Part shown: one piece after another, positions 1-64,000 of the stretch
Layout: the number at the start of each line of letters is the position of its first letter
Numbering within the stretch: the first letter of the stretch is position 1
Assembly: GCA_963727715.1 (NCBI GenBank)
Contig: CAVSGX010000005.1
Span: 50,672 to 114,671 of the forward strand
Source of the DNA: an uncultured bacterium
GTDB taxonomy: Bacteria; Patescibacteriota; Minisyncoccia; Phycocordibacterales; DATDWN01
Direction: 5' to 3'
DNA length: 64,000 nt
Translations under genes and position numbers: made by a program
The notes under the pieces: generated by a model
The model's database searches: none
Seen by the model: the letters and a program-made list of their open reading frames with translations, nothing else
Told to the model about the DNA's origin: nothing

Positions 1-142
1 GTGTTCACTGGTTGTCGGATGTTTCTTGTGGCATTTTGATCGGTTGTCTCCTATCATATTTGTACGTCTACATTTTTAGGAAAATAAACCAGCGGGTGTT
101 ATAATTGATCTATTATCAACTAATTTTAATTTAAGAAAAACA

Positions 143-288
143 AGACTCAATGTAATTTTTTAAGAGCCTTTCACAGGAGCTTAGAAAATTAGCGAGGTAT
201 TCCGAACATAATTTTCTTGAGCGACGAGAAGTTCGCTGGGCGAGCCCGCCCAGACAGATTGCTCTGAAAAAATTACATTGAGTCTTGT
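143..288. ncRNA. Candidate structured RNA, copy 1: a 21-bp perfect closing helix around a conserved core (cctttcRcaggagYttagaaaa ... gacgagaagttYgctgg ... ccagacagattgc)
   Basis: A second copy at 18126-18292 keeps the same core and has compensatory changes in three helices. The element sits immediately upstream of the SIMPL gene. Confidence 0.4.
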
Positions 289-301
289 TTTATACACCAC
301 C

Positions 302-1129
302 ATGTATCAATATCTAAATGAAAAACAAAAAAAGCAATTTTTGGGCGCGGTGGTCGGAGTTCTGGGGCTACTGACAATTTTTCTTTTGATTCAATCAATC
401 AATTCCATCAAACAATTTTCCTACATTGGCCACGACTTGAATTCAACTAATGTTATCACCGTGACCGGCGAAGGTTTCGTTTTGGCTGTGCCAGACACTG
501 TCACCTTTTTCTACTCTGTAATGGAGAAAGATAAAACGATTCCAGACGCCCAAAACAAAGTCAATCAAAAAAGCAACGATATTATCAATGCCCTGAAATC
601 TTTGGGTATTGCCGATGCGGATATTCAGACGACCGATTATAGTTCGTACCCGACATATGAACAATCTACGGGGTGCCCAGTCCCTCTTGGTGTTAATTCT
701 GAAACTGCAAACTATCTTTGTCCTCCAATCAAACAGATCTTGACCGGCTATGAAGTTAACCAAACGGTGACAGTCAAAGTACGCAAGACTGCTGACGCCG
801 GCGCTGCGCTGACCAAAGTTGGAGAACTTGGAGCGACAAACATAAGCGGGCTTTCTTTCATAGTGGATAATTTGGAAGCGGTGAAAGCACAAGCTCGCGA
901 CAAAGCTATCGCCGATGCCAAAGCCAAAGCTGCTGTCCTGGCCAAATCTCTGGGTGTAAAAATGACCAAAATCATTAATTTCTACGAAAATGGCAATCAA
1001 CCGATTTATTCACAGGGTGTTGACATGCTTTCGACCAAAGCTACGAATGTCCCGACTGTCGCGCCGAATCTTCCGGTGGGCCAAAACAAAATAACTTCGG
1101 ATGTCAGCATCACATACGAACTGCAATAA
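302..1129 (+). CDS. SIMPL-domain (DUF541, 26 kDa periplasmic immunogenic protein-like) protein
   Basis: The six-frame track gives 278..1129; the ATG at 302 is preferred because 278 lies inside the upstream RNA helix. N-terminal TM/signal segment; overall similarity to the SIMPL/YggE family. Confidence 0.5.
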   Translation: MYQYLNEKQKKQFLGAVVGVLGLLTIFLLIQSINSIKQFSYIGHDLNSTNVITVTGEGFVLAVPDTVTFFYSVMEKDKTIPDAQNKVNQKSNDIINALKSLGIADADIQTTDYSSYPTYEQSTGCPVPLGVNSETANYLCPPIKQILTGYEVNQTVTVKVRKTADAGAALTKVGELGATNISGLSFIVDNLEAVKAQARDKAIADAKAKAAVLAKSLGVKMTKIINFYENGNQPIYSQGVDMLSTKATNVPTVAPNLPVGQNKITSDVSITYELQ

Positions 1130-1166
1130 AGAATTTGACTTTTTGTTGTAAAGGAGTATTATGATG

Positions 1167-1190
1167 GGGAATTCCCCTCAGGGGTTTTTT
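1167..1190 (+). terminator. Rho-independent terminator (ggggaattcccctcagggg followed by a T-run)
   Basis: GC-rich hairpin followed by TTTTTT, directly after the SIMPL stop codon. Confidence 0.5.
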
Positions 1191-1202
1191 AATAGATTAA
1201 AA

Positions 1203-1276
1203 AGTAATGAGTAATAAGTAAAGAGTAAAAAATATAAAAACTTTTACATTTTACTTTTTACATCTTACTTCTTACC
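1203..1276. repeat. Hairpin repeat family, copy 1 (gtaagaagtaa-type imperfect palindrome ending in ttacttcttac)
   Basis: Related copies at 14051-14125 and 20568-20642. Confidence 0.5.
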
Positions 1277-1280
1277 AATT

Positions 1281-1460
1281 ATGTCACTCATCACATACAT
1301 CAAAGATACGCAGGGAGAGTTGAAACACGTCAACTGGCCATCCAGACGGCAGGCGGTGATTTTTTCCGTAATTGTCGTTTTGATTTCCATTTTTGTTTCC
1401 TTCTATCTCGGATTTTTTGATTATATTTTTCATCTGATTTTGCAAAAGTTTGTTTTGTAA
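1281..1460 (+). CDS. secE: Preprotein translocase subunit SecE (59 aa, below the six-frame track's 60-aa cutoff)
   Basis: Translates to ...ELKHVNWPSRRQAVIFSVIVVLISIFVSFYLGFFD..., a conserved SecE motif plus a single TM helix. Sits in the usual position upstream of nusG-rplK. Confidence 0.7.
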   Translation: MSLITYIKDTQGELKHVNWPSRRQAVIFSVIVVLISIFVSFYLGFFDYIFHLILQKFVL

Positions 1461-1484
1461 ATTATTTATCTTTAAAAATTAGCC

Positions 1485-2030
1485 ATGTCAAAACAACAAA
1501 TCTCCGAAGGTAGAAATTGGTATGCCATCCACACCTACGCCGGCTATGAAAATGCCGTGATGCGCAATTTAAAACAGCGCATTGAATCTTTGGGCATGGA
1601 AGATAAAATTTTTGATGTTATCGTGCCGACTGAGAAAAAAATAAAAATCAAAGGAGGCAAGCGGGTGGAAGAAGAAGAAAAAATTTACCCCGGCTACGTT
1701 TTGGTGGATATGATTGTGACCGAGGAATCTTGGTATGTCGTTCGCAACACTCCACGAGTCACCGGTTTTGTCGGCTCTGGCATCTATCCGGTCAAAATTG
1801 ACAAAAAAGAAATTGAAGAACTTTTCGCCAGAATGAATGCGCACACCGTCAAACACAAAATAGACTTGGCCAAAAACGATTCGGTGGTCATTGTTGACGG
1901 GCCGTTCAAAGATTTGGAAGGTAAAGTTTCGGAGTTGGATGAAGAACGCGGTAAAGTCAAAGTCTTGGTGGCTATGTTTGGTCGCGAAACACCGGTGGAG
2001 CTGGATTTCTTACAAGTAAAAAGAATTTGA
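1485..2030 (+). CDS. nusG: Transcription termination/antitermination factor NusG
   Basis: NGN domain (WYAIHTYAGYEN) plus a C-terminal KOW motif; secE-nusG-rplK synteny. Confidence 0.9.
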   Translation: MSKQQISEGRNWYAIHTYAGYENAVMRNLKQRIESLGMEDKIFDVIVPTEKKIKIKGGKRVEEEEKIYPGYVLVDMIVTEESWYVVRNTPRVTGFVGSGIYPVKIDKKEIEELFARMNAHTVKHKIDLAKNDSVVIVDGPFKDLEGKVSELDEERGKVKVLVAMFGRETPVELDFLQVKRI

Positions 2031-2055
2031 AAGTTTTTCAAATTTAATATATAGT
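2027..2055 (+). promoter_or_regulatory. Candidate sigma70-type promoter (TTGAAA, 17-nt spacer, TATAGT) upstream of rplK
   Basis: Hexamers read directly from the sequence. Confidence 0.35.
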
Positions 2056-2133
2056 ACCGATTCTCGCACTTCTCGGGAAAACACAGGCTAAAACATTTTG
2101 ATTACAAAATATTCGCCTAAATAAAACAAAAGA

Positions 2134-2556
2134 ATGGCAAAAAAAGTTACAAAAAAATTAAAACTAGTGGCCCCGGCCGGTAAAATTACCCCGGCTCCGC
2201 CTTATGGCCCAGCTTTAGGCCAGGCCGGCATCAACATCGGCGAGTTTGTTAAACAATTCAACGATGCCACGGCCAAAATGGCAGGCGATCTTGTGCCTGT
2301 GGAAATTTCCGTTTATGAAGATCGCACTTTTTCTTTTGTTTTGAAAACTCCGCCGGCTTCCAATCTAATTTTAAAAGCTCTCGGTAAAGAAAAAGGCAGT
2401 GGCAAAAACACTGTTTCCAAAATCGGCACGCTCTCAAAAGCCCAACTGCGCGAAATCGCCGAAAAGAAAATGCCAGATCTCAACGCCAATGATATTGACG
2501 TAGCCATGAAAATCATCGCCGGCTCGGCTAGGAGCATGGGTGTTGAAGTGAAATAA
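2134..2556 (+). CDS. rplK: 50S ribosomal protein L11
   Basis: Conserved L11 sequence ([17 protein letters not shown]...). Confidence 0.95.
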
Positions 2557-2584
2557 TAAGTCTCAAATATATAAATAAAAAATC

Positions 2585-2607
2585 CGACCGCGAGGCCGGT
2601 TTTTTTG
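2585..2607 (+). terminator. Rho-independent terminator after rplK
   Basis: ccgaccgcgaggccgg hairpin followed by a T7 run. No rplA follows. Confidence 0.45.
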
Positions 2608-2678
2608 ACACACCAAAAAAATCTGTGAAGTGTTTTTTTGATTAAAAATGTGCTACTAATTGTTACAGAGAGGATAAA

Positions 2679-3032
2679 ATGATTCTAGTCGCGCATATAC
2701 CTTATTTGGAGATGAGACATTTAAAGTGGTTTGCTAAATATCAGCAAGCGCCACTTTTTCTAATACCGGAAGACATAATCTCGGATTTTTTAGCATCTAA
2801 TCTGGACACTGACGCTCTACCGGTTGAAATAATGGAAAAGATTCTTTTGGGGTTGGATTGTCCTCCTTCGGTGAGAAGTGTTGAGATCCTCGATGTCGAA
2901 AAAATCCCTAAAGTCTCTGGCGATTCCGCTTCTAGTCAAACTTATATTTTCCCGGATGAACCTGTGTCTCGTTTTGTGGTGGAGAAATATTTCACTGGCA
3001 TAAAAGGAAGAGTTCTTTTTGAGAAAATCTGA
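2679..3032 (+). CDS. Hypothetical protein
   Basis: ORF only. Confidence 0.3.
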   Translation: MILVAHIPYLEMRHLKWFAKYQQAPLFLIPEDIISDFLASNLDTDALPVEIMEKILLGLDCPPSVRSVEILDVEKIPKVSGDSASSQTYIFPDEPVSRFVVEKYFTGIKGRVLFEKI

Positions 3033-3111
3033 CTGGTCGCAGAGCATCGATGATTTGTCGTTGCTCTTTTCCTTTTTACTTAATTGTGTTAGTCTGGTGG
3101 TAGAGGAAATC

Positions 3112-4209
3112 ATGGTTCTTTCACAACAGTCTCTAAAGAAAATCATGTTGGGTGTCAACCCAATGATTATTTGTTCGGAAGATTTTTCAGACAAATGTAT
3201 TCAACCGGCAAGTGTAGACATACCGCTTTCAAATCGCTGTTTCCGAGTCTCGGTCAGTGCCCTGCCTAACAACGGACATACGATGACCGAACTCTTGAAC
3301 CGTTTTAAGATGTATGACTTCGAGCTTAAGCACGAAGGAGGTTTGCTCGAAAAGGGCATGACATATGTTTTGCCACTTTCAATGAATCTGTCTCTGGGCC
3401 AGCAATTTCGGGCATTGTTTTCGCCAAAAAGTACAACAGGTAGAAACGATGTCTTCGCCAGAGTCATCACAGAATCTGGCAAGACATTTGATCTGACCGA
3501 ATTTGGTTATCAAGGGAAGCTGTATCTGGAAGTGACACCACTGTCTTTTCACTGCACTGTCTACCCATTTGAGTCTTTGACTCAAATGAGATTGTCTACT
3601 GCTAGTGACAATCGTCTTTCCAGTGAGGAACTTGCTATTCTCCATTCGCAATATGGTATTGTCAGAAATCAAAATGGTGATGTGGTGGGGGCAACCATTG
3701 GGGGCGATTCTCTTTATTTGCATTTGGATTTGAGCAACGGAGCTCAAACCGCAGGTTATGAGTCTCTAAAAAATCCGGAAGGATGCGTCCATCTCGGGAG
3801 CAAAGAAGTTGATACTAAGGAAGAATTTTGGAGACGAATCAGACCGACCTCTCATGGCGATTTGATACTCTATCCGGATTCTTTCTATCTATTGTCGACT
3901 CGCGAAAGGATTGTCATACCACCGAACGTCTGCGCTACCATGCAGGAATACTCGGTCGGTATGGGAGAGTTTCGTAGTCACTATGCCGGATTCTTCGACA
4001 ATGGTTTTGGTGGTGAAAATGGCACCCAGGGTGTTCTGGAGTTTCGTTCTCGGGATTTGCCGGTCAGGTTTTGCGATGGCCAGCAGATTTGTCGTCTGGT
4101 TTTCTATAAAACTGATGAGATTCCGGAAAAGTTATATGGGAAAGGTTCACATTACACCGGTTCTGGCCCAAGATTGGCCAAGAACTTCATAAATTATTTG
4201 GAATGGTAA
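3112..4209 (+). CDS. Long-form dCTP deaminase-like protein (DCD / dUTPase superfamily)
   Basis: IQPASVDIPL motif typical of dCTP deaminase; length about 365 aa. Start chosen at the first in-frame Met after the upstream stop. Confidence 0.45.
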   Translation: MVLSQQSLKKIMLGVNPMIICSEDFSDKCIQPASVDIPLSNRCFRVSVSALPNNGHTMTELLNRFKMYDFELKHEGGLLEKGMTYVLPLSMNLSLGQQFRALFSPKSTTGRNDVFARVITESGKTFDLTEFGYQGKLYLEVTPLSFHCTVYPFESLTQMRLSTASDNRLSSEELAILHSQYGIVRNQNGDVVGATIGGDSLYLHLDLSNGAQTAGYESLKNPEGCVHLGSKEVDTKEEFWRRIRPTSHGDLILYPDSFYLLSTRERIVIPPNVCATMQEYSVGMGEFRSHYAGFFDNGFGGENGTQGVLEFRSRDLPVRFCDGQQICRLVFYKTDEIPEKLYGKGSHYTGSGPRLAKNFINYLEW

Positions 4210-4249
4210 AACAAAATCCAGTCGCCTGTGTGACTGGATGTTTTTTTGA

Positions 4250-5608
4250 CTAATTTTTCATGATGATGTCTTGGGTGCCACGACGTACATCAAAACGATT
4301 TGGCTCTGGGTCAAGATGGAGAATCAGACCATCTCTACCAAATCGCATTTTTAACACATCTGCCATTTGAAAAGCTCGTTCTCGCAGTGTCGGATGAACG
4401 AATCGAGTACCGCGGAGTTCCACTAAATAAACTAAAGCGTGTAAATCACCAGTCACACGGTTTGTGGTGTTGAATCCCATACCAGTGTAGTATTGTTTGA
4501 TATCTTTTGTTGTTGGCAAGTTGTCTATGAGGACGACTTGTTCATTAATAAAAGATTTCATTTCTCCACGTAAACCTTCTCCAAGTTCGGATAAGTACCA
4601 CGGATGGAATCCGTATTTGGTGGATAGCAGTGGCATTTGTTGAGTCACGGCTCTGTGTCTTTGAATGTCGCGGAAAGAGCCAAAATCCAAAAAGAATTCA
4701 AAAGTTACATTACCACACTCTTTTATCTTTTTCGGCAACTCTGTCTTTGCCGGCCTGCTTCCCATCGCATTTTTGTATTCACGGAGTAGCGCTAAGTTGA
4801 CGTTATCAAAAAAAAGAAAATCTTCCCTCAAATCTGAATCAAAATAGTATCCCCTCATCATTTCCTTGACGTATTCTTCTGTTGCAGGGTACCTTTTGCT
4901 GGAGAAAGAACTCGGGTACTTTTCAATCAAAGCACTTTCCACTGCTTTAGCCACTTCACGCACTTCTTCAAGTGGATGATGGCGGAGCCAGAGAAGCTCA
5001 TCGGCAAATTGACGCAAATTCATATGCCAAGTCAGGTCAGTTGTCGCACCGGCCGGCAAGAAACTGCGCATAATGTCAAAAGCTCTAGCATTGATTGCCT
5101 TTTGATATACTACTTCATCCTCGCCTTTATTTATCGGAAAGCGAGACTTAAGGCTGATTTGTAACCAATCAAGACCATGAAGATAGGCCGTCCTCCACCT
5201 TTCTTGAATCTTTTCACCATCAGCTGTGCCGAGAGGATTCAGGAAAGTTTGTCTGGAGAAATCAATAAACCGAGTTGATGATTCCTGGCCGTTATAAAGT
5301 GGCCAGTCTTGAACTGCTTTCGGTACAAACATAGACACGCCTTCAATAATGACCGTAGCATTACCACAGTCACCAATAGATTTGTGTCCGTAACCTATAT
5401 AGAACTTTTCCATGAATTTTTTTGCCCCGAATTCGATCAGGGTTTTCATATGTTCAAAGAATCCACCAACAGAACGAGACTTCATGGCTTGTACCATAGC
5501 CAACTCTTCCGGTCCCAAAACGGCGCCGGTGTCTACCACAATAACTTGCCCACCGTTTCTGAGCGGACGATGAATGTGTTTCAAAGAACTTATGGAAATT
5601 ATGTCCAT
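4250..5608 (-). CDS. ThyX (Thy1)-like flavin-dependent thymidylate synthase homolog with a non-canonical active-site motif and a roughly 190-aa C-terminal extension
   Basis: GYGHKSIGDCGNATVII resembles the ThyX GHETPFEH region. W.hN.R...F...LR...E.R resembles the ThyX C-terminal helix. An ESSTRF segment aligns to ThyX SGRY, but WPL replaces the RHR triad. Confidence 0.4.
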   Translation of the reverse strand: MDIISISSLKHIHRPLRNGGQVIVVDTGAVLGPEELAMVQAMKSRSVGGFFEHMKTLIEFGAKKFMEKFYIGYGHKSIGDCGNATVIIEGVSMFVPKAVQDWPLYNGQESSTRFIDFSRQTFLNPLGTADGEKIQERWRTAYLHGLDWLQISLKSRFPINKGEDEVVYQKAINARAFDIMRSFLPAGATTDLTWHMNLRQFADELLWLRHHPLEEVREVAKAVESALIEKYPSSFSSKRYPATEEYVKEMMRGYYFDSDLREDFLFFDNVNLALLREYKNAMGSRPAKTELPKKIKECGNVTFEFFLDFGSFRDIQRHRAVTQQMPLLSTKYGFHPWYLSELGEGLRGEMKSFINEQVVLIDNLPTTKDIKQYYTGMGFNTTNRVTGDLHALVYLVELRGTRFVHPTLRERAFQMADVLKMRFGRDGLILHLDPEPNRFDVRRGTQDIIMKN

Positions 5609-5697
5609 AGTTACCTCTACGATTAGGATACGTTTTATTTTTACAAAGTCAATTGACTTTTTTAGACAAAATCGCTATTCTGGCGAAGGAGGTTTTC

Positions 5698-6318
5698 ATG
5701 AGAGGTAAGTTCATTGTGATTGAGGGTGGGGATTGCTCCGGGAAAAGTACCTTTATGCGTTTTTTGATGGAGAAGCACCCGGCACCACAGTTTTGTTATA
5801 CAAACGAACCTGGTGGGAATCCATATGGGATGAAGATCCGGTATCTTCTTTTAAATGAGGAAGGTGCAGAGGAATCAGATAACTCAACTAAGTTCCATTT
5901 ATATTGGGCTTCGAAGGTTGAAAATTTTAGAAAAGTCATATTTCCACATCTTGATAAGGGGATAACGGTTGTGACTGACAGGTTTGAAGGTTCAACCTTT
6001 GCCTACCAAGTTTCTGAAGACCATAGGCTGGAAAATCTCTTCTGGCAAACACGTGAAGCTTGTTTGCGTCGCGTCGTTCCCTTCTACATCCATTTTGATG
6101 TTGATGTTGAAACTCAGATAGCTCGGGCGAAAGCAAGGATCGGCGAGCAGAATTACTTTGATGCCAGGGGCATCGAATATCGCCAGAAAATTTGTCGGGC
6201 TTATCGAAGGTTTTTCGATGACAAGAGAATTAAGTCTCGCCGGGTTGATTCCAGTCTTCCCAAAGACGAGATGCTATCATCGGCCTACGATGTGTTTAAA
6301 GAAATAGTCGGTTTATAA
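5698..6318 (+). CDS. Thymidylate/dNMP kinase family P-loop kinase
   Basis: FIVIEGGDCSGKST Walker A motif with tmk-like spacing. An AGGAGG Shine-Dalgarno sequence lies upstream of the ATG at 5698. Confidence 0.55.
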   Translation: MRGKFIVIEGGDCSGKSTFMRFLMEKHPAPQFCYTNEPGGNPYGMKIRYLLLNEEGAEESDNSTKFHLYWASKVENFRKVIFPHLDKGITVVTDRFEGSTFAYQVSEDHRLENLFWQTREACLRRVVPFYIHFDVDVETQIARAKARIGEQNYFDARGIEYRQKICRAYRRFFDDKRIKSRRVDSSLPKDEMLSSAYDVFKEIVGL

Positions 6319-6320
6319 AG

Positions 6321-6353
6321 ACTTGGCGCGAAACTTGCACCAAGTTATTTTTT
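6321..6353 (+). terminator. Hairpin (acttgg...ccaagt) followed by a T-run
   Basis: Inverted repeat followed by TTTTTT. Confidence 0.4.
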
Positions 6354-6390
6354 ACTTCAAAAAATGTCGTGTCAATGATATAGTTGTCAT

Positions 6391-8133
6391 ATGTTTTCCG
6401 AGAAAATCAAAAAATGGGTAATGGAAACTCTTGACGCGAATGAAGCTGATTTTGTCGTGGAATATCCGGCAGAAATGGCTTTTGGTGACTATTCAACAAA
6501 TGTGGCCATGGTCTTGGCTAAAACTGAAAAGAAAAATCCAAAAGAACTGGCTGAAAAATTCGCGACAAAATTAAATGATAAAAAAATTCCCGAAGTGGGA
6601 GCAATAACCGTGGCAGGACCTGGGTTTATAAACTTCTTTCTAAAGCCAGAAGTTTTTGCCAGCGTGGTGGAGGAAGCAATCAAAAATGGCTCAAATGTTG
6701 GTCATAATAAAAATCTGAAAGGCCAAAAAATTTTGGTGGAGTACACCGACCCGAACCCGTTCAAGGAATTTCATATTGGGCATCTTATGAGCAACGCCAT
6801 TGGCGAATCAATTTCGCGAATAATTTCTGCCGAAGGCGCGGAGGTCAAGCGAGCCTGTTATCAGGGCGATGTTGGTCTTCATGTGGCCAAAGCGGTTTGG
6901 GCCATGAAAAATTCAACACCTGATTTAAAATCGCAAGAATATTTTCCCAGAGAATCTGATCCCATAAATAAGAAAATTGAATTTTTAGGTCAGGCATATA
7001 CCACCGGCGCGTTGGCTTATGAAAATCAACCTGAATCAAAGGAAAATATAAATGAAATAAACAAAAAAATTTATGACCAAACTGATTCCGAAATAAATGA
7101 TTTATATAAAAAGGGCAGGAAATGGAGTCTTGATTATTTTGAAACAATGTATTTTCTGTTAGGGATGAAGAAACAAAACGATGGAAAAGCTTTCAATTTT
7201 TATTTTTTTGAATCCGAAACTGGAAAATTTGGAAAAGAAATCGTAGAAAAAAATGTCGGCAAAATTTTTGAGAAAAGTGATGGCGCCATTATTTTTCACG
7301 GAGAAAAATATGATGAAAGTTTGCATACAAGAGTTTTTATAAACAAAGATGGTCTACCGACATATGAAGCCAAAGAACTCGGGCTTTCAAAAATAAAATA
7401 TGGTAAATATTCTTATGATCTATCAATTATCATAACCGGTAATGAAATAAACGACTATTTCAAAGTTTTACTGAAAGCCATGTCTCTCATTTTTCCTGAT
7501 TTGGCTGTGAAAACCAAACATATTTCTCACGGAATGCTTCGGTTGCCTTCCGGGAAAATGTCCTCGCGAACAGGTGATGTCATTACAACCTTGTCGCTTA
7601 TTGATGAAATAAAAAATCTGATTTTGCAGAAAATGTCGGAGCGAAAAATGTCAGCCGAGCAAAAAGAAAAAGTGGCTGAAGAGGTGGCCACCGGCGCGCT
7701 GAAGTTTTCCATTTTGAAACAATCAGCTGGCAAGGATATTATTTTTGATTTTGAAAAATCAGTTTCTTTTGAAGGTGACTCCGGACCGTACTTGCAGTAC
7801 GCGACAGTGCGTGCCAATTCCATTTTGAAAAAATCCGGAAAAATTTCGCCAAACACTAAAATGCCGGCTGATTGGCAGACGACGAATTTGGAAAAAATGT
7901 TTGAAAGATTTGAAAGTGTCGTCGCTCGGGCCGGCGCGGAATACGCTCCGCATTATATTGTCACATATCTGGTGGAGCTTGCTTCCGAATTCAACTCTTT
8001 TTACGCCAAACACAAAATAATAGACAAAACCGACCCGACTTCGCCTTACAAACTGGCGCTAACTCAAAGTTTCGCAAATATAATGACTTCTGGCCTTGAC
8101 CTGCTCGGCATTGCCGTGCCAGAGGAGATGTAG
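6391..8133 (+). CDS. argS: Arginine--tRNA ligase
   Basis: HIGH motif (HIGHLMS), KMSSRTGD (KMSKS-like), and a C-terminal DALR-type domain. Confidence 0.9.
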   Translation: MFSEKIKKWVMETLDANEADFVVEYPAEMAFGDYSTNVAMVLAKTEKKNPKELAEKFATKLNDKKIPEVGAITVAGPGFINFFLKPEVFASVVEEAIKNGSNVGHNKNLKGQKILVEYTDPNPFKEFHIGHLMSNAIGESISRIISAEGAEVKRACYQGDVGLHVAKAVWAMKNSTPDLKSQEYFPRESDPINKKIEFLGQAYTTGALAYENQPESKENINEINKKIYDQTDSEINDLYKKGRKWSLDYFETMYFLLGMKKQNDGKAFNFYFFESETGKFGKEIVEKNVGKIFEKSDGAIIFHGEKYDESLHTRVFINKDGLPTYEAKELGLSKIKYGKYSYDLSIIITGNEINDYFKVLLKAMSLIFPDLAVKTKHISHGMLRLPSGKMSSRTGDVITTLSLIDEIKNLILQKMSERKMSAEQKEKVAEEVATGALKFSILKQSAGKDIIFDFEKSVSFEGDSGPYLQYATVRANSILKKSGKISPNTKMPADWQTTNLEKMFERFESVVARAGAEYAPHYIVTYLVELASEFNSFYAKHKIIDKTDPTSPYKLALTQSFANIMTSGLDLLGIAVPEEM

Positions 8134-8174
8134 AAATTTTTTGAAAAAAATCGCAGAAATGCTAGTATGTAAGA

Positions 8175-11100
8175 ATGAAAGAAGAAGAAAAAAATGTAAA
8201 AAGCGAAATTGCCGAAAAGACTAAACCGAGCCTAAGCTCGGTTGCCCGATCCAACGAAGTTGAATTTAGGGAAGAGCAAATCCTCAAATTTTGGCAGGAC
8301 AATAAAATTTTTGAAAAATCTCTGGCCAAGCCCGCGCCAGAAGGTGATTTTGTTTTTTACGACGGTCCACCTTTTGCCACCGGCTTGCCACATTATGGGC
8401 ATTTGCTTGGTTCCACGGTCAAAGATTTGTTTCCGCGATACAAAACCATGCGGGGGTTTAAAGTGCGCCGTCGCTGGGGCTGGGATTGTCACGGCTTGCC
8501 TGTGGAAAATATTGTGGAGAAAAAACTCGGCCTGAAACACAAAAAAGACATTGAAGCTATAGGTATTGAAAAATTCAACGAAGAATGCCGAGCCCAAGTT
8601 TTGACTTATGTTCACGATTGGAAAAAATATATTGACCGGCTCGGTCGCTGGGTTGATTTTGATAATTCCTACAAGACTATGGACACAAGCTACACCGAAT
8701 CGGTTTGGTGGGCCCTGTCGCAGATTGATAAAAAAGAAATGCTTTACGAAGGGCGAAAAGTTTTGCTCTACTGTCCGCGCTGCGAGACGCCTTTGTCCAA
8801 AGCCGAGATCGCCATGGACAATTCATACAAAAATGTGACCGAGGAAGCGGTCACCCTGAAATTCAAATTGAAACCTGAACAGAAGTTTGGCAAATATCAA
8901 ACAAAAGACACAGATTATATTTTAGCTTGGACCACAACACCGTGGACACTGCCGGCCAATGTGGCTTTGGCTGTGGGGGAGGATATTTCCTACACGGCTT
9001 TGAGAATAAAAAATAAGACCGAGCTTTACATTTTAGCCAGTAATCTTGTCCAAAAAGTTTTTGCTGGCAAAGAAATTGAAATTGCCCACGATAATATTTC
9101 CGGCAAAGATTTGCTTGGTCTAGAGTACGAACCGCTTTACGATTTGCCGGCCGTTCGAGCCACAGGCAAGAGGGCTTGGTACATCGCCCCAGCCGATTTT
9201 GTGACGACGGAAGATGGCACTGGCGTGGTGCATACAGCAGTCATTTATGGCGAGGAAGATTATCAACTCGGCGTAAAGATTGGTCTGCCGATGTTGCCAC
9301 TTCTTTTACCAAACGGCAATTACAATAACGACGCGCCAGAATTTCTTCGCGGTATTTACATTAAAACAGCTGAAAATTTAATCAAAAAAGATTTAGAAGA
9401 TCGCGGACTTTTGTTTGCCAAAGCACCAAACACTCACTCCTATCCGCATTGTTATCGTTGTGGCACGCCACTCATTTACAACGCTCTTTCCAGTTGGTTC
9501 ATTGACATACAGAAAATCAAAAAAGAAATGCTAGCCAAAAATAAAAACATCAACTGGGTGCCGGAACATTTGAAACATGGTCGGTTTCAGGACATTATGG
9601 AGAGCGCGCCGGACTGGAACATCAGTCGCAACCGATTTTGGGCTTCGCCTTTGCCGATTTGGAAATGTCAGTCTTGCCAGAAAATAAAAATTGTCGGTTC
9701 AATTCAAGAATTGAAAGAGTCAACCCAAAAATCAGGCAACAAATATTTTTTAATGCGACATGGCCAGTCGCAGTCAAACGCCAATGGGCGAATCATTAGT
9801 TGCAAAAAAGAAAACAAAGATCCGCTGACCGAAAAAGGCCGAGAGGAGGTTTTAGAAACAACCAAAAAATTGACCAAAGAGAAAATAGATTTGATAATAG
9901 CTTCGCCTTTTATGCGCACAAAAGAAACAGCCCAAATCATAGCTGACAAAATAGGCATCAATCAAGATAAAATAATTTGCGACGACAGACTGGGTGAAAT
10001 TTTCTGCGGTGACCACGACGGAGAGCCGTGGACGGAACTCAATCTCGGCAAAGAAACTCCCGGTCCGGAAACCATGCAAGATGTTCATATCAGAGTGATG
10101 GAATTTTTGTACGAAACCGATGCCAAATATTCCGATCAAAATATTTTGATAATCTCCCACGGCGCTCCGCTTGATCTGCTCCATCTAGGAGCGCAAGGTT
10201 TGTCTATTAAAGATATTGTCGAACGCTATCCGGACAATCTATTTCACAATGCCGAGCTTCGGACTTGCGATTTCACACCTTTGCCACACAACAAAAATTT
10301 TGAAATTGATTTGCACCGGCCATACATAGATGAAATCAAATTTGATTGTCCTTGTGGCGCGACAATGAAAAGAATTCCGGAAGTCATTGACTGTTGGGTT
10401 GAATCCGGCTCGATGCCTTTCGCCGAGTACAATTATCCTTTCGCCGACAAAAAAGAATTTGAAAAAAGAACACCAGGAGATTTTGTGGCCGAATACATCG
10501 CCCAAACGCGCACCTGGTTTTATTACATGCACGCCATCTCCGTTGCCCTTTTTGGCCACGAGCCATTCAAAAATGTTATAACTACCGGCACTATTTTGGC
10601 CGGCGACGGCGACAAAATGACCAAATCAAAAGGCAATTTTGCCGACCCACTTGTTTTGATGAATCTCTATGGGGCTGATGCCTTGAGGTACTATTTGATG
10701 ACATCTGTTTTGATGCAGGCCGAGGATGTCAATTTTCAAGATGACGGGGTCAAAGAAGTTTATCAGAGAATGCTCAATATTTTGCGCAACGTCTTGTCAT
10801 TTTACAAAATGTACAAAACCGATTTTGCAGAAACAAAAGAATCAAAAAATGTTTTGGACAGATGGATTTTGTCTCGGCTGAAAGAATTGCATACCGAGGT
10901 GACGGAAAATCTGGAAAAATACGATACCATTCGCGCCGGCCGGCCAATAAGGAATTTTGTTGATGATCTTTCCACTTGGTATTTACGTCGCTCGCGTGAC
11001 AGGTTCAAATCGGAAAGTATTGAAGAAAGAAAATCAGTTTCCCAAACAATGCATTTTGTTTTAATTGAGCTGTCAAAAATTATGGCGCCGTTCACGCCGT

Positions 11101-11690
11101 TTCTGGCTGAGGAAATCTTTCAAGATTTGCGTTTTTCATCGGATGCCGAAAGTGTTCATTTGGAAAATTGGTCTGATATGTCAAAAATAAAATCCGATGC
11201 CGAACTGATTGAAAAAATGATTTATGTCAGAAGTGTCGTGACTTCGGCTCTGGAATTGCGCCAGAAAGCCGGCATCAAAGTTCGCCAGCCACTCTCGAGT
11301 TTAAAAATCAAAAATCAAAAATCAAAATTGGAAGATGAATTTGTCGATTTAATAAAAGATGAAATTAATGTAAAAGAAATAATTTTTGATAAAAATTTGG
11401 CGATGGATTTGGAATTGGACACGGATTTGACCAAAGAATTGAAAGAAGAAGGACTCTCTCGCGAAATTATTCGGGCTATTCAGGATGTCCGCAAAAAAGA
11501 AAAGCTTAATCCAAACAAACTTGTCTCGCTCCGTATTTCCACTGACGACTTTTTGAAAAATATTTTAGAATCAAGCAAAAAAACCATTCTTTCGGCGGTT
11601 TTGGCAAAAGAAATTTCTTATTCTGCTGAAAATCAGATTCATAATGTTGACATTGAAAATCATCAGCTTTCCGTTTCTGTCATACTTTGA
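8175..11690 (+). CDS. ileS: Isoleucine--tRNA ligase with an inserted histidine-phosphatase (PGAM-like) domain
   Basis: PHYGHLLG (HIGH), WGWDCHGLPVE, KMTKS, and a CPCG zinc knuckle. An insert of about 180 aa (nt 9735-10275) carries RHGQS, SPFMRTKETA and SHGAPL motifs. Confidence 0.9.
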   Translation: MKEEEKNVKSEIAEKTKPSLSSVARSNEVEFREEQILKFWQDNKIFEKSLAKPAPEGDFVFYDGPPFATGLPHYGHLLGSTVKDLFPRYKTMRGFKVRRRWGWDCHGLPVENIVEKKLGLKHKKDIEAIGIEKFNEECRAQVLTYVHDWKKYIDRLGRWVDFDNSYKTMDTSYTESVWWALSQIDKKEMLYEGRKVLLYCPRCETPLSKAEIAMDNSYKNVTEEAVTLKFKLKPEQKFGKYQTKDTDYILAWTTTPWTLPANVALAVGEDISYTALRIKNKTELYILASNLVQKVFAGKEIEIAHDNISGKDLLGLEYEPLYDLPAVRATGKRAWYIAPADFVTTEDGTGVVHTAVIYGEEDYQLGVKIGLPMLPLLLPNGNYNNDAPEFLRGIYIKTAENLIKKDLEDRGLLFAKAPNTHSYPHCYRCGTPLIYNALSSWFIDIQKIKKEMLAKNKNINWVPEHLKHGRFQDIMESAPDWNISRNRFWASPLPIWKCQSCQKIKIVGSIQELKESTQKSGNKYFLMRHGQSQSNANGRIISCKKENKDPLTEKGREEVLETTKKLTKEKIDLIIASPFMRTKETAQIIADKIGINQDKIICDDRLGEIFCGDHDGEPWTELNLGKETPGPETMQDVHIRVMEFLYETDAKYSDQNILIISHGAPLDLLHLGAQGLSIKDIVERYPDNLFHNAELRTCDFTPLPHNKNFEIDLHRPYIDEIKFDCPCGATMKRIPEVIDCWVESGSMPFAEYNYPFADKKEFEKRTPGDFVAEYIAQTRTWFYYMHAISVALFGHEPFKNVITTGTILAGDGDKMTKSKGNFADPLVLMNLYGADALRYYLMTSVLMQAEDVNFQDDGVKEVYQRMLNILRNVLSFYKMYKTDFAETKESKNVLDRWILSRLKELHTEVTENLEKYDTIRAGRPIRNFVDDLSTWYLRRSRDRFKSESIEERKSVSQTMHFVLIELSKIMAPFTPFLAEEIFQDLRFSSDAESVHLENWSDMSKIKSDAELIEKMIYVRSVVTSALELRQKAGIKVRQPLSSLKIKNQKSKLEDEFVDLIKDEINVKEIIFDKNLAMDLELDTDLTKELKEEGLSREIIRAIQDVRKKEKLNPNKLVSLRISTDDFLKNILESSKKTILSAVLAKEISYSAENQIHNVDIENHQLSVSVIL

Positions 11691-12274
11691 TGTCCTATCA
11701 TATTTACACCACTGACGGCATAATTCTGAAACGTTTGAATTTTGGCGAAGCCAACATTTTGCTTTTTATTTTAACCGATGAATTTGGGTTGATTAGCGCT
11801 TCCGCCCAAGCGGCCAGAGAATCTTTTTCCAAACTGAACTCGGCCCTGCAAGAATACAGTTTGATTTCTGTTTCCTGCGTCAAAGCTAAAAATGGTTGGA
11901 AAATTACAAACGCCACAGCAAAGGAAAATTTCTTTTTTGACTATTCGTTACCTGTTCAAAAATTTGTCTCTAGAGTCTCGACTGTTTTGGTCAGGATGAT
12001 ACCCGGCGAAGAAAAGCACCGGGAATTGTTTTCCGTTATTTACAGCAGTTTTGAATTTTTGAAAAATATTTCCGAGAAAGATATCCCCAATTTTGAAATT
12101 TTGACAATGTTACGCATTTTGTATTATCTCGGTTATGTTGAAAAGTCCAAACAAACCGAAAAATTTTTGCAAAATGATAATAAATGGGGTAGAGAAATTA
12201 TAGATGAAATATCGGGAGTTAAATCAAGTTTAATCGGCCTGATAAACAAGGGCTTTGAAGAAAGCCAGTTATAA
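11687..12274 (+). CDS. recO: RecO-like DNA repair protein
   Basis: RecO-type N-terminal OB fold (GIILKRLNFGEANILLFILTDEFGLISASAQAARES). Confidence 0.5.
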   Translation: MMSYHIYTTDGIILKRLNFGEANILLFILTDEFGLISASAQAARESFSKLNSALQEYSLISVSCVKAKNGWKITNATAKENFFFDYSLPVQKFVSRVSTVLVRMIPGEEKHRELFSVIYSSFEFLKNISEKDIPNFEILTMLRILYYLGYVEKSKQTEKFLQNDNKWGREIIDEISGVKSSLIGLINKGFEESQL

Positions 12275-12285
12275 TCAGGTTAGTA

Positions 12286-12314
12286 TTGACATTGTTTGCT
12301 ATTTTGTATAGTAT
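12286..12314 (+). promoter_or_regulatory. Candidate promoter (TTGACA, 17-nt spacer, TAGTAT) for the ribosomal protein operon
   Basis: Near-consensus hexamers about 245 nt upstream of rpsS. Confidence 0.4.
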
Positions 12315-12556
12315 GGTCAGCAATTAAGGACAAAGTCCTTAAACATTTTTGTTTGCGGTATTTGAAAAAATTACCACTAACATTGTGGTTTTTGTTTTGA
12401 GTTTTTTGAAATGACCACAGCACCATTTTTTGATTCTTTAATTCATCGAGTCAGTGTGACTAATTAATTAAACAAAATTAAATTAATCATAAAATAAAGT
12501 GAAAATGGAGCTGGGTCATTATTTTCTAAAACTCATTTCATTCGTTAAGAAAATAT

Positions 12557-12907
12557 ATGACACGATCATCAAAAAAAGGTCCATATGTCGACGAGCGTTT
12601 GCTCAAGAAAATTGAGGGCAAAAAACCAGTAGAAACCGGGGTTATTAAGACGTGGTCTAGGGCCTGTGTTATTTCACCCGAAATGGTTGGTTTTAATTTC
12701 GGTGTGCATAATGGCAAGACTCACATTGAAGTTTTGATTTCCGAAGATATGGTTGGCCACAGACTCGGCGAATTTTCACCCACAAAGAAATTCTTGAAAC
12801 ACGGAGGCAAGATGCAGAAGGAGTTGGAACAGAAGAAAAAGGAGGCTGAGCTAGCAGCTGCTCAAGCGGCTAAAACCACAACCGATTCCAAAGCCGGTAA
12901 AAAATAA
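12557..12907 (+). CDS. rpsS: 30S ribosomal protein S19 (with a C-terminal K/E-rich extension)
   Basis: Conserved S19 sequence. Confidence 0.95.
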
Positions 12908-12915
12908 TAAATAAT

Positions 12916-13338
12916 ATGGCAACAGCTAAAGCAACATTATCCAATTTCCGGCAATCTCCTCGCAAAATGCGCGGGGTGGCCGATCTTGTCCGTGGCAAAA
13001 AAGTTTCTGAAGCCTTGGTTTATTTGGATTTTGTTGGCAAAAGAGCGGCTTTACCCATCAAAAATTTGCTAAATTCAGCTTTAGCCAACGCCAAAAATTT
13101 GCAAATTGAATCGGAAAATCTGGTTATCAAGAGCATTACCGTAAATGCCGGTAAAATTTTGAAACGACACCAGCCGGTTAGCCGTGGCAGAGCACACCCG
13201 ATCCACAAACGCACCAGTCACATCACAATTGAATTGGCTGAACCGAAAGAAAATCCAAAACCGAAAAAAGTGGTAAAAGAAAAAGTTGGAAAAATAGAAG
13301 TTAAAAAAATTGGAAAAGCAAAAAAACCAAAAAAATAA
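12916..13338 (+). CDS. rplV: 50S ribosomal protein L22
   Basis: Conserved L22 sequence plus a K-rich tail. Confidence 0.95.
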   Translation: MATAKATLSNFRQSPRKMRGVADLVRGKKVSEALVYLDFVGKRAALPIKNLLNSALANAKNLQIESENLVIKSITVNAGKILKRHQPVSRGRAHPIHKRTSHITIELAEPKENPKPKKVVKEKVGKIEVKKIGKAKKPKK

Positions 13339-13345
13339 TTAATTT

Positions 13346-14056
13346 ATGACCCACACCGTCCATCCATATTCACATAGGCTCGGTATCATCAGAGACTGGA
13401 AATCTCGCTGGTTTGGTGTTGGTAAGCAGTATCGAGATTTTCTGAAAAGCGATGTTCTGTTGCGTGGATATTTGGAAAAGAAACTTCACGGTCAATACGT
13501 TAGCAACATTGAGATAGAAAGGAATCAAAAATCTCTGCGGATTATAATTGAGACTTCAAGACCGGGTATGATTATCGGTCGCAGTGGGGAAGGGGCGACA
13601 AAACTGCGTCAAGATGTTTTGAATTTTATAAAGAAAAACAAATTGTCGGCCGAAGGTTCGAATTCTTCTGCCAAAACCGGTCAAACTTCGCAGAAAGAAG
13701 TTTCAAGCGATGTCAAAATAGATATCAAGGAAATTAAATCGCCGGAATCGAATTCAGCCATCGTGGCCCAGATGATCGCCGACGGGTTGGAGAAAAGAAT
13801 GCCATTCCGTCGAGTAGTCAAACAAATGTTGGAAAAAGTTATGGCCAACAGAGATGTTTTAGGAGTAAAAATCGAACTGTCTGGCCGTCTCGGTGGGGCC
13901 ACAATGTCTCGCCGTGAAAAAATCAAACGCGGGCGCATTCCACTTCAGACCTTTCGGGCCGATGTTGATTTTAACAAACATGAAGCCAGATTGCCGTATG
14001 GCAGGATAGGAATAAAAGTTTGGATTTACAAAGGCGAAATATTTAACAAGAAGTAA
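13346..14056 (+). CDS. rpsC: 30S ribosomal protein S3
   Basis: KH domain and S3 C-terminal domain. Confidence 0.95.
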   Translation: MTHTVHPYSHRLGIIRDWKSRWFGVGKQYRDFLKSDVLLRGYLEKKLHGQYVSNIEIERNQKSLRIIIETSRPGMIIGRSGEGATKLRQDVLNFIKKNKLSAEGSNSSAKTGQTSQKEVSSDVKIDIKEIKSPESNSAIVAQMIADGLEKRMPFRRVVKQMLEKVMANRDVLGVKIELSGRLGGATMSRREKIKRGRIPLQTFRADVDFNKHEARLPYGRIGIKVWIYKGEIFNKK

Positions 14057-14125
14057 AAAGTAAGATGTAATAAGTAAGAAATACAAAAACGCATTCTTTA
14101 CATCTTACTTCTTACTCATTACTCA
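14051..14125. repeat. Hairpin repeat family, copy 2 (in the rpsC-rplP spacer)
   Basis: agtaagatgtaa / ttacatcttact 12-bp stem with the ttacttcttac ending. Confidence 0.5.
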
Positions 14126-14134
14126 TTAAAAACC

Positions 14135-14551
14135 ATGTTAGTCCCCAAAAAAGTAAAATACAGAAAATGGCAAACTATGCGTCGAAACCCAAAAAGAGTT
14201 GGTGTGACTTCTCGTGGCGCCACCATTTCTTTCGGTTCTTTCGCTCTGAAAGCCACCGGTCCGGCTCGCATCAAATCAAACCAGATTGAGGCAGCCAGAA
14301 AAGTTCTGTCGCGCGCTTCCGGCAAGACCGGCAAGGTTTGGATTCGCATTTTTCCGGATATGCCTTATACTCAAAAGCCGGCCGAAGTTAAACTTGGCAA
14401 AGGCAAAGGTGATTTGGCTGGGTATGTCGCGCCGGTTCTGGCAGGTCGCATTTTATTTGAAGTGGACGGTGTTTCGGAGGCAGTAGCCAGAGAAGCTTTG
14501 CGCAAAGCCGGGACAAAGTTGCCGGTCAAAACAAAAATCATTGCCAGATAA
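14135..14551 (+). CDS. rplP: 50S ribosomal protein L16
   Basis: Conserved sequence. Confidence 0.95.
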   Translation: MLVPKKVKYRKWQTMRRNPKRVGVTSRGATISFGSFALKATGPARIKSNQIEAARKVLSRASGKTGKVWIRIFPDMPYTQKPAEVKLGKGKGDLAGYVAPVLAGRILFEVDGVSEAVAREALRKAGTKLPVKTKIIAR

Positions 14552-14563
14552 ATTTCAGATTTT

Positions 14564-14779
14564 ATGAAAACAAATTTTTCAAACAAAACAGAAAAGGAAT
14601 TGCAAACACTTTTGGCCGAAAAACAAATGGCTCTGCGAGCTTTCAGATTCAATGTGGCTGGTAGTAATGTTCGCAATGTCAAAGAGGGGAGAACAATACG
14701 AAAGGACATTGCTCGCATCAAAACTATTTTCTCGGCCGGCAAAATTAAATCAAAACTCCCAACCAAAACCAAAAAATAA
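14564..14779 (+). CDS. rpmC: 50S ribosomal protein L29
   Basis: Conserved sequence. Confidence 0.85.
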   Translation: MKTNFSNKTEKELQTLLAEKQMALRAFRFNVAGSNVRNVKEGRTIRKDIARIKTIFSAGKIKSKLPTKTKK

Positions 14780-14785
14780 AATACT

Positions 14786-15046
14786 ATGAATGCTAAAATA
14801 ACAAAAAAAGAGGAGGTTAAAAAAGCAGGCAAGCGATTTTCTGGTGTGGTTGTTTCCGACAAAATGAAGGACACGGTGGTGGTCAGCGTTAGCCGTTTTG
14901 TCAAACACCCGAAATATGGCAAATTTATAAAACGAGACAAAAATTTTAAAGCTCACGACGCCGGCAACAGCAAAAAAATCGGCGACAAAGTGACAATAGA
15001 AGAATGCCGACCGATTTCCAAAGATAAACATTTCAAAGTAATTTAA
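14786..15046 (+). CDS. rpsQ: 30S ribosomal protein S17
   Basis: Conserved sequence. Confidence 0.9.
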
Positions 15047-15050
15047 TTTT

Positions 15051-15434
15051 ATGATTCAACCACGATCCATTGTTAAAATAGCTGACAACTCCGGAGCTCA
15101 GATCGGACGCATTTTCAAAGTGCTCGGCTCGTCCAAAAAACGCTACGCTTCGCTTGGCGAAATGGTTGTTTTGTCTGTCCAAAAAGCTGCGCCACGAAAA
15201 GCAACCAAGAAAAAAGATATTGTCTACGGCGTGGTTGTCCGACAAAAAGCTCCTTACAGACGCAGGGATGGTAGTTACATTCGCTTTGATGAGAATGCCG
15301 TCGTTTTGGTCATCAAGGATAGGAAAAAGAAAGACGTTTCTCCGGCGGTCGGTCGCGTTTTCGGACCGATTCCGCGTGAAGTCGGCGAGGCGGGGTATCA
15401 AAAGATTATTTCCCTTGCCCCTGAAGTGGTTTAA
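15051..15434 (+). CDS. rplN: 50S ribosomal protein L14
   Basis: Conserved sequence. Confidence 0.95.
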   Translation: MIQPRSIVKIADNSGAQIGRIFKVLGSSKKRYASLGEMVVLSVQKAAPRKATKKKDIVYGVVVRQKAPYRRRDGSYIRFDENAVVLVIKDRKKKDVSPAVGRVFGPIPREVGEAGYQKIISLAPEVV

Positions 15435-15449
15435 TTTCAATTCAATATT

Positions 15450-15671
15450 ATGAAAATCAAAAAAGGAGACAATGTCATAATCATAGCCGGAAAAGACAAA
15501 GGCAAGAAAGGAACTGTGGTTAAAGCTCTGCCAAAAGAAGACAAAGTGGTTGTTTCCGGCGTGAATGTCGCCAAAAAGCATGCTCGTCCGCGCAAAACCG
15601 GCGAAAAAGGCCAGACTGTTGAAAAAACAATGCCCGTGCATGTATCAAACGTGAAGAAAATAGAAAAATAA
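15450..15671 (+). CDS. rplX: 50S ribosomal protein L24
   Basis: KOW motif. Confidence 0.9.
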
Positions 15672-15672
15672 A

Positions 15673-16206
15673 ATGAAATTCACCAAAGAAAAAATCAAAG
15701 AATCTTATGACGCTCTGAAATCAGAGTTTGGTTACAAAAACAGAATGCAAGCGCCGAAAGTAGAAAAGGTTGTCGTCTCGGCCGGCGTTGGGTCATTCAA
15801 GGATAAGAAAAAAATTGAGCTGGCTCTCGATCGCTTAGCCAAGATCACCGGGCAGAAGCCGGTGCAAAAAGGGGCCAAGCAGTCCGTGGCTTCTTTCAAG
15901 GTGCGCGAAGGCGACATTGTCGGGCTACAGGTGACACTGCGTGGCGAGAGAATGTACGATTTTCTCAATCGTCTGGTCAACATCGCCCTGCCTCGAACAA
16001 AAGACTTTCGTGGCATTTCGCGCGAGGCCGTTGATGCTATGGGCAACTACACTTTAGGAATAAGAGAGCACACCATTTTCCCGGAAACAGGCGACGAGGA
16101 ACTGAAAGATGTTTTTGGTCTCTCTGTCACTATTGTCACTTCCACTCGCAACAAAAAAGAAACATTAGCTTTTCTGACTTACTTGGGTTTTCCATTTAAG
16201 AAATAA
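15673..16206 (+). CDS. rplE: 50S ribosomal protein L5
   Basis: Conserved sequence. Confidence 0.95.
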   Translation: MKFTKEKIKESYDALKSEFGYKNRMQAPKVEKVVVSAGVGSFKDKKKIELALDRLAKITGQKPVQKGAKQSVASFKVREGDIVGLQVTLRGERMYDFLNRLVNIALPRTKDFRGISREAVDAMGNYTLGIREHTIFPETGDEELKDVFGLSVTIVTSTRNKKETLAFLTYLGFPFKK

Positions 16207-16384
16207 ATCCACAGGACTTGCGCAAAAATATTTTCCAGAGCAACCTCAAAAACTCCAGCGAGTTTTCTCGGCTGTCCTCGGCTCGGATTTGTCAAGAGCC
16301 CTCGCTTTGCTCGGGTCGTTGACAAAACCAACTCCTCGCCTGCGGAGTCTCTGAAAAACATTTTTTTGCAAGCCCCCCAAAAAT

Positions 16385-16407
16385 CGCCTAACAAGGCGGT
16401 TTTTTTA
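16385..16407 (+). terminator. Hairpin cgcctaacaaggcg followed by T7
   Basis: Read from the sequence. Confidence 0.45.
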
Positions 16408-16422
16408 CGCTAGCACAAACAC

Positions 16423-16452
16423 TTGACTTTTTGGTGTAAGGTGTGATATAAT
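16423..16452 (+). promoter_or_regulatory. Near-consensus promoter (TTGACT, 18-nt spacer, TATAAT), now directly abutting the IS left end
   Basis: Hexamers read directly from the sequence. Confidence 0.4.
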
Positions 16453-16467
16453 ACAGGTAGTGGTAAA

Positions 16468-17495
16468 TTCCTCCAATTACCCCTCAAGTAGGACAGAACT
16501 AATGTTTGAATAATAACTCATTGGCGCGCGGAAGCCAATCACTTCTCTCGGTCGGTTGTTTAGGAAGGAATGTATTTCTTGCAATTCTTCCTCAGTGACT
16601 GACTCAATATCTCTTCGTTTAGGCACAAAACATCTGATCCATCTGTTGGTGTTTTCCACCAGACCTTTTTCCCAAGAATGGTATGGATGTGTAAAATAGA
16701 TTGGCACTTGCAGGAGAGTTTCCAACTCTTTCCAACAGGTGAATGCAATATCGTTGTCTGTGGTGATGCTCTTCAATTCAACACCATGGAACAGACGGGA
16801 AAGCGCGGCACGAATAGTGTCGCGTTTTCTGTTGGGCAGTTTCCTGACCCATGTTCTTTTGGCTTGCCAATCCACAGCAACCAAAAGTACCCACGAACTG
16901 TCTTTGGAAACGATGAAATCGAGCTCAATGTGTCCTAGACCTTTTCTCTCCGGTCTGACATCAATATACTTCCTGCCATCCTGAATGTGCTTCCAATGAT
17001 TTCGTTTTCTCCCACCCTTGTGATTGTTCCAACCCCAAAAAAGCAGGTGGTTTAGACCTCTCGACTCGGCAAATTTGTATATGGCTTTGGCCGAGCAGAT
17101 GATACCCATTTCACATTCAAGATACCCGCTAATCTGCTTCGGCGACCAATGATACGGCTTGGTTAATCGTTCCACCACGAATCGACAGAGAAACGGGTCA
17201 AGCGCCACTTTCAGACACTGCTGTTTGGCTCGCCATCTTTTCATTGAAACTTTCTGCTTGGCTTTTTCCGCTTCATACACCCCATTAACACTGTGTTTTT
17301 GTATTTCTCTGCTCACAGTGTTGACACTCCGACCGAGAAATTCGGCAATTTTGCGAATGGCCGAACCGGCGCAATACATCTTTTCAATACAAAACCTCTC
17401 TTCAAAAGACAAATGATGATATTTGTTTTTCATATGACAATTAAAATTAATTTTCGACTAATGCATTAATTCTAACTGTCCTACTTCAAAGGTGG
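16468..17495 (-). mobile_element. IS30-family insertion sequence (about 1.03 kb) with imperfect terminal inverted repeats
   Basis: Terminal inverted repeats tcaagtaggacagaactaatg (16476-16500) and cattaattctaactgtcctacttca (17462-17490) flank the transposase ORF. Confidence 0.65.
16477..17433 (-). CDS. IS30-family transposase
   Basis: N-terminal HTH (AIRKIAEFLGRSVNTVSREI) plus an integrase-core DDE region. Confidence 0.85.
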   Translation of the reverse strand: MKNKYHHLSFEERFCIEKMYCAGSAIRKIAEFLGRSVNTVSREIQKHSVNGVYEAEKAKQKVSMKRWRAKQQCLKVALDPFLCRFVVERLTKPYHWSPKQISGYLECEMGIICSAKAIYKFAESRGLNHLLFWGWNNHKGGRKRNHWKHIQDGRKYIDVRPERKGLGHIELDFIVSKDSSWVLLVAVDWQAKRTWVRKLPNRKRDTIRAALSRLFHGVELKSITTDNDIAFTCWKELETLLQVPIYFTHPYHSWEKGLVENTNRWIRCFVPKRRDIESVTEEELQEIHSFLNNRPREVIGFRAPMSYYSNISSVLLEG

Positions 17496-17566
17496 CTAGG
17501 GGATTGGGGTACCGAAATTCTCCAATCGTCCAGCGTGACGTTAAACTGTTCATTTGGAGTAAGGAA

Positions 17567-18028
17567 ATGCACTCGATCAATTTAAGTTTGGTAGTTGTGA
17601 TCTCTGTTCTTATTTTGGTGCTTCGCGGGTGCGCCAAAGAGATCTTCTTCACGGTATATGGAAAGAAAATCATTCGCAAAGAGCGAACCGAACACAAAGT
17701 AGCTGACACTCAACGCAACATCAGCAACCGCATCTACAATGCTCTGTGCAGGGCAGCGGAGGAAAATTACTCCAAGCTTGTTTCTGTGAACAAAAAGAAT
17801 TTTGAAAATGGGGATTATTGCGTCTACATAATAAATGTAGAATGGGTCTGTATGGCCGGGGAGTTCCCTATGTGTTCTGTGGATATTTGTAAAGTCGGAG
17901 ACGAGATTTCGGTCACTGTAGTCAACGACATGGATCATACATACCTTAAATATCACAAGCCGGATGAAGCCACACTCACTCTTTTGATGAATGGATTAAA
18001 TGGCCAGGTGTCCAAATACTACCTCTGA
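17567..18028 (+). CDS. Hypothetical Cys-rich putative lipoprotein
   Basis: Signal-like N-terminus (LVVVISVLILVLRGC). The track ORF runs 17492..18028; an internal Met is preferred as the start. Confidence 0.3.
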   Translation: MHSINLSLVVVISVLILVLRGCAKEIFFTVYGKKIIRKERTEHKVADTQRNISNRIYNALCRAAEENYSKLVSVNKKNFENGDYCVYIINVEWVCMAGEFPMCSVDICKVGDEISVTVVNDMDHTYLKYHKPDEATLTLLMNGLNGQVSKYYL

Positions 18029-18125
18029 TCATCTCTCCACCAGACACATTCTCTTCAGCTGGTGGCTCCCTCGCGGGGTCGCCGGCTTTTCACATGCAAA
18101 AAATTTTTAAATTAGCACTAACAAA

Positions 18126-18292
18126 ACCGAACTGGCATATCTTGAGACGGGCCTTTCGCAGGAGTTTAGAAAACAACGACGCAGGCGCGAGTATACGCGC
18201 CGAGAAGATTGTTTTCTTGAATGACGAGAAGTTTGCTGGCAAAGCTTTGCCAGACAGATTGCCCGGTGAGAGATATGCCAGTCTGGATTTGT
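18126..18292. ncRNA. Candidate structured RNA, copy 2 (same core as 143-288, with different but complementary helices)
   Basis: Closing helix ctggcatatct/agatatgccag. P2 helix agaaaacaa/ttgttttct, where copy 1 has agaaaatta/taattttct. P3 helix ctggcaaa/tttgccag, where copy 1 has ctgggcg/cgcccag. Confidence 0.4.
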
Positions 18293-18353
18293 GTTGACAT
18301 TAAGTCACTCTCTTGCTAGTATAAATCGCGAGCTGTAAAGCTCTATTTTTCAA

Positions 18354-18539
18354 ATGGCCAAAACATCAGTCAAAGCCCGAGCGGCAAAAAAGCCGAAGTT
18401 TTCCACCAAAGCGACCAATCGTTGCTTTAAGTGTGGACGCAAGAGGGCTTTTATGCGAGACTTTGGCTTGTGCCGTATTTGTTTCCGCGAATTGGCCAAT
18501 GAGGGGAAAATTCCGGGAATCAAAAAAGCCAGTTGGTAA
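18354..18539 (+). CDS. rpsZ: 30S ribosomal protein S14 type Z (zinc-binding)
   Basis: CFKCGRK...CRICFRE zinc ribbon, 61 aa. Confidence 0.9.
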
Positions 18540-18623
18540 ATTTCACAAAATTAAATAAGTCGTTTCGGTCAGTCGGAATTCCTAAATCTCCGATACCGCC
18601 GAAATATAATATTCAAAAATAAA

Positions 18624-19010
18624 ATGGATCCAATAGCAGATATGATTGTGCAGATAAAAAACGCTTCCGACGCAGAAAAAAAGTCGGTTGTTTTGCCGTA
18701 TTCCAAACTGAAAGTGACTATCTTAGATATTTTGGCTAAGGACGGTTTTATCAAATCTTTCAGCAAGGTCGGCAAAAAAACCATCAAATTTATTGAAGTT
18801 GTCTTAGCTTATGAAGATGACCAACCGAAAATCCACGGAGTGCAAAGGATTTCCAAGACTTCAAAGCGTGTTTACCAGAAAGCCAGAAATGTTCGTTCGG
18901 TCAAAAACGGTTTCGGCATAGCTGTCATTTCCACATCAAAAGGCATTATGTCAGACAAGGTGGCCAGAAAAGAAAAACTTGGCGGAGAAGTGCTTTTCAA
19001 AATTTGGTAA
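18624..19010 (+). CDS. rpsH: 30S ribosomal protein S8
   Basis: Conserved sequence. Confidence 0.95.
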   Translation: MDPIADMIVQIKNASDAEKKSVVLPYSKLKVTILDILAKDGFIKSFSKVGKKTIKFIEVVLAYEDDQPKIHGVQRISKTSKRVYQKARNVRSVKNGFGIAVISTSKGIMSDKVARKEKLGGEVLFKIW

Positions 19011-19031
19011 AAACAAAACAATTAAAAATAT

Positions 19032-19565
19032 ATGAGCAGAATCGGCAAAAAAACAATAAATATTCCTGACAAAACCACATGCACTTTTAGCAATGGTGTT
19101 TTTACCGCAACAGGTCCTCTGGGCAGTCTTTCCAAAAAATTCAATCCTTCCATAGAAATCACAATCGGTCCGAAAGAAATTACTTTAAAGCCGAATCAAA
19201 AGAGTATTGAAACAAATGCCTTGTGGGGGACATACGCTTCGCATATTACAAATATGATAAGTGGGGTGAACATGGCTTTTACAAAAAAACTGATTTTGGA
19301 AGGGATTGGCTACAAGTCCGAAGTCAAAGGAACAAATCTGGTGTTGGCTTTGGGATTTTCCCATCCGGTGACTGTGGCTATTCCAGAAGGTCTCAAAGTG
19401 ACGGCGGAAAAAAATTTGATTACAGTTTCCGGCAGTGACAAAGAATCGGTCGGGCAATTTGCCGCCAGTGTCAGGGCTTTGAAAAAACCGGAGCCGTACA
19501 AAGGCAAAGGAATGCGATATGAAGGGGAGGTTATCAAGCGCAAACAAGGCAAGAAAACTGTTTAA
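19032..19565 (+). CDS. rplF: 50S ribosomal protein L6
   Basis: Conserved sequence. Confidence 0.95.
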   Translation: MSRIGKKTINIPDKTTCTFSNGVFTATGPLGSLSKKFNPSIEITIGPKEITLKPNQKSIETNALWGTYASHITNMISGVNMAFTKKLILEGIGYKSEVKGTNLVLALGFSHPVTVAIPEGLKVTAEKNLITVSGSDKESVGQFAASVRALKKPEPYKGKGMRYEGEVIKRKQGKKTV

Positions 19566-19571
19566 CGAAAA

Positions 19572-19922
19572 ATGAAAAATATAAAAACAAACATTGAACA
19601 GAGAAACAGACGACACAGACGCATTCGCGCCAGAGTTTCCGGCACGAGTGATGTTCCGCGACTTTCCGTTTTCAAATCAAACCGTTACATTTCCGCTCAA
19701 CTAATAGACGATGAAAAAAACGTGACGCTTCTCTCCGCTCATTCCAAAGAGGCCAAAGGAAAAACACTTTTGGAAAAATCGGCCAATGTCGGCAAAGATA
19801 TTGCCACCAAAGCGGTCGCCAAAAAAATTAAAAAAGTGGTTTTTGATCGCGGTGGATTTTTTTACACCGGTTGCGTCAAAGCTTTGGCTGACGGAGCGCG
19901 AGAAGGAGGGCTCCAGTTCTAA
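19572..19922 (+). CDS. rplR: 50S ribosomal protein L18
   Basis: Conserved sequence. Confidence 0.9.
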
Positions 19923-19949
19923 ATCAAAATTTAAAAATCAAAAATTAAA

Positions 19950-20582
19950 ATGGAAGACAAAGATTTAAAAACAGAAGAAGAAATAATTGAAACCGATACG
20001 AAAAGTCTGAATGGTGTTTCTGCACCGACAGCTACAGTGGCGCCGACCTTTGTTGACACCAGAGACAACAGAGGCCCGCGCAACACAAGACCTCAACGTA
20101 AGTCGGGTCCTCGTCGTGATGCCCGCCCGAAATCAGAGTTTGATCAAAAAATCATCAGCATTCGTCGTGTCACTCGCGTCGTCACTGGCGGTCGTCGTTT
20201 TGCTTTTTCAGTAGCGGTGGTTATTGGCGATCGAAAAGGACGCGTCGGCGTTGGTATTGGCAAAGCTTCTGATACGCCAGTAGCCATTGACAAAGCCGTG
20301 CGTGATGCCAAGAAAAATATGATAACTGTTAAAATTTCCAAAGACGGCTCAATCCCGCATGATGTTTCTGCCAAATATTCATCTTCGCGCGTGCATATTA
20401 TGCGAGCTCCGGGCAAAGGAATTTTAGCCGGCTCATCTGTCCGCACAGTTTTGGAATTTGCCGGATTGAAAGGAGTTTCAGCCAAAATTTTCTCGCGTAG
20501 CAAAAATAAAATTAACAATGCCAAAGTGGCTGTCAAAGCTTTGGAAATGTTGCAGAACGAGAGAATAAGAAGTAATGAGTAA
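19950..20582 (+). CDS. rpsE: 30S ribosomal protein S5 (N-terminal extension; C-terminal codons lie inside the hairpin repeat)
   Basis: S5 dsRBD and C-terminal domains. Confidence 0.95.
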   Translation: MEDKDLKTEEEIIETDTKSLNGVSAPTATVAPTFVDTRDNRGPRNTRPQRKSGPRRDARPKSEFDQKIISIRRVTRVVTGGRRFAFSVAVVIGDRKGRVGVGIGKASDTPVAIDKAVRDAKKNMITVKISKDGSIPHDVSAKYSSSRVHIMRAPGKGILAGSSVRTVLEFAGLKGVSAKIFSRSKNKINNAKVAVKALEMLQNERIRSNE

Positions 20583-20642
20583 AAAGTAAGAAGTAAAAAA
20601 TACAAAACCACATTTACATTTTACTCATTACTTCTTACATAT
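20568..20642. repeat. Hairpin repeat family, copy 3 (in the rpsE-rplO spacer, overlapping the rpsE stop codon)
   Basis: 21-bp stem gaagtaatgagtaaaaagtaa / ttacattttactcattacttc with one mismatch. Confidence 0.5.
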
Positions 20643-20651
20643 TAAATTATC

Positions 20652-21086
20652 ATGCAAACAAATCAACTGAAAAGACAACATAAAAACAAAAAAACCCGCC
20701 AAATCGGTCGGGCTGGTCAGCGTGGCAAAACTTCCGGCAGGGGAACGAAAGGTCAGAATGCCAGAGCCGGGCACAAAAAACGACCGGAGATTCGGGATTT
20801 CATCAAGCGTATTCCAAAACTGCGCGGTCGGGGGAAAAACCTGAACACCAGCGTCCAGAAAAAACCAGTCGTTCTCAATCTGAAAGATTTAAAAGTTTTT
20901 GTCGCGGGCGAAACGGTTTCTCCACAAACACTTCTGGCTAAAAAGTTGATTGGCAAAAATGATGTTTCAAAAGGTGTTAAAATATTGTCGGTTGGAGAGG
21001 CACCAAGCAAAATTTCTGTTATCAGTTGCCAAGTTTCGGCCGGGGCCAAAAAAGCCATTGAGGAAGAGGGTAGCTCGGTAAAATAA
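20652..21086 (+). CDS. rplO: 50S ribosomal protein L15
   Basis: Conserved sequence. No L30 gene precedes it. Confidence 0.9.
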   Translation: MQTNQLKRQHKNKKTRQIGRAGQRGKTSGRGTKGQNARAGHKKRPEIRDFIKRIPKLRGRGKNLNTSVQKKPVVLNLKDLKVFVAGETVSPQTLLAKKLIGKNDVSKGVKILSVGEAPSKISVISCQVSAGAKKAIEEEGSSVK

Positions 21087-21092
21087 TTTTTT

Positions 21093-22367
21093 ATGATTCA
21101 AGATTTTTTAAACAAACTGAAACTGATTTTTCAAGACAAGATTTTGCGCAAGCGAATATTTTTTACTTTGGCGGTGCTGATTATTTTCCGTTTTCTGGCG
21201 GCCATACCGATTCCGGGCATTGACCAAGCTCGTCTGGCTCAATTTTTCTCCGGCAATGAGTTCCTCGGGATGCTCAACATTTTCTCCGGTGGTGGTTTGT
21301 CCCAGTTTTCCATTGTCATGCTTGGTGTTGTGCCATATATCACCGGCTCGATTATTATGCAACTTTTGACCGTTCTCTCACCGAAACTAAAGGCAATGTA
21401 TCAGGAAGAAGGTGAAGCCGGCCGTCGCCGATTTGCTCAATACGGGCGCTTGCTGACCGTGCCACTGGCTTTGATTCAAGGTTTCAGCTTCATTAAAATT
21501 TTGGAAAGTCAAAACGCCATTGTTCATCTGGCCGGCTCCGCTTTGATCGGCAATTTAATCATCATCACCGCCGGCTCCGTCCTTCTTATGTGGATCGGCG
21601 AATTGATTTCCGAATACGGCATTGGCAACGGCGTTTCTCTCATCATCTTTGCCGGTATCGTCTCGCGCATCCCGACCGAACTCGGCCAGCTTTTGTATGT
21701 TTTTAACACTTCCCAAATCCCGCTTTACTTGTTGTTCGTTGTTGTCGGACTTTTGGTTATTATGGGTGTGGTCATCATTACCGAAGCCGAAAGACCGATC
21801 CCAATTACTTATGCCAGACAAGTCCGCGGTAACAAAGTCTATGGTGGCACCTCAACATATCTGCCTTTGCGCATCAACCAAGCCGGCGTTATTCCGATTA
21901 TTTTTGCCGCTTCTATTTTGCTTTTCCCGCAGATGATTTTTAAGTTTCTGGCAAACAACAGCCATATCATCATTGCCAACATTTCCAAATTTGTTATGGC
22001 TATGCTGACAAACAATTACTTTTACGGCATAGCTTACTTCCTTTTGGTTTTTGTATTTACTTACTTTTACACAGCTGTTACATTTGATCCGGACCAAATT
22101 GCCACAAACCTCCAGAAAAACGGCGCCTTCATTCCCGGTGTTCGTCCGGGCAACTCCACCTCGGAATACATCTCGCGCATTTTGACTCGCCTGACTCTGG
22201 TCGGCGCGCTTTTCCTCGGCGCCATCGCTGTTTTTCCGATTATCGTCAAAAACATCACCGGCATCACAGCCATCTCCGTTGGTGGCACAGCCCTACTCAT
22301 CGTCGTTTCAGTTGTCATTGACCTCATCAAAAAAATCGACGCTCAGGTTTCTATTCGGGAGTACTAA
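21093..22367 (+). CDS. secY: Protein translocase subunit SecY
   Basis: 10-TM SecY with conserved motifs. Confidence 0.95.
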   Translation: MIQDFLNKLKLIFQDKILRKRIFFTLAVLIIFRFLAAIPIPGIDQARLAQFFSGNEFLGMLNIFSGGGLSQFSIVMLGVVPYITGSIIMQLLTVLSPKLKAMYQEEGEAGRRRFAQYGRLLTVPLALIQGFSFIKILESQNAIVHLAGSALIGNLIIITAGSVLLMWIGELISEYGIGNGVSLIIFAGIVSRIPTELGQLLYVFNTSQIPLYLLFVVVGLLVIMGVVIITEAERPIPITYARQVRGNKVYGGTSTYLPLRINQAGVIPIIFAASILLFPQMIFKFLANNSHIIIANISKFVMAMLTNNYFYGIAYFLLVFVFTYFYTAVTFDPDQIATNLQKNGAFIPGVRPGNSTSEYISRILTRLTLVGALFLGAIAVFPIIVKNITGITAISVGGTALLIVVSVVIDLIKKIDAQVSIREY

Positions 22368-22384
22368 AAACCTAGCGGAGACGG

Positions 22385-22559
22385 TGGGAGTTTCGGCCTC
22401 AAAAAATTCCACGCTGTCGCGTGGAATTTTTCTGGCCACCGGTTTGGCGACACGCCGTGCTCGGCGCGTGACCGCCAAACCGTTCGAATCCCACGCACAA
22501 AGCTTCGCTTTGCTCGCTCCTGCGGAGAGTGTGGTTCGAAGTTGGAACATTTCTAATGG
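22385..22559. repeat. Direct repeat copy A, about 170 bp. Its first 15 nt (gcggagacggtggga) duplicate the 3' end of tRNA-Ser. Contains a 10-bp hairpin terminator (22401-22432).
   Basis: Nearly identical to 24570-24735. Its first 15 nt match the tRNA 3' end at 29675-29689. Confidence 0.8.
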
Positions 22560-22625
22560 TATTCAAAAGATGATATTCTTAATCTGTGTATAACCTAATT
22601 CTGAATCAATGCTACAATAAAATAT

Positions 22626-22868
22626 ATGAAAACAGATTCTACTATAAGTATAGCTAGGTATTTATCAATGTTTTTGCTCTTTTGGTTATTTTTATTTTTT
22701 AATATTTTAACTTCTCTACCTGTAGGTTGGGGTGGGTATTCTAATCCAGAACTTGGTCTTATTTTTGAAATTCCTATATGGATATTTGTTGGTGGTTTAT
22801 ATAGTATTTTATCTTTTGTTATAATTAAAAAGGAAAACCCAATAATAATTTTCTGGTTTTATTATTGA
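22626..22868 (+). CDS. Small hydrophobic membrane protein
   Basis: ORF with two TM segments, located in island 1. Confidence 0.3.
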   Translation: MKTDSTISIARYLSMFLLFWLFLFFNILTSLPVGWGGYSNPELGLIFEIPIWIFVGGLYSILSFVIIKKENPIIIFWFYY

Positions 22869-22920
22869 TTCTGCGTCTTCATTTTATATAGATACTTATC
22901 ATAGGGCTTATCCAACAGTA

Positions 22921-23571
22921 ATGGGTTTAATAATTATTGTAGCAATGATTGTTGCATTTATTTTATCTTTAACAGCTGTTTGGAAAGATAAGATTTTACT
23001 TAAAAAATTTGTATTCAGTTTTATTGTGGTGATTTCTTGTTTGGTAGGTCTTTACACAATTTCTTTTAATTATTCTAATTATCTTGAAAATATAGACTTG
23101 GAAAAAGGGCGTCAATTTGCAAAGGGATTAGATGACCGTGAAGCAAAGGATAAACAGGATTTTGATAATGCTATAGCGACAGGTTTTAAGTTTACAGTCT
23201 CATTTAACGGTAAAATATTACAAGATGCCAATTTGTACTATAAACAAACTAAAGTAATGCAAACTAACAATATCTATATACCCTCTCCTGAGGGGGTTGT
23301 TCAACCTGTAAATGGGTATGTAAGTAGTGGAGGTAGGATGCTGCCAGGTGAATATATGTTAGCACCTGTGATTAATAAAGTAGATGGTCAGACTTTTATT
23401 TGTCCAAATTACAAAATGGAAGGGTTAATTTTTAGAGGTCCTTACTCTCTTGTAGAAGGTAAGACAACTATTGTAAATATTGATATAAATAATACTGAAT
23501 ATGAAGCTTTGTTAAAAATACAATCAGAGCAATCAAAAAATTCTGTTGGTTGTTTTCAAGAAACTTTATAA
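22921..23571 (+). CDS. Hypothetical membrane-anchored protein
   Basis: N-terminal TM helices, located in island 1. Confidence 0.35.
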   Translation: MGLIIIVAMIVAFILSLTAVWKDKILLKKFVFSFIVVISCLVGLYTISFNYSNYLENIDLEKGRQFAKGLDDREAKDKQDFDNAIATGFKFTVSFNGKILQDANLYYKQTKVMQTNNIYIPSPEGVVQPVNGYVSSGGRMLPGEYMLAPVINKVDGQTFICPNYKMEGLIFRGPYSLVEGKTTIVNIDINNTEYEALLKIQSEQSKNSVGCFQETL

Positions 23572-23911
23572 TTGGCTAGGGTCTATACCAAGATAATAGA
23601 TTTACAGAACTTGATTCAAGTACGCTTTTCCTGCTTAGTACATAACTACTACAAATCAGAATAATAATTATCAATGCAGAGAATGCGATGATAATACTGA
23701 ATCGTTTTTCTTTAATAAAGTTTTTCATGGTATTTTCGTTTTAACAAAAACTTCACAAATTTGCCAATTTATAAATAGTTATGTCAATTTTTAAGACCTG
23801 TGGATAACATAGACTTCTCATCTTGAATATGCTAATATTTTGGTAACAAATAATTCCTCGTGCGTGGGCTTCCGGATGGTTGCTCGCAAATAGCGCACGG
23901 GGTTTTGTTAT

Positions 23912-24553
23912 CTATGGAAATAAAGGACTCTCTTCTATTATTTTGTTTTTTATAATGTTGTAGTAGCTATCGTCGCCATTTTCATACTTTCGAAAAATAG
24001 CCCAACTGATAAAATCAACCGCTTGCAAACTTTTTTCTCCAGATGGAGTTTTGATAGACACCTTCATTGTCCCATTGTGATTGCTTTTTACTTGGCGGTT
24101 GAGGTAGCTTTTAAAATTTTCATTAAGAAATTTGTTTGTCTCTCTGCGCGAAGCTATCAACTCTATTTCCTTATCATTCGACACAATTTTTTTATTGTAA
24201 ATGCGATCAAGTAAAATATTGGTTACATAGTTATAAAGAACTTGTTTTTCGTCCTGCAATTTTGTAAAAACTTTTTTCTTGTTCAAATAAATAGACATTA
24301 TCGAACAATCACTTTCCGCCAATTTTTTCAGCAAGCGTTGTCTGGTAACAGGTTTTTCGTTTGTTGCATGTAATGTGCCTATTCTTCGTTTGATTTTTTT
24401 ATTTAACTGTGCGTGAATATTTTTGATAATTTTCTCGATTACTTTTTTGTTATTTTCAACAAATAAAAAAGTGATAACGAAAAAATTAGAAGTGCCTTTT
24501 TTCTTAAAATCAAATCCCAAATCTCCACTTTCATCTAAAAATATATACGCCAT
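23912..24553 (-). CDS. DUF3800-family protein
   Basis: Start motif MAYIFLDESGDLGF is typical of DUF3800. The track ORF extends into the repeat; start trimmed to this Met. Confidence 0.5.
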   Translation of the reverse strand: MAYIFLDESGDLGFDFKKKGTSNFFVITFLFVENNKKVIEKIIKNIHAQLNKKIKRRIGTLHATNEKPVTRQRLLKKLAESDCSIMSIYLNKKKVFTKLQDEKQVLYNYVTNILLDRIYNKKIVSNDKEIELIASRRETNKFLNENFKSYLNRQVKSNHNGTMKVSIKTPSGEKSLQAVDFISWAIFRKYENGDDSYYNIIKNKIIEESPLFP

Positions 24554-24569
24554 AAGGTTTTGCGGAGAC

Positions 24570-24735
24570 GGTGGGAGTTTCGGCCTCAAAAAATTCCACG
24601 CTGTCGCGTGGAATTTTTCTGGCCACCGGTTTGGCGACACGCCGTGCTCGGCGCGTGACCGCCAAACCGTTCGAATCCCACGCACAAAGCTTCGCTTTGC
24701 TCGCTCCTGCGGGGGGCGTGGGGTGAAGTTGGAAC
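24570..24735. repeat. Direct repeat copy B (att-like, same sequence as 22385-22559)
   Basis: 166 of about 170 nt are identical to copy A. Confidence 0.8.
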
Positions 24736-24765
24736 TTTTTTACTCAATACTGTATCATAGTATAT

Positions 24766-25695
24766 ATGGAAAAATTTGAAAATCTAACACCAGAGTCACC
24801 AAGAGTAGAAAGCCAGTGGCTTGAAGAACAATTCAAAAATGTAGAGATTATTGATGTTAATGGGCAAGAGGTTAAAGTTTTGGACATTATTCCACCAGAC
24901 CCAAAAATTGATGTGCCTGTGGTTATGGCTCCGGGTTATGGCACTTCGGGTCCTTTCCATATAAAAACAAATATTTTGGAGATGGTTCGTCTCGGCCGGC
25001 GAACTTTATTTATTGACGAACCACGAGGTATTGAAAATAAAATTGATGATGAAAACACGGAAGGAATACAAGAATATTTTTTGAAACAAATTTCTGCTCT
25101 CATTGGTGTCCTTGACGCAAAAGGAATTGATAAAGTTGATGTTGTTGGTAATTCAGAGGGTGGAATGTATGCGATTATCGCGGCGGACATTTACCCTGAA
25201 AGATTTAGTAATATTGTTTTATGTAATACCGGTGGAATGATTGGGGACGATTCAGCTCCAAAATTGATATATAGATTTGCTGTTGATGGACTTCGTTCGG
25301 CGGTTGATATGATGAAAAGAAAAAAGACAATGTCTGCCGGTGCTCAACAACAAATGAAAGAGGGAGTTGCCGGTTTTAATAAATATGTAATGGGCGAGCC
25401 AAAATCTTCCTATGACGAAATAAAGAGCATGGCTGGCACACAAATTCGCAATATGGTAAAAGAGGTTAAATCAGAGGGTGTTGGAATTTCAATTATTCAT
25501 ACGACAGATGACGGTGTTTTTCCTATGGCACGAGTTCAAAAAGAAACTTCACGAACTTCTCCCGACGAGGAACTTATTGTTGATGGCTTTTATTCCATAA
25601 GAGGCGGACATGGAGAGTTTTCAATAAATCCTGAACAATACACAAGACTTGCCGATGAGGCTTTATCTGCGCTGGAAGCAAAAAAGAAAAAATAA
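24766..25695 (+). CDS. Alpha/beta-hydrolase fold protein
   Basis: GNSEGG nucleophile elbow (GxSxG). Confidence 0.55.
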   Translation: MEKFENLTPESPRVESQWLEEQFKNVEIIDVNGQEVKVLDIIPPDPKIDVPVVMAPGYGTSGPFHIKTNILEMVRLGRRTLFIDEPRGIENKIDDENTEGIQEYFLKQISALIGVLDAKGIDKVDVVGNSEGGMYAIIAADIYPERFSNIVLCNTGGMIGDDSAPKLIYRFAVDGLRSAVDMMKRKKTMSAGAQQQMKEGVAGFNKYVMGEPKSSYDEIKSMAGTQIRNMVKEVKSEGVGISIIHTTDDGVFPMARVQKETSRTSPDEELIVDGFYSIRGGHGEFSINPEQYTRLADEALSALEAKKKK

Positions 25696-25986
25696 AAGGA
25701 AAAGGTGCCGAGATTTCTCCACGGCACCTGCACTGCTTCCTGATGTTTTAGTCGCCCTCTTTTTTCCTCCGTTTCCACTCTTTCCAGAGCTTCGGAGTTT
25801 CCATGAGGTTGATGATGAACATTGCCACCAAAATCAAAAAGAAAATGATTTTGCCGGCTTGAAAGAGCACAGAGAAAATCGTATGTAGCATGAATCTCAC
25901 TTTCTGCATTGATTATACACCATTACTTGTGTTTTTGTCAAGGTTTTTTACTTTTCCCAAAATATGGCGTAATGTAAAAGCCATAT

Positions 25987-26901
25987 ATGGACACCCTCAT
26001 CTCACAGCTAGACCACAAATACGAGCAATACAAAAAGAATATATCCGAGCATTTCATTGACTCCGACACTCTCGTTTTTGAGTCGGCATACGACTATTTT
26101 TGTATTACAGAAAAGCAACCAAAAATAAAAGAAATTTTAGAAAAAGATAGGCAGGATTTGGAGAAAAACAAAAAGGAAATTGTAAAGAAAAATAAGTCGT
26201 CGGAAACGCAAAAAGAATTTTTGGAAAGTGCCGAATTTAACTCGCTATCTTTCTGCTATGACGAAGTTTTGAAAGTGGTATATCTGCCGATGACTAAACA
26301 CAAAAAATCTCAAAATCCGTTATCAGAAAAAGATATTGTCGGCGATACTCAACTTTTAAGTGAAAGATTTTTGAACACAATGAATTTTTTGGTCGTGGGA
26401 TTTGTAAAGCTATGCAAAATTCCTATAAAGAAAGATGTAGAGGCCAGAACTGCTTTGTATAAAATGGCATACAATTTCAAGCGACCGAAATATCCGCTGT
26501 ATATGGAGCAGATACACAAATTGCTCGTCCCGCAACTCTTGGAAATTTACACGCAAAAGCCGGAAGTATCCGTTGTCAAAAACGCTCTACCGGTTATTTG
26601 TATTGACGACAAGAAAGGTATTTATTGCGAGTTAAACCCGAAAGCCGTGTATGCAATTTCTAGAATTAGTAAGCGGTTTAATCTCATCAAATATTTGCAA
26701 ACAAAAGGCTATTGCAAAATAGACGAATTGGCCGAATTAAAAAATCAAAAAGACACCGATACAATGAAAGCTATCACAGAAATAAATCGGTTATTCAGAA
26801 AAAATACTGGTCTAAATATTGACCTGATAAATCACTCTGACACTAGCGGATATTCGCTCAATAAAACAGAGCTGGATATAAAAATGATGCAAAGTTTTTA
26901 G
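25987..26901 (+). CDS. Hypothetical protein (island cargo)
   Basis: ORF only. Confidence 0.35.
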   Translation: MDTLISQLDHKYEQYKKNISEHFIDSDTLVFESAYDYFCITEKQPKIKEILEKDRQDLEKNKKEIVKKNKSSETQKEFLESAEFNSLSFCYDEVLKVVYLPMTKHKKSQNPLSEKDIVGDTQLLSERFLNTMNFLVVGFVKLCKIPIKKDVEARTALYKMAYNFKRPKYPLYMEQIHKLLVPQLLEIYTQKPEVSVVKNALPVICIDDKKGIYCELNPKAVYAISRISKRFNLIKYLQTKGYCKIDELAELKNQKDTDTMKAITEINRLFRKNTGLNIDLINHSDTSGYSLNKTELDIKMMQSF

Positions 26902-27009
26902 GTGGCGTTAATAACCACTTTTCCAAGACCTTGAAATAAAGGTCTTTTTGGCATGAACGCCACCCAAAGAAACAACGATTTTTCTTGTTCTGGGTGGGAG
27001 AATTAGTAT

Positions 27010-27306
27010 GTGAAAACATACAGCAAACCATTGGTCGAGAGGTGCAAAGAATATTTCCACCGTGTCCACAACACGGATATTTCGGACGACACGGCGAATG
27101 AATATTTGCGCTCGTTTGCAAAGTTGTATCTGGCTTTCGCTCGGCCAAACGGCGGGAGTCTCGGGAGCGACATAAATGTCGCGCGAGACTTCGCCGTTGC
27201 CGAGCCAGCCATTAGCAGTAGCGAGGATTTTTCCTTAATAGGTGGTTCCCGAATTCGTAATGCGGTAATTGACGATAAATTTCAGTTGGACTCAATGCAC
27301 AAATGA
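27010..27306 (+). CDS. Hypothetical protein
   Basis: ORF only. Confidence 0.25.
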   Translation: MKTYSKPLVERCKEYFHRVHNTDISDDTANEYLRSFAKLYLAFARPNGGSLGSDINVARDFAVAEPAISSSEDFSLIGGSRIRNAVIDDKFQLDSMHK

Positions 27307-27411
27307 AATTATACAGCTGTAAGGGTCTGGCCACAGAGGGTGGCATTGGTAACTTGCTGATTACCTAACATAAGAATAAAGAAGAAAAGAATAAAAATAT
27401 CTAAAAATACA

Positions 27412-28188
27412 ATGGGCTATAACAAATTTATCAAATCGGGTAATAATGTTGAGACTTACGAATATGAAAAAGACATTGTTATTCTGCGTGGTGGTAAAAA
27501 ATATCATTTTGATGATGAGGAGAAAAAAGAGATAGACAAAAATGCTGATTTGGACGAGGTGGAAGTCGGTAAGAGAATTGATAATGTCCGCAAAGCTAGT
27601 TTGGAATTTAGACGGCTTGTTTCTTCAAATTTAGATGATAAAAATTTTCCTCTTTTGCTGACTGTTACATACAAAGAAAATCAAACTGATTTGAAAAAAG
27701 TGTATTATGACCATAAACTATTTGTTCAAACTTTGAAATATACTTATGGAAAAAATCTGAAATATATCTGCGTGCCGGAATTTCAAAAAAGAGGAGCTGT
27801 TCATTTTCACGGTTTGTTTTGGGGACTGCCGGCTGGTATTCTTTTGCCGGAGCGTTTGCACGGATATTACGAAAATGCCTCTCCGACACTTTCTAAAATT
27901 TGGGACTTGGGTTTTGTTTTTCTCAAACCGACTGACGGGGACGATAAACTGTCCTCGTATCTTGCCAAGTATATGGCAAAGGCTTTTACCGACCCAAGAC
28001 TCAAACATCAAAAAGCCTACGCTTCGTCTCGCAATGTTAAACGGCCGTATGTGGTTTCCGGTATTACAAATATTTCTTTTTTGATTGATGATTATGTTGG
28101 TCTTGACGCTGTGCCGGTCAAGGAAAATAAATATCACACGACATATATGGGAGAGGCTCGGTATCGCATGTATAAAATTCCAAGTTGA
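27412..28188 (+). CDS. Rolling-circle replication initiator (HUH endonuclease, phiX174 gpA / P2 gpA-like two-tyrosine type)
   Basis: Motif I LLLTVTY, motif II VHFHGLFW (HUH), motif III YLAKYMAK (YxxKY). Confidence 0.7.
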   Translation: MGYNKFIKSGNNVETYEYEKDIVILRGGKKYHFDDEEKKEIDKNADLDEVEVGKRIDNVRKASLEFRRLVSSNLDDKNFPLLLTVTYKENQTDLKKVYYDHKLFVQTLKYTYGKNLKYICVPEFQKRGAVHFHGLFWGLPAGILLPERLHGYYENASPTLSKIWDLGFVFLKPTDGDDKLSSYLAKYMAKAFTDPRLKHQKAYASSRNVKRPYVVSGITNISFLIDDYVGLDAVPVKENKYHTTYMGEARYRMYKIPS

Positions 28189-28219
28189 ATTATTAAAATT
28201 TAAGAGTAATATCACAAAT

Positions 28220-29911
28220 ATGAAATTCATCGCCTATTATAGAAAATCAACCGAGAGCGAGGATAGACAACTTCTTTCTCTTGACGCGCAGGAAAGGGAA
28301 GCTCTGCAACTTTCGGAAAAATACAACCTCAATGTCGTCAAAACTTTCAAGGAAAGCATGTCGGCAAAGTCTGCCGGTCGTCCGCTTTTCAACGAAATGA
28401 TTAAAATGATTCAAGCCGGAAAAGCTGACGGAATTGTTTGTTGGAAATTAGATAGACTGGCTCGCAACTTCATTGACGGCGGTTTGGTTATTGATATGTT
28501 GCAACACGGTATCATTCAAGAAATCCAAACCTCCGAGGGTGTTTTTCGTCCGGGTGATGATGTTACTCTGCTGGCTTTGAAATTTGGTGTGGCAAATCAA
28601 TATAGCCGAAATTTGAGTGTTGATGTGAAGCGTGGCAACAGAGAAAAACTGGCTCATGGCGGTTGGCCGGGTCCAGCAAAGTTTGGCTACAAAAATGACA
28701 AAGCAGAAAAAACAATTGTCGTTGACCCTATCAAATCAAAATATGTCATTCGTATGTTTGAATTGTATTCCACTGGCAGTTACGGCTTCAAAGAAATTTC
28801 TCAAATTTTATTTGACGAGGGTTTGCGAACAGGCACGGGCAAAAAGTTTTTCTCCGGCAATATTCACCGACTCATGGACGAGCCATTTTACTACGGTATG
28901 ATGTTGCGAGACGGCAAACTTCACCCCGGCAATCATACACCTATTATTTCAAAAGAACTCTACGACAAAGTCCAAAATGTTTTGCACAACCGCCACCGAC
29001 CACGACCAAAAAATCATTTCTTTCCACTTCGCGGATTTATGACTTGTGAAAAGTGTGGTTGCGCTTTGACCGCTTCATTCAAAAAAGGCCACGCTTACTA
29101 TTACTGCACCAACGGAAAAGGTATTTGCTCTGAACACAAAACATATCTGCGAGAAAATACGCTATATCCCATTGTCGCAGGACTTTTTGACAAGCTAAAC
29201 ATTGACGAGGAAGCTATTGAAATGATGTATCAGTCTGCAAAAGAGGATATCGGGCTAGACGCTGAATACTCCGAGTCCATTCTGACAACCCTCAAAAGCC
29301 GTCTAAATGCTCTCACAGTCAAAGAAAGCAAACTGCTTGACGCTTTCCTTGCAGAAAGCATTACCAAAGATATTTACGACGGCAAAGCTCTTGAAATCCA
29401 AAACGAAAAAACCATACTCTCCAAACAAATATCCGATACAGAGAAAAAATCTGAAAATCTGGTTTCTACTTTGGAACCAGTCAAAAACATTTTTCTACGA
29501 GCCAGTAGAGCCAAAAAAGAATTTCTAGCCGGTGATGACCAGAAAAAGAGAGAAGTGGTAGAAACCATACTTTGGAACCTTTCCATTGAAAAGCAAAAAA
29601 TGGCTAATTACAAACTCAAAAGTCCATATTCCATACTCTCAAAACTACCTAAAAACCCTGATTTTCAGACCTTGCGGAGACGGTGGGATTCGAACCCACG
29701 AGAAGGTTACCCCTCTAACACCTTAGCAAGGTGCCGCTTTCGGCCACTCAGCCACGTCTCCAAAAAAATAAAAAAACTTACAATCACCTTACCATATCAG
29801 TGCGCAATCGTAAACGCGAAAATGTCGCGAGCGCCGGCGGAAAGCAGGGTGGCCCGAGCTTCGGAAAGGGTGGCGCCGGTGGTGGCCACATCGTCAATCA
29901 GAATGGCATAG
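28220..29911 (+). CDS. Large serine recombinase (resolvase/invertase N-terminal domain, recombinase domain and zinc ribbon)
   Basis: YYRKSTESEDRQLLSLDAQ catalytic-serine motif; recombinase domain; CEKCGC...YYYCTN zinc ribbon. The in-frame stop lies beyond the tRNA, so the true C-terminus is uncertain. Confidence 0.8.
   Translation: MKFIAYYRKSTESEDRQLLSLDAQEREALQLSEKYNLNVVKTFKESMSAKSAGRPLFNEMIKMIQAGKADGIVCWKLDRLARNFIDGGLVIDMLQHGIIQEIQTSEGVFRPGDDVTLLALKFGVANQYSRNLSVDVKRGNREKLAHGGWPGPAKFGYKNDKAEKTIVVDPIKSKYVIRMFELYSTGSYGFKEISQILFDEGLRTGTGKKFFSGNIHRLMDEPFYYGMMLRDGKLHPGNHTPIISKELYDKVQNVLHNRHRPRPKNHFFPLRGFMTCEKCGCALTASFKKGHAYYYCTNGKGICSEHKTYLRENTLYPIVAGLFDKLNIDEEAIEMMYQSAKEDIGLDAEYSESILTTLKSRLNALTVKESKLLDAFLAESITKDIYDGKALEIQNEKTILSKQISDTEKKSENLVSTLEPVKNIFLRASRAKKEFLAGDDQKKREVVETILWNLSIEKQKMANYKLKSPYSILSKLPKNPDFQTLRRRWDSNPREGYPSNTLARCRFRPLSHVSKKIKKLTITLPYQCAIVNAKMSRAPAESRVARASERVAPVVATSSIRMA
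29675..29761 (-). tRNA. tRNA-Ser (anticodon GCT), long variable arm
   Basis: Acceptor ggagacg/cgtctcc, anticodon loop ttGCTaa, T-loop ggttcgaatcc, 17-nt variable arm. Confidence 0.85.
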
Positions 29912-30474
29912 TAACCGGCCACACGGGGATCGGCCGAAAAACATCCGGAGAGATTTTGCAGTCTCTCGGTTCGTGATTCGGTTCGGCTTTGTGGTGGTGT
30001 GTTTTTGATTTTCTCTAGCCATTGCGGGGTGTAAAGTAAAATGTGCTCGGTATCGTAGGGCAAAATGGATTTGGCGATATGTTCGCTTTGGTTGTAACCG
30101 CGTTCTATCCGTCTCTCCACTGAAATCGGAATGGGTATGAGCAAAAATTTAGCCTCGTTGTCAAAAATCAAAATATCGGAAAGCAAAGCAACAATTTCGT
30201 CGTAAAAAATCTGCCCTATGAATTCCAAAGGTCTCAGATTTTCCCGATATTTTAATTCCCAGACAATAGCTCTGACGGTATTGTTTTTGTATTGGAACAA
30301 AGAATGAATCCAAGGCAAACCTTCTGTTTCCGACGCTTTCGGCAAATCAAGAATTTTTTCAGCGGTCAGTCTGGAAACCACCACGGCGTCTTTTCGGCGT
30401 GGGGCCAGCAGGTCAAAAAGTAAATCAAAGTAATATTTCGCCCGTTTTAAAATTTTCTTCATTGTATGGTACAA
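29797..30474 (-). CDS. comFC: ComF-family phosphoribosyltransferase (competence protein ComFC-like)
   Basis: PRTase motif ILIDDVATTGATL and a ComF-like N-terminus. Confidence 0.7.
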   Translation of the reverse strand: MYHTMKKILKRAKYYFDLLFDLLAPRRKDAVVVSRLTAEKILDLPKASETEGLPWIHSLFQYKNNTVRAIVWELKYRENLRPLEFIGQIFYDEIVALLSDILIFDNEAKFLLIPIPISVERRIERGYNQSEHIAKSILPYDTEHILLYTPQWLEKIKNTPPQSRTESRTERLQNLSGCFSADPRVAGYYAILIDDVATTGATLSEARATLLSAGARDIFAFTIAH

Positions 30475-30487
30475 TTATACTACCTTT

Positions 30488-31603
30488 ATGGCAGATTTTT
30501 TATCGTCAATCACCAATATTTTCTCAAAACCAAGCCCGTCCGTTCTCGGTGTGGATATCGGTTCCTCTTCTATCAAAGTGGTCCAGTTGCATCGCAAGGG
30601 TGGGCGAGCCATTTTGGAGACTTACGGAGAATTGTCTCTCGGTCCGTATGCTGGTGTCGGTGTTGGCCAAGCCACCAATTTGCCGGTTGATAAAATAGTC
30701 GAGGCCATGAACGATCTTTTGAACGAGAAAGAAGTGGCCATTACCAGCAAACTCTGTGGTGTGGCCATTCCCTTTGCTTCCAGCTTTATGACCGTCATCA
30801 ATATGCCTCCGGTTTCAAGCAAACAGCTGGCCCAAATTATTCCCATTGAAGCCAGAAAATACGTTCCGGCGCCGATATCTGAAGTGATGCTTGACTGGTC
30901 AATCATCCCGAAAGATATTGATACCAGACCCGATTCTTCTGGCAAAAAAGAACCGGATAAAATGGAAATTCTTCTTGTAGCCATTCACAACGGCACCCTA
31001 GATAAATATAAAGAAATTGTGAGCAGAAGCAACCTAGACAGCAGTTTTTTTGAAATTGAAATATTTTCCACCATGCGTTCCATTTTGGATCAGGAAATCT
31101 CGCCGGTTATGATTTTGGATATGGGCGCTATGAGCACCAAACTTTATATAGTTGAAAGGGGTATATTGCGTTCGTCTCACACCATCAACAAAGGTTCTCA
31201 AGAAGTGACAAATGTTTTGTCCAAAACTTTAGGCCTTCCTCTGCAAGATGCCGAGGTGTTGAAAAGAGAAAAAGGTCTCGGGTCCGTTGCTTCCGAAATC
31301 GGTGTGTCAGATATTATGTCCGTGACATTTGATTATATTTTTTCCGAAGCCAACCAAGTCGTTTTGGCTTATCAAAAGAGATATAACAAAAATGTCAGCA
31401 AGGTTTTTCTAGTCGGCGGTGGTAGCGCTCTTATTGGCTTGGAAGAAATTGCCAAAAAGAATTTTCAAACCGATGTTGAGAGTGGCAACCCGTTCTCCAA
31501 AGTGGTCGTGCCGGCTTTCTTAGAGGAAGTTTTGCGCAAAACCGGTCCGGAATTCACCGTGGCTGTCGGCTTGGCTCTGCGGAGGTTGCAGGAATTGGAT
31601 TAA
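30488..31603 (+). CDS. pilM: Type IV pilus assembly protein PilM (actin-like ATPase)
   Basis: LGVDIGSSSIKVVQL start; 371 aa. Confidence 0.8.
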   Translation: MADFLSSITNIFSKPSPSVLGVDIGSSSIKVVQLHRKGGRAILETYGELSLGPYAGVGVGQATNLPVDKIVEAMNDLLNEKEVAITSKLCGVAIPFASSFMTVINMPPVSSKQLAQIIPIEARKYVPAPISEVMLDWSIIPKDIDTRPDSSGKKEPDKMEILLVAIHNGTLDKYKEIVSRSNLDSSFFEIEIFSTMRSILDQEISPVMILDMGAMSTKLYIVERGILRSSHTINKGSQEVTNVLSKTLGLPLQDAEVLKREKGLGSVASEIGVSDIMSVTFDYIFSEANQVVLAYQKRYNKNVSKVFLVGGGSALIGLEEIAKKNFQTDVESGNPFSKVVVPAFLEEVLRKTGPEFTVAVGLALRRLQELD

Positions 31604-31635
31604 AAGGTTAACCATTTTGTTAAAATTATGATATA

Positions 31636-31923
31636 ATGCGAGGTATGAACACACTGCCTGAATTTTTCAAATCGATACTTTGGTCATATTCTTTTTATGA
31701 TTGCGATCCAAATAAAATGAAGAAGACCATCATTTCTCAAAGTCTAAATTATGGCTCTATAAAGCACTGGAAATGGATAAAATCTTTTTACGGAGATAAA
31801 GAAATCCTTGCTGTCCTATCCTCTATCCCGGAGACAGAAATACATTCAAAAACTAAAAAGCTGGTTGAGATTGGTTTTAATTTTAACAATTGGAACTATG
31901 CATCTAGAAGTTCTGACAGATAA
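31636..31923 (+). CDS. Hypothetical small protein, possibly the partner of the downstream AbiEii-like gene
   Basis: ORF overlaps the next gene in another frame; no recognisable domain. Confidence 0.2.
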   Translation: MRGMNTLPEFFKSILWSYSFYDCDPNKMKKTIISQSLNYGSIKHWKWIKSFYGDKEILAVLSSIPETEIHSKTKKLVEIGFNFNNWNYASRSSDR

Positions 31924-32533
31924 CACCAAAAAAGTTTTTGATAAAATTTCAAAATTTCAAAATTTGAAAGATGCTTTTTATCTTGCCGGTGGAACAGCTC
32001 TTGCGTTGCAATTAGGTCATCGCATCTCCGTTGACTTGGATTTTTTTTCAGATGAGCATATCAAAAAAACTTTTCTGTCAGACATTGAAGATTTTTTTGG
32101 ACAAACCGCGCAGGTCATAGCAAAAAGTCAAAATGAATTAACGATTATTATAAACGAAGTAAAAATCACTTTTCTGCATTATCCGTTCGCGCTTATTTAT
32201 CCATTAGAAAATAAAAATGAAATCATTCTGGCCGACTTAAAAGAAATAGCTTTAATGAAAGCCTATGCTATCGGTCGGCGACAGTCGCTGAAAGATTATA
32301 TTGATTTATACACCATTGTTTCCAGAAATTTAATGACCCTGGGTTCCATTGTGGAAAATTCAAAAAATAAATACGGAGAAGTTTTCAATGACCGTGTCTT
32401 TTTGGAGCAGTTGGTTTATATAAAAGACATTGACGACGAACCAATACAATGGATTGACAAATCTGTGTCAAAAGAAGAAATCAGAAGTTTTTTTGAAGCA
32501 GAAGTGAAAGTATATTTTAACACGCTGAAATAA
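31898..32533 (+). CDS. Nucleotidyltransferase AbiEii/AbiGii toxin-family protein
   Basis: FYLAGGTALALQLGHRISVDLDFF matches the AbiEii GGTAL...R.S.D.DF signature. Confidence 0.5.
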   Translation: MHLEVLTDNTKKVFDKISKFQNLKDAFYLAGGTALALQLGHRISVDLDFFSDEHIKKTFLSDIEDFFGQTAQVIAKSQNELTIIINEVKITFLHYPFALIYPLENKNEIILADLKEIALMKAYAIGRRQSLKDYIDLYTIVSRNLMTLGSIVENSKNKYGEVFNDRVFLEQLVYIKDIDDEPIQWIDKSVSKEEIRSFFEAEVKVYFNTLK

Positions 32534-33034
32534 AAACATGAAAGAATCATTACCTAAAAATTATCCAAATCTAAGCGAGCTCTCAGAAGAGAGAAAAAAT
32601 CTCCGCCAAATAAGTGGCGGAGTTCAGTTGAAATCCGTTAAAAGAGCGGTTGAATCCGCCCAAAAAGGAAATAAAGAAAAAGCAAAAGGTTTGGGAAACA
32701 TTGGAAGTCAAACAGATATCAGGTTAAAAATTCGGCGAAGTGGGAATCACTCTTGTCTGCGACAGATCGGGCAGTATGGAAGAAGGTGATAAACTTGCCG
32801 AACAAAGAAAGTCGGCGGTATTTTTGATGGAAGCTTTGAAAAAATTTGCTGAAAGATGCGACGAGGAAACGGTCAATATGGAAAAACCTTTGGCGGAACA
32901 AGCCGAAAAACTTTCCATCATTTTGGCCGATCTGCTTAAAGAACATCTGCAAAACATTTAAAACTTTTCAAAAAACTCTTTTGTTGATAACTTTTGTAGT
33001 CTTTTAATTTAACGCATAGTATAATTAGTTTGTT

Positions 33035-33634
33035 ATGGAGCCCCAATTTCAAACATCGTTCATCCCCAAAAAACCGATTGATTCCAGAGCTAGTGCCATA
33101 GGTGTCGGGGGAGGGCCGATCAGTCTTCTCTCCATTTTTACTTGGGTTTTGGTTACCCTGACCATTATAGTTTCAGTGGCTTTGTTTGTTTATCAACAGA
33201 TTTTGAATAGTCAGATGAGCCAGATTGAATCAAGCATTGCTTCGGCCAAAGAGGCCTTTCAGCCAACCACCGTCAAACAACTGGTTGATACCAGCAATCA
33301 AATATCTTTGACCGAAAAACTTTTAAACTCACACGTTTTAGTCAGTCGAGTATTTGATTTGTTGCAAAACCTGACCTTGAAAAAAATCTCCTATACCAAT
33401 TTTTCCTATAGCATTGATCAAAGTGGCAATTATTCAATCACCATGTCAGGTCAGTCCCAGAGTTATAATGCTTTGGTTCAGCAATACAATATTTTTGAAC
33501 AAAGCGGTTTAATACAAAATCCGGCGTTTTCCGATTTTTCTTTGACACAGGATGGTTACATTTCATTTGATTTTTCAGCAAACATTGACCCGTCCGTTAT
33601 TTCATATCAAAAATCCATTCAACCAACGCAATAA
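33035..33634 (+). CDS. pilN: PilN-like pilus assembly protein
   Basis: Single N-terminal TM helix, coiled-coil, position after pilM. Confidence 0.5.
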   Translation: MEPQFQTSFIPKKPIDSRASAIGVGGGPISLLSIFTWVLVTLTIIVSVALFVYQQILNSQMSQIESSIASAKEAFQPTTVKQLVDTSNQISLTEKLLNSHVLVSRVFDLLQNLTLKKISYTNFSYSIDQSGNYSITMSGQSQSYNALVQQYNIFEQSGLIQNPAFSDFSLTQDGYISFDFSANIDPSVISYQKSIQPTQ

Positions 33635-33643
33635 TATTAAAAC

Positions 33644-34192
33644 ATGAAATTATTTACAACACTCTTTTTAATAGTTATCTGTGTGTTGACCTATTTTGTC
33701 TACATAGGACCGACTTATTCCGCCGTTGGAGCCTTATCAGCTCAAAAAGATAATTATAGCCAGATTTTACAGGATTCTAAAAACATAGCCTCCAAACAGG
33801 ATCAGATTTTAGCTACATATGATTCAATTTCCACCAATGACCTTGATCGTTTGAATAAAATTGTTCCGCTTAATTTTAATTCTGTAACATTTATAAATTA
33901 TCTAAATATTATAGCCAGCAAATATGGGTTAGTTGTCAATGGGATGAAAGTTGTCGATCAGGGTCAAACTGCCGGAGAAATTGTTGATCAGTCTCAAAAA
34001 TCATACCAGACGAGAAACATAACCTTCTCGGTCAGTGGGCAGTATGCGACACTCATAAATTTTTTGAAGAGTTTGGAATCCGGACTGTATTTAGTCGATG
34101 TGACCGGATTATCTGTCACGAAAGGCTCAACAATCAAGAGTGGTTTGATGCTTAATTTTAATATCAGTCTAAACACCTACTCAATCAACTAA
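33644..34192 (+). CDS. pilO: PilO-like pilus assembly protein
   Basis: N-terminal TM helix plus a periplasmic domain; synteny. Confidence 0.45.
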   Translation: MKLFTTLFLIVICVLTYFVYIGPTYSAVGALSAQKDNYSQILQDSKNIASKQDQILATYDSISTNDLDRLNKIVPLNFNSVTFINYLNIIASKYGLVVNGMKVVDQGQTAGEIVDQSQKSYQTRNITFSVSGQYATLINFLKSLESGLYLVDVTGLSVTKGSTIKSGLMLNFNISLNTYSIN

Positions 34193-34207
34193 AATTTATT
34201 TTAAAAT

Positions 34208-34564
34208 ATGAAATTATCGCAAACACAAAAATTAATAATTGCCGTAATCATATTTGCTTTAGCTGGTTTTATTCTTTATAAGTCCTTTTCTGGTTCTAAC
34301 CCGGGAACAGTCGTAATTCCCGAGGCAATGGCTACAAGCACGGAAGTTCAAGAGGTCGTTGATCTGACAAATCAAATCAACGGTGTTTCAATTGATTTGG
34401 GGTTATTTTCCTCGCCTCTGTTCGTAAATCTGGTTGACTTTAATGTCCTACCATCGCCAGAACCTCAAGGACGGCCGGATCCTTTTGCCGATATTGGTAA
34501 TGACAGCGGAAACAGCATTATATCGGCTACCAGCACTGTGCTTGTTAAACAATCGTCGAAGTAG
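34208..34564 (+). CDS. Small membrane-anchored pilus-cluster protein (PilP-like?)
   Basis: TM helix; synteny only. Confidence 0.3.
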   Translation: MKLSQTQKLIIAVIIFALAGFILYKSFSGSNPGTVVIPEAMATSTEVQEVVDLTNQINGVSIDLGLFSSPLFVNLVDFNVLPSPEPQGRPDPFADIGNDSGNSIISATSTVLVKQSSK

Positions 34565-34627
34565 AAAACAAGGGATTATAATTTTTGTATACGACCATAA
34601 TCCTATTTTATAACTTTATAACCTCAA

Positions 34628-36343
34628 ATGGACATTTTAAACATTGCTATAAAAAACGGTCTTGTTAAAAAAGATCAGGTTGAAAATATCAAAAATAAAA
34701 TCAACCGCTCTGGTAAAAAACCGGAACAGGTTCTTTTGGAAGAAGGAGTTTCTCCGGAAGATATTTTGAAGCTAAAGGCAGAATACTTTAATATCCCGAC
34801 AAGGAGTGTCAATTTGGAAAGCATAACAGATTCCATTTTGGGTTATATTCCGCAGGAATCAGCCGAACATTATCATTTTGTGCCGATAGGAGACAGCGAA
34901 GGTGTCTTGGAAATTGGCGTAACCAACCCTGATAACATAAGTGCCATTGATGCTTTGAATTTCATATCGACTGAAATCGGTATGCCTTTCAAAATTTTTC
35001 TCATATCGGAAGAAGATTTTACCAAAGTCTTTTCTCTTTATAAAGGTTTGACAGGCGAAGTTTCAAAGGCTTTGAATGAATTGGAAGTTGAATTAAAAAC
35101 AAAAAGTCAAAAAGAACCGGAAAAAGTGGCAGGCAATATTGTCGGAAGCAGCGCCAAAATCAGCGAGGATGCACCTGTGACTAAAATTGTGGCCACCATT
35201 TTGCGTTATGCTTCAGACGGCAACGCCTCTGATATCCATATTGAGCCATGGAGAGAAAATATTAAAGTAAGGTTTAGGGTGGATGGGGTGATGAACACCA
35301 GTTTGATTTTGCCTTCAAAAGTTCACTCGGCTGTTGTTGCGCGCATTAAAATTCTTTCCAACATGAGACTTGATGAAAAACGAAAACCTTTGGACGGAAG
35401 GTTTAGCGCGCGCATTGAAAATCGCCGGATTGATTTTCGGGTCTCCACTTTTCCGACATATTTTGGCGAGAAAATAGAAATGCGACTTTTGGATCAGGAA
35501 AAAGGCGTTAAAAAATTAGACGAACTCGGCTTCTCAGACAAAAATTTGACAATCATCAAGAAAGCCATCGATAAGCCTTATGGTCTTATTCTTTTGTCTG
35601 GCCCGACCGGCTCTGGGAAAACATCCACTCTGTATTCAATGTTGAATGAAATGGACCGCGAACATTTGAATATTTTGTCTCTGGAAGATCCGATTGAATA
35701 CAACATTGAGGGTATATCACAATCGCAAGTTCAGCCGGAAATTGATTACACTTTTGCTTCAGGTTTGCGCACCACCTTGCGTCAAGATCCGGACGTTATC
35801 ATGGTCGGCGAGATTCGCGACAAGGAGACCGCACAACTAGCCATTCAAGCCGCTTTGACCGGTCACCTTGTTCTTTCAACCATACACACCAATTCAGCCG
35901 TCGGGGTCATTCCAAGACTGATTGATATGGGAGTTGACCCATATCTTATCGCTCCGACCCTGATCTTGGCCATTGCCCAACGTCTGGTTCGCGAACTTTG
36001 TCCGAGCTCAGGCAAGCCGGTGCCAGTTGAGGACAGTCTGAAAATAATGTTAGACAAGCAGTTCAGTGATTTGCCGGAGAAATACCTGAAAGAGTTAGAC
36101 TTTACGGATACTGTTTATTCAATATCGCCAAGTTCTGATTGTCCGGCTGGAGTAAGAGGGCGACTGGCTGTGTTGGAAGTTTTTGAGATGGACAAGGATA
36201 TAGAGGAAGTTATTCTGAAAAGCCCTACAGAAACGGCTTTGACCAAAATCGTAAGAGGTAAAGGAATGCTGACCATGAAAGAGGACGCCATTCTCAAAGC
36301 CATGCATCGCCTCATCCCGTTTGAGGAGATTAACACGTTATAA
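34628..36343 (+). CDS. pilB: Type IV pilus assembly ATPase PilB (GspE family)
   Basis: N-terminal GspII domain, Walker A GPTGSGKT, Asp/His boxes. Confidence 0.9.
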   Translation: MDILNIAIKNGLVKKDQVENIKNKINRSGKKPEQVLLEEGVSPEDILKLKAEYFNIPTRSVNLESITDSILGYIPQESAEHYHFVPIGDSEGVLEIGVTNPDNISAIDALNFISTEIGMPFKIFLISEEDFTKVFSLYKGLTGEVSKALNELEVELKTKSQKEPEKVAGNIVGSSAKISEDAPVTKIVATILRYASDGNASDIHIEPWRENIKVRFRVDGVMNTSLILPSKVHSAVVARIKILSNMRLDEKRKPLDGRFSARIENRRIDFRVSTFPTYFGEKIEMRLLDQEKGVKKLDELGFSDKNLTIIKKAIDKPYGLILLSGPTGSGKTSTLYSMLNEMDREHLNILSLEDPIEYNIEGISQSQVQPEIDYTFASGLRTTLRQDPDVIMVGEIRDKETAQLAIQAALTGHLVLSTIHTNSAVGVIPRLIDMGVDPYLIAPTLILAIAQRLVRELCPSSGKPVPVEDSLKIMLDKQFSDLPEKYLKELDFTDTVYSISPSSDCPAGVRGRLAVLEVFEMDKDIEEVILKSPTETALTKIVRGKGMLTMKEDAILKAMHRLIPFEEINTL

Positions 36344-36391
36344 ACTTATTAAGTTGAAGATATGGGAAAATTAAAGTAAAATACAACTAAT

Positions 36392-36784
36392 ATGACAACA
36401 GAAAAACAACCTAAAATAATGCTGATCGACGATGATCGTTTTTTGCTGGATATGTATTCCAGAAAATTCAAAACGCAAGGTTTGGATATTGTCACTGTTG
36501 ATAACAGTCCGGGGGCTCTGGAAAAACTCCGTAACGGTGAGAAACCAGACATTATTTTGCTTGATATCATTATGCCGACGATGGACGGTCTGGAACTTTT
36601 GAAAATTTTAAGAGATGAAAAACTGGTTTCCTCAGCTTCGGTAATTATGTTGACCAACCAGTCCGATGGGGTGGAGAGAGCCAAAGAACTCGGCGTTGAT
36701 GGTTATATTGTCAAAGCTACCACCATACCGTCGGAGGTGGTCAGTCAAGTTTTGGAAATATACAATAAAAAAAACAGGAAATAA
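36392..36784 (+). CDS. Single-domain response regulator (CheY-like receiver)
   Basis: DD...D phospho-acceptor pattern; 130 aa. Confidence 0.8.
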   Translation: MTTEKQPKIMLIDDDRFLLDMYSRKFKTQGLDIVTVDNSPGALEKLRNGEKPDIILLDIIMPTMDGLELLKILRDEKLVSSASVIMLTNQSDGVERAKELGVDGYIVKATTIPSEVVSQVLEIYNKKNRK

Positions 36785-36788
36785 AATT

Positions 36789-37853
36789 ATGATTGATTCA
36801 AAAACTAACATCGGGAGTTTGATATCGGTTGTTTTGAAGGAAGAGGCGTCCGATTTGCATTTGTCAGAAGATCGCCAACCTATGATCAGGGTGGCCGGCT
36901 CCTTGGTTCCTCTGGTCAAATATCCGGCTCTATCAAAATCCGATATTAAAAATATACTGAACGAGTTGATTGACGCCAAAAAATATGAAGATTTTTTGCA
37001 AAAAAAACAAGCAGACTTTGCTTATGAAATGAAAGACACAGCCAGATTTCGTGGTAGCGCTTTTTTTCAACTCGGTCGCATTAGCATAGCTTTGCGTCTG
37101 GTTCCTAAAAAAATAAAAAGTCTGCAAGAGTTGAGTTTGCCTTCCGTCCTTGAATCTTTTGTCAACAAACAACAAGGTTTCTTTTTAGTTGTCGGTCCGA
37201 CGGGCCATGGCAAAAGCACAACTCTAGCTGCCATGATTGATATGATTAATGAAAGACGATTGGATCACATTATCACCATAGAAGACCCAATCGAATATAT
37301 TTTTGAGCAGAAAAAAGCTCTCATTGATCAAAGAGAAGTTTATCAAGACACTCCTGATTTTGAATCCGCTCTCAATAGTATGTTCAGACAGGATGTTGAT
37401 GTTATGATGATCGGCGAGATGCGCAACGCTGAAACAATCTCCACCGCTGTGACGGCTGCCGAGACCGGCCACTTGGTTTTTTCCACTCTGCACACCAACA
37501 CTGCCGCCCAAAGTGTCGCTCGCATCCTAGATTCCTTTGTGGCCGAGCAACAAAATCAAATCAGAGTTCAACTTTCCACCAGCCTTTTGGGCATTTTGTC
37601 TCAAAGACTTATCCCGCGCATTTCCGGCGGACTTATTCCGGCTTGCGAGCTTATGATTAACAACAACGCCATAGCCAACATAATCAGAGAAAATAGAGTC
37701 CAAGAAATAGATTCCATTATTGAAACAAGTTCCAGCCAAGGAATGATCAGTCTCAACAGCTATCTTTCCGAGCTGGTCAGAAGCGGAGAAATCAGCAAAG
37801 AGAACGCTTATTTGTACAGTTATAACACCAAAAATCTGGATCAAATAATCTAA
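36789..37853 (+). CDS. pilT: Twitching-motility ATPase PilT
   Basis: Walker A GPTGHGKST and the PilT signature. The track ORF begins upstream at 36666; the ATG at 36789 is preferred. Confidence 0.9.
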   Translation: MIDSKTNIGSLISVVLKEEASDLHLSEDRQPMIRVAGSLVPLVKYPALSKSDIKNILNELIDAKKYEDFLQKKQADFAYEMKDTARFRGSAFFQLGRISIALRLVPKKIKSLQELSLPSVLESFVNKQQGFFLVVGPTGHGKSTTLAAMIDMINERRLDHIITIEDPIEYIFEQKKALIDQREVYQDTPDFESALNSMFRQDVDVMMIGEMRNAETISTAVTAAETGHLVFSTLHTNTAAQSVARILDSFVAEQQNQIRVQLSTSLLGILSQRLIPRISGGLIPACELMINNNAIANIIRENRVQEIDSIIETSSSQGMISLNSYLSELVRSGEISKENAYLYSYNTKNLDQII

Positions 37854-37875
37854 TCTGTCGAAAATCGGCTTAATT

Positions 37876-39084
37876 ATGCTTTATAAATACACATCATTAA
37901 ATCAATCTGGAGAAAAGTCGCAAGGTAAAGTTGAAGCCATCTCGGCTGACGTGGCTATTTCCATTTTGCAAAAAAGGGGGTTGATTATTTCGGATATATC
38001 ACCGGATGAAGAAAAAAAATTCTCGATTTTTGGAGATATTGCTTTTTTTAATCATGTTTCCAACAAAGAAATTGTAATTTTGTCCAGACAAATAGCCACT
38101 CTCTTTCAAGCCCAAGTCTCGGCTCTGCGGGTTTTCCGTTTATTGGCCGAACAAACAGAAAATAAACTTCTGCAAAAATATTTGTTTGACATCGTAGATG
38201 ATTTGCAGGGAGGGTCGTCTATTTCAATTGCCCTTAGCCACCACCCGGACGCTTTCTCCGATTTTTATGTCAATATGGTCAAGGCCGGTGAGGAATCTGG
38301 CAAACTGGACGAGACATTTGCTTCTTTGGCCGACCACCTGGATCGTTCCTACGAAGTTGTTTCAAAAGCCAAAAGTGCTTTGATTTACCCAGCTTTTGTT
38401 ATCGCCACTTTCATCGGAGTGATGATTATTATGATGACCTTCATCATCCCAAAAATCAGCACGATGCTAGCCGACTCCGGACAGCAATTGCCGATTTACA
38501 CCAAAGTGGTTTTGGGCATAAGCAGTCTTTTTGTCAATTATGGTCTGTATATGGCTATCGGTGCTATCATATTGGCTTTTTTCCTTTGGAAATATATCAG
38601 AACGGAAGAAGGTTCGGCCAATCTGGATAAACTGGAATTGAATGTTCCGTATATTGGCACCCTGTATCGCAAATTATATCTCTCTCGCATTGCCGACAAT
38701 CTGAACACCATGATTATAAGTGGTATCCCGATACTCCAAGCTTTGGAAATCACCATGGATGTTGTTGAAAATTATGTTTTCAAAAGTATTCTGGAAAACA
38801 GCATAAAAGAAGTTAAAGGGGGAAGTTCTCTGTCCAGCGCTTTTGCCGCGCACCCGGATATCCCGAGTGTTATGGTTCAAATGATAAAGGTCGGCGAGGA
38901 AAGCGGTGAGTTGGGTAACATTCTGAAAACACTGGCCAAATTTTACGAGAGAGAAGTGACAACGGCTGTAGACACCCTGGTCAGTATGATAGAGCCGGCT
39001 ATGATTGTGGCTCTTGGTCTGGGTGTGGGTATCTTGATGGCGTCGGTTTTGATGCCGATATATAATATAGCTGGTACTTCTTAA
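37876..39084 (+). CDS. pilC: Type IV pilus inner-membrane platform protein PilC (two GspF domains)
   Basis: T2SSF-domain repeats; 402 aa. Confidence 0.85.
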   Translation: MLYKYTSLNQSGEKSQGKVEAISADVAISILQKRGLIISDISPDEEKKFSIFGDIAFFNHVSNKEIVILSRQIATLFQAQVSALRVFRLLAEQTENKLLQKYLFDIVDDLQGGSSISIALSHHPDAFSDFYVNMVKAGEESGKLDETFASLADHLDRSYEVVSKAKSALIYPAFVIATFIGVMIIMMTFIIPKISTMLADSGQQLPIYTKVVLGISSLFVNYGLYMAIGAIILAFFLWKYIRTEEGSANLDKLELNVPYIGTLYRKLYLSRIADNLNTMIISGIPILQALEITMDVVENYVFKSILENSIKEVKGGSSLSSAFAAHPDIPSVMVQMIKVGEESGELGNILKTLAKFYEREVTTAVDTLVSMIEPAMIVALGLGVGILMASVLMPIYNIAGTS

Positions 39085-39096
39085 TATTTATCTTAT

Positions 39097-39555
39097 ATGA
39101 AAAATAATAAAGGTTTTACGATTATTGAACTTCTGGTGGTTGCGGCCATTGTAGCTTTGATGGCGTCGGTTGTTTTTGCCGCTATGCGAGGCGCTGCAAA
39201 CAAAGGCAGTAATTCCACCATCAAGGGAGATATGCATTTTGTTCGTCAACAAGCGGCTTTGGTTTACGATAATGCCGGGGGCAAATATGACAACATTTGT
39301 GCCGATGCCACCATACAAAGAAGTATGGTTTCCATACAAAACGCCAGTAGCGCCACAAATGCCAATAACTATGCAATTGGAACAGGTGGCTCGGCGGGCA
39401 CGGTCACTTGTCATTCTAGCTCTTCCGGTTGGGCTGTTGAATCTCCTCTAAAAGTAGCCGAAGGTTCTAATACTTTCTGGTGCGACGATTGGGCTGGGAC
39501 TTCCAAAGGCGAAGTTGGCTCCACGCTTACAGCCAACACGGTAACTTGCCCGTAA
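39097..39555 (+). CDS. Type IV pilin (leader MKNNKG|FTIIELLVV)
   Basis: Class III signal peptide with a G-1/F+1/E+5 cleavage motif. Confidence 0.75.
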   Translation: MKNNKGFTIIELLVVAAIVALMASVVFAAMRGAANKGSNSTIKGDMHFVRQQAALVYDNAGGKYDNICADATIQRSMVSIQNASSATNANNYAIGTGGSAGTVTCHSSSSGWAVESPLKVAEGSNTFWCDDWAGTSKGEVGSTLTANTVTCP

Positions 39556-39565
39556 AGTTTACCCG

Positions 39566-39628
39566 CACACTAAGTTTGCCATTGTGTTTTTTCAAAACAC
39601 AGGGCAAAGTGATGGCAAACTTAGTGTG
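39566..39628 (+). promoter_or_regulatory. 17-bp perfect inverted repeat (cacactaagtttgccat / atggcaaacttagtgtg) forming a long hairpin between two pilin genes
   Basis: Degenerate member of the pilin-start inverted-repeat family; probable terminator/attenuator. Confidence 0.5.
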
Positions 39629-39775
39629 TAGGTTTATCCACAGTGGCATATTAGCCAATTTTTTGACTGGCTGTATAATGTAATCACTCGTTTTTAGACA
39701 AACGACAATCTCTCCAAGAGAAGGTCGAAAGCAAATTATAAGAAGTTATTATTAATAGTTTTAAATAAAAATTAT

Positions 39776-40207
39776 ATGAATAGAAGAGGTTTTACTTTAA
39801 TTGAACTTTTGGTGGTTATCGCCATCATTGGTATCTTGTCATCAATCGTTTTGGCATCGCTTAACACAGCCAGAGGCAAGGGTTCTGATGCTGCGGCCAA
39901 AGAGAACCTAAACAACATGCGCGCTCAAGCTGAGTTAGTCTACGACTCAAGCGGTCAGTCTTATGCCACAGTTTGCGCAAACACAAACGTTACATCCGCT
40001 CTAACCAGTGCTGGAACAGCTGAAGGTTTTGGTGCATGGTCTGGCACAAGCGCTGCCACTCTCGGGTGCCAGAGTGTCGCAGCCACATGGGTAGCATGGG
40101 TTCGACTGGATAAAGGAGCAGGATCGTCATTTACCTACTGCGCGGATAACACAGGTATGGCCACAACAACTACCACTGGGTATACAACAGCTTCCACAAA
40201 GTGCTAG
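39776..40207 (+). CDS. Type IV pilin (leader MNRRG|FTLIELLVV)
   Basis: Prepilin motif. Confidence 0.75.
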   Translation: MNRRGFTLIELLVVIAIIGILSSIVLASLNTARGKGSDAAAKENLNNMRAQAELVYDSSGQSYATVCANTNVTSALTSAGTAEGFGAWSGTSAATLGCQSVAATWVAWVRLDKGAGSSFTYCADNTGMATTTTTGYTTASTKC

Positions 40208-40235
40208 TTTATTCTTTTGCAGATTTCTCAAAAAA

Positions 40236-40262
40236 CCGGTTTTGGCCGGTTTTTTGTTTTGT
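40236..40262 (+). terminator. Rho-independent terminator (aaaaaaccgg ttttgg ccggtttttt)
   Basis: Hairpin plus T-run after the pilin. Confidence 0.5.
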
Positions 40263-40290
40263 AATTTGTTATAAAGTTGTATAATGTATT

Positions 40291-40419
40291 CGCACACCAA
40301 TTTTGGCATCGTTGCACGGTGTTTTCACAATATAAGCAATTATATTTAAAATAACGAGACATTATTTTGTGATAAATACATAACATGCAACAAAAACACA
40401 ATGCCAAATTTGGTGTGCG
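40291..40419 (+). promoter_or_regulatory. Inverted repeat cgcacaccaattttggcat ... atgccaaatttggtgtgcg (19 bp, about 90-nt spacer) immediately upstream of pilD
   Basis: Member of the repeat family described in the findings. Confidence 0.5.
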
Positions 40420-40428
40420 AATAAATTT

Positions 40429-41265
40429 ATGCTTGGTGTTTTTATTTTTTACGCTTTTGCTCTGGGCGCCATTGTCGGCAGTTATCTCAATGTCGTGGCT
40501 TTGCGTTACGGCACAGAGATGTCGTCATTTAAAGGGCGTTCAATCTGTTTTCACTGTGGTCGAAATTTGAAGTGGTTTGAGATGATTCCAATCTTCAGTT
40601 TTATATTTTTAGGAGGCAAATGCCGGACATGCAAAGCCAGATTGTCTCCGCAGTATTTTTTGGCCGAAATTACCACAGGTATCGTTTTTGTCGGGATTTT
40701 CCTACGCCAATATTATCTGTGGCCGGTCTACTCTGTTTTGTCTCACGGATTTTCGTGGTCAACTTTGTTTTTCTTTTATTATATTGTTGTTTTCTCTCTT
40801 TTGATTATCATGGCTTTGTATGATATTCGGCATAAAATCATCCCGGACAATCTAGTTTACACTTTCATAATTCTATCGGTGGCCAAATTGTTTTTGTTCA
40901 TCTATGTCAAAGGTTTGCCAATCTCCACAATAAATGTTTTTAATTTGTTTTCTCCTCTTATTCTTTCTGTTCCTTTTGCCTTACTCTGGTATTTTTCCCG
41001 TGGCCGATGGCTTGGTTTCGGCGACGCCAAGCTGATTTTCGGCATTGGAGCTCTGCTCGGTTTTGTTTCCGGCTTGTCGGCCGTTACTTTGGCTTTTTGG
41101 CTCGGTAGCATTTGGGTTTTGTTTTTCTGGCTTTACCAACAATTTTCTGGCCGGCCAAGAATCGGCTGGCAATCCGAAATCCCCCTAGCTCCCTTTTTGA
41201 TTTTGGCCGCATTTATTATTTTTCTCTGGCATTTTGATTTCTTTAATCTGAATTTAATATTTTAA
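40429..41265 (+). CDS. pilD: Prepilin peptidase PilD (A24 family)
   Basis: CxxC...CxxC zinc motif followed by a polytopic A24 domain. Confidence 0.85.
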   Translation: MLGVFIFYAFALGAIVGSYLNVVALRYGTEMSSFKGRSICFHCGRNLKWFEMIPIFSFIFLGGKCRTCKARLSPQYFLAEITTGIVFVGIFLRQYYLWPVYSVLSHGFSWSTLFFFYYIVVFSLLIIMALYDIRHKIIPDNLVYTFIILSVAKLFLFIYVKGLPISTINVFNLFSPLILSVPFALLWYFSRGRWLGFGDAKLIFGIGALLGFVSGLSAVTLAFWLGSIWVLFFWLYQQFSGRPRIGWQSEIPLAPFLILAAFIIFLWHFDFFNLNLIF

Positions 41266-41921
41266 TGAAAAATAAGACATCCAAAAAAGGATTTACTCTT
41301 GCGGAAATGGTGATCTGCATAGCTATTGTCGGTGCGATTTCAGCTGTGGCGATGTTCAGTTATACACAATTCAGCGACAATCTGAATTTATCTTCAGCCA
41401 GCCAGGAAATTGCTTTGGAAATTCGTCAAGCCCAAATCTATGGGGTTAGCGTCAAGGAAAATGCCGTGGGTAGTGGTGTTTTTACCAGTGGTTATGGTTT
41501 TCAGGCCAGTCTAAGCGATCCGACCAGCTACTATATTTTCGTTGATTTGAACAATAACGGTAAATATGATGGCGGTCCCAATTGTAGTGCAAGCCCTGAG
41601 TGTGTTGAAAAAATTTCTTTGCGCAACAGTGTTTCAATTACCGGTATTTGTGGCATGGCTTTTGGTGGGGTATCAGTTTCGTGCCCTCTGGACGCGGCTA
41701 TTAAAACAATGAACATAGTCTTTTTACGGCCCGATCCGACTGCCCTGATTCGTTTTTTGAATATTTCCAACAATTTTTACGTTGGGGGCGGAATTTATCA
41801 GCCCAATATCAATTGTCCCACGTGCGGGACTTTCCAAACCGGCCAGATTGTGCTGACCTCTGCCGGAGGTAAAACCGCAAATATTATCATTCAGAATACC
41901 GGTCAAGTATCAATTCAATAA
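41265..41921 (+). CDS. Minor pilin / pseudopilin (leader MKNKTSKKG|FTLAEM)
   Basis: Prepilin N-terminus. Confidence 0.6.
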   Translation: MKNKTSKKGFTLAEMVICIAIVGAISAVAMFSYTQFSDNLNLSSASQEIALEIRQAQIYGVSVKENAVGSGVFTSGYGFQASLSDPTSYYIFVDLNNNGKYDGGPNCSASPECVEKISLRNSVSITGICGMAFGGVSVSCPLDAAIKTMNIVFLRPDPTALIRFLNISNNFYVGGGIYQPNINCPTCGTFQTGQIVLTSAGGKTANIIIQNTGQVSIQ

Positions 41922-41967
41922 AATTTCAATGGTTTTGAAACAAACATCAAAAAAAGAAAAAGGATTT

Positions 41968-42106
41968 ACCCAGACACCAACTTTGGCATTGTTCCGCTTT
42001 TTCAAAAATTTCTATGATAAAATTCAGTCTTTTATAAAAAAAACAAATCACAATACTATTTCCGAGAGCGAAACACAAAAAGCCATGCCAAAGTTGGTGC
42101 CCGGGT
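41968..42106 (+). promoter_or_regulatory. Inverted repeat acccagacaccaactttggcat ... atgccaaagttggtgcccgggt. The 3' arm contains the pilin start codon (MPKLV).
   Basis: Read from the sequence; start codon at 42085. Confidence 0.5.
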
Positions 42107-42630
42107 TTACTTTAGTGGAGCTGATTGTTTCTATCGCTATGTTCAGTGTTGTAATGGTTGTTTGCATGAGTTCTGTTTTGATTATGCTTGATTCCAACCG
42201 CAAGTCCCAAGCCCAGAGAACTTTGGTGGACAATCTAAGCTATTCTCTTGATGAAATATCCAGATCGGCCAGATTCGGCACGGTCTATCATTGTGGAGGT
42301 GGCACATTAAATTTGACTCAAGATTGCCAGGGTGGCGACACTTCTTTTACCGTTTTGGATCAAACTGGAACTCAAGTAACATATAAATTAAGTGGTAATA
42401 GGGTGGCCAAAACAATCGGTGGAGTGGATTATTATTTGACATCGCCTGATGTTACAATCAACAAGTTGTTTTTCTTTGTTATTGGTTCAGATCCATTTTC
42501 CACTGGTAATATACAGCAACCATGGGTGGGAATTATCATAGGTGGTTCTGCGGGGGTTAATACCAACAGCCAATCATCCACCACTTTGGAAACAGTGGTA
42601 TCGCAGAGAAAGTTGGATATATATAATTGA
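42085..42630 (+). CDS. Minor pilin (leader MPKLVPG|FTLVELIV)
   Basis: Prepilin motif. The track ORF extends upstream from 41929; the short canonical leader is preferred. Confidence 0.55.
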   Translation: MPKLVPGFTLVELIVSIAMFSVVMVVCMSSVLIMLDSNRKSQAQRTLVDNLSYSLDEISRSARFGTVYHCGGGTLNLTQDCQGGDTSFTVLDQTGTQVTYKLSGNRVAKTIGGVDYYLTSPDVTINKLFFFVIGSDPFSTGNIQQPWVGIIIGGSAGVNTNSQSSTTLETVVSQRKLDIYN

Positions 42631-42670
42631 TATGTTTAACAAAAAAGGAAAAAAATTAAAATCTGGGTTT

Positions 42671-42813
42671 ACCCACACACCAACTTTGGCATTATTCCGC
42701 TTTTTCAATAGATTTTTCTACAAATTCTAATTTACAATGAAAAAAATAAATTTTATTAAAATATTTCGGGGCGGAACACAAAAAGCTATGCCAAAGTTGG
42801 TGTCTGGGTTTAC
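42671..42813 (+). promoter_or_regulatory. Inverted repeat acccacacaccaactttggcat ... atgccaaagttggtgtctgggt. The 3' arm contains the pilin start codon.
   Basis: Read from the sequence; start codon at 42788. Confidence 0.5.
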
Positions 42814-43360
42814 ACTAGTAGAGGCCCTTGTGGCCATCGGCATTTTATCGTTATCGGTTATGGCTGCCTCTATGGCTGTTCAAAGCAGTTTATCATCCTC
42901 ATACTACGCCAGAGATCAAGTGACCGCTTTTTATTTGATTCAAGATGCGGTTGAATATGTAAGAAATCTTCGGGATATCAACGCCCTAAGAAATGCCAAA
43001 GTTATCGCCGCTGGCCCTGGGACGGTTGATTGGCTCAATGGCATATCCCAAGTTCCTGCTGACCCCTGCTATTTCGGCAAATTTTGTATGGTAAGTCCCG
43101 CAGAAATAAGCCCCAACAACTTAGTTACCTGTGGCGACGGTAGCTCAAGCAGTCTTTGCAGTCCTATCAGACAAGATAATGCCACCGGTAAATTTGGCTA
43201 TCTCAATTCAAATTGGCCACAAACCAAATTCACAAGATTTATGCAAATCAGCCAGAGTTCTACTACCGAAATCATTTTAACCATCACAGTCACCTGGAAA
43301 GACAATGCTATTGGCAATACCAGTGTTTCTGTTCAAGAATGGTTGCGTAATACCAGATGA
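42788..43360 (+). CDS. Minor pilin, PilV-like (leader MPKLVSG|FTLVEALV)
   Basis: Prepilin motif. Confidence 0.55.
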   Translation: MPKLVSGFTLVEALVAIGILSLSVMAASMAVQSSLSSSYYARDQVTAFYLIQDAVEYVRNLRDINALRNAKVIAAGPGTVDWLNGISQVPADPCYFGKFCMVSPAEISPNNLVTCGDGSSSSLCSPIRQDNATGKFGYLNSNWPQTKFTRFMQISQSSTTEIILTITVTWKDNAIGNTSVSVQEWLRNTR

Positions 43361-43373
43361 TAGAAAAATTAAA

Positions 43374-45916
<2,543 letters not shown>

Positions 45917-45929
45917 ATTTAAAAAAAAT

Positions 45930-45953
45930 AATAACGATCCGGTGATCGTTATT
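45930..45953. terminator. Bidirectional hairpin terminator (aataacgatc cggt gatcgttatt) between convergent genes
   Basis: 10-bp perfect stem. Confidence 0.45.
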
Positions 45954-46401
45954 TGTAAATAAAATGTTTATCGTTAGCTTGTTTCCCTGTACGAACTCCA
46001 ACGAGACCAAGGACAAGGAGACAGTTTTTCTTTGTCCCATAATACCTTATTACCGCTGAAACAAAAGGAATTTCTGCCAGATGTTTGATTGGGTCTTCTC
46101 CTTTTTCTAACAATCCTTTCCCCCATTTGAGCACAGTGAGTCTCACTTCTCCTCTGCTGACACTCAAATGCTGTGGGTGGCTTGGTTTGAACCCAAGACC
46201 TTCCAACAGGAGAGGAACGCCACCATATCTTTTGAATGAGTTCAAATTCGGGCACGATCCCTTTTTGTGGAGTTTTCTTATTTCTTCATTGGTCGGGTCT
46301 TTGTCATTTTCTTTCCTGAATTTTATTATAAAATTCAAACAATCTTGCTTTGAATATACGCTGGTATTTCCATTGCCCCTAGCAAAAGATCTTTGAAGCA
46401 T
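45949..46401 (-). CDS. Hypothetical protein
   Basis: ORF only. Confidence 0.3.
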   Translation of the reverse strand: MLQRSFARGNGNTSVYSKQDCLNFIIKFRKENDKDPTNEEIRKLHKKGSCPNLNSFKRYGGVPLLLEGLGFKPSHPQHLSVSRGEVRLTVLKWGKGLLEKGEDPIKHLAEIPFVSAVIRYYGTKKNCLLVLGLVGVRTGKQANDKHFIYK

Positions 46402-46483
46402 AACATTTCTCCTTCGCCATTAAACCATACTATAATTTTTTTTGCAAAATGACTGGTTTTTGAAGGTGTGGTATCATAAAAAC

Positions 46484-46783
46484 ATGATTACTAAAGAAGA
46501 TATCAAACACCTAGCCGATTTGTCGCGAGTGGGGATCTCCGAAGCGGAGATGGAAAAACTGACCGCCGAAGTTGATTCTATTTTAGATTATGTCGGGCAG
46601 ATTATGGACACCACGGGCGATATGTCGCGAGAGAAACCTTTTTTGCGCAATGTTATGCGTGATGATGAGCAGGAAAACCAACCGAAACAATACACGGAAA
46701 ACATTTTGCAAAACACGCCGGCCAAAGAAAAAGGTTGGGTAAAAGTCAAAAAAATTCTCGGAAATAGTGACGACATCATATGA
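46484..46783 (+). CDS. gatC: Asp/Glu-tRNA amidotransferase subunit C
   Basis: Start ITKEDIKHLADLSRVGISEAEMEKL is typical of GatC; overlaps gatA. Confidence 0.75.
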   Translation: MITKEDIKHLADLSRVGISEAEMEKLTAEVDSILDYVGQIMDTTGDMSREKPFLRNVMRDDEQENQPKQYTENILQNTPAKEKGWVKVKKILGNSDDII

Positions 46784-48204
46784 TTGATTTAAACAAACTG
46801 ACAATAAAATCAGCCCACAAACATTTTTTGGAAAAAGATTTTTCTGCGCGGGAGCTGGCGGAAGAATATTTGAAAAACATTGAGAAAAAAAATCCGGAAC
46901 TAAACGCCTATCTGGAAGTTTATAAAGATGTTTTGAAACAAGCCGATGAATCCGACAAAGTTTTGTTGTCCGGAAAGGCCACGGAACTTGCCGGAATTCC
47001 TTTGGCCCTGAAAGACAATATCTTGGTTGCCGGCAGAAAAGCCACATCGGCCTCTAAAATTCTACAAGGTTTTGTCGCCCCGTACGACGCCACCGTCTCG
47101 GCTAAATTGAAAAAACAAAACATTATTTTTCTAGGCCGGACAAATATGGACGAATTCGCTATGGGCGGATCCACCGAAAATTCGGCTTTTGGCGTGGTCA
47201 AAAACCCCTTGGACGCTTCAAGGGTGGCCGGTGGCTCTTCAGGCGGTTCTGTGGCGGCTGTGGCCTCAAATTGCGCCCTTTGCGCCCTCGGTTCGGACAC
47301 CGGTGGTTCCATTCGCGAGCCGTCGGCCTTTTGCGGGGTGGTGGGGCTCAAACCGACATACGGGGGCGTTTCCCGCCACGGTCTTATGTCAATGGGCTCG
47401 TCTCTTGATGTCATCGGACCGATAACCAAAACCGTGACCGACTCGGAAATTTTGTTCAAAGCCATAGGCGGGCCAGACAAAATGGACAGCACTACTTTTC
47501 CAACCGGTTTGTACCCGAAAAAAACCGTCGGGGGAAAATTAAAAATAGGCGTGCCTTACCATATTCTTGATCAGGAAGGAGTTGACCCGGCCACCAAGAA
47601 AAATTTTGAAGATTCGGTTAAAAAACTAAAGTCGCTCGGGTTTGAAACGCGAGAAATAAAACTGCCGAACATCGGCTACTCTCTGGCCGTCTATTATATT
47701 TTGATGCCGGCTGAAGTTTCTTCCAATATGGCCCGCTACGACGGCGTCAAATACGGTCTGCACGTGGACGGCAAAGATTTGCTCGGCGACTATCTGGAAA
47801 CGCGAGGCCAAGGTTTCGGTCCGGAAGTTCGTCGTCGTATTTTAATAGGCACTTATGTTCTCTCCGCCGGCTACTACGACTCCTACTACAACAAATCACT
47901 CATTCTGCGCCAAAAAATTTCCGAAGATTTCAAAAAAGCTTTTGCTGAGGTGGACGCCATCGCCACACCGACCGCGCCAGAGCCGGCTTGGAAAATTGGC
48001 GCCAAAGCCGACCCGCTGTCCACTTATCTGGCCGATGTTTTCACCGTCACCGCCAACATTGTCGGCTTACCGGCCATTTCGCTTCCGTCCGGCACGGTGG
48101 CCACAGGAGATGCAAAGCAAATGCCCGTCGGTCTGCAACTGATGTCGCCCCACGCCTGCGAGGATATTTTGTTTGAAATTGGTAAAAAGTTTTTAGGGGA
48201 ATAA
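46780..48204 (+). CDS. gatA: Asp/Glu-tRNA amidotransferase subunit A (amidase signature)
   Basis: GGSSGGS amidase signature; 474 aa. Confidence 0.9.
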   Translation: MIDLNKLTIKSAHKHFLEKDFSARELAEEYLKNIEKKNPELNAYLEVYKDVLKQADESDKVLLSGKATELAGIPLALKDNILVAGRKATSASKILQGFVAPYDATVSAKLKKQNIIFLGRTNMDEFAMGGSTENSAFGVVKNPLDASRVAGGSSGGSVAAVASNCALCALGSDTGGSIREPSAFCGVVGLKPTYGGVSRHGLMSMGSSLDVIGPITKTVTDSEILFKAIGGPDKMDSTTFPTGLYPKKTVGGKLKIGVPYHILDQEGVDPATKKNFEDSVKKLKSLGFETREIKLPNIGYSLAVYYILMPAEVSSNMARYDGVKYGLHVDGKDLLGDYLETRGQGFGPEVRRRILIGTYVLSAGYYDSYYNKSLILRQKISEDFKKAFAEVDAIATPTAPEPAWKIGAKADPLSTYLADVFTVTANIVGLPAISLPSGTVATGDAKQMPVGLQLMSPHACEDILFEIGKKFLGE

Positions 48205-48315
48205 TAAAATAAAAAATCTTTTTAAGTGGATTTTTACTTATCCACACTTTTATTTAAAATTTTCTTTTGATAAAATAATTTCACAGATTCTTTTTTTATA
48301 TTTAATTTTCACGAG

Positions 48316-51300
48316 ATGAAAAAATTTTTTCTCCTCGTCTGTTTTTTCTTGTTATTTTGCGGTGTCACATTTGCCGACGCATTTCATATCGGCGCGACCG
48401 GAGGGGATTGCAATCAAATCGGAGTTTGGGACGCCACCAGGCAAACCTGCACATTATCCGCACCACTTCGTGGCTTTGTTTATATTGACGACGACGGCAT
48501 CACTTTGGATGGAGCCAATTTCGGGCCGGCCACAACTTCCGACTCATCAGTCAGTTTGGCCAGCGGAGTTTTTGTCACCAGCCACCAGAACGACACAATC
48601 GAAAACCTGACGGTTTCCGGTGGAGGTCATGGTGTCTGGTTGCAATCGGCTCCCAACACGATATTAAACAATGTTACTTCCATAAACAACACCTACGGTT
48701 TTGAAGTGGAAAATTCAGAGAATGTAACCATTGAAAATTCTGTCGTCAAAGATCCAGACCAATATGGATTTTATGCCGATTCCGATATCAAAAATCTGAC
48801 TTTATCGAACGATCATTTTAACGAGGGTCTGCCGAATAACGATTTGTCTTATCGTCAAAATTTTGTCTTGCTTTTTCCGCTCGATCAGAACGATCAGGTC
48901 GAAAATCTGAATATTGACCAGAGTAACACGGTTGATGGCAAAACAATTTATTATTTTGAAAATCAAAACGGGACAGTTTTTGATAATTTGCCGAATGCCG
49001 GCGTTTTTTATTGTGTCAACTGTCAAAATATCACTTTGGCTAGCACAACGTTTGACGGAGCGCACGTTGAAAAAAATATCAATTTTTACAAAACCACAAC
49101 TTCGACCATTGAAAATAACACGATAAAAAATGGCAAAAATTATGGACTTTATTTTTATCGATCAAACGGAAACAGCATCATCAATAATGGTTTTTACAGC
49201 GACGCAAACGATATTGGTTCGATTGTTTCGTCGCAAAATATTTATGAGGGCAACATTTTTCAAGATACCAAATATCCAAATCCAGGTATTGAACTGAGCA
49301 GTCAAAGTGCCGACAATTTGATTACTCACAACAGTTTTCAAAATACCGGGGGCATTGATTTGATTGCCAACTCTTCGGCTGTGATAGTGCAGAATAATTT
49401 TTTTGCCGGCTATAACGGTTGTGACATCTGGGAGTATGGTCCAGTTGGTCCGATTTCTATCGCGCAAGATTTGCCAATCGGCGGAAATTATTATGAATCT
49501 TATCATTTGCCAAACCAAGGCTGTAGCGACGTAAACAGTGATGGACTCTGCGATACGGCCCATGACGCCGCATCCATTTATGGTTCAACCGAAACAATTG
49601 ACGCTTATCCGTGGACTATGCAGAATGGCTGGCAGGATTACAAAAACGCGACAGCGACAGACAACGTGCTTTTCTTGCCCGGCATCGAAGCCAGCCGGCT
49701 GTACCAAACTGGCTCGGATGGTTCGGAGAAGCGCTTGTGGGAACCGCTTAGTGATAAGGACGCTTCCAAAATTGAACTCGGGGAAGACGGCAAACCTCTG
49801 CCTGGCGACAACATTTACACTCGCGATGTAATTGATCAAGCTTACAAAAATAATTTTGGCTCGCTCGGCCCAAACATTTACAAATCTTTTTTGGCAGAGT
49901 TGGCTTCGATGAAATCTAGTAACACCATTGCCGATTATTCGGCTGTGGCCTACGACTGGCGACTCTCGCTTGACGACATTCTAAACAGTGGGACAGTTAG
50001 CGGAACTGGGGACAGCGAAAAAATTTCGTACACAAGCACTGCCAGTGGAGAACCTTACGTAATATCCGAATTGCGCCGACTGTCTTCCACATCCAAGTCC
50101 GGCAAGGTGACAATCGTGGCTCACTCAAACGGCGGGCTTTTGGCCAAGGCCTTGATGGCTCGTCTTTCAACAAGCGACCCGACTCTTCTTTCCAAAATTG
50201 ACAAAGTTATTTTTGTGGCTGTGCCACAAATCGGCACACCGGAAGCTTTGGCCGGACTTTTGCACGGCAGTGAACAGGCCGTTCCATACGACTGGTTGCC
50301 ACTTTTGCTTTCTCAACACGAAGCTCGGGAGTTTGCTCACAATTCCGAGATGGCTTACAATCTTTTACCTTCAGCCGATTATTTTACCTATGTTGACACA
50401 CCGCTTGTCACATTTGATACGAATCTGCCGACCTGGCGGACAAAATACGGAGCGAGCGACGGGACTTATCAAGGAATGATCCACTCGGAAGAACTTTTGC
50501 AAAATTTTCTGGAAGATACTTATGGACGGGTAGATTACAAAAGTCACAATGTGGAAACACCGGATTCGCTGTCATCGTCGCTTTTGACCGATGCCGAAAA
50601 TATGCACTCTCTTTTGGACAACTGGACCGCACCGACCACCACCCAAGTTTTCGAAATCGCCGGATGGGGCGTGCCGAGCACTATGAGTGGCATCACATAC
50701 AGAGGCGAAGAAACGGAATGTGCCGATGTCATCTGCGCCTTTTTGCCGGACGCTTTTCACATTTCACCCGACCCGACATGGACGATAGATGGCGACGGAG
50801 TGGTCGTTACTCCCAGCGCTTTGTGGATGGGCGGGAACGGGGTGAAAAGGTACTGGGTGAATTTAAAAAAATATAACAACGCACATAAATACGAAACTGC
50901 TTTAGGTCTCTTTCCTTTTGATCATAAAGATATTCTTGAAGTTGGAGAATTGGACACATTTATACAAAACATAATCACAGACCAATCTCTGGCCACACTT
51001 CCTCAATATATTTCCGACAGCCAGCCGATTGCCGGCCCGGATGACAGGCGTTTAATATTTGCTTTGCGTTCCGGTTCGCTTAATGTATATGATCAAGATA
51101 ACAATCATACAGGTATTTCCACCACGACGGGCCAAATGGAAGAAAATGTTCCCGGCACAAGCGTCGTTTCTTTGGCCGGCCGAACATATATTTTCAGCGA
51201 CAGCGCTTCAAGCACAGTTCGCGTTATTGTCTCGCCAAACCAAAATTCAAATCAAAATGGAGACACAACGAATAGTGGTGGTCAGTCGTCAAACAGCTCC

Positions 51301-52068
51301 GGAGATTCAACAAACCCGATAATATTCAACATCCAACAATTTTCCGGCGACACTCTTTTGGCCAGCACCACATTTGAAATAATCGGCACAGCCAGCACCA
51401 CGGCTGAAATTGTGGAAAATGGCAATGATATTTCCTCAAGTTCGCCCTTGATTGTTGATTTAAATGGTGATGGTCAAACGGACTTAACTCTTGCCCCAAA
51501 AATAAACGATACGGTTGTGTTTGTGACAAACGTTTCCACTTCCAGCGAGGCCACCACTACGGATACGACAGCGCAAGCCACCACAACGGAGGATGAAAAT
51601 ACAAACGAAACCACTACGACCGATACAGGCGGGGGAAGCAATACGCCGGCCACAACAACGGAAAACGGAGCAACAAACACAATTTCGCAAAATCAGAGCG
51701 ATGTTGGTTCGGGGATACCTAGCAACGGTCCGATTATTGTTACAACTGTTTCGAGTTTGAGTAATAATCCAAATATTGGCCAACAAAATTTATCCTCAAC
51801 CACCCCGTTTCAATCCTCGCAGACAAATATTCAGATTCCTGTTAATCCACCCGTCCAATCAACATCAACCTCCGCATTACAGACCAACCACCCCGTTTTA
51901 TTTTCAACCTCCACAGTATCCGCCAAAACAAATAATTCAAAGACACTTTTGGCCCAAGTTTCGGCAAGTGGATTTTCACTTTTTCAACTTGGTTGGACGG
52001 AAAAACTAATTTTTGGCGCTTTCGTTTTGCTTTTATTATTTGTTATACTCTATGTATATTTGAATTAA
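48316..52068 (+). CDS. Giant secreted, cell-surface protein. Order of domains: signal peptide, right-handed beta-helix repeats, lipase-like alpha/beta-hydrolase (AHSNGG), Thr/Asn-rich stalk, C-terminal TM anchor.
   Basis: N-terminal signal MKKFFLLVCFFLLFCGVTFADA. Repeated NxT...N beta-helix rungs. GHSxG-like AHSNGG motif. TTT-rich low-complexity region. C-terminal hydrophobic helix. Confidence 0.6.
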   Translation: MKKFFLLVCFFLLFCGVTFADAFHIGATGGDCNQIGVWDATRQTCTLSAPLRGFVYIDDDGITLDGANFGPATTSDSSVSLASGVFVTSHQNDTIENLTVSGGGHGVWLQSAPNTILNNVTSINNTYGFEVENSENVTIENSVVKDPDQYGFYADSDIKNLTLSNDHFNEGLPNNDLSYRQNFVLLFPLDQNDQVENLNIDQSNTVDGKTIYYFENQNGTVFDNLPNAGVFYCVNCQNITLASTTFDGAHVEKNINFYKTTTSTIENNTIKNGKNYGLYFYRSNGNSIINNGFYSDANDIGSIVSSQNIYEGNIFQDTKYPNPGIELSSQSADNLITHNSFQNTGGIDLIANSSAVIVQNNFFAGYNGCDIWEYGPVGPISIAQDLPIGGNYYESYHLPNQGCSDVNSDGLCDTAHDAASIYGSTETIDAYPWTMQNGWQDYKNATATDNVLFLPGIEASRLYQTGSDGSEKRLWEPLSDKDASKIELGEDGKPLPGDNIYTRDVIDQAYKNNFGSLGPNIYKSFLAELASMKSSNTIADYSAVAYDWRLSLDDILNSGTVSGTGDSEKISYTSTASGEPYVISELRRLSSTSKSGKVTIVAHSNGGLLAKALMARLSTSDPTLLSKIDKVIFVAVPQIGTPEALAGLLHGSEQAVPYDWLPLLLSQHEAREFAHNSEMAYNLLPSADYFTYVDTPLVTFDTNLPTWRTKYGASDGTYQGMIHSEELLQNFLEDTYGRVDYKSHNVETPDSLSSSLLTDAENMHSLLDNWTAPTTTQVFEIAGWGVPSTMSGITYRGEETECADVICAFLPDAFHISPDPTWTIDGDGVVVTPSALWMGGNGVKRYWVNLKKYNNAHKYETALGLFPFDHKDILEVGELDTFIQNIITDQSLATLPQYISDSQPIAGPDDRRLIFALRSGSLNVYDQDNNHTGISTTTGQMEENVPGTSVVSLAGRTYIFSDSASSTVRVIVSPNQNSNQNGDTTNSGGQSSNSSGDSTNPIIFNIQQFSGDTLLASTTFEIIGTASTTAEIVENGNDISSSSPLIVDLNGDGQTDLTLAPKINDTVVFVTNVSTSSEATTTDTTAQATTTEDENTNETTTTDTGGGSNTPATTTENGATNTISQNQSDVGSGIPSNGPIIVTTVSSLSNNPNIGQQNLSSTTPFQSSQTNIQIPVNPPVQSTSTSALQTNHPVLFSTSTVSAKTNNSKTLLAQVSASGFSLFQLGWTEKLIFGAFVLLLLFVILYVYLN

Positions 52069-52072
52069 TTTT

Positions 52073-52537
52073 ATGATTTCAAAAAGAATTGTATTTTGGA
52101 TCTCGTTGTTTATCAGTACATATCTAGTAGTTGCACTTATAATGGGTCCCAGTAATTATTGTTATTATAATAGTTTATGTGACAAATTATTTAATTCAAT
52201 CAATCTTATTGGTCCAGACATAGCCCTTTTCCCCGTAATTTTCTTTTTCTCACTTGTCACATACAAAATGCGCGATGAAGTTTTTAAATTTTGGCTGAAA
52301 TTTTGCTATTTTTACATCCCGATTTTTGTTCTGATCATATTTACTTTTACATTGCCCGGGTCAAACGGTGGTGGTTGGGCCATCCCTGGCGGTTTTTTCA
52401 CCGCTCTGATTTTTTTCTTTTTGCTTTTTCTTTTCTTTCTCATCTCCCTTATTCTTGTCATCGTCAAATACATTTTTCTCCACCACAAACAAACCCAAAT
52501 CCCGTCCCAAAATTTTCCGTCAAATTTTCAAAAATAA
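52073..52537 (+). CDS. Hypothetical polytopic membrane protein
   Basis: Four TM segments. Confidence 0.3.
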   Translation: MISKRIVFWISLFISTYLVVALIMGPSNYCYYNSLCDKLFNSINLIGPDIALFPVIFFFSLVTYKMRDEVFKFWLKFCYFYIPIFVLIIFTFTLPGSNGGGWAIPGGFFTALIFFFLLFLFFLISLILVIVKYIFLHHKQTQIPSQNFPSNFQK

Positions 52538-52538
52538 T

Positions 52539-52934
52539 ATGAAAACATACCAATCATACGCCGAGTTGAAGAAGCCCGGTTGGTCGCCACCGGCCTGGCT
52601 TTTTGGTCCGGTTTGGACATTTTTATACTTTCTCATCGCCGTCTCTTTCGGCGCGGTGTTTTATAAACTTTTCACGGGACAAGTCGCTGGGCTGGTCGCT
52701 TTGCCTTTCGCCCTGAACCTCGTTTTCAATTTTTCATTCACATATTTTCAGTTCAAGCTAAAAAATAATTATCTGGCCGGCGCGGATGTTTTACTGGTAC
52801 TCATCACACTCGTCTGGGCCACGCTTGCCATTTTTCCGCTCTCGCATTGGATCGCTTACATGCAGATCCCGTACATTCTCTGGGTCACATTTGCCACTGT
52901 TCTACAGCTGACCATCACTTGGCTAAACAGATAA
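52539..52934 (+). CDS. tspO: TspO/MBR-family tryptophan-rich sensory protein
   Basis: KPGWSPPAWLFGPVWTFLYFLIA matches the TspO N-terminal signature. Confidence 0.6.
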   Translation: MKTYQSYAELKKPGWSPPAWLFGPVWTFLYFLIAVSFGAVFYKLFTGQVAGLVALPFALNLVFNFSFTYFQFKLKNNYLAGADVLLVLITLVWATLAIFPLSHWIAYMQIPYILWVTFATVLQLTITWLNR

Positions 52935-52985
52935 CGGACGGTTGAAAGAATCTCTGCCGGTGGTATAGTATCCACGGAGGCACAT

Positions 52986-53297
52986 ATGGACGAGCGTCTA
53001 CAGTCTCTTATGCAGGAGCTTGGCAATGCCATCAACGAGTCCTTGTCGGATTCGGAGAAGATTGCTGGGGCGATTGGAGAAATTAGAAAAGCCGGTTACG
53101 ATATTTTCATCGTCATTGAAGTCACCATTGGTTTTAGAAAGAAAGAGGACTCCGATGAAGAAGAGGAAATTAATCCAGAGACCAGGGAAATCATAACAGA
53201 ACGTGGTGAGGAAGAGACTGTCAGTTTGAAATTCACTACGCAAGATCAAAAATTTCTCAGATGTCTCAAAATTAGTACCGAAGATGAAGACATTTAA
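52986..53297 (+). CDS. Hypothetical acidic protein
   Basis: ORF followed by a terminator-like hairpin and T-run at 53311-53345. Confidence 0.3.
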   Translation: MDERLQSLMQELGNAINESLSDSEKIAGAIGEIRKAGYDIFIVIEVTIGFRKKEDSDEEEEINPETREIITERGEEETVSLKFTTQDQKFLRCLKISTEDEDI

Positions 53298-53360
53298 TTC
53301 ATATCACCATCGTGCACGCTCGGGCTAACCCCCGGGCGGTTTTTTTGTATCGGTATATTT

Positions 53361-53777
53361 TTGGTATATAATAAAGACATGGAAAATAATCAAAAAGATC
53401 TTTGGTTCAGGAGAAAGTATTATGGCTGGGGGTGGACACCGGTAAAGTGGCAGGGTTGGGTGCTTACTCTGGCTCTCGTTGTGTTTATTCTTTGGGACGG
53501 GCTATGTCTGAAATCTTTTGTCGGACTCGATGGCAGTCTGTCGGGAGATGTGATGTTCTGGTATTTTGTAAGGCTAGCTGTGGTTGTCGCCGTGTTTCTT
53601 TTCATCTGCTATAAAAAGGGGGAGAAGCCGAAATGGCAGTGGGGTCTGCCAAGCAATGTAAACAACAGAACTCTGCAGATTGTGCTTTTGGTGATGATAA
53701 TCGTCGGGCTGTTGCTTTTGGCCACGCAAAAGCTTTGGGTGGGGAGTGTGGTGGATTTCATTTTGAAAAATTATTAA
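53361..53777 (+). CDS. Hypothetical membrane protein
   Basis: TM helices. Confidence 0.3.
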   Translation: MVYNKDMENNQKDLWFRRKYYGWGWTPVKWQGWVLTLALVVFILWDGLCLKSFVGLDGSLSGDVMFWYFVRLAVVVAVFLFICYKKGEKPKWQWGLPSNVNNRTLQIVLLVMIIVGLLLLATQKLWVGSVVDFILKNY

Positions 53778-53813
53778 AACTTCACTTTTATCACTGACGA
53801 AAAAACAAATTCA

Positions 53814-54239
53814 GTGGTTTGGAAGAATACCCGGGCACGTTTAGGAAACGAGAGAAACCTTTTGACTTATTTTTTAACGGGTGGTAGAGTGTCGGCGGGG
53901 GTAGACATGTACAATCTTTCAAGTGAAGAGGTTGTCATTAGTGGCGCAGTTCACAGAGCTTTAAATGACATTGTTATGGGGATGACTAATCAGCACATCT
54001 CTGAGTGGCGTGGTAATTATAAGATTTTTGTTGGTCTTGACGGGCAAATAAAAGCTGAACCGGAAGAAAGAAAATCAGATCCGGTTGGTTTTCAAAGTGG
54101 CTTTAGGGAGAAGTTGGTTTTCTTACCAACCCCAGAATGGGTTTACAACACTCCGCAAAAGATTTACATCTGTTTTTCTTACCAATTGCCCGATCTTATG
54201 TTAAAGTGGTGGGAAAAATACGCCAATTTGCTCGGCTAA
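53814..54239 (+). CDS. Hypothetical protein
   Basis: ORF only. Confidence 0.25.
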   Translation: MVWKNTRARLGNERNLLTYFLTGGRVSAGVDMYNLSSEEVVISGAVHRALNDIVMGMTNQHISEWRGNYKIFVGLDGQIKAEPEERKSDPVGFQSGFREKLVFLPTPEWVYNTPQKIYICFSYQLPDLMLKWWEKYANLLG

Positions 54240-54340
54240 GTGCATTTTCAAGCGGTTTGGGAGATCCCACCGCTTTTTGTTTTTTAAAAAGGTAAATTAT
54301 GTTAAAATTTATCACAAGACAATATTAATCACTAAAAATT

Positions 54341-54667
54341 ATGGAAGATCCAATCAAAATAAATATGGGAGGAAGTGAAGGACAAGATAAACTTTCTGAA
54401 AAGTACAGACAGCAGGAAATCGCCGACAGGAAAAAAGAATTGAACGAAGTTATGCGGATTATTGGAGATTTTTTAGCGCACCCGCCATTTGAAGGTTTTG
54501 AAACTATACACAGGATGACACTGGGCGATCTTAGAGTAAATCCGAACATAACCGACGAGAAAGTGAGATGGGCGGTCGGAGTTCTTTTTGATTATGGATT
54601 TATAACAGACACGAATGTTTTTGAATTACCCAATAAAATAAGAAGCTACATTACCGGTTTGAAATAA
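54341..54667 (+). CDS. Hypothetical protein
   Basis: ORF only. Confidence 0.3.
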   Translation: MEDPIKINMGGSEGQDKLSEKYRQQEIADRKKELNEVMRIIGDFLAHPPFEGFETIHRMTLGDLRVNPNITDEKVRWAVGVLFDYGFITDTNVFELPNKIRSYITGLK

Positions 54668-54720
54668 TTCAAGCAAAAAATATTTTTGATGCAGTCACAG
54701 TTTTTTGCTATCATTAAGAT

Positions 54721-55710
54721 ATGGCTGAAGAAAAAAAATTCGGTGGCGGTGGTAAACCAAGTGGCGACAAGAAAGCGCCGGCTCCAAAAAAAGATCCATT
54801 TGTAGAAATCGTCGAGTTGCTTTTGGCGGTCGTGATTATTATCTACCTCCTGAATGGTTTTATCAGCTTGTTTTCTTCCAACACTTTCATTTCATCGGCC
54901 TGGGATTCCATTTTCCCCAGTGAAAACGCAACCGGCCCAAGACCACTTTCCGAGAAAGGCATTTTGCTCTCGCACACAAAGCCGGTCTCTTCGCTAAATA
55001 ATCCGATTGGAGCCAGCGTCGTTTCTCTCGGCACAACGGCGGTTTACAATTCACCTGGCGGTAGGCAAATCGGCAGTCAATCTCTAGGCGCTCACGGCAA
55101 AATCACTCAAGGTCCGGTGGAAGTGAACGGCCAGAAATATTATTTTGTTCAATTTGATTCCGGTAAAAGCGGTTGGGTCAGGGGAGATGACATCGGTGCT
55201 ATGGTCAGCCAGCCGTCGCCAGCCGAAAGTTTTCTGCTTTGGTTTTATTCTTCCGACTCGCTTTTTATGGCTCTGTCCATTTTGCTTTCGCTCGCTCTCA
55301 TTGCTTGGGTTGTTTATCTTTTTATGGAATTGAAAAGGCTTCGCCAGAACGAACACGATCTTTTGTACCCGAAAGTGGAGACGGAAGTTTTAAACATCAA
55401 TCCGAAATGGAAAAGAGTCCTTTCTCACCTTGATTCGCCAAACGAAAACGACTGGAAGCTGGCCATAATAGAGTGCGACATAATGCTAAACGAAATTCTG
55501 GACAAAATGAATTTGCCCGGTCAGACCATGGGAGACAAGATGAAAGTGGTGGATAAAAGCAATTTCAATACCATTGACAACGCTTGGGAGGCGCACAAAG
55601 CTCGCAATCAAGTGGCTCACGAAGGAGGGGATTATGTTCTAACGGCACACGAAGCTCGCCGAGTAGTCGGACTCTACCAAACTGTTTTCGAAGAGTTCAA
55701 AATTTTGTGA
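54721..55710 (+). CDS. Membrane-anchored protein with an SH3b-like domain
   Basis: N-terminal TM helix. GQKYYFVQFDSGKSGWVRGDDI is SH3b-like. A second TM segment follows. Confidence 0.35.
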   Translation: MAEEKKFGGGGKPSGDKKAPAPKKDPFVEIVELLLAVVIIIYLLNGFISLFSSNTFISSAWDSIFPSENATGPRPLSEKGILLSHTKPVSSLNNPIGASVVSLGTTAVYNSPGGRQIGSQSLGAHGKITQGPVEVNGQKYYFVQFDSGKSGWVRGDDIGAMVSQPSPAESFLLWFYSSDSLFMALSILLSLALIAWVVYLFMELKRLRQNEHDLLYPKVETEVLNINPKWKRVLSHLDSPNENDWKLAIIECDIMLNEILDKMNLPGQTMGDKMKVVDKSNFNTIDNAWEAHKARNQVAHEGGDYVLTAHEARRVVGLYQTVFEEFKIL

Positions 55711-55721
55711 TTCCAATTACA

Positions 55722-55752
55722 AAACAAAACATCGGCGTTACCGATGTTTTGT
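55722..55752 (+). terminator. Rho-independent terminator (caaaacatcggcgttaccgatgttttg followed by a T-run)
   Basis: Perfect 11-bp stem. Confidence 0.6.
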
Positions 55753-55762
55753 TTTACTTGTT

Positions 55763-56071
55763 GCGGGGCCTAGACTTGCACTAGGGTTTCAAGGTTATGC
55801 TTTACCGCTACGGTTTTCACCGCTTGTCATCTTATTATGACGGAAAATTTGTGGTCTGGACTATACCATCTCCTTTTTTCAAAATAATTTGAAAGTCAGG
55901 AGTTCACCATCTAGTCTCTACACTTTTATCGCGAATAAACCGCGAATTTAGCTCGGGATTGTCCTCCATTTGGATGGATAGGATTTCCCCGAATTTGGCG
56001 AATGCGCATCTTGTTGTTTCCAACAAGAGGGCCCAACTTGAGCCTTACGAGTTACTGCTACTCCACCCCGC
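55763..56071 (-). ncRNA. rnpB: Candidate RNase P RNA (bacterial type A-like, about 310 nt)
   Basis: On the minus strand: a terminal P1 pairing gcgggg/ccccgc. GGAGGACAAUCCCGAGC resembles GAGGAAAGUCCGGGC (CR-I). GGUGAAAACCGUAGCGGUAAAG resembles GGUGAAANGGUGCGGUAAGAG (CR-II/III). GAAACCCUAG resembles GAACCCGGC (CR-V). Confidence 0.4.
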
Positions 56072-56166
56072 TATGTCGCATAGTATACAAGAGATTGATT
56101 TTATATGCAAGATTTTGTTTTGCACAGATTTTGTTTTTGTACTGAGTTTGTATTATAATATACCTT

Positions 56167-56850
56167 ATGCACAGTCCAAATATAAAATACAAAGCGAAAA
56201 AGATGCGTGAAAATGGTACAAGTATCGGTGATATCTCAATAGGGCTCGGTGTCAACAAATCAACCGTCAGTTACTGGTGTAAAAACATAGAACTGAAAGA
56301 ATCCGCCATACAAAAAATCAAAACAAAAGGCAGAGAAAAATCCATACGAGGACTTTTGCGTTATTCAGAATTGAAAAGGAAAGAAAGGATTGATAGGAAT
56401 TACAAACAAAAACAGGATGGAGCCGATTTTGTCGGTAATATTTCAAAGAGAGATGTTTTAATGACTGGGCTAGGACTTTATTGGGGGGAAGGATACAAGG
56501 AAGGAGAGCTAGGTTTTACTAACAGCAATCCCAAAATCATACAATTTTATTTAACGTGGCTTCAAATATTTAACATCTCCAAATCCGATCTCATATTTCG
56601 TTTGACTATAAACCAAATTTTTAAACCGCAGGAAAAACAAATCAAGAGGTTTTGGCTAGATCTTTTAGATGTCAAAGACGATCAATTTTCCAAAATTACA
56701 AGAATAAAAACTAAACTAAAGAAAGCTTTTTTGAAAGACAGTCAGACATACAGGGGTATTTTAAGAGTCAAGGTGAGAAGGGGGATGTCACTGAAAAATA
56801 AAATTCTTGGGGCTATAGACCACATTTCAGATAGGGCAAATATTGTTTAA
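56167..56850 (+). CDS. LAGLIDADG-like homing endonuclease-family protein with an N-terminal HTH
   Basis: GLGLYWGEGYKEGELGF resembles the LAGLIDADG/LAGxxDGDG motif. HTH SIGLGVNKSTVSYWCKN. Confidence 0.35.
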   Translation: MHSPNIKYKAKKMRENGTSIGDISIGLGVNKSTVSYWCKNIELKESAIQKIKTKGREKSIRGLLRYSELKRKERIDRNYKQKQDGADFVGNISKRDVLMTGLGLYWGEGYKEGELGFTNSNPKIIQFYLTWLQIFNISKSDLIFRLTINQIFKPQEKQIKRFWLDLLDVKDDQFSKITRIKTKLKKAFLKDSQTYRGILRVKVRRGMSLKNKILGAIDHISDRANIV

Positions 56851-56880
56851 TTTTTATTTTTGTATTATATTACTCACATT

Positions 56881-56954
56881 GTCGGCATAGCTCAGGCAGT
56901 TAGAGCGGGCGTTTCATAAGCGCCAGGTCCCAAGTGCAACTCTTGGTGCCGACA
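56881..56954 (+). tRNA. tRNA with CAT anticodon (Met or Ile2), atypical T-loop
   Basis: Acceptor gtcggca/tgccgac, D-arm gctcaggcagttagagc, anticodon loop ttCATaa. Confidence 0.6.
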
Positions 56955-57008
56955 CAGAATTTTGCGAATGAATGAAAAGTTTGGTATATTTGGTCTGTCA
57001 ATAAAAAT

Positions 57009-57083
57009 GCGGTCGTAGCTTAGTTGGTTCAAAGCGCCACCCTGTCACGGTGGAGATCGCCGGTTCAAGTCCGGTCGGCCGCG
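57009..57083 (+). tRNA. tRNA-Asp (GTC)
   Basis: Acceptor gcggtcg/cggccgc, anticodon loop ctGTCac, T-arm gccggttcaagtccggt. Confidence 0.8.
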
Positions 57084-57228
57084 CTGATGAAAAAATATCC
57101 CTATAATTAGGGATATTTTTTATGCGACTGATTGGACGGTAGAACCAAAAATAAAAGTATGCTTGACAAAAATATCAAAAGATGATAAGCTTATTATGGC
57201 AGTTCATTTCAGATAAGGAGAACGAAAA

Positions 57229-57903
57229 ATGGGACAAATCACAGCTGACCAATCCCAACAGATTATGGCGCTTCTTTCCACGAATGTGGACTGGAGCAAA
57301 ATCGACTTCGAAGCGCTGGACTTGCAAAACTCGGTTGTGCTCAAAGCCACCGAGGCTGGTCAACAGTTCGAAGCCTTCCTGAAAAATCGTTGCCGACTAA
57401 TCGTCGGCGAGCCGAAAGTCATCACCATAGACCGCACCGCACCATTCAACCCCGCCGAGTTCATCGGTGCCGGTTGGAAATTCTGGCTCGGTCCGGCGGA
57501 CGGCGATGGTCTCTCCGGAGAGCTTGAGCAAGACAGCCGCTCTCTCGCTCTGACCGAGGTGGACGTAACCAAGATTTTCTTGGAAGTTCATCTCAAAAAG
57601 AGCGAGACCAGTACGACCGGCGAAGAACGCCTCAAGCGTCTCATCGCAACCAACCGCGTTCGTCTCGATCTAGGAGTTTTCAAAACACTCTGGGACAACA
57701 AGGCGCTCATACCGGCCAGCTGGAAGGAGAAGACGGGTGGCAACACCACCTACATATTCTTCGATGGTCAGATTCTTCGCAGTCCGGACGGCCGGCGGTA
57801 CACGCTGTACCTCTACTGGGACGGCGGCGAGTGGCGCTGGCTTGTGTACTGGCTCGACATCAGCCGGCACGCCAACGATCCGTCCGCGGTTCTCGCAAGT
57901 TAG
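57229..57903 (+). CDS. DGR target protein (C-type lectin-fold-like variable protein). The gene is about 57% GC in a roughly 38% GC genome.
   Basis: The C-terminal 41 codons form the VR, and the gene ends four codons after the VR. Confidence 0.8.
   Translation: MGQITADQSQQIMALLSTNVDWSKIDFEALDLQNSVVLKATEAGQQFEAFLKNRCRLIVGEPKVITIDRTAPFNPAEFIGAGWKFWLGPADGDGLSGELEQDSRSLALTEVDVTKIFLEVHLKKSETSTTGEERLKRLIATNRVRLDLGVFKTLWDNKALIPASWKEKTGGNTTYIFFDGQILRSPDGRRYTLYLYWDGGEWRWLVYWLDISRHANDPSAVLAS
57775..57897 (+). repeat. DGR variable repeat (VR), 123 bp
   Basis: Matches the TR at 58317-58439 except at 15 positions. Every one is an A in the TR and a non-A in the VR. Confidence 0.85.
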
Positions 57904-57912
57904 TTCTTGGGA

Positions 57913-57950
57913 CTGAGGTCACTTGGTTCTCTTTGAACCTTTGACCTCAG
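57913..57950 (+). promoter_or_regulatory. Hairpin (ctgaggtca ... tgacctcag) 16 nt downstream of the VR; candidate DGR homing hairpin/cruciform next to the IMH
   Basis: 9-bp perfect stem right after the GC-rich VR 3' end. Confidence 0.45.
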
Positions 57951-58316
57951 ACCTTTGATTCGCATTTTGAATCTCAACTGTGTGGGGCAGTAACCCATAG
58001 CTCTGCATTGTCACTTCGGTGGCGGCGCAGGGCTTTTTCTTTTGTATTAATTTTGATAAACTAAAAACGGTAGTAGGTGAATATGCGGACGACTAAGGTT
58101 TTCCGCTACCGAATCCAGTATCCATACATCCAGAATATCCGCGACTAAGGTTTTGGATAGCGCGGTGTATGCAGAAACTTCAAAAAATGAAGATACTTGG
58201 TCTGGAGCGCTAACGCATTAACCAAAGTAGGTTATTCTACTGAATGAGATGCGGAATACGGTTCAACCCCGAGATATTTCAAAGGGTGGTGGCCTTGGAT
58301 GGCGCTCCATACATAA

Positions 58317-58439
58317 CTTCGCAGTCCGAACGGCAAGCGGTACACGCTGTACCTCTACTGGAACGACGGCAAGTGGAACTGGAATGTGAACTGGCTCGAC
58401 AACAACCGGAACGCCAACAATCCGTCCGCGGTTCTCGCA
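58317..58439 (+). repeat. DGR template repeat (TR), rich in AAC/AAT codons
   Basis: See the VR entry. Encodes NGKRYTLYLYWNDGKWNWNVNWLDNNRNANNPSAV in the VR frame. Confidence 0.85.
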
Positions 58440-58446
58440 GCTCTCT

Positions 58447-58845
58447 TCATTTCTCTCCGGACTTTTTGTCCGGAGAGTTTTGTTTTGCCAACTGTGTCAT
58501 TATTTGTCCTTGCCATCCACCAAGCATCTTGCCTATGTCATCAATCTTGAGCGACAGAGCGATATACTTTTTGTCGTCAATGGATTTTGTCTCCCACAAA
58601 ACCATCAGCAATATTCGCAAAGTGTCCACTTTTCGCACAGCCAAACGAACATACGGTTGTTTTTCAGCGGGGGAGAGAAAACTGGCTATGGAAATTGCTT
58701 CAATACTTTCCACAAATAAATTGTCAATACGCAAACCCAGCGAATGCCTGTGCAGTTTCGGCAAAATTTGGTAAAAGGAGTACCATAGCAGATACACTTC
58801 TTTCAATTTTTGTAACAATGGTAATATGCGGGGGGGGGGCAACAT
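58447..58845 (-). CDS. avd: DGR accessory variability determinant (Avd, four-helix-bundle family). It lies antisense to the TR-RT strand and has a G10/C10 tract at codons 3-5.
   Basis: The pattern matches the four-helix-bundle family (YQILPKLHRHSLGLRIDNLFVESIEAISIA ... IDDIGKMLGGW). The homopolymer spans 58830-58839. Confidence 0.7.
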   Translation of the reverse strand: MLPPPRILPLLQKLKEVYLLWYSFYQILPKLHRHSLGLRIDNLFVESIEAISIASFLSPAEKQPYVRLAVRKVDTLRILLMVLWETKSIDDKKYIALSLKIDDIGKMLGGWQGQIMTQLAKQNSPDKKSGEK

Positions 58846-58890
58846 TGGTAGTCATTTTTGTGTTGTAATTATAATAATTTTTACTATATC

Positions 58891-59871
58891 ATGAATCAAC
58901 CAACATTTGAAGAAATTATTTCTCTGGAAAATTTACTTCTGGCGTGGAAGGAATTTATTGTCGGTAAAAAATCCAGAAAAGATGTGCAGGAGTTTGAGCA
59001 GTGTTTAATGAAAAATATTATTTCACTTCATACGGATTTGAAAAACAAAACCTATATTCACGGCGGTTACTATGCTTTCAATATTTCCGACCCGAAACCG
59101 CGCGATATTCACAAAGCCAGTGTTCGGGATAGACTGCTTCATCACGCCCTGTATAGAATACTTTATCCATTTTTTGACAAAAAGTTTATCGCCGATTCTT
59201 ATTCATGCAGATTGGACAAAGGAACATATAAAGCGCTTGAGACATTCCAAAAGTTTTTATACAAGGTTTCAAAAAATCAGACAAAAACCGTTTGGATACT
59301 AAAATGCGATGTCAGAAAATTTTTCGCGTCAATCGACCAAAAAATTTTAATAGAAATATTGGCTAAATATATTTCTGACAAAAATATCGTCTGGCTGTTG
59401 TCCAAAATTATCCAAAGTTTTCACTCAACCCAAAAAGATGTCGGTTTGCCACTCGGTAACCTAACCTCGCAGTTATTGGTCAATATTCATATGAATGAGT
59501 TTGACCAGTTTATGAAGCACAGAATAAAGGCAAAATATTATATCCGCTATGCCGATGATTTTGTCATATTTTCAACCGACAAAATCGAACTTAAAAATAT
59601 TTTATTCCGAATCAATAGTTTTTTACTGACTAGATTAAAACTTACACTTCATCCCGACAAAGTTTTTATCAAGACCATTGGCTCTGGCATGGATTTTCTC
59701 GGATGGGTTAATTTTCCAGATCACAGAGTTTTGCGTACTGTCACTAAAAAAAGGATGTTCAGAAATATAAAATTAAAAGACGGCAAAAGAGAAACGGTTC
59801 AATCATATTTTGGATTGCTTGGCCACGGAAATGGTAAAAAACTTACAAATGAGGTCAACCAACTTTTATAA
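58891..59871 (+). CDS. DGR reverse transcriptase
   Basis: RT motifs ADSYSCRLDKG, LKCDVRKFFASID, LPLGNLTSQLLVNIHM (the DGR-specific I/LGxxxSQ motif) and IRYADDFVIFS (YxDD). Confidence 0.85.
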   Translation: MNQPTFEEIISLENLLLAWKEFIVGKKSRKDVQEFEQCLMKNIISLHTDLKNKTYIHGGYYAFNISDPKPRDIHKASVRDRLLHHALYRILYPFFDKKFIADSYSCRLDKGTYKALETFQKFLYKVSKNQTKTVWILKCDVRKFFASIDQKILIEILAKYISDKNIVWLLSKIIQSFHSTQKDVGLPLGNLTSQLLVNIHMNEFDQFMKHRIKAKYYIRYADDFVIFSTDKIELKNILFRINSFLLTRLKLTLHPDKVFIKTIGSGMDFLGWVNFPDHRVLRTVTKKRMFRNIKLKDGKRETVQSYFGLLGHGNGKKLTNEVNQLL

Positions 59872-59990
59872 ATTTTCGACTTTTTCTCTTAAATTTGCTA
59901 TAAATATGTAACCATCGTGTATAATGTTATCTTTTATTCTAATTCCAACGTCATACACCAGGCCGCGCAAAATATGATACAATACAAAAT

Positions 59991-60329
59991 ATGAAAGGGG
60001 GAGAAAAATTTTCTGATGATATTTTAGAGACAGAAGGAGGAATGTTTCAAATGGAAATAAACGATACTATCGGTGAAGCTGAAGGGCTGGTTGATATATC
60101 AAGGGTAAGTGATGAGACAAAAGAAAAATGCAAACATATTCTACAAGAATTTTTAAGGCGTGTAGAATTAGAAAAGGATAAAATTGATATTTATGATTTA
60201 TGCAGAACAGTTATATCAGATTTGCTTATTTTGTTAGATGGGAAAGATGATGAACATAAACAACTATTTGAGAGTTTAAGAGATGTTATATTGAAGGCGC
60301 GAGATTCTGTTAAAGGATGGAAAAGTTAA
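59991..60329 (+). CDS. Hypothetical protein
   Basis: ORF only. Confidence 0.3.
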   Translation: MKGGEKFSDDILETEGGMFQMEINDTIGEAEGLVDISRVSDETKEKCKHILQEFLRRVELEKDKIDIYDLCRTVISDLLILLDGKDDEHKQLFESLRDVILKARDSVKGWKS

Positions 60330-60350
60330 TTTCAGTCCGTAAAACAAATC

Positions 60351-60731
60351 CTACACAAATCCTTTGTAAAGCAGAACCAGACCTAAAATAAGGACAATCA
60401 ATCCGGCCAAGATAAAAACGCTATCCTTGTTGGCTTTTCTGTAAAAAGGAGAAGCCAAATCCGGAAGAACCAGAAGAAAAACTCCTTTTATCAAAGCCAA
60501 CCAACCCAGGATGGCGATAAGCAAATGCAGACGAGAATCCCAGACGTTGCTCAGCGCGATAATGACAGCGCCCATAACTAAAGCCATAAATCCTCCCATC
60601 CACATAAAACTTTTGCTCTGAATTAATTCCTCCATTACCAAAACGGTATTTTTCCTGTTAAAAAACATTGATAAACCCAAAACAAAAAACGTAATCCCTA
60701 ACACCTGCGCAAGAACCAGAGTAATATTCAT
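60351..60731 (-). CDS. Hypothetical 4-TM membrane protein
   Basis: Hydrophobic helices. Confidence 0.35.
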   Translation of the reverse strand: MNITLVLAQVLGITFFVLGLSMFFNRKNTVLVMEELIQSKSFMWMGGFMALVMGAVIIALSNVWDSRLHLLIAILGWLALIKGVFLLVLPDLASPFYRKANKDSVFILAGLIVLILGLVLLYKGFV

Positions 60732-60847
60732 ATATTTGTAAATTAGGATTAATAATCTAAAAACGACCCCACTAATATTATAACTCTATTAAAATATAAT
60801 TACCGAATTTATAGTCTAATGCAGGTGATTTTGATACAATCTAATGG

Positions 60848-61474
60848 ATGAAAAAATTTGATTATTCAGAATCGGAAACAAAACTTTTTCGCCGGCTGAA
60901 TTCGCCAAAAAAAATTCAGGATTATATAAACTCGCTCCGGTTTAATTTTGAGGAAGATGGTGACAGTTGTATATCACCGAGAGAAGTGATCAGAAACCAA
61001 AAAGCCAATTGCATCGAAGGGGCGATTTTGGCCGCCGCCATTTTGGAATTTCACGGTGGGAAGCCTCTGGTCATGGATATGCGTTCAACCAGAAAACCGT
61101 ATGATGACGACCATGTCGTGGCGGTGTTCAAACAATTTGGCATGCTCGGAGCGATTTCCAAAACAAATCACGGCGTCTTGCGTTATCGCGAGCCGGTTTA
61201 CAAAACCGTCCGCGAGCTGGCCTTGTCGTATTTCCACGAATATTTTTTAAACAACGGGCAGAAAACTTTGCGCGAATATTCCGAACTTTTTGATTTGAAT
61301 TATTTTGATAAACTGAACTGGCGGACAACACCTGACTCTCTTTTAGAAATTTCTTTTTACTTGGATGAAATAAAACATTACAAAATTTTGTCGCCCGCTC
61401 AAGTTAGGAATCTGCGCAAAGCTGACAAAGTGGAAATAGAAGCCGGAAAAGTGGTGGAATATAAGAGAAAATAA
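60848..61474 (+). CDS. Transglutaminase-like / papain-like superfamily protein (putative Cys-His-Asp triad)
   Basis: KANCIEGAILAAAILEFHGGKPLVMD is a Cys-nucleophile context. Confidence 0.35.
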   Translation: MKKFDYSESETKLFRRLNSPKKIQDYINSLRFNFEEDGDSCISPREVIRNQKANCIEGAILAAAILEFHGGKPLVMDMRSTRKPYDDDHVVAVFKQFGMLGAISKTNHGVLRYREPVYKTVRELALSYFHEYFLNNGQKTLREYSELFDLNYFDKLNWRTTPDSLLEISFYLDEIKHYKILSPAQVRNLRKADKVEIEAGKVVEYKRK

Positions 61475-61552
61475 TTAAACCAACAGACGTATTTTCTAAA
61501 TCAAAAGAAAAAACCAACCTCATGGTTGGCTGAAATCTCTTGTTGACTATTT

Positions 61553-62170
61553 TTATTCCGCGACCATGGCCATTCTTTGAACCACCACATCAAGTGATCC
61601 AAAAGAAGTATTTCTGCTGAGAAAACTTAAAGCCCTTTCCATTTTTATAGATTCAGTTGGTTCTCCCGCTGAATCTTTTTTTGATTGAAGAGCATCTTTC
61701 AGTTCTTCTTTGGCTAAATATAGACTGGGCAAGTACCAAAACTCCCAGAAGTGGCCATCGCTGTCTCGGCGAGAACGCATGCAAATAAATCCCCAGCGTT
61801 CTAACTTTTCCGTTTCGCACCGATAATTTTCTGGTGTGTAGTCGTAACCACAAACCGATGAAATTAAAATGGATGGAGAATGATGATCCAGTGATTCATC
61901 CGGGTCAAGAAGAAACTGCCGCATTTCACTAGTGCCTTCCCGTCTGGCTCTCCAGAAAGGAAGCATCTCCTCATCTTCAGTTGGCCCAGGTAATGGTTTG
62001 TAAGTAGGTTGGGCAACAATTCTACCTTCTTTGACCGTAACCCACTGATGACCATTAACAGCTCCTTCAATTAATTCAGTTTCTCCATCAACCAAACCAT
62101 GAATGTTAATATCTTTACTACCACAAGAGCCAATCCTCACTCTTTCACCAATATCTTCGGTGTCTTCCAC
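61553..62170 (-). CDS. Hypothetical protein
   Basis: ORF only. Confidence 0.3.
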   Translation of the reverse strand: MEDTEDIGERVRIGSCGSKDINIHGLVDGETELIEGAVNGHQWVTVKEGRIVAQPTYKPLPGPTEDEEMLPFWRARREGTSEMRQFLLDPDESLDHHSPSILISSVCGYDYTPENYRCETEKLERWGFICMRSRRDSDGHFWEFWYLPSLYLAKEELKDALQSKKDSAGEPTESIKMERALSFLSRNTSFGSLDVVVQRMAMVAE

Positions 62171-62301
62171 AAGTTCACCTCCAAAGACTAGACTACTCTC
62201 TAACTAAAAAATGTCAAGAATTTGCTTGTTTTACGTATGGTTTTTTGCTATAATTAGCCTTGCATAACAACCCTGCCAAACACGGTCGGGACGGTAAAAA
62301 A

Positions 62302-64000
<1,699 letters not shown>

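Follow-up and report, generated by a model that had tools for sequence, protein, structure and literature searches.

A folded, covarying element of Patescibacteria that is inserted between and within genes

Results

Two copies of a folded element in the window

The window analyzed here is a 64,000-nucleotide stretch of patescibacterial DNA in which a near-invariant core occurs twice, each time enclosed by a long closing stem whose sequence differs between the copies. What kind of element combines a constant core with changing stems, and what is it doing at these two positions? Both segments noted in a preliminary description of the window exist; in full, copy 1 spans 137-291 and copy 2 spans 18121-18292, both on the + strand. 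Their common core motifs occur exactly twice in the 64 kb, where dinucleotide shuffles lead one to expect 0.00-0.01 chance matches. Each copy folds into a long closing stem with a branched core on top (copy 1, -59.6 kcal/mol, z = -8.05; copy 2, -74.9 kcal/mol, z = -8.16), and in either case 0 of 200 shuffles folded as well. The covariance model R1 scored 140.8 bits on copy 1 (E = 7e-35) and 120.7 bits on copy 2 (E = 1.5e-29). The parts of the two copies, and of a possible third relative, are as follows.

137-291, + strand: copy 1, entire element, with P1 as the closing rod and the branched core on top; 31-nt inverted repeat, complementary at 97%
137-167, + strand: copy 1, 5' arm of P1, partner 261-291
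169-172, + strand: copy 1, UUUC of the junction helix Pj, partner GAAG at 228-231
176-225, + strand: copy 1, P2, a base helix with a tandem G.A step, AGAAAAUUA/UAAUUUUCU, and a distal hairpin
197-202, + strand: copy 1, loop GUAUUC of the distal P2 hairpin
236-253, + strand: copy 1, P3, hairpin CUGGGCG-AGCC-CGCCCAG
254-260, + strand: copy 1, joining strand ACAGAUU from P3 to P1, invariant in the alignments
261-291, + strand: copy 1, 3' arm of P1, inverted repeat
18121-18292, + strand: copy 2, entire element; inverted repeat 18121-18142/18271-18292
18121-18152/18261-18292, + strand: copy 2, arms of P1
18154-18157, + strand: copy 2, UUUC of Pj, partner GAAG at 18228-18231 (alignment A5)
18161-18225, + strand: copy 2, P2 with the extended distal hairpin GGCGCG-AGUAUA-CGCGCC
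18236-18253, + strand: copy 2, P3, hairpin CUGGCAA-AGCU-UUGCCAG
18254-18260, + strand: copy 2, joining strand ACAGAUU
16215-16375, - strand: long rod, branched at its top, that immediately follows rplE; perhaps a distant, degenerate member of the family, but the assignment is uncertain

The distal P2 arm of copy 2 is ~15-16 nt longer than that of copy 1, and the same long form occurs in L044 and L060. The differences between the copies that had been listed for the closing helix, P2 and P3 are positionally equivalent in the alignment, and all three helices hold. However, a fourth, short helix (UUUC/GAAG) had been missed, and the closing helix, which had been put at 21 bp in copy 1, is longer in both copies, as its arms above indicate. 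The possible relative at 16215-16375 folds at -73.7 kcal/mol (z = -7.26) and has two sequences similar to the core motifs, CCGCAGG and CGAGAAAACUCGCUGG, but its match to R1 reaches just 14.9 bits (E = 0.17 over the window).

Size and distribution of the family

Public genome and metagenome collections yielded 30 distinct full-size copies, together with mini and expanded variants. The copies come mostly from metagenome-assembled genomes labelled Patescibacteria. The element is about 150-190 nt long, and copies with the exact core number only one to three per genome. No Rfam 15 family matches the element, and no description of it was found in the literature. It is an undescribed folded family of CPR bacteria. 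The suggested resemblance to 6S or Y RNA was not borne out in Rfam, where the best 6S match (6S-Flavo) reached 17.1 bits against a gathering threshold of 85 and no Y RNA matched up to E = 10.

A covarying fold around a three-way junction

The structural alignment comprised 28 distinct copies that were found with exact-match search patterns. It bears out a conserved, covarying single-strand fold: 93.4% of the cells pair, compared to 37-51% when the partners are slid by 1-3 columns. Both sides changed in 28 of the 47 pairs, none of 500 shuffles reached any of the observed measures, and RNAalifold independently recovered the same helices. P1, a rod about 30-40 bp in length, contains a tandem G.A step as well as an asymmetric internal loop rich in purines, and 15 of its 17 scored pairs changed on both sides. 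It closes a three-way junction that consists of the 4-bp helix UUUC/GAAG (Pj), the long arm P2 stacked on it, and the hairpin P3. P2, with changes on both sides in 10 of 18 pairs, runs on through a tandem G.A/A.G step, in place of which L031 has Watson-Crick U-A/C-G. The three inner pairs of P3 covary in 12-15 of the 28 copies, and 99.5% of the P3 cells pair. Pj is invariant in the 28-copy alignment and covaries to UUGC/GCAG in L048:4113-4249 and in the L076/L083-85 type.

The joining strands (GCA...GA, UUCG and ACAGAUU) are near-invariant, although much of the apparent core invariance among the 28 aligned copies was imposed by the exact-match search patterns. ACAGAUU, which is partly fixed by these patterns, forms invariant columns in alignments A2/A5 and reads AUAGAUU in L048b and L076. 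A subset of copies also shows conservation of the outermost termini (ACAAAAUC...GAUUUUGU). Some variants do without most of P2 and others enlarge it: the arm is reduced to a 7-nt remnant in L076 and L078 and enlarged by 174 nt in L046:3230-3531, where the fold has z = -12.5.

Overall, 101 G-U/U-G pairs were counted versus 12 A-C/C-A mismatches (37 versus 7 in P1 alone). The + strand was the more stable one in 26 of the 28 copies, with a mean gain of 8.7 kcal/mol (p = 7e-8); one of these is L021, a copy inserted in antisense to its host gene. These data show that selection or homogenization keeps the fold of the element's + strand, whatever the direction of host transcription.

Insertion between and within genes

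Most copies are intergenic. The neighboring genes are different at every locus, and no conserved partner gene was found beside the copies. Both window copies do point the same way as the gene that follows them at a distance of 11-61 nt (SIMPL and rpsZ, respectively), but a position upstream of a + strand gene is not a general rule, because orientation is mixed over about 30 copies, roughly half the same as that of the neighboring genes and half opposite. A predicted sigma-70-like promoter site for rpsZ (TTGACA-17-TAGTAT) is located at 18294-18322, downstream of copy 2, and no promoter-like site was found at a fixed distance before the copies. The comparative evidence argues against a gene-specific role.

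Other copies are carried within genes as extra codons. In L063, the whole element lies in frame in an M1 aminopeptidase, with the Peptidase_M1 domain on one side of it and ERAP1_C on the other; ten other loci have copies in M1 aminopeptidases, and the site is empty in the close homologues P0004, P0007, P0017, P0019 and P0063. At this same site, 32 of 92 aminopeptidase homologues carry inserts of 28-62 aa, which represent at least seven sequence types in both orientations. When in-gene inserts were read as DNA, all ten gave a hairpin of the same architecture or a match to R1, again in both orientations. In L021, the element is in frame and antisense inside a full-length TruB (P0122). All in-gene copies were found via intact predicted proteins, with frame-breaking copies outside the reach of this search. 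Nested or partial copies also occur, as in L077, where a complete element stands beside the 3'-arm remnant of another type. Homology among L050, L058 and L023 begins or stops near the element, and the copies therefore mark synteny breaks. This shows that the element was inserted as a whole unit and in either orientation, both in intergenic positions and, in frame, inside genes.

The preliminary description held that covariation rules out a MITE. This conclusion does not stand, because the copies are discrete inserted units, stem included, in frame in truB and in M1 aminopeptidase genes with empty-site homologues, and because there are synteny breaks at the element ends, nested or partial copies, and termini conserved in a subset. 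Mixed orientation, synteny breaks and in-frame copies in genes contradict a conventional small-RNA gene (6S-like or Y-RNA-like) or a gene leader.

Two groups of in-gene copies reveal constraint that is free of search-pattern bias. In L076/L083/L084/L085, ~100 nt of the element are roughly 96-100% identical, compared to 66-77% for the flanking coding DNA. In L078/L086/L087, whose flanks are 64-69% identical, all three loci share the junction CUUUCGCAGGCUGUCGAGCCGAGAA without a single difference, even at third codon positions; the bases that follow are GGAG in two of them and UGAG in L087. P1 and P3 of this group are kept via compensatory changes that rewrite the peptide (DFSAEKY/KNSAEFY/KFLAKNY).

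No transposase, reverse transcriptase or HUH enzyme was found associated with the copies, and no clear target-site duplication could be defined. The IS30-like element that adjoins copy 2 has its own, unrelated inverted repeats. There is no Y1/HUH gene in the window or beside any copy, and the sole PF01797 gene seen (L080) belongs to a locus without the element.

Discussion

The element is probably, though by no means certainly, a structure-dependent, non-autonomous, non-coding insertion element of Patescibacteria/CPR bacteria, about 150-190 nt long and analogous to Rickettsia palindromic elements or ERIC-type structured MITEs. Its folded + strand, as RNA or single-stranded DNA, would be the form recognized by a trans-acting mobilizing or copy-correcting activity, with the invariant junction as the putative recognition module and P1 pulling both element ends together. 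Resident copies would be mostly passengers, and a transcribed rod may incidentally serve as an RNase III site or terminator-like block. On the best reading, the single-stranded + form is what selection sees. The low copy number, unlike classic MITE bursts, speaks against an insertion element, and so does the fact that neither an associated mobility enzyme nor a clear target-site duplication was found. Orthologous copies persist with intact cores across a flank divergence of 64-79%, and a resident function that benefits the host would account for this persistence no less well than a selfish passenger would.

Such a function is the essence of a reading that we regard as unlikely, namely a functional, mobile small RNA gene. 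Here the rod would be a processing stalk (e.g., for RNase III) that frees a ~100-nt three-way-junction core, which would act in trans or bind a protein and whose function would be the reason for conservation. The strand-specific fold and the covariation in every variable helix agree with this, as do the peripheral arms, which can be enlarged or dropped while the junction stays invariant (a trait of many functional RNAs), the orthologous copies that are more conserved at the nucleotide level than the surrounding coding sequence, and the location of some copies right behind strongly expressed genes, of which rpsO is one (5' flanks; P0121). However, there is no conserved promoter-like site at a fixed distance and no Rfam match, about half of the copies are antisense to their neighbors, some lie inside truB and aminopeptidase reading frames, and several copies per genome have differing stems. 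It is improbable that the element is cis-acting (a 5' leader, riboswitch, RNase III site or terminator) and regulates SIMPL and rpsZ, a cis-acting role having been among the alternatives of the preliminary description, even though both window copies precede these genes in the same orientation, many intergenic copies have a terminator-like U-run after the rod, and several copies directly follow a stop codon. Different neighbors at every locus, mixed orientation, in-frame intragenic copies in both orientations and the position of the promoter-like site for rpsZ downstream of copy 2 all oppose such regulation, and a terminator has no need of a branched core whose joining strands are near-invariant.

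A miniature intron or homing element, whose fold would join the junctions and which would be removed from RNA by itself or by a host enzyme and re-invade the same conserved sites, is similarly improbable. The filled aminopeptidase site with its many insert types in both orientations would suit it, the near-identical element between diverged flanks in L076/L083-85 is a pattern typical of homing elements, and CPR genomes carry self-splicing introns, including one group I intron in the window. On the other hand, most copies are intergenic, group I and II introns are far larger than this element, no ribozyme family matches, and the antisense copies (L021, L076) would put the weaker fold into the mRNA. 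Frame-breaking copies would argue for splicing, but the search via intact proteins could not show them; all in-gene copies examined that way leave the host frame open and stop-free, as expected if they are translated. Finally, a plain DNA palindrome without structural selection, its arms restored by template switching or intramolecular gene conversion and its covariation a mutational artefact, is disfavored and highly improbable. The near-identical L025 and L030 differ by a clustered multi-base change that turns an internal loop into perfect pairing and looks templated, and L050 and L058 are mosaics with common arms but not P2. Yet templated correction should give perfect Watson-Crick pairing without strand bias, contrary to the excess of G-U over A-C and to the more stable + strand. 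It also leaves the tandem G.A, an invariant U.G, the asymmetric loop and the near-invariant unpaired strands unexplained, and the short hairpins P3 and distal P2 covary too.

Comparison with known systems

Rickettsia palindromic elements (RPE-1 to RPE-10) are palindromic repeats of about 150 bp that can form a stable hairpin and are frequently found in frame in unrelated housekeeping genes, giving translational fusions (PMC10969869). The element described here likewise has a stable hairpin, is dispersed in small genomes of host-dependent bacteria, and stands in frame in truB and M1 aminopeptidase. It belongs to another phylum, and the comparison is one of description. Unlike RPEs, it is low in copy number and mostly intergenic, and it has a branched core with near-invariant joining strands, strand-specific covariation, modular loss or expansion of arms, and a hot spot at a single gene site with many insert types.

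ERIC/IRU sequences of Enterobacteriaceae are imperfect palindromes of ~127 bp; they lie in intergenic regions that are transcribed, or occasionally within genes, and occur in both orientations (PMC10969869). Our element shares the palindromic form, both orientations, and the intergenic and occasionally intragenic location. However, ERIC forms a simple hairpin and is conserved over its entire consensus, whereas here the rod varies between subfamilies and the three-way junction is fixed; the taxon is different, and this comparison, too, is by description rather than by sequence. Substitutions in ERIC copies reportedly preserve the RNA hairpin (Wilson & Sharp 2006), and no transposase is known for ERIC.

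Classic bacterial MITEs give stable stem-loop transcripts whose paired ends may be processed by RNase III (PMC10969869). As in Correia/NEMIS, QMITE and IS-derived MITEs, the element is small and non-coding, with terminal inverted repeats and a location at synteny breaks. In contrast to them, no parent IS with matching ends was found (the repeats of the neighboring IS30-like element being unrelated), there is no clear direct-repeat target duplication, and the sequence of the inverted repeats changes from copy to copy. Conservation is highest in the center, whereas a typical MITE shows the opposite pattern.

With REPIN/RAYT and IS200/IS605 ("peel and paste") systems the element would share that the fold of one DNA strand matters, not the duplex sequence. 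Their hairpins are recognized by a trans-acting enzyme and leave no target duplication, and such a single-strand mode would explain structural selection that is strand-specific and independent of transcription. Unlike these systems, the copies have no Y1/HUH gene nearby, and a conserved 5' target tetranucleotide is not established. The left- and right-end hairpins of IS608 are alike, whereas P2 and P3 are dissimilar. Lastly, 6S RNA and Y RNA/YrlA resemble the element in the long closing helix of 5' and 3' ends with an interrupting internal loop, but the element is multi-copy, intragenic and present in either orientation, and in place of a central bubble or tRNA-like module it has a three-way junction at its top.

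Two copies and their relatives

Both segments of the window that the preliminary description had singled out were found, and their differing helix segments occupied equivalent positions in a pairwise alignment. The two copies are:

137-291 (+): copy 1, fold of -59.6 kcal/mol (z = -8.05 against shuffles)
18121-18292 (+): copy 2, fold of -74.9 kcal/mol (z = -8.16 against shuffles)

The 23- and 26-base degenerate motifs of the shared core occurred exactly twice in 64 kb, compared to 0.00-0.01 occurrences expected from dinucleotide shuffles. The closing stem was present in both copies and is longer in both than first assigned: it spans 137-167/261-291 in copy 1 and comprises 18121-18142/18271-18292 plus an inner stem in copy 2.

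Copies of the element are 150-190 nt long. A two-block exact pattern matched 20 places in 185,579 species-representative genomes, with the full motif in 11; three copies were located in one MAG. Eight of the nine host MAG labels were Paceibacterota, Parcubacteria, Minisyncoccia, Saccharibacteria or plain 'bacterium', and the ninth contig was binned as Nitrospira. A looser three-block pattern matched 23 further places in metagenome contigs, 15 of which were distinct new copies. Viral contigs gave 19 matches to a 16-base core pattern, all by chance and none with the other motifs. The covariance-model search that had been proposed earlier, made with a model of 28 distinct copies (R1), recovered further family members: two full-size copies without the exact patterns (L042:472-608 and L048:4113-4249 in public loci), one expanded variant and several mini variants. 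Over the window, strong R1 scores were obtained for the two copies only (140.8 and 120.7 bits); the weak matches at 40286-40424 and 16221-16368 (-) were other hairpins.

Fold, covariation and strand asymmetry

The fold and its covariation extended to the whole family. Among 28 sequences, 93.4% of the cells paired, compared to 37-51% when the partners were slid by 1-3 columns. Changes on both sides were observed in 28 of 47 pairs, and none of 500 column shuffles matched any observed measure. RNAalifold and the hand-refined structure agreed.

Parts of the folded element
P1 rod: ~30-40 bp; asymmetric internal loop rich in purines (3' arm AGAAAG); many copies also have a tandem G.A step
Junction: single C, then the 4-bp helix UUUC/GAAG, then the 3x2 internal loop GCA/GA
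P2 base: G-C, then tandem G.A/A.G, then GCUUAGAAAAUAA/UUAUUUUCUUGAGC, with one bulged U
P2 end: distal hairpin with the cap GUAUUC
P3: linker UUCG, then the hairpin CUGG-NNN-loop-NNN-CCAG
Joining strand: ACAGAUU, leading back into P1

The UUUC/GAAG helix was invariant in the 28 copies; core invariance among these aligned copies was largely imposed by the search patterns, and positions outside the patterns were almost invariant too. In L048:4113-4249 and in the copy type of locus L076, this helix reads UUGC/GCAG, which fixes its register and refutes the alternative UUUCG/CGAGA. The tandem G.A step was swapped for U-A/C-G in L031. K-turn motifs follow a G.A/A.G rule at the positions after the 3-nt bulge; a K-turn reading of the GCA/GA loop was rejected by inspection, as these positions did not fit the rule. 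The P2 arm was reduced to a 7-nt remnant in some variants, and in L046:3230-3531 it was enlarged by 174 nt of highly structured sequence. This 300-nt member has a multi-branched P2 domain and a perfect rod of ~40 bp (fold of -148 kcal/mol, z = -12.5), and an ordinary copy lies 600 nt away on the same contig.

The two strands of the element were not equivalent. G-U/U-G cells outnumbered A-C/C-A cells by 101 to 12 overall and by 37 to 7 in P1 alone, and in 26 of 28 copies the + strand folded more stably than the complementary strand (mean 8.7 kcal/mol, p = 7e-8). The G-U excess and the stability bias therefore indicate that the constraint is on just one of the strands, in single-stranded form. 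RNA would fit, and so would single-stranded DNA, where G.T is again the mismatch that is tolerated best. A symmetric duplex palindrome does not fit either asymmetry, and the strand bias also argues against a purely mechanical correction of the arms.

A protein-coding reading was rejected. Open frames were mildly enriched (17% of frames, compared to 6% in shuffles) and inconsistent, and a five-frame chimeric peptide query returned just 3 proteins in 5.8 billion. The helix covariation is incompatible with a conserved protein; the element is non-coding and shorter than 500 bp.

Known RNA classes and genomic context

The preliminary description had likened the rod to 6S or Y RNA and had left room for a cis-acting leader. 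The fold and its covariation are borne out, but the copies behave as a structured insertion element rather than as a leader or a 6S- or Y-like RNA gene. At gathering thresholds, the Rfam 15 matches in the window were limited to a group I intron and two tRNAs, all elsewhere than the copies. A permissive Rfam search with both copies gave chance matches only (miRNA precursors, a vimentin 3' UTR element and 6S-Flavo). The best 6S-type match, 6S-Flavo, scored 17.1 bits against a gathering score of 85, and the element departs from 6S RNA in being multi-copy and intragenic and in having a three-way junction at its top. Y RNA was not matched up to E = 10 in the same search, and neither were the models of hammerhead, twister, twister-sister, pistol, hatchet and HDV-like ribozymes or group I/II introns. 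Resemblances to the hairpin ribozyme and to the pC194/phiX174 nick site (CTTGA) were too weak to be retained. No literature on the element was found by topic or by literal sequence.

A cis-leader or riboswitch is contradicted by the genomic context: the copies have no constant position or orientation before a recurring gene class, and some are located inside ORFs. Neighbouring genes were unrelated across loci (transketolase, PfkB, UvrB, ATP synthase subunits, RF-1, GH130, rpsO and others), and about half of the copies had the same orientation as the adjacent genes, the others the opposite one. No -10-like hexamer was found at a fixed distance upstream of the copies that could indicate a dedicated promoter. 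Within the window, copy 1 lies upstream of the SIMPL gene. Copy 2 does lie within an interruption of the spc operon; this interruption separates rplE from rpsZ by 2.1 kb and further contains an IS30-family element, an orphan ORF and one more long hairpin. A promoter-like site for rpsZ is located downstream of copy 2. In three public loci (L050, L058 and L023), the shared homology has a boundary near the element, which places copies at synteny breaks.

Copies within genes and an insertion hot spot

In locus L063, a whole element with its rod is inserted in frame in an M1 aminopeptidase gene, between the Peptidase_M1 and ERAP1_C domains. The protein reads ...WQIPIMH[49 aa]SADWLKIN..., where the empty-site locus L079 reads ...WQIPVSVQFQNWIKVN.... 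Close aminopeptidase homologues were uninterrupted at this point, with empty sites in L079 and L080. The truB gene of L021 likewise carries an in-frame copy, in antisense orientation; in the NCBI protein P0122, TruB is full-length and has an insert of 50-55 aa after the TDTLD motif.

The aminopeptidase site was repeatedly occupied. An insert of 28-62 aa was present in 32 of the 92 homologues with both anchor motifs, and the inserts belonged to at least seven sequence types. Loci with such an insert included L063, L076-78, L081 and L083-87. All ten in-gene inserts that could be read as DNA were hairpins with the same P1 architecture or matched R1. Those of L076 and L083-85 are antisense mini versions of the family (65-66 bits), those of L078, L086 and L087 are sense-oriented versions with a different P3, and L077 carries a full copy beside the 3' remnant of another type. 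A 'landing pad', in which the hairpin would be a fixed part of the host and only the core mobile, was rejected, since in antisense copies the asymmetries of P1 are reversed along with the core.

In L077, where the aminopeptidase carries an insert, weak covariance-model matches (14-26 bits) were also observed at the intergenic positions 17779-17993 and 15354-15492; two of these matches lie side by side on opposite strands. Related element types would accordingly be multi-copy in this genome.

Constraint on resident copies

The L076/L083-85 and L078/L086/L087 inserts were found via the host protein and not via the element, and are thus free of pattern bias. Across L076, L083, L084 and L085, ~100 nt of the element were ~96-100% identical, compared to 66-77% for 300 nt of flanking coding sequence; the differences were mainly in the outermost helix and partly compensatory. 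The flanks of L078, L086 and L087 were 64-69% identical. Their junction CUUUCGCAGGCUGUCGAGCCGAGAA was identical in all three, third codon positions included, and was followed by GGAG in two of them and by UGAG in L087. In P1 and P3 of these three copies, compensatory double substitutions change the encoded peptide (DFSAEKY, KNSAEFY and KFLAKNY). The conservation therefore reflects either selection at the nucleotide level or repeated overwriting from other copies, through homing or through gene conversion. Copies do exchange sequence, as is shown by the L050/L058 mosaics and by the clustered arm change that distinguishes L025 from L030.

Mobility and possible mechanism

Complementary arms of 30-40 nt were present in every copy, with arm sequences varying between subfamilies; the outermost ACAAAAUC/GAUUUUGU recurred in a subset of copies only. 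Comparison of filled and empty aminopeptidase sites left room for a target-site duplication of no more than 3-5 nt (A/T-rich) in L078, with no clear one in L063, the ends of P1 being hard to fix. Within the 8-22 kb inspected per genome, no transposase recurred beside other copies, and no transposase, reverse transcriptase or Y1/HUH gene accompanied the copies. The sole PF01797 gene, a Y1 transposase gene of the IS200/RAYT type, is located at L080:3567-4274 (-), in a Nomurabacteria-like genome with an empty aminopeptidase site. No element copy was detected in the 22 kb of L080, and tblastn with the L080 protein gave no match in the window or in the element-bearing loci (8-22 kb per genome). Within the stretches covered, nothing linked the element to a Y1/HUH enzyme of the REPIN/RAYT or IS200/IS605 kind. 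A link to the IS30-like element or to the orphan ORF at 17492-18028 was rejected, since both were absent from the other loci and the inverted repeats of the IS are its own.

Taken together, the loci show a discrete unit of 150-190 nt that is inserted in either orientation, between and within genes, and is tolerated as extra codons. They also show that a strand-specific fold is kept irrespective of host transcription, and that a modular architecture surrounds a fixed junction. In the structured insertion element that we favour, the folded + strand would be the substrate of a mobilising or copy-correcting activity acting in trans. The junction may serve as the recognition module for this activity, and P1 could juxtapose the element ends.

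An alternative, which we regard as unlikely, is that the fold serves an RNA function at the level of the host. Less probable still would be a new class of protein-free, structure-guided homing elements of CPR bacteria. Its putative active part would be the small invariant three-way junction, as a ribozyme or as an RNA/ssDNA cofactor of a host enzyme. The element would return again and again to the same positions in conserved genes, either inserting anew or replacing what is there, and it would persist because it does no harm when translated. If true, this would explain a single aminopeptidase site filled in about one third of the homologues by at least seven types in both orientations, near-identical cores in genomes with ~70% identical flanks, and selection for an own-strand fold whatever the host transcription. 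A mini-intron or homing mechanism appears very improbable; the group I/II intron models, as noted, did not match the copies.

Annotation effects and other features of the window

Gene callers turn the copies into spurious ORFs of 67-83 aa, extensions on real genes or inserts in real proteins. The database proteins P0121 (S15, 130 aa) and P0123 (ATP synthase epsilon, AtpC, 196 aa) carry a C- or N-terminal extension that is a translated adjacent element. These extensions are likely annotation artefacts; that of S15 is possibly a real fusion. A covariance model would clean the annotation of CPR genomes and flag synteny breakpoints.

Several further features were observed in the window:

16479-17493: IS30-family insertion sequence, compact, between rplE and rpsZ and splitting the spc ribosomal-protein operon; its 18-nt inverted repeats (ACCCCTCAAGTAGGACAG) are unrelated to the element
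16477-17433 (-): IS30-like transposase, matching NF033563 at 3e-53
17492-18028: orphan ORF of 178 aa, between the IS30-like element and copy 2
22385-22445 and 24572-24632: identical stretch of at least 61 nt, occurring twice 2.2 kb apart and containing a perfect 13-bp terminator-like hairpin (AAAAAATTCCACGC...GCGTGGAATTTTT)
39561-39633, 40283-40427, 41968-42106 and 42671-42809: second, unrelated palindromic family
55841-56050 (-): group I intron match (RF00028, 55.2 bits, E = 2.8e-11)
56697-56864: long hairpin directly upstream of tRNA-Met
56881-56955 and 57009-57084: tRNA-Met and tRNA-Asp

The search for relatives of the window genome with the exact S14 protein gave only L082, a public contig of the same organism that is 100% identical and stops exactly at the IS30-like inverted repeat. 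Neither Pfam nor NCBIfam matched the orphan ORF, and none of the fetched loci contained a relative. Because the GTG start of the ORF overlaps with the inverted repeat of the IS, translation may in fact begin further downstream. The second palindromic family comprises four copies within 3.3 kb, located between + strand genes. These have arms of ~22-30 nt (TTTACCCACACACCAACTTTGGCAT/ATGCCAAAGTTGGTGTCTGGGTTTAC) around a centre rich in A/T, which measures 85-95 nt or, in the short copy, 29 nt, and fold at -40 to -51 kcal/mol. The RF00028 match is ~0.8 kb from the two tRNA genes. The hairpin upstream of tRNA-Met (20-nt arms, 128 nt between them, -35.7 kcal/mol) is dissimilar to the main element family.

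Comparison with known systems

CPR bacteria (Patescibacteria) have tiny, gene-dense genomes and are reduced and host-dependent. To our knowledge, few mobile elements or non-coding RNAs have been described in them. Several known systems share part of the properties of the element. MITEs share its small non-coding size and terminal inverted repeats, but of two features that define classic MITEs, a parent IS was not found for it in the 8-22 kb inspected per genome, and a target-site duplication was not clear. ERIC elements are also close, being hairpin repeats found in either orientation, and they reportedly evolve under a constraint on the RNA fold.

The closest functional analogue is the Rickettsia palindromic elements (RPE), hairpin repeats of ~150 bp that often lie in frame within housekeeping genes (PMC10969869). 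The element shares this in-frame palindromic insertion, in TruB and in the M1 aminopeptidase. By analogy, it would work like an RPE and is not assigned to that group; its hosts are MAGs labelled Paceibacterota, Parcubacteria, Minisyncoccia or Saccharibacteria. The family extends in-frame 'selfish palindromes' beyond Rickettsia to the other great reduced, host-dependent lineage. Since the fold is kept even antisense to the host gene, one may ask which enzyme recognises it, and in which single-stranded intermediate; the same question applies to RPE and ERIC. In contrast to RPE, ERIC, MITEs, 6S RNA, Y RNA, leaders and ribozymes, the element is conserved at its centre and not at its ends, has a branched and modular core, is low in copy number, and has one gene-site hot spot with many insert types. 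A branched core that hardly varies, arms that covary, variants both mini and expanded, and a natural hot spot with filled as well as empty alleles make it the better-resolved system.

Follow-up and report, generated by a model that had tools for sequence, protein, structure and literature searches.

Three genes lie together in the 64,000-nucleotide stretch of DNA that was analysed (the window), as stated in the original prediction, whose coordinates were borne out. They code for a long-form dCTP deaminase of 365 aa (dcd; 3112..4209, plus strand), a 452-aa protein (4250..5608 with its stop codon, minus strand), treated below as a candidate tandem ThyX-ThyX protein, and a dTMP kinase (tmk) ending at 6318 on the plus strand. 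Between the convergent dcd and thyX stops, a pattern scan found a hairpin (4216..4239) with T-runs on both strands. Its stem has 10 pairs when read on the plus strand and 8 on the minus strand, with a T-rich tail after each; this element, a match to a consensus only, looks like a bidirectional terminator. The short intergenic region between the divergent thyX and tmk genes (5609..5697) holds Shine-Dalgarno-like sequences for both, namely AAGGAGG 7 nt before ATG 5698 for tmk and, on the minus strand, GAGGT ahead of the ATG of thyX. Sigma-70-like matches in this region were weak, on both strands, and promoter-like matches over the locus did not exceed the expectation from shuffled sequence. The flanks are those of a housekeeping chromosome: NusG and L11 precede the trio, and ArgRS and IleRS follow it.

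The dCTP deaminase had been proposed from the motif IQPASVDIPL, which is indeed present in the 365-aa product, and profile searches agree with this assignment. Both Pfam DCD_N (E 8.6e-42) and DCD_C (E 2.3e-44) were matched, as was DCD, and the score against the NCBIfam equivalog PRK07559 (294.7 bits) lies above its cutoff of 283. The protein also aligns with PDB 2r9q (370 aa) over residues 24-359, with an E-value of 1.7e-59. The mechanical open reading frame begins at TTG 3019, and ATG 3112 agrees with the starts of homologues. In the pathway, the enzyme is the source of dUTP and, further on, of dUMP. The third gene, described beforehand as a thymidylate/dNMP-kinase-like P-loop kinase, scored 102.5 bits against the dTMP kinase family TIGR00041 (cutoff 83.25) and matched Pfam Thymidylate_kin (PF02223) with an E-value of 3.4e-24. 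Its P-loop, GGDCSGKST, fits the GxxxxGKS/T pattern, and it matches 32 thymidylate-kinase sequences in the PDB (best E 1.3e-14). Its mechanical frame starts at TTG 5653 (5653/5698..6318), and the true start is probably ATG 5698 (MRGKFIVIEGGDCSGKST...), which follows the AAGGAGG element.

The 452-aa protein carries all the motifs quoted for it, as its translation confirms, and the alignment to ThyX is backed by a Pfam Thy1 (PF02511) match of 63.3 bits (E 3.4e-17, cutoff 24.8) that covers residues 57-232 only. Against the thyX equivalog TIGR02170, the protein scored 24.3 bits, below the cutoff of 87.9, through residues 176-236 only. Searching the PDB with the protein itself returned no ThyX and only a spurious repeat-protein match; with a family profile, ThyX chains were matched weakly (E 0.007-0.19), and solely via the N-terminal half. 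From the Pfam match, the hhalign register and residue invariance, the N-terminal ThyX domain was delimited to residues 1-232 (4913..5608, minus strand) and may be regarded as the 'catalytic-loop' half. This domain has H75, E109, S111, R113, F114, R181, N197, R199, R209, and H211, and keeps the counterparts of Thermotoga maritima H53, E86, S88, R90, Y91, R147, N163, R165, R174, and H178. H75 corresponds to the flavin/folate-stacking His53, and E109, S111, R113, and Y/F114 make up the substrate/catalytic loop. The codons at 5267-5308 (minus strand) read DWPLYNGQESSTRF, and hhalign against a T. maritima-type ThyX profile places D101-W102-P103 on R78-H79-R80. The reported replacement of the RHR triad by WPL thus stands in part: the triad is lost from the N-terminal domain only, and the replacing residues are DWP, one residue off.

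The RHR triad is present elsewhere in the chain. Although the protein had been said to lack this motif altogether, the codons at 4652-4660 (minus strand) read R317-H318-R319, within FRDIQRHRAV, and this triad is conserved in the family. It belongs to a second domain, residues 255-452 (4253..4846, minus strand), here called the 'RHR-donor' half. This region of about 190 aa was earlier considered to have no ThyX counterpart, but when residues 255-452 were modelled alone, all of the top 50 Foldseek matches were ThyX structures, albeit with TM-scores of only about 0.4 and large rmsd, and an unrelated C-terminal extension can be dismissed on this ground. The order of secondary structures repeats in the two halves, and the three-dimensional fold of ThyX was found in both. 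The C-terminal domain carries R313, R317-H318-R319, R399, and H405, retaining the counterparts of R74, R78-H79-R80, and R174. It has lost those of H53, E86, S88, R90, R147, and R165: P292 replaces H53, M325-P326-L327-L328 replaces E86-x-S88-x, and Q372 replaces R147. At its end is a tail particular to this family, RFDxxRGxxDI.

At the sequence level, matches for this half are weak, so the case for its homology rests on fold and not on sequence. Taken alone, it scored 11.3 bits against Pfam Thy1 (E 0.29, below the cutoff of 24.8), and hhalign against a canonical ThyX profile gave an E-value of 0.22. Profile-profile comparison of the two halves yielded a single 10-residue match (K76-T85 with K293-T302, E 0.032), and a profile search of the PDB with the C-terminal half retrieved nothing relevant. 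The residue register of this domain was derived from hhalign, Pfam positions, and the K76-T85/K293-T302 match, and, except in the RHR and ELR blocks, comes from low-confidence alignments. Pfam does not detect this second, highly diverged domain.

Conservation across the family shows how the motif is divided. E109, S111, R113, R181, R199, R313, R317, R319, and R399 occur in all 177 members, and H318 in 170 of them, the other seven having Q. The same residue pattern, RHR included, is found in 97 divergent full-length representatives (427-657 aa) of 50%-identity clusters. Columns conserved at 97% or more number 62 of 176 in the N-terminal domain and 35 of 167 in the C-terminal one, which is almost as conserved and is therefore not a decaying relic. 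Neither domain holds the single-domain ThyX motif (RHR...S.R[Y]), the N-terminal one having DWP...ESSTRF and the C-terminal one RHR...MPLLS; it takes the two domains together to make up the full motif. Over the 177 and 97 sequences, the counterparts of H53, R78, H79, R80, E86, S88, R90, Y91, R147, R165, and R174 are invariant or nearly so in one domain or the other, in a register that is partly of low confidence. As aligned, the residues lost from the one domain complement those lost from the other.

The protein matches 2,764 database proteins at E <= 0.001; the 120 matches listed are 416-501 aa long, cover at least 92% of the query, and come from independent assemblies. At least 533 species-level genomes encode the same protein of 450 aa, and the records that name an organism are nearly all from Patescibacteria, in which the fused form is widespread. 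As for a stand-alone gene for the C-terminal domain, the one short database match examined was a fragment at a contig end and not a split gene. These full-length relatives also bear on the reading of the 452-aa frame as an annotation or assembly artefact, whether through a frameshift that merged two adjacent thyX genes or through a chimeric contig. Nothing was found in favour of this reading. With 2,764 matches, those listed being nearly full-length and from independent assemblies, 533 species genomes, and 97 divergent representatives, the artefact or pseudogene reading was rejected, and its probability is judged negligible.

The gene neighbourhoods of relatives place the protein in a metabolic context. 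One run of genes in relatives reads dCMP deaminase - NUDIX - dNK - thyX - DHFR - dUTPase - TK - Tmk, and a second reads SHMT - dCMP deaminase - kinase - thyX - Tmk - MazG. Within 6 kb on either side of the gene over 84 loci, the counts were 42 for Tmk, 33 for dUTPase-like genes, 29 each for dCMP deaminase and SHMT, and 15 for a long DCD; synteny with the adjacent L11 was kept at 47 of the 84 loci. Searches with tblastn detected no thyA or canonical thyX in these 84 neighbourhoods (+-6 kb), and no other thyA, thyX, or dut within the 64-kb window, where the queries were T. maritima ThyX, E. coli ThyA, and E. coli Dut. The T. maritima ThyX query was 100% identical to P0121. The neighbours Tmk, dUTPase, dCMP deaminase, SHMT, and DHFR indicate plain dTMP synthesis.

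Between the two options that had been put forward, a divergent thymidylate synthase or a trio making a modified nucleotide, the former is favoured by the ThyX fold occurring twice, by the conserved dUMP- and FAD-contact residues, and by the dTMP-pathway neighbourhood. The 452-aa protein is probably a flavin-dependent ThyX, in which two domains are fused in one chain and the active-site residues are divided between them. From the gene neighbourhood, it is predicted to convert dUMP to dTMP with FAD, NAD(P)H, and CH2-THF, and with the flanking genes the route would run from dCTP to dUTP, dUMP, dTMP, and dTDP.

In canonical ThyX, R78, R80, S88, and R90 hydrogen-bond dUMP. In the PBCV-1 enzyme, monomer A contributes Gln75 and Arg182, and monomer B contributes Ser88 and Gln89 (PMC3498832). 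For canonical ThyX, R78 stabilises FADH-, and H53 is contributed by 'monomer-3' (PMC11940539). Because the canonical site spans three subunits, with RHR and the Ser88 loop on different chains, a dimer of tandem chains is the most likely quaternary structure here. Two tandem chains, i.e., four domains, would rebuild a 222-type pseudo-tetramer mimicking the canonical tetramer. A complete site would comprise the N-domain loop, the C-domain RHR, and the His from the N domain of the other chain, and this arrangement would leave two sites complete per four-domain assembly and the other two dead; this stoichiometry, too, is most likely. A monomer model of the 452-aa chain reached a pTM of 0.88, which suggests a defined packing of the N- and C-terminal domains.

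The division of labour between the domains can be read differently, with the N-terminal domain alone being catalytic without RHR and the C-terminal domain acting as a structural or regulatory pseudo-enzyme module outside the active site. That Pfam recognises the N-terminal half only, and that the C-terminal half is without most active-site residues (H53, E86, S88, R90, R147, R165), would fit such a scheme. However, the canonical residues that the C-terminal domain keeps are exactly those that the N-terminal one lacks, with R313, R317, and R319 present in 177 of 177 members, and the split pattern is kept across clusters that are less than 50% identical. A site built from the N-terminal domain would, moreover, be without R78 and R80, which bind dUMP and stabilise the reduced flavin in canonical ThyX. 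Catalysis by the N-terminal domain alone is, hence, considered unlikely.

Less probable still is that a protein of ThyX fold methylates or otherwise modifies a nucleotide other than dUMP, such as dCMP, a precursor for hypermodification, or UMP, which PolB accepts. The protein is far from assayed ThyX enzymes, as seen from the 24.3 bits against TIGR02170 and from the tblastn search of the window with T. maritima ThyX, which gave nothing at E<10; the conserved RFDxxRGxxDI tail is common to the tandem family, and the kinase shows a faint match to 5-hmdU DNA kinase (E 0.02). Against this, the counterparts of the dUMP contacts R78, R80, S88, R90, R147, and R174 are all invariant when both domains are counted, and the neighbours cover dUMP supply (DCD, dCMP deaminase, dUTPase), CH2-THF supply (SHMT, DHFR), and dTMP use (Tmk). 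No second thymidylate synthase was found in the window or the 84 neighbourhoods, no hypermodification-type transferase or glycosylase lies adjacent, and the gene sits in a housekeeping chromosome setting and recurs in at least 533 species. The kinase match to HMUDK_HMUD1 (PF18748) amounts to 14.8 bits, under the cutoff of 27, and is confined to the P-loop region. The suggestion of a phage-like DNA hypermodification trio finds no support in these housekeeping flanks, at least 533 genomes, dTMP-pathway neighbours, and a kinase above the dTMP-kinase cutoff; a phage-type thymidine hypermodification system, which would comprise a 5-hmdU DNA kinase, a pyrimidine hydroxymethylase, and further modifying enzymes on phage or mobile-element DNA, was likewise rejected, given the kinase score below the PF18748 cutoff and the NusG, L11, ArgRS, and IleRS neighbours.

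Taken as a tandem ThyX, the protein can be compared with the canonical homotetrameric enzymes (PF02511), such as those of T. maritima (TM0449; 1O26/5CHP), M. tuberculosis (2AF6), PBCV-1 (2CFA/4FZB), and H. pylori (3AH5). It shares with them the fold, in both halves, the counterparts of the dUMP- and FAD-contact residues, and the pathway context, and the same chemistry is expected, i.e., dUMP methylation dependent on FAD, NADPH, and CH2-THF. It differs in that canonical ThyX has one domain of about 220-250 aa, whereas the chain here has about 450 aa and two domains; in that their motif lies in one domain, whereas here the C-terminal domain holds RHR and the N-terminal one holds the Ser-x-Arg-Tyr loop; and in that the canonical tetramer has four complete sites, against two predicted per four-domain assembly.

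Other ThyX proteins offer partial parallels. PolB (PDB 4P5A), a UMP/dUMP methylase of polyoxin biosynthesis, is a paralogue of ThyX whose substrate range has changed; it is single-domain, belongs to a secondary-metabolite cluster, and accepts UMP, while the tandem protein stands in a dTMP-pathway context. Thy1 of T. thermophilus (PDB 6J61), which is among the Foldseek matches of the C-terminal half, also has extra C-terminal sequence, but the whole protein has 239-242 residues, and the addition is a small appended domain and not a second ThyX domain. The chlamydial ThyX (CT632), of about 529 aa, was reportedly characterised biochemically by Griffin et al. in 2005 (cited in PMC8316439) and is possibly another long ThyX. 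No relative named as Chlamydia was found among the matches listed, including those of a search with a divergent 502-aa member; neither this search nor a look-up of cluster names showed a named relative outside Patescibacteria. Leduc et al. are said to have engineered mutants of the ThyX homotetramer in 2004, the idea being that, with composite sites, subunits defective in different residues could make up for one another within a hetero-oligomer. In the tandem protein, such a situation looks to have been fixed by nature, except that a single polypeptide encodes the asymmetry, which is conserved over much of a phylum-level radiation. A conceptual parallel exists in the same locus, since the long-form DCD (PF06559 and PF22569; PDB 2R9Q) is likewise an internally duplicated oligomeric fold (trimeric, dUTPase-like) with one half more diverged. 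Its fold and reaction are unrelated, and, unlike that of the tandem ThyX, its architecture is already in Pfam and NCBIfam and its structure is solved.

A literature search in a limited full-text collection, including a 2018 ThyX review, returned no account of a ThyX built as a tandem or fusion, nor any assay of an enzyme of this kind. As far as this search goes, the architecture is new among ThyX proteins; the predicted function is ordinary dTTP synthesis, with no sign of a DNA-modification role. The interest of the locus, itself an ordinary dTTP-synthesis cluster of a small-genome bacterium, is thus structural and evolutionary. The composite, three-subunit active site of ThyX has, seemingly naturally, been fixed in one polypeptide, so that an essential enzyme illustrates cleanly how duplication and fusion can be followed by complementary degeneration; each assembly is predicted to have half as many sites as usual. 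ThyX serves as a drug target and as a model for mechanism, and a form with built-in asymmetry would be useful for assigning residue roles subunit by subunit.

It may be, although this broader proposal is a tentative one that we hold at somewhat less than even chances, that much of the Patescibacteria (CPR) relies on an undescribed single-chain, 'pseudo-heterodimeric' ThyX. Duplication, fusion, and complementary loss would then have turned a four-site homotetramer into a tandem dimer in which two sites are composite and two pockets are vestigial, while the second domain diverged past the reach of profile HMMs. The vestigial pockets, together with the invariant RFDxxRGxxDI tail, may have a new role, e.g., in NADPH/folate docking or regulation. 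Standard annotation sees half of the protein, reporting one Pfam Thy1 domain while the NCBIfam thyX equivalog fails; in metabolic reconstructions of CPR bacteria, the tandem thyX should count as their thymidylate synthase.

The window belongs to the housekeeping part of a small-genome bacterium's chromosome, where a trio of nucleotide-metabolism genes lies between NusG (1485-2030) and ribosomal protein L11 (2134-2556) upstream, and ArgRS (6391-8133) and the 1171-aa IleRS (8175-11690, + strand) downstream. All three genes of the original prediction were recovered: a long-form dCTP deaminase (DCD, 365 aa; 3112-4209, + strand), a 452-aa protein (4250-5608, - strand), and a dTMP kinase (Tmk; 5653-6318, + strand). 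The dcd and 452-aa genes converge on a hairpin with T-runs on both strands (4216-4239), and an 89-bp spacer separates the latter from the divergent tmk, whose true start is probably the ATG at 5698, since AAGGAGG precedes it. Between L11 and dcd, a 117-aa ORF (2679-3032, + strand) gave zero matches in a Pfam and NCBIfam profile search; in relatives, L1 comes after L11 at this place, and it was not seen at this locus.

Other features of the window can be mentioned. The IleRS carries, at protein residues 525-683 and within its class-I catalytic domain, a histidine-phosphatase (phosphoglycerate-mutase-like) domain (Pfam His_Phos_1, E 6.3e-27; RHG motif in YFLMRHGQSQSN) that interrupts the tRNA-synt_1 match, an unusual insertion in an aminoacyl-tRNA synthetase. 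A large serine recombinase (Resolvase, Recombinase, and Zn_ribbon_recom domains; 28085-29911, + strand), just ahead of a type IV pilus cluster (30488-39084; PilM, two T2SSE ATPases, T2SSF), may mark an integrated element. Further on (48316-52068, + strand), a gene encodes 1250 aa with both right-handed beta-helix/NosD repeats and a lipase region that resembles the LCAT (lecithin:cholesterol acyltransferase) family. This large protein is probably secreted or located at the surface.

Profile searches identify the trio's outer members without difficulty. The DCD product matches Pfam DCD_N, DCD_C, and DCD, together with NCBIfam PRK07559 (294.7 bits, cutoff 283) and PDB 2r9q (E 1.7e-59). Tmk scores 102.5 bits against TIGR00041 (cutoff 83.25) and matches 32 thymidylate-kinase sequences in the PDB. 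The 452-aa protein matches Pfam Thy1 (PF02511, E 3.4e-17) over residues 57-232 only, so that the lack of a Thy1 match, one of the outcomes set as refuting the original prediction, is not borne out. It passes in Pfam, but its score against the NCBIfam thyX equivalog (24.3 bits) stays below the cutoff of 87.9.

This protein had been thought to lack the dUMP-binding RHR triad (R78-H79-R80 in Thermotoga maritima ThyX) and to end in a region foreign to ThyX; both premises are wrong, and the earlier observation is only partly confirmed. The triad is indeed replaced in the N domain (residues 1-232), where the translation and profile-profile alignment to a T. maritima-type ThyX profile place D101-W102-P103 at its position (rather than WPL, a register shift of one residue and of no consequence). 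The other outcome set as refuting, an intact triad in another register, did arise, though in an unexpected way: R317-H318-R319 lies within LDFGSFRDIQRHRAV, in the C-terminal half (C domain, residues 255-452), which the predicted structure indicates to be a second ThyX domain. It is scarcely visible to sequence comparison: residues 233-452 match Pfam Thy1 at E 0.29, in the correct register (profile positions 55-186), the C half matches the canonical ThyX profile at E 0.22 (hhalign), and comparison of the N-half and C-half profiles yields only a 10-residue match (KSIGDCGNAT / KKIKECGNVT). The full-length AF2 model (32-sequence alignment; pLDDT 89.2, pTM 0.88) is clearer, the strand/helix order occurring twice. 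Neither domain holds a contiguous ThyX motif.

At E <= 0.001, a homology search with this tandem ThyX gave 2,764 proteins; among the 120 matches listed, lengths range from 416 to 501 aa, and the named relatives are Patescibacteria, annotated 'FAD-dependent thymidylate synthase'. A genome scan found a relative in 533 species-level genomes. One short database match that was inspected proved to be a contig-end fragment and not half of a split gene. A Patescibacteria-type tandem thyX is also carried by several MAG records whose titles name Gammaproteobacteria, Burkholderiales, Bdellovibrionales, or delta proteobacterium; the probable cause is mislabelling or contamination of these bins, not true occurrence outside the CPR.

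Active-site residues were counted over 177 unique family members (T. maritima equivalents in brackets). In the N domain, E109 (E86), S111 (S88), R113 (R90), R181 (R147), and R199 (R165) are each present in 177/177, H75 (H53) in 175, N197 (N163) in 169, R209 (R174) in 171, and H211 (H178) in 176, while Y/F114 (Y91) is retained; its RHR positions hold D (173/177), W (174/177), and a variable third residue. The C domain holds R313 (R74), R317 (R78), R319 (R80), and R399 (R174) in all 177, as well as H405 (roughly H178), with H318 (H79) in 170 and Q in the others. Invariant P292 and Q372 occupy its H53 and R147 positions, and M325-P326-L327 the E86-x-S88 position. The same complementary pattern extends to 97 full-length sequences that represent clusters at 50% identity (427-657 aa), drawn from a C-half profile search of 1.84 billion proteins (1,112 matches at E <= 1e-3, 190 at E <= 1e-30). 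Conservation in the C domain falls little short of that in the N domain: 35 of 167 columns reach 97% or more, versus 62 of 176. An invariant RFDxxRGxxDI tail (R438, F439, D440, R443, G444, D447, I448; residues 431-452, window 4250-4315, - strand) is conserved to the same degree as the catalytic core; a counterpart was sought in canonical ThyX and none was identified.

Canonical ThyX is a 222-symmetric homotetramer. In the PBCV-1 enzyme, monomer A gives Gln75 and the strictly conserved Arg182 to the site and monomer B gives Ser88 and Gln89 (PMC3498832). Hydrogen bonds to dUMP come from R78, R80, S88, and R90; the reduced flavin, too, is stabilised by R78, and 'monomer-3' supplies H53 (PMC11940539). 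We infer that PBCV-1 Arg182 is equivalent to T. maritima R174. Because of these subunit origins and the residues retained, the C domain would represent the monomer A set (RHR block and R174 equivalent), and the N domain the monomer B and monomer 3 sets (Ser/Arg/Tyr loop, R147, H53). If two tandem chains assembled like the canonical tetramer, symmetry would permit exactly two complete composite sites, each combining the loop of one N domain with the RHR of a C domain and the His of the other chain's N domain, and the remaining two sites would be without S88, R90, R78, and R80. Two complementary catalytic-residue sets, both invariant across the family and neither of use by itself, constitute an argument from selection that is independent of the model coordinates.

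The tandem thyX of relatives sits unmistakably in dTMP-synthesis runs. A Nomurabacteria genome has the order dCMP deaminase, NUDIX, deoxynucleoside kinase-like, thyX, DHFR, dUTPase, thymidine kinase, Tmk; another relative has SHMT, dCMP deaminase, kinase, thyX, Tmk, MazG, just downstream of NusG-L11-L1. Within +-6 kb of the tandem thyX at 84 loci, Tmk is found in 42, dUTPase-like genes in 33, dCMP deaminase and SHMT in 29 each, L11 in 47, and long DCD in a minority of 15; thyA or canonical thyX occurs in none (0/84). The 64-kb window contains no further thyA or thyX, and no dUTPase by tblastn with E. coli Dut. From these neighbourhoods and the lack of another thyA, thyX, or dut in the window, the most fitting reading of the trio is a dTTP route, from dCTP to dUTP (DCD), dUMP, dTMP (tandem ThyX, predicted), and dTDP (Tmk); the dUTP to dUMP step that a dCTP deaminase route requires has no gene assigned to it in the window. 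The original prediction had also considered a trio making a modified pyrimidine, as in DNA hypermodification. This was rejected, as Tmk matches the Pfam 5-hmdU DNA kinase model at 14.8 bits, below the cutoff of 27, and the locus lies in a conserved core part of the chromosome. Its other reading, a divergent thymidylate synthase, is supported by fold, residues, and dTMP-pathway context, so that the earlier interpretation holds in part: the protein is predicted to work like ThyX, and its function is ordinary.

The long-form DCD offers a catalogued precedent, and a parallel to the tandem ThyX, as an oligomeric nucleotide-metabolism enzyme with an internal duplication. The chlamydial ThyX (~529 aa) might be another long form; Chlamydia-named relatives of the tandem ThyX were absent among the matches listed. 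The 2018 review by the ThyX field's founders covers homotetramers only, and no description of a tandem or fused ThyX was found in the literature searched, an absence that does not prove novelty. The architecture appears undescribed, and is of moderate interest for ThyX mechanism, the evolution of pseudo-symmetric enzymes, and CPR metabolism.

What the first reader, a model, noticed from the sequence alone, without database searches (positions are those of the whole stretch)
22385..29761. Two tandem islands at tRNA-Ser(GCT): a HUH-Rep plus serine-recombinase integrative replicon, and a smaller satellite-like island
An intact tRNA-Ser (minus strand, 29675-29761) sits downstream of two direct repeats of about 170 bp (22385-22559 and 24570-24735). 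Each begins with the same 15 nt as the tRNA 3' end (gcggagacggtggga), which is an attL/attR-type arrangement.

The proximal island (24570-29690) encodes a large serine recombinase immediately beside the tRNA. It also encodes a rolling-circle initiator with all three superfamily-I motifs, including the two-tyrosine YLAKYMAK active site typical of phiX174 gpA and P2 gpA, plus an alpha/beta-hydrolase and two hypothetical proteins. There are no capsid genes, so this is plasmid-like rather than a Microviridae prophage.

The distal island (22385-24569) has no recombinase. It carries a DUF3800 protein and small membrane proteins. It may be a remnant, or a satellite mobilised in trans.

Both islands interrupt the expected secY-adk-map-infA continuation. 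Each long repeat also contains a perfect 10-bp hairpin plus T-run, which probably serves as the secY operon terminator. That implies part of the repeat is duplicated host flank.
Basis: partly seen in the sequence, partly recalled or inferred. Interest (0 to 1): 0.7.

Follow-up and report, generated by a model that had tools for sequence, protein, structure and literature searches.

The report
Tandem integrative elements at tRNA-Ser
A small plasmid-like mobile element with its own replication initiator and a serine integrase sits next to a tRNA-Ser gene, with a smaller recombinase-less module stacked behind it. It belongs to a large family of such elements in ultra-small (Patescibacteria) bacteria that I could not find described.

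Summary
An intact tRNA-Ser(GCT) lies at 29674-29761 on the minus strand. Its last 15 nt recur exactly at 22375 and 24562. Each copy heads a 181-nt repeat that is identical for its first 151 nt.

The proximal island carries a three-domain large serine recombinase (LSR) and an HUH rolling-circle Rep. Comparison with 220 related loci shows a four-gene module, c3-c2-Rep-LSR, widespread in Patescibacteria. In 57 of 58 tRNA-adjacent cases the LSR reading frame has no stop before the attachment site and runs into an antisense tRNA. At least 13 tRNA species are targeted.

The long repeat is not duplicated secY flank. A structurally conserved homologue sits beside a related element in an unrelated context (L003/L004). 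The repeat ends in a family-wide site: a few nt of the tRNA tip plus ...ACGAAGTTGGAAC. This is probably the element-side half-site.

The distal island has its own diverged copy of that site and no recombinase or Rep. It is a non-autonomous module stacked in tandem, and similar arrays recur in relatives. Whether it still moves is untested.

No empty site or circular form was found. This is a new variant of a known kind and moderately interesting.

The parts
21093..22367 (+). secY, the last host gene left of the array. Its stop codon is 7 nt before the first core copy.
   Evidence: 424-aa ORF. PF00344 SecY on the identical protein in L001. The same junction is seen in a second assembly.
22375..22389 (+). 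Core copy A1: 15 nt identical to the tRNA-Ser 3' end.
22375..22520 (+). Unit U1: core A1 plus a structured segment. It holds hairpin hp1 (22402-22431), hp2 (22440-22482), a T-loop-like stretch TTCGAATCCCACG, and hp3 (22498-22512).
   Evidence: Folds far better than shuffles (z -5.3 and -5.8). Identical to U2. Homologue in L003/L004.
22521..22548 (+). Site M1: TG + CGGAGAGTGTGGTTCGAAGTTGGAAC, a degenerate tRNA tip plus the family-conserved motif. Proposed left recombination site of the distal module.
22626..22868 (+). Distal cargo: 80-aa hydrophobic ORF.
   Evidence: ORF. No family hit.
22921..23571 (+). Distal cargo: 216-aa ORF with a hydrophobic N-terminus.
   Evidence: ORF. No family hit.
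23576..23728 (-). Distal cargo: 50-aa hydrophobic ORF. Not confirmed as a gene.
23912..24553 (-). Distal cargo: DUF3800 protein. Its ATG is 8 nt from core copy A2.
   Evidence: PF12686 E 6e-14 and phrog_9243. More than 4000 homologues, the top 120 at 65-88% identity, many of them Patescibacteria.
24562..24707 (+). Unit U2: core copy A2 (24562-24576) plus hairpins (hp1 at 24589-24618). Identical to U1.
24708..24735 (+). Site M2: TG + CGGGGGGCGTGGGGTGAAGTTGGAAC. Proposed left recombination site of the proximal element. Its TTGGAA also scores as a -35 hexamer upstream of the hydrolase gene.
24766..25695 (+). Proximal cargo: alpha/beta-hydrolase (esterase/lipase-like).
   Evidence: PF00561 at 33.2 bits; phrog_789
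25987..26901 (+). c3: conserved accessory protein of the family. Helical N-domain plus a C-terminal winged-helix DNA-binding domain.
   Evidence: Cluster c3 is present in 19 loci. 19 database homologues. Model pLDDT 79; the C-terminal domain matches the CadC and ToxR DNA-binding domains locally (Foldseek prob 0.99 and 0.90, but E 0.26 and 0.83; no PDB match at E<=0.001).
27010..27306 (+). c2: small conserved protein of the family (GTG start).
   Evidence: The sequence matches cluster c2 members, for example L007 (KEYFHRVH.TDISDDTANEYLRSFAKLYLAFARPNGG).
27412..28188 (+). Rep: HUH rolling-circle initiator with HFHGLFW and YLAKYMAK.
   Evidence: PF23343 E 4.6e-18; phrog_3419 E 1.5e-26. H131, H133 and Y187 invariant and Y183 at least 90% conserved across 41 homologues.
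28220..29911 (+). Large serine recombinase. Homology to relatives ends at 29671. There is no stop before the att site, so the ORF runs antisense through the whole tRNA to 29911.
   Evidence: PF00239, PF07508, PF13408; phrog_95 E 5e-78. SPbeta integrase alignment. Read-through.
29674..29761 (-). tRNA-Ser(GCT), the intact target gene. Core copy at 29674-29688. The conserved TG at the junction is 29673-29674.

Best explanation
**What it is**

The region 22375-29674 is an array of site-specifically integrated modules stacked at the 3' end of tRNA-Ser(GCT). The host is probably a Patescibacteria bacterium; this is inferred from where the relatives occur.

The tRNA-proximal module (about 24.56/24.71-29.67 kb) is an autonomous integrative replicon of a widespread family. 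The family core is c3 (a winged-helix DNA-binding protein), c2 (a small protein), Rep (an HUH rolling-circle initiator) and a large serine recombinase (LSR). Here the core carries an esterase-like cargo gene.

**How it works (inferred)**
1. The LSR recombines an element site, which overlaps the 3' end of its own reading frame, with the tip of the tRNA gene. The tRNA stays intact.
2. After excision the circle is maintained or amplified by Rep-driven rolling-circle replication.
3. On the tRNA side, the half-site contains the universal T-loop sequence TTCGAAC.
4. On the element side, the half-site is the family-conserved ...TGGnACGAAGTTGGAAC, in which the GGAAC motif sits about 5-7 bp further out. 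That is the spacing difference expected between attB and attP half-sites of serine integrases.

**The distal module**

The distal module (22.38/22.52-24.56 kb) has its own diverged copy of the element-side site. It has no recombinase and no Rep. It is a non-autonomous module joined in tandem, which is the CIME-type 'accretion' pattern. It could move only with, or by means of, the neighbour's LSR.

**The 146-nt unit**

The structured unit that heads both modules is element-borne DNA. It may once have been a tRNA trailer with its terminator, later captured by the element. Today its first hairpin probably also terminates secY transcription.

**Shown and inferred**
- Shown: the sequence anatomy, the domain content, and the family-wide conservation.
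- Inferred: the crossover position, excision, replication, and any movement of the distal module.
For: **Repeats and tRNA:**

**Domains and catalytic motifs:**

**Family**
- At least 554 Rep homologues.
- Rep relatives occur in dozens of Patescibacteria genomes.
- Rep is followed by an LSR on the same strand in 100 of 220 loci.
- Among 72 non-duplicate loci with a complete LSR ORF, 58 abut an antisense tRNA. In 57 of those the stop codon lies inside or beyond the tRNA.
- Targets are Gln, Glu, Ser, Tyr, Leu, Asn, Trp, Asp, Pro, Lys, Arg, Ile and Val.
- The c3-c2-Rep-LSR order is conserved.

**Conserved left-end site**
- It is found on the Rep strand, 2-9 kb upstream of Rep, in at least 15 loci.
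- Its left few nt match the tip of whichever tRNA is targeted. Mean shared run is 5.3 nt against 3.9 nt in mismatched pairings.
- It is absent from LSR-less circular relatives.
- A native-looking tRNA terminator hairpin sits just left of it in L021 and L054.

**Unit is element-borne:**

**Tandem arrays recur**
- Arrays of left-end sites with no recombinase between them: L032/L166 (4 sites), L175 (3), L021, L016 and L080 (2 each).
- Tandem complete LSR elements: L037, L049, L083, L150.

**Rep clade replicates small circles:** 1.4-2.1 kb Rep-only circular contigs and 4.9-5.4 kb circular contigs; of the latter, L091 and L092 were tested and carry a Zot-like gene.

**Foreign base composition:**
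Against: - No empty site and no circular junction was found. None of the best 80 metagenome loci is a circular contig with both Rep and LSR. The only other assembly of this organism breaks inside the repeat.
- The tRNA-like left parts of M1 and M2 differ from the functional tRNA tip at 2-4 positions. They cannot be fresh copies of a displaced tip.
- The exact 15-nt copies (A sites) argue for a crossover 147 nt further left. In L003 the unit must have arrived with mobile DNA. So it is unresolved which of the two sites the LSR uses.
- No replication origin or nick site was identified.
- No recombination directionality factor was identified.
- Serine integrases normally do not recombine attP with attL or attR, so how tandem arrays form needs an extra assumption.
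- DUF3800 homologues occur in many non-mobile contexts. The distal module was not seen elsewhere as a unit.
Confidence: 0.7

Rival explanations
1. The LSR crosses over inside the exact 15-nt core (A sites at 22375, 24562, 29674). Each island then runs from core to core, and the 146-nt structured unit is the true left end (P' arm) of both islands. The conserved ...GAAGTTGGAAC site about 150 nt inside would be an internal cis element, such as a promoter -35, a Rep origin or a secondary att site.
For: - Three exact 15-mers, with none expected by chance.
- In L003/L004 the unit sits beside the related element in a different host context, and a TG lies at its outer edge. So there the unit travelled with mobile DNA.
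- A partial dyad, ATTTTCAGACC ... GGCCTCAAAAAT, surrounds the core in the reconstructed circle junction (read).
- TTGGAA in M2 scores as a -35 hexamer.
Against: - Most relatives have no exact repeat of 11 nt or more of the tRNA end. They do have the M-type site directly at their left boundary, next to tRNA-terminator-like hairpins.
- The part of M left of the conserved motif co-varies with the target tRNA. An origin or promoter would not be expected to do that.
- A1 is preceded by TA, not the TG seen at every other junction.
- The sequence right of the A core lacks the conserved outer motif.
Confidence: 0.3
2. The distal island is only an inert, decayed remnant of an older element. It lost its Rep-LSR module after a newer element integrated at the tRNA. 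It no longer moves, either in cis or in trans.
For: - No recombinase or Rep.
- Much lower GC than its neighbour, suggesting a different history.
- Its cargo family (DUF3800) is widespread outside mobile contexts, and the module was not seen elsewhere.
- Reviews of tandem integrated elements report that partners are 'generally decayed elements' (PMC5704250).
Against: - It keeps a well-formed family-type left site (M1), with the conserved 11-mer intact amid diverged flanks.
- It shares a 151-nt stretch that is 100% identical with its neighbour, which implies recent exchange.
- Short recombinase-less modules bounded by such sites recur in several relatives. This pattern is too regular for random decay.
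Confidence: 0.35
3. The long repeat is duplicated host flank: the native secY terminator region copied by the integration events.
For: - The hairpin plus T-run at 22402-22436 lies 35 nt after the secY stop, on the right strand to terminate it.
Against: - Conservative site-specific recombination does not duplicate flanks.
- The second copy follows a minus-strand gene start, not secY.
- A homologous unit, with the same hairpin order, conserved linkers and loops, and different stems, is found next to a related element far from any secY in L003/L004.
- L017 has an analogous unit in three copies around another Rep-LSR element at tRNA-Tyr.
Confidence: 0.05
4. The array is a defective filamentous (inovirus-like) prophage. 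The small membrane proteins of the distal island would be coat proteins, and the Rep-LSR part would be the replication and integration module of one phage genome.
For: - The Rep falls in the ORF2/G2P family.
- Rep relatives at 39-47% identity sit in circular 4.9-kb contigs with a Zot-like morphogenesis gene.
- Inoviruses that use serine recombinases, and inoviruses in CPR bacteria, have been reported (PMC6813254).
- The distal island encodes three small hydrophobic ORFs.
Against: - No Zot/pI-like protein was found in either island by Pfam, PHROGs or fold search.
- The conserved family module c3-c2-Rep-LSR has no recognisable structural gene in 40 or more loci.
- The two islands are separated by a full att-like junction and differ strongly in GC.
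Confidence: 0.07

Closest known systems
Integrative and mobilizable elements (IMEs) and actinomycete AICEs such as pSAM2
   Same: - Small chromosomal elements integrated site-specifically at the 3' end of tRNA genes.
- They excise as circles and replicate by a rolling-circle initiator. Pfam gives a sub-threshold RepSA (pSAM2) hit for this Rep.
- Some use serine recombinases (PMC5704250; PMC3218068, listed).
   Different: - No relaxase, coupling protein or FtsK-like transfer gene is recognisable.
- The core is only four genes, about 3.7 kb.
- The host phylum is Patescibacteria.
- The att site overlaps the end of the recombinase ORF.
CIME-ICE/IME accretion (ICESt1/ICESt3-type tandem arrays)
   Same: A recombinase-less module bounded by att sites sits in tandem with an autonomous element at the same tRNA or gene end. 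Composite excision is possible in principle (PMC5704250).
   Different: - Known cases use tyrosine integrases, whose reconstituted site stays a substrate. Here the enzyme is a serine integrase, for which attP x attR/attL reactions are normally forbidden.
- The modules here can be as short as 0.4-2.5 kb.
Large serine integrases of temperate phages (SPbeta, phiC31, Bxb1, A118)
   Same: - Same three-domain architecture and catalytic motif. The best solved relative is SPbeta integrase (E 7e-10).
- The proposed half-site logic (the outer motif shifted outward in attP relative to attB) follows the published model (PMC3783163, listed; the application to this element is my inference).
   Different: - It is linked to an RCR Rep in a 4-5 kb element rather than a phage.
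- It targets the extreme 3' tip of many different tRNA genes.
- The ORF lacks a stop before att, so the C-terminal tail depends on the integration state.
Integrated inoviruses with RCR Rep and serine recombinase (Roux et al. 2019)
   Same: Rep of the same broad family. Integration by S-rec or Y-rec at tRNAs, and presence in CPR, have been reported (PMC6813254). Circular relatives with a Zot-like gene exist.
   Different: No morphogenesis ATPase or recognisable coat genes are present, so membership fails on the defining marker (pI).
Integration-dependent immunity of mycobacteriophages / SSV-type integrases (attP inside a gene)
   Same: The attachment site lies inside a coding sequence, so integration changes the C-terminus of the encoded protein. 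This comparison rests on my own knowledge and was not checked in a paper here.
   Different: In those systems the split gene is a repressor or a tyrosine integrase, and the functional consequence has been demonstrated. Here the effect of the tail change (+79 aa integrated, +16 or +32 aa circular) is unknown.

Membership tests
Large serine recombinase (serine integrase) | N-terminal resolvase catalytic domain with a serine nucleophile in a YxRxS context | tested here: met
   PF00239 E 2.4e-17. AYYRKSTE aligns to GYLRRSRQ of SPbeta integrase.
Large serine recombinase (serine integrase) | Recombinase domain plus zinc-ribbon domain C-terminal to the catalytic domain | tested here: met
   PF07508 at 47.8 bits and PF13408 at 28.2 bits, both above their cut-offs. 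phrog_95 integrase E 5e-78.
Large serine recombinase (serine integrase) | Catalyses attP x attB recombination at a 2-bp crossover | not testable with these tools
   Only inferred, from a TG dinucleotide conserved at junctions.
HUH rolling-circle Rep (Pfam REP_ORF2-G2P) | Pfam model above the gathering score | tested here: met
   65.8 bits against 27.8
HUH rolling-circle Rep (Pfam REP_ORF2-G2P) | HUH metal-binding motif and catalytic tyrosine(s) | tested here: met
   H131, H133 and Y187 invariant and Y183 at least 90% conserved in 41 homologues
HUH rolling-circle Rep (Pfam REP_ORF2-G2P) | A cognate origin with a nick site on the element | tested here: inconclusive
   Structured conserved DNA exists at the left end. 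The one family-wide motif tracks the LSR, not the Rep.
tRNA-targeting integrative element | Intact target tRNA with a direct repeat of its 3' end at the far boundary | tested here: met
tRNA-targeting integrative element | Empty site or circular junction observed | tested here: not met
   None among 220 Rep-related loci (the genome, metagenome and Rep-based viral scans) or in the second assembly. Raw reads could not be searched.
Inovirus (filamentous phage) prophage | pI/Zot-like morphogenesis ATPase | tested here: not met
   No hit in Pfam or PHROGs for any island protein. The c3 fold is helical plus winged-helix. Zot-like genes are seen only in LSR-less circular relatives.
Microviridae prophage | Major capsid protein F / jelly-roll capsid | tested here: not met
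   No capsid family hit
CIME (cis-mobilizable element) in an accretion | Bounded by att sites, lacks recombination and transfer genes, in tandem with an autonomous element | tested here: met
   The distal island is bounded by A1/M1 and A2/M2 and has no recombinase or Rep.
CIME (cis-mobilizable element) in an accretion | Excises and transfers together with the neighbour | not testable with these tools
   Needs reads or an experiment.
Phage satellite (PICI/P4/PLE-like) | Own integrase plus helper-exploiting genes (primase/Rep, capsid redirection, packaging) | tested here: not met
   The distal island has none.
Integron cassette array | IntI tyrosine recombinase with attI, and cassettes ending in attC hairpins | tested here: not met
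   The recombinase is a serine integrase. The modules begin with a linear conserved half-site rather than an attC. This is a resemblance in layout only.

The most novel reading that the evidence does not exclude
The Rep-LSR elements of Patescibacteria may run an integron-like, serine-integrase-driven cassette system at tRNA genes.
- Short recombinase-less modules, each headed by its own copy of the conserved element-side half-site, would be captured, stacked and re-mobilised in trans by the tRNA-proximal autonomous element.
- The LSR's att-spanning reading frame gives a different C-terminal tail in the integrated and circular states. That tail could serve as a built-in switch for directionality or stability.
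- The LSR family's use of the universal T-loop sequence as its outer recognition motif would explain easy retargeting among at least 13 tRNA species.
Probability: 0.15. Interest if true: 0.8.

Novelty: new variant of a known kind. Interest (0 to 1): 0.55.

Why it matters
- **Mobile DNA in Patescibacteria.** These bacteria have tiny genomes and few described mobile elements. A 4-5 kb integrative rolling-circle replicon family, present in dozens of their genomes and targeting many tRNAs, would be a major part of their mobilome and a natural starting point for genetic tools.
- **Compact serine integrases.** They have a recognisable, apparently modular target logic: a variable acceptor-stem part plus the universal T-loop part. 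That is of interest for integrase engineering.
- **Annotation.** The 'C-terminal extension' of these recombinases is antisense tRNA sequence. The repeats next to secY are element DNA, not an operon terminator.

Tried and rejected
- **Rfam on the repeat.** Gathering and E<=10 thresholds gave only terminator-like sub-threshold hits to Leu_leader. It is not a known RNA family.
- **Exact repeats in relatives.** I searched for exact direct repeats of 11 nt or more of the tRNA end in relatives, to delimit the elements. Most had none, so this did not give boundaries.
- **M motif as Rep origin.** I looked for it in 23 LSR-less circular relatives. Only 3 weak matches (3-4 mismatches out of 17) turned up, so the idea was rejected.
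- **IMG/VR scan for GGNACGANGTTGGAAC.** It returned 120 loci, none with a Rep or LSR relative. These were chance matches.
- **Metagenome and genome scans for a circular Rep+LSR contig or an empty site.** None was found.
- **Exact-protein look-ups for the host locus.**
  - The SecY and Rep look-ups each read one short Logan contig. The SecY contig ends in the repeat.
  - The ComF-like gene is not on record.
- **c3 as a divergent Zot or capsid.** Rejected on the structure model.
- **PADLOC on island proteins.** No defence-system hit.
- **PDB sequence search with the Rep profile.** No hit.
- **Tracing the distal module through DUF3800 homologues.** The homologues lie in unrelated contexts and no M sites are nearby.
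- **One literature search** failed on a term-length error.

Full report
**1.

ARAGORN and Rfam place an intact tRNA-Ser(GCT) on the minus strand at 29674/5-29761. The reverse complement of its last 15 nt, GCGGAGACGGTGGGA, occurs exactly three times in the window: at 22375, 24562 and 29674. Shuffles allowing 2 mismatches gave a mean of 0.06 matches and never 3.

The first two copies each head a 181-nt direct repeat at 22375-22555 and 24562-24742, 96% identical. The first 151 nt are identical, and divergence starts after ...CTCGCTCCTGCGG.

Each copy contains a perfect 13-bp hairpin with an A-run before it and a T-run after it (I1). Two further hairpins follow. Both strands fold much better than shuffles, with z of -5.3 and -5.8. 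No Rfam family fits.

**2. Gene content**

The proximal island encodes, all on the plus strand:

| Coordinates | Product | Evidence |
|---|---|---|
| 24766-25695 | alpha/beta-hydrolase | |
| 25987-26901 | 304-aa protein, here called c3 | |
| 27010-27306 | 98-aa protein, here called c2 | |
| 27412-28188 | HUH Rep: PF23343 at 65.8 bits (cut-off 27.8); phrog_3419 | |
| from 28220 | large serine recombinase: Resolvase, Recombinase and Zn_ribbon_recom domains; phrog_95 E 5e-78 | |

- In an alignment of 41 Rep homologues, the HxH histidines and Y187 are invariant and Y183 is at least 90% conserved.
- The LSR's closest solved relative is SPbeta integrase. The YxRxS catalytic segment aligns.
- c3 has no family hit. 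Its model (pLDDT 79) has a helical N-domain and a C-terminal winged helix. The winged helix matches the CadC and ToxR DNA-binding domains locally (Foldseek probability 0.99 and 0.90), but no PDB match reached E 0.001. c3 is therefore not a capsid and not a Zot-type ATPase.
- The distal island has a DUF3800 gene on the minus strand (23912-24553) and three small hydrophobic ORFs. It has no recombinase or Rep and no PADLOC hit.
- GC content is 24-36% in the distal island, 31-48% in the proximal and 42-50% in the flanks.

**3. The proximal element belongs to a large family**

- The Rep has at least 554 homologues.
- Scans of genomes, metagenomes and viral contigs returned 220 loci with a Rep relative. 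The close ones (44-83% identity) are nearly all Patescibacteria: Taylor-, Campbell-, Nomura-, Zambryskibacteria, Paceibacterota and others.
- In 100 loci an LSR follows Rep within 1.3 kb on the same strand.
- Clustering the neighbouring ORFs shows a conserved order, c3-c2-Rep-LSR. An alternative minus-strand gene (c5) sometimes replaces c3. Cargo is variable and includes DNA methyltransferases.
- I found no paper describing this family. Known analogues exist, so the kind is known: IMEs and AICEs with RCR initiators, and inoviruses with serine recombinases, including in CPR.

**4.

The window's LSR ORF has no stop codon before the attachment site. Homology to relatives runs to 29671, 3 nt before the tRNA end. 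The frame then reads antisense through the whole tRNA to 29911.

This is general. Among 72 non-duplicate loci with a complete LSR ORF, 58 abut an antisense tRNA. In 57 of those the stop codon lies inside or beyond the tRNA.

Targets are:

| Target | Loci |
|---|---|
| Gln | 24 |
| Glu | 11 |
| Ser | 5 |
| Tyr | 4 |
| Leu | 3 |
| Asn, Trp, Asp | 2 each |
| Pro, Lys, Arg, Ile, Val | 1 each |
| no tRNA | 14 |

The element's att site therefore overlaps the 3' end of the recombinase gene, and the C-terminal tail depends on the integration state. The tail is +79 aa when integrated, +16 aa in a circle closed at M2, and +32 aa in a circle closed at A2. Whether this matters functionally is unknown.

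**5. What the long repeat is**

It is not duplicated secY flank. nhmmer finds a homologue only in L003/L004, which carry the closest sampled elements with both ends present (Rep 80% and LSR 73% identical). There it lies at the left end of the element, in a host context unrelated to secY.

The two versions share three things:
- the same order of hairpins;
- conserved linkers (CTGGSCACCGG; CCGTTCGAATYCCC..ACGCA);
- conserved loops (YGTC; TGCT).

Their stem sequences differ but still pair. L017 has an analogous unit in three copies around a Rep-LSR element at tRNA-Tyr. So the unit travels with mobile DNA.

On the minus strand the unit reads like a tRNA 3' trailer ending in a terminator. It also contains T-arm-like and acceptor-like fragments. 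My inference is that it is a once-captured tRNA flank. In its present position its first hairpin probably does terminate secY transcription, but that role is secondary.

**6. A second, family-wide site**

The last 28 nt of each repeat are TG + CGGAGAGTGTGGTTCGAAGTTGGAAC (22521-22548) and TG + CGGGGGGCGTGGGGTGAAGTTGGAAC (24708-24735). They match a motif found on the Rep strand, 2-9 kb upstream of Rep, in at least 15 other loci. The motif is TG + a few nt + (C)GTCTGGKACGAWGTTGGAAC.

- The 11-mer with up to 1 mismatch occurs 33 times on the Rep strand and 11 times on the other strand.
- The nucleotides just after the TG match the tip of whichever tRNA that element targets: GCTGG for Gln, GTGCRCC for Tyr, GCGGAG for Ser. 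The mean shared run is 5.3 nt, against 3.9 nt when sites are paired with the wrong tRNA.
- In L021 and L054 a native-looking tRNA terminator hairpin lies immediately to its left.
- The motif is missing from the 23 LSR-less circular relatives.

This is what an attL looks like: host arm, short shared core, conserved element-side half-site.

Compare the tRNA side (CGGAGACGGTGGGA-TTCGAAC) with the element side (CGGAGAGTGTGG-TTCGAAG-TTGGAAC). The outer GGAAC-type motif sits about 5-7 bp further out in the element site. That is the spacing rule described for serine-integrase attP versus attB half-sites (PMC3783163). Applying it here is my inference. It would also explain why the family retargets so easily: the outer motif on the host side is the universal T-loop.

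**7. The unresolved point**

The window therefore has two kinds of candidate left junction per island:
- the exact 15-mer (A sites);
- the M sites, 147 nt further in.

The M model fits the family at large. The A model fits the exactness of the 15-mers and the fact that in L003 the unit must have come in with mobile DNA.

A reconciling reading is that this sub-lineage captured the unit and can use either site. L017, where a solo unit sits between an LSR end and the real tRNA, looks like the footprint of inner-site excision. I cannot decide this in silico. The parts list gives both sites.

**8. The distal island**

- Its M site is a diverged version of the proximal one. The 11-mer is conserved and the flanks are about 70% identical. 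It is therefore a separate module and not a copy.
- It lacks any recombinase or Rep.
- Arrays of two to four M sites with 0.4-2.5 kb of unrelated cargo and no recombinase between them recur in L032/L166, L175, L021, L016 and L080. Tandem complete LSR elements occur in L037, L049, L083 and L150.
- The layout matches accretion of a CIME with an autonomous element (PMC5704250). That pattern is so far known for tyrosine integrases.
- I could not show that the distal module moves. DUF3800 homologues (top hits 65-88% identical) are abundant, many of them in Patescibacteria, in varied and partly chromosomal contexts with no M sites. The module was not found elsewhere.

**9. Replication**

Rep relatives at 31-47% identity sit on circular contigs of 1.4-2.1 kb that carry only Rep. 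They also sit on circular contigs of 4.9-5.4 kb; the two tested, L091 and L092, carry a Zot-like gene. The clade therefore does initiate replication of small circles. For the integrated family no origin was identified, and no circular Rep+LSR contig was recovered.

**10. Context**

Beyond the tRNA lie a ComF-like phosphoribosyltransferase, pilM, an AbiEii toxin and a type IV pilus cluster. Removing the islands would therefore not restore secY-adk-map-infA. The only other assembly of this organism (Logan ERR11594402) shows the same secY-core junction and breaks inside the repeat.

**11. Verdict**

This is a real, well-formed integrative rolling-circle/serine-integrase element, stacked with a non-autonomous module at tRNA-Ser. 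The kind is known. The four-gene family, its att-in-ORF layout, its conserved half-site and its recurrent recombinase-less arrays in Patescibacteria appear to be undescribed. I rate it a new variant of a known kind, with interest of about 0.55.

Noticed in passing
window 55760-56075 (minus strand): A group I intron (Rfam RF00028, 55.2 bits, at 55841-56050) appears to interrupt the anticodon loop of a tRNA-like gene. The 5' exon reads ...GCGGGGTGGAGTAGCAGTAACTCGTAAGGCTCA and the 3' exon ends ...CTAGGCCCCGCA. The acceptor resembles an initiator tRNA-Met. ARAGORN did not call it.
   Followed up: partly
window 16477-17433 (minus strand): An IS30-like transposase (HTH_38 + rve) sits inside the ribosomal-protein operon, between rplE (15673-16206) and rpsH (18624-19010), on the opposite strand.
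   Followed up: no
window 31808-32533: An AbiEii-type nucleotidyltransferase toxin (PF08843) lies between pilM and the rest of a type IV pilus cluster (pilB 34628, pilT 36666, pilC 37876, pilin 39776).
   Followed up: no
L185, L186, L188-L190, L194, L195, L200, L201, L205, L209, L217, L219: Circular metagenome contigs of only 1.4-2.1 kb (terminal overlaps of 68-127 nt). A Rep 31-36% identical to the window's is the only sizeable gene. These are very small Rep-only replicons.
   Followed up: partly
L091, L092 (also L176, L178, L179, L182): Circular 4.9-5.8 kb contigs with a Rep relative (34-47% identical) and no LSR. In the two I tested, L091 and L092, a Zot-like ATPase gene lies directly upstream of Rep. 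These are probably tiny inovirus-like genomes.
   Followed up: partly
L032/L166 5634-7470; L175 2620-6310: Arrays of three or four copies of the conserved left-end site, spaced 0.4-2.5 kb apart. Between them lie mostly minus-strand genes of unknown function (NYN, DKNYY and endonuclease/phosphatase domains in some) and no recombinase. The arrays lie upstream of a single Rep-LSR element at tRNA-Gln.
   Followed up: partly
L017 7905-8082, with copies at about 260-403 and 2700-2857: A roughly 150-nt structured unit (z -4.9) is present three times. One copy lies between the LSR end (which carries a 21-nt exact copy of the tRNA-Tyr 3' end) and the real tRNA-Tyr.
   Followed up: partly
L016 about 5545-5565: An inverted copy of the tRNA-Gln 3' end (TCGAATCCTAGTCCGGC) lies about 70 nt left of that element's left-end site. 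Unexplained.
   Followed up: no
window 22370-22389 vs 29669-29688: The 5 nt left of the first core copy (ACCTA) resemble the 5 nt left of the tRNA-side copy (ACCTT, the end of the LSR ORF). This gives a 20-nt match with one mismatch. It may be a remnant of an older recombinase gene end next to secY, or chance.
   Followed up: no
window 23912-24553 and P0146-P0264: This DUF3800 protein has more than 4000 database homologues at E<=1e-10. The top 120 are 65-88% identical to it, and the named ones are Patescibacteria lineages. Contexts range from restriction-modification/RadC neighbourhoods to housekeeping regions. Conservation is unusually high for a gene of unknown function.
   Followed up: partly

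Follow-up and report, generated by a model that had tools for sequence, protein, structure and literature searches.

Inverted repeats at a Patescibacteria type IV pilus locus as probable copies of a small mobile DNA element

Introduction

Patescibacteria are tiny host-dependent bacteria, and their type IV pili have been implicated in attachment and DNA uptake. The type IV pilus locus considered here lies in a 64-kb stretch of DNA (64,000 nt; hereafter the window) from an uncultured member of this phylum and contains four inverted repeats, in two of which one arm is itself the start of a minor pilin gene. What are these repeats, and how did they come to lie at pilin start codons? An earlier note on this DNA read them as a shared translational or RNA-processing control element of the pilus cluster, or else as a remnant of pilin gene duplication. 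Our analysis indicates that they are very probably copies of a small non-autonomous mobile DNA element (MITE), with the hairpin as a by-product and not as a pilin regulator. If the mobile-element reading holds, a high-copy element in reduced genomes has rewritten pilin leaders, settled on start codons of essential genes and beside tRNAs, and entered 23S rRNA.

Inverted repeats in the window

Four inverted-repeat pairs, with 90–95% complementarity between arms, are present at the positions named by the earlier note (Table 1), and a scan of the 64-kb window for further paired copies yielded none. All four are grouped within 3.3 kb of the pilus locus. A search of the window for the 15-mer core with up to three mismatches gave 12 matches against 2.8 expected, eight of which are repeat arms. 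In copies 3 and 4 the 3' arm reads ATG CCA AAG TTG GTG, as had been described, and is in frame with GFTLVE of the pilin open reading frame (ORF). Two distances are corrected here: the 5' arm, placed 60–90 nt upstream by the earlier note, is separated from its partner by 95 nt in copies 3 and 4, and the gap between copy 2 and the pilD start is 7 nt, not 10 nt.

Copy 1 is one of several short derivatives, others being found in L007 (67 bp) and L002 (68 bp), and its arms carry three compensated differences relative to copies 3 and 4. Copy 2 represents a subfamily whose ends read T(T/C)CGN...GCG(A/G)A, with TAAA next to them; the flanks of copy 2 itself, TGTA and TAAA, do not make an exact duplication. 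The PilD encoded downstream has A24_N_bact and Peptidase_A24 domains, as read on the identical gene in L001. Neither the 4-bp direct repeats that flank the elements (TTTA for copies 1, 3 and 4) nor, for copies 3 and 4, the canonical prepilin leaders ending in GFT that directly precede the 5' arms had been noticed previously.

Table 1 Repeat arms, putative element copies and neighbouring features of the pilus locus (window coordinates)
Feature	Coordinates	Strand	Remarks
Copy 1 arms	39561-39582 / 39612-39633		spacing 29 nt
Copy 2 arms	40283-40312 / 40398-40427		spacing 85 nt
Copy 3 arms	41968-41989 / 42085-42106		spacing 95 nt
Copy 4 arms	42671-42692 / 42788-42809		spacing 95 nt
Putative MITE copy 1	39562..39632	.	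71-bp internally deleted derivative; ends CCCGC...GTAGG
TTTA target-site duplication of copy 1	39558-39561 and 39633-39636		between two major pilin genes
TATAAT, -10-like hexamer	40280..40285	+	3 nt outside gene-distal end of copy 2; consensus match, putative function
Putative MITE copy 2	40289..40421	+	133 bp; gene-proximal end 7 nt before pilD ATG (40429)
Promoter-like site in copy 2, TTCACA-17-TAAAAT	40324..40352	+	10/12 matches; directed to pilD
Prepilin peptidase PilD	40429..41265	+	directly downstream of copy 2
Relic (ancestral) prepilin leader of minor pilin B, MVLKQTSKKEKG-FT	41929..41968	+	ends in left TTTA (41965-41968)
Putative MITE copy 3	41969..42105	+	137 bp, within Phe-Thr codons; right TTTA 42106-42109
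Right terminal repeat of copy 3	42085..42105	+	reads MPKLVPG; replacement leader, last codon is Gly-1
Minor pilin B gene	42085..42630	+	from element-borne ATG; alternative long form from 41929
Relic prepilin leader of minor pilin C, MFNKKGKKLKSG-FT	42632..42671	+	frame enters element
Putative MITE copy 4	42672..42808	+	137 bp; TTTA duplication 42668-42671 and 42809-42812
Minor pilin C gene	42788..43360	+	element-borne ATG; MPKLVSG-FTLVEALV...

A dispersed repeat family

The search of other Patescibacteria for the repeat, proposed when it was first described, found it to be widespread but not pilin-specific. A paired-arm pattern scan recovered at least 117 stretches in ~50 Patescibacteria assemblies (counted by accession prefix), and the same pattern gave no matches in viral contigs. 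At least 18 copies occur on ~10 contigs of JBAZZC01, each adjoining a different gene, and at least 12 in JBBUFE01, all at different genes. The element lies directly on the start codon of ftsZ, rpoD, trmD and argJ and adjoins pilT, among other genes; other copies are found at tRNA 5' ends (tRNA +1), and four lie within one Campbellbacteria 23S rRNA gene (L018). Such a range of unrelated genes, tRNAs and rRNA, together with target-site duplications, argues against the proposal of a control element shared by the pilus cluster. Since essential genes carry the element on their start codons, it does not impose a strong block to expression.

Full copies are 129–137 bp long and non-coding, and short forms are 67–71 bp. 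A largely A+T-rich, poorly conserved interior is bounded by terminal inverted repeats of 21–22 nt (consensus CCCGCACACYAANTTTGSCAT), in which arm mismatches are concentrated at positions 4, 5 and 13. An exact 4-bp flanking repeat is present in 56 of 115 copies, against fewer than one by chance; where present it sits immediately outside the arms, other offsets giving almost none, and the target logo is G-YWWR-C, with YWWR as the duplicated tetramer. The 25-copy subfamily that includes window copy 2 has no clean duplication at any offset or length.

Several other identities were considered. IS200/IS605-type (TTAC-targeting) elements and integron attC sites were dropped on the terminal repeats and variable 4-bp duplications, and an intein or intron was dropped on size and lack of a splicing signature. 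An autonomous partner with the same terminal repeats was not found in ~0.9 Mb of loci, which were searched for lone repeats 0.7–3 kb apart and by all-against-all clustering of 641 ORFs; the most recurrent neighbours in this clustering were PilD and minor pilins, with no transposase. Pfam scans covering 30 ORFs of the window, each at least 170 aa long (outside 8175-11687, 34.6-39.1 kb and 40.4-52.1 kb) identified an IS30-like element at 16479-17493 (transposase ORF 16480-17433), which was rejected as parent because its terminal repeats are unrelated. No described Patescibacteria MITE, nor these repeat sequences, was found in the literature; as far as could be found, the family is apparently undescribed, and it is common in Patescibacteria. 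Its genome-wide dispersal had been missed in the earlier note.

Insertion into prepilin genes

In two minor prepilin genes, copies 3 and 4 interrupt the Gly-Phe-Thr codons at their TTTA, and the original leaders, MVLKQTSKKEKGFT and MFNKKGKKLKSGFT, survive upstream of the copies. The GGN-TTT-ACN of prepilin genes contains G-TTTA-C, which fits the target of the element, and the terminal repeat read outward gives ATG-CCA-AAG-TTG-GTG-NNN-GGG, which translates as MPKLVxG in frame with Phe+1. Because the codons contain the target and the repeat reads ATG...GGG, insertion splits the gene after its old leader and the gene is rebuilt as MPKLVxG-FT...; the element gives the start codon and Gly-1, and the duplicated TTTA gives Phe+1. 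The suggestion that the repeats are a remnant of duplicated pilin 5' coding sequence has the direction reversed: MPKLV comes from the terminal repeat, and the ancestral leader lies upstream. The element would thus offer a natural system for studying how a start codon and a signal-peptide cleavage residue can be donated by a transposon end.

The same insertion recurs in 16 pilin genes at 11 loci. Excision of copy 3 restores KQTSKKEKGFTLVELIVSIA, as in uninterrupted orthologues such as P0003-P0010, and computational excision gives canonical prepilin N-termini across the set (13 strict copies; 16 pilin-capping copies at 11 loci). Most orthologues of both minor pilins lack the insertion, and the insertion-bearing paralogue varies from genome to genome. 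Minor pilin C orthologues mostly have ordinary leaders of 8–22 residues, with a doubled GFT in ~8 of 81. Protein-level empty-site patterns for an exact empty allele of copy 3 or 4 had no matches in JGI metagenomes. Insertion of a mobile element would account for odd "double GFT" or MPKLV-type pilin starts, which gene callers annotate inconsistently.

Pilins interrupted in this way could be translated by two routes. Translation may begin at the relic leader and continue through the element, which needs an in-frame open insertion such as copy 3, where element plus duplication add 141 nt in frame and without stop codons. Alternatively, initiation may take place at the element-borne AUG; ribosomes translating the relic leader ORF would then cross the left arm and open the 21-bp stem in which that AUG is otherwise buried. 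The relic frame of copy 4 stops in the loop (TAA at 42728-42730), which would fit this second route. Twelve of the 16 pilin copies are in frame and ten are open. The ATG is present within the repeat in 13, and of the three copies that lack it, two can be read in frame from the relic start without meeting a stop. The relic frame is open in 6/12 pilin copies versus 30/212 other copies (p = 0.005).

Matching codons on either side of a stable hairpin, made by the duplication, and intact relic leaders also bring to mind programmed translational bypass, for which phage T4 gene 60 and mitochondrial 'byp' elements are the named models. Ribosomes would leave the message at the first TTT-ACN, pass over the hairpin and resume on the duplicated TTT-ACN. 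This reading is exceedingly improbable, as the take-off site has no following stop or rare codon (the first TTT-ACC is followed by CAG or CAC), the in-frame ATG of the repeat is kept in most pilin copies, and bypass does not require the in-frame open copies that are enriched.

Hairpin folding and possible translational control

All four hairpins are stable when folded, as had been predicted, with energies of -37 to -48 kcal/mol and z-scores of -5.9 to -8.7 relative to mononucleotide shuffles. The claim that the hairpin sequesters both start codon and ribosome-binding site (RBS) holds for the former only: when the full-length RNA is folded, pairing reaches 99% at the AUG of copies 3 and 4, but the 12 nt upstream are 75–91% unpaired. 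In the same two copies the AUG becomes 17–43% unpaired once the left arm is absent. These folds, along with the clustering of all four copies at the pilus locus, favour a cis-acting RNA hairpin dedicated to the pilus cluster, sequestering pilin start codons for translational or processing control. However, the family occurs far beyond pilin genes, its copies bear flanking duplications, most orthologous pilins lack it, and ribosomes would open the stem because the left arm is part of the relic leader ORF that they translate. The stem mismatches have no G-U excess either; no RNA-specific covariation was found across stem positions 1-21 of 53 gene-oriented copies, in which 6 G-U and 16 A-C mismatches occur. 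An Rfam search of the region returned generic miRNA-hairpin models alone, far below gathering scores. A dedicated hairpin is accordingly judged improbable.

Under the mobile-element interpretation, the hairpin would be a by-product of the terminal repeats and not a purpose-built pilin regulator. Any regulatory role of the hairpin is putative, and a regulatory side-effect is possible. Structured 5'-UTR operators and split ribosome-binding sites, of which phage T4 gene 38 is the model, are RNA structures that evolved at single loci and show covariation at the RNA level. The likeness to these operators is a stable hairpin at the initiation codon, which could hide the AUG or bring upstream signals close; unlike in these operators, pairing here comes from transposon terminal repeats, without sense-strand G-U bias.

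Comparison with known mobile and intervening elements

The Correia repeat-enclosed elements (CREE) of Neisseria are able to generate promoters, and RNase III binds or cleaves them (PMC2649163; review PMC10969869). CREE and this element are alike in size (~100–155 bp), non-coding character, terminal inverted repeats, target-site duplication and many dispersed copies, and CREE-type MITEs share with it a frequent position at gene 5' ends, predicted co-transcription as hairpins and candidate effects on neighbouring genes. They differ in that CREE have a TA duplication whereas that of this element is 4 bp (YWWR), and in host phylum. The repeat sequence of this element is not known to be related to that of CREE. 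Unlike CREE, the repeat described here carries an in-frame ATG and Gly codon and repeatedly replaces a prepilin leader, and the host-gene start codon often lies inside the duplication.

Rickettsia palindromic elements (RPE) are palindromic repeats of ~100–150 bp in reduced genomes that occur in frame in genes and are translated (review PMC10969869). The resemblance, an in-frame open insertion in coding genes, is functional only. RPE lie inside mature protein domains, whereas this element lies in a cleaved leader at one exact codon, where it provides a candidate new start, and relative to RPE it has clear 4-bp duplications and terminal repeats. CPR rRNA genes contain many short (<200 bp), non-intron, ORF-less insertions, suggested to be intervening sequences (IVS) cut by RNase III, which have not been identified as a transposable family in that work (PMC11270868). 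The likeness to 23S rRNA IVS is one of location within the 23S rRNA gene in L018; unlike IVS, this element is also found at mRNA 5' ends, tRNA 5' ends and pilin leaders. At least some of the short rRNA insertions reported in Patescibacteria, so far uncharacterised, may be copies of this element.

Orientation and gene boundaries

The gene-proximal end of the element is biased 43:9 among 52 copies, and the start codon falls inside the duplication in 20 of 101 copies versus 6.2% of intergenic YWWR sites, a ~3-fold excess of start-codon capping over this null. Taken together, the capping excess and the orientation bias indicate that the element is more than a passive passenger. The orientation bias suggests that insertions are kept only when the end towards the gene bears the A-rich, unpaired sub-terminal tract. 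Were this bias functional, the element would be a rare example of a MITE that serves as a portable module for translation initiation.

It is conceivable, although we consider it unlikely, that the element is now a domesticated, portable 5' leader, kept for a role in initiating translation, stabilising the 5' UTR or, for one subfamily, providing a promoter; through their common hairpin the capped genes, among them the pilins, would then form a dispersed regulon under post-transcriptional control, for example by RNase III. The bias towards one gene-facing end and the capping excess favour this view, as do the A-rich tract just upstream of the element-borne AUG, which is largely unpaired in the fold, and the copies within 23S rRNA, which imply that the RNA hairpin is removed or tolerated. 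A TAYWAT hexamer is also positioned exactly 3 nt beyond the distal end of seven copies at unrelated genes, namely copy 2 and six others of its subfamily. Against it, about half of the copies are not beside a gene start, the stem lacks RNA-specific covariation, and no conserved sigma-70-type promoter was found inside the element in 53 copies, in which 16 sense and 11 antisense matches are scattered; an internal promoter was rejected as a family feature on these grounds, and the promoter-like site of copy 2 is not conserved across the family.

We also put forward, tentatively, the notion of a mobile 'gene-cap', in which the repeat has become adapted such that an insertion at a 5' boundary spares the downstream unit and replaces the upstream signal with one of its own, with the hairpin coupling the capped genes. 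The boundaries observed are start codons, nucleotide +1 of tRNAs and the codon that opens the mature pilin, and the signals may comprise the ATG, the Gly-1 leader and the A-rich unpaired tract, with a -10 box in one subfamily. The hairpin may link dozens of genes, including those for type IV pilins, to a single post-transcriptional input, for instance RNase III or ribosome-dependent melting.

Orientation also bears on whether the repeats form an inverton, in which a recombinase would flip the ~95-bp segment between them and so phase-vary the pilins. A short segment between inverted repeats beside surface-structure genes would suit such a switch, and a large serine recombinase gene lies 10 kb away (28088-29908). 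This is nonetheless very improbable: polar orientation relative to the adjacent gene is fixed across the 52 copies, the 4-bp direct repeats are a transposition signature, and copies occur in rRNA and at tRNA genes. No invertase-type gene is present at 36-47 kb, where the ORFs encode PilB/T/C, pilins, PilD, LigA and GatCA; the large serine integrase 10 kb away is the only recombinase, and an independent Logan assembly has the same orientation.

The type IV pilus locus and its inverted repeats

The region of interest in the window is a type IV pilus locus, whose genes are listed in the table together with the repeats and other features. The earlier note had described four inverted repeats at this pilin cluster. 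Four pairs are present and all of them fold into long predicted hairpins (-37 to -48 kcal/mol, z -5.9 to -8.7), which confirms that observation; across the 64-kb window, no further paired copy occurs. A feature missing from that description is that complete canonical prepilin leaders, termed relic leaders here, lie directly 5' of the 5' arm in copies 3 and 4, in the pilin frame. A second GFT, followed by LVE..., lies 3' of the element, and the GFT-to-GFT spacing is 141 nt in both copies. The element itself is 137 bp long in copies 3 and 4 with a TTTA direct repeat on each flank, and TTTA also occurs on both flanks of copy 1, which has lost part of its interior and measures 71 bp. Copy 3 keeps the frame of its relic leader and is open; copy 4 also keeps the frame, but a TAA stands in it at 42728. 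The run of the source metagenome, ERR11594402, contains an identical contig.

Features of the pilus locus, its inverted repeats and other parts of the window
Feature	Position	Remark
IS30-like insertion sequence	16479-17493	between rplE and rplF (ribosomal protein operon)
Mobile/defence-type gene content	23915-32530	DUF3800 protein among members
Large serine recombinase	28088-29908	
PilM	30488-31600	
AbiEii-like protein	31898-32530	adjoins PilM
PilB	34628-36343	first gene of locus order
Response regulator, PilT, PilC (this order)		between PilB and major pilins
Exact 15-nt direct repeat TTGATGGCGTCGGTT	39034-39048 and 39157-39171	pilC 3' end; 5' part of first major pilin gene
First major pilin	39097-39555	
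Inverted-repeat pair, copy 1	39561-39633	
Second major pilin	39776-40207	
Intrinsic-terminator-like hairpin	40229-40256	after second major pilin
-10-like hexamer TATAAT	40280-40285	copy 2
Inverted-repeat pair, copy 2	40283-40427	upstream of pilD
PilD	40429-41265	3' of terminator-like hairpin
Three or four minor pilins		downstream of PilD
Relic leader, copy 3	ATG 41929	MVLKQTSKKEKGFT
Inverted-repeat pair, copy 3	41968-42106	in a minor pilin gene
Relic leader, copy 4	ATG 42632	MFNKKGKKLKSGFT
Inverted-repeat pair, copy 4	42671-42809	in a minor pilin gene
LigA and GatCA		last in locus order, after minor pilins
Stand-alone reverse transcriptase	58891-59868	RVT_1, 326 aa

A dispersed mobile element

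A pattern scan that required both arms, with one genome per species, matched at least 117 stretches in about 50 assemblies, as counted from accession prefixes. Among the matches listed, assembly labels include Paceibacterota, Parcubacteria, Zambryski-, Campbell-, Taylor- or Kaiserbacteria and "Saccharibacteria", and single genomes hold many copies spread over different contigs. The places where relatives of the pilins and of the element occur suggest that the source organism itself belongs to Patescibacteria. Three matches fall in unrelated taxa and seem fortuitous; another, in a "Nitrospira" MAG, may come from a mis-binned contig. With element ends set as CCCNN-ACAC...GTGT-NNGGG, the same 4 nt flank both ends in 56 of the 115 copies among the matches listed, and essentially no flank repeats occur in these copies at other offsets or lengths. 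Duplicated tetramers are TAAA/TTTA (21), CATA/TATG (15), CAAG/CTTG (6) and others, which give a symmetrised target logo of G|YWWR|C. The copy-2 subfamily has no clean flanking duplication. The interior is A+T-rich with little conservation except for a sub-terminal second stem (TTGC/GCAA) and a one-sided A-rich tract. Repeats on both arms, flanking duplication, dispersal and this interior are features that define a MITE. Position 13 of the terminal repeat (the central N of CAANTTTG across loci) is either complementary between arms (C/G) or the same base (of 53 copies, 13 have A-A and 7 have T-T); identical bases produce a recurrent central stem mismatch.

An Rfam search of the region gave no match, viral contigs scanned with the paired-arm pattern held no copy, and no description of the element or paper with its repeat sequence was found in the literature. 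A 2024 review of prokaryotic MITEs mentions neither start codons, signal peptides, pilins and rRNA nor Patescibacteria. No autonomous partner was found in the loci examined (~0.9 Mb), and JGI metagenomes yielded no exact empty allele of copy 3 or copy 4. The IS30-like element of the window encodes a 318-aa transposase on the minus strand (HTH_38 and weak rve), and its terminal repeats of ~18 nt (CCTCAAGTAGGACAG) are unrelated to those of the MITE.

Capping of pilin genes

The prepilin codons GGN-TTT-ACN include G|TTTA|C, which is a perfect target match. Either terminal repeat, read outward, is ATG-CCA-AAG-TTG-GTG-NNN-GGG; with the duplicated TTTA, the sense strand after insertion therefore always reads MPKLVxG and then TTT-A(CN), encoding Phe+1-Thr. 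The element contributes a start codon, a basic leader of a few residues and the required Gly-1. Computational excision restored perfect prepilin N-termini in 13 strictly detected copies, and relaxed detection brought the capped pilin genes to 16, across 11 loci. Over all loci, no neighbours of the element recur more often than PilD and minor pilins, and the capped paralogue varies from genome to genome. Homologues of the copy-3 pilin are mostly insertion-free (M..KKGFTLVELLV), with related insertions at the identical codon in a few other organisms (P0011 and L002, with two 68-bp copies, and P0018 and L003, with 81 nt). In copy B of L002 the arm sequence has changed from CAT/ATG to CCT/AGG; pairing is retained and the ATG is gone. 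A doubled GFT occurs in about 8 of the 81 homologues of the copy-4 pilin; the others have ordinary leaders.

The ATG is retained in 13 of the 16 capping copies, and 10 are open. Twelve keep the frame of the relic leader (p = 0.0008 versus one third, although copies of one subfamily share their length). The equivalent frame is open in 6 of 12 strictly detected pilin copies versus 30 of 212 non-pilin cases (p = 0.005). At locus L105, tandem MITE copies (5130-5263 and 5268-5402) precede one minor pilin, and the "relic leader" of the second copy (..IPKLVCG) is encoded by the terminal repeat of the first, which indicates repeated hits on one site. An orthologous minor pilin from another metagenome (L006:2337-2481) has acquired, just past its start codon, a 23-nt inverted repeat of unrelated sequence (TTTTCAAATTCCAAAACTTCTTT...); this insertion adds 150 nt, in frame and open. 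More than one family of palindromic insertions seems to accumulate at pilin 5' ends.

Other insertion sites and orientation

At least 56 of 118 copies have a long outward ORF that starts at -21 to +13 nt from an element end. One subfamily has the start codon itself inside its duplication, TATG; the genes capped in this way all differ, and include ftsZ, rpoD, trmD, argJ, a pilT-like ATPase and an aminotransferase, with Pfam domains that start near residue 1. Of 101 copies, 20 have a start codon within the duplication, a placement seen at 1.3% of intergenic sites taken at random and at 6.2% of YWWR sites between genes (p = 4e-6). At tRNA genes, three copies (L035:4385-4519, L088:5479-5614 and L103:5640-5775; also L062) have a final G that doubles as nucleotide +1 of the tRNA. 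The 4-bp duplication CTTG corresponds to tRNA nucleotides 2-5; the insertion therefore leaves the tRNA whole and places the MITE directly against its mature 5' end. L035, L062 and L103 share one tRNA sequence, which may reflect a single inherited insertion or a hot spot. In a Campbellbacteria MAG (L018, 5346-7553), four copies lie inside the 23S rRNA gene (1780-7385, minus strand), which also carries a group I intron (2656-2906), and a fifth lies just upstream. Short uncharacterised insertions have been reported in CPR rRNA genes (PMC11270868), to which the L018 copies may correspond; if this match holds, the MITE gives at least some of those insertions an identity.

The element interior is asymmetric, with the second stem and then the A-rich tract at one end, and of 52 copies that could be classified, 43 have this end toward the neighbouring gene (p = 2e-6). 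At non-pilin sites, TTTA/TAAA copies are found either way round with respect to the duplication, so the pilin bias more likely arises from retention than from asymmetric target choice. The best reading is of selfish DNA that persists wherever its terminal repeat replaces what the insertion displaces, with selection on orientation.

Hairpins and promoters

The earlier note had also proposed that the hairpin hides the start codon and RBS of minor pilin genes. The element brings an AUG at 42085 in copy 3 and at 42788 in copy 4. In predicted folds of the untranslated RNA at full length, this AUG is 99% paired, compared with 17-43% unpaired once the left arm is removed, and its occlusion is real on paper. 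The 12 nt 5' of this AUG are 75-91% unpaired. The main rival reading is exaptation of the element as a portable leader or shared post-transcriptional handle, which we consider unlikely. A purpose-built regulator is disfavoured because stem mismatches (6 G-U versus 16 A-C) show no sense-strand G-U excess, the element directly occupies start codons of essential genes, the left arm in pilin copies lies inside the relic leader ORF, and no promoter within the element is conserved across the family. The suggestion that the repeats are a shared pilin control element is not supported. The relic ORF keeps its own ATG and upstream context, and translating ribosomes should therefore open the stem. For transcription, RNase III processing, start-site choice and PilD cleavage at the element, every statement is one that we infer.

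Retention of a selfish element remains the preferred reading. Some copies may bring promoters with them. Copy 2 has a good internal promoter match (TTCACA-17-TAAAAT). Seven members of the copy-2 subfamily, next to unrelated genes, share a TAYWAT hexamer (often TGnTAYAAT) placed exactly 3 nt beyond the gene-distal end: copy 2 itself and, in their distal flanks, L041, L049, L089, L104, L109 and L123. This pattern suggests that an extended -10 promoter may travel with the mobile unit. Six of the seven have the start of a long ORF 3-8 nt past the opposite end; L041 has an ATG at that position, but no ORF of at least 70 aa was called there.
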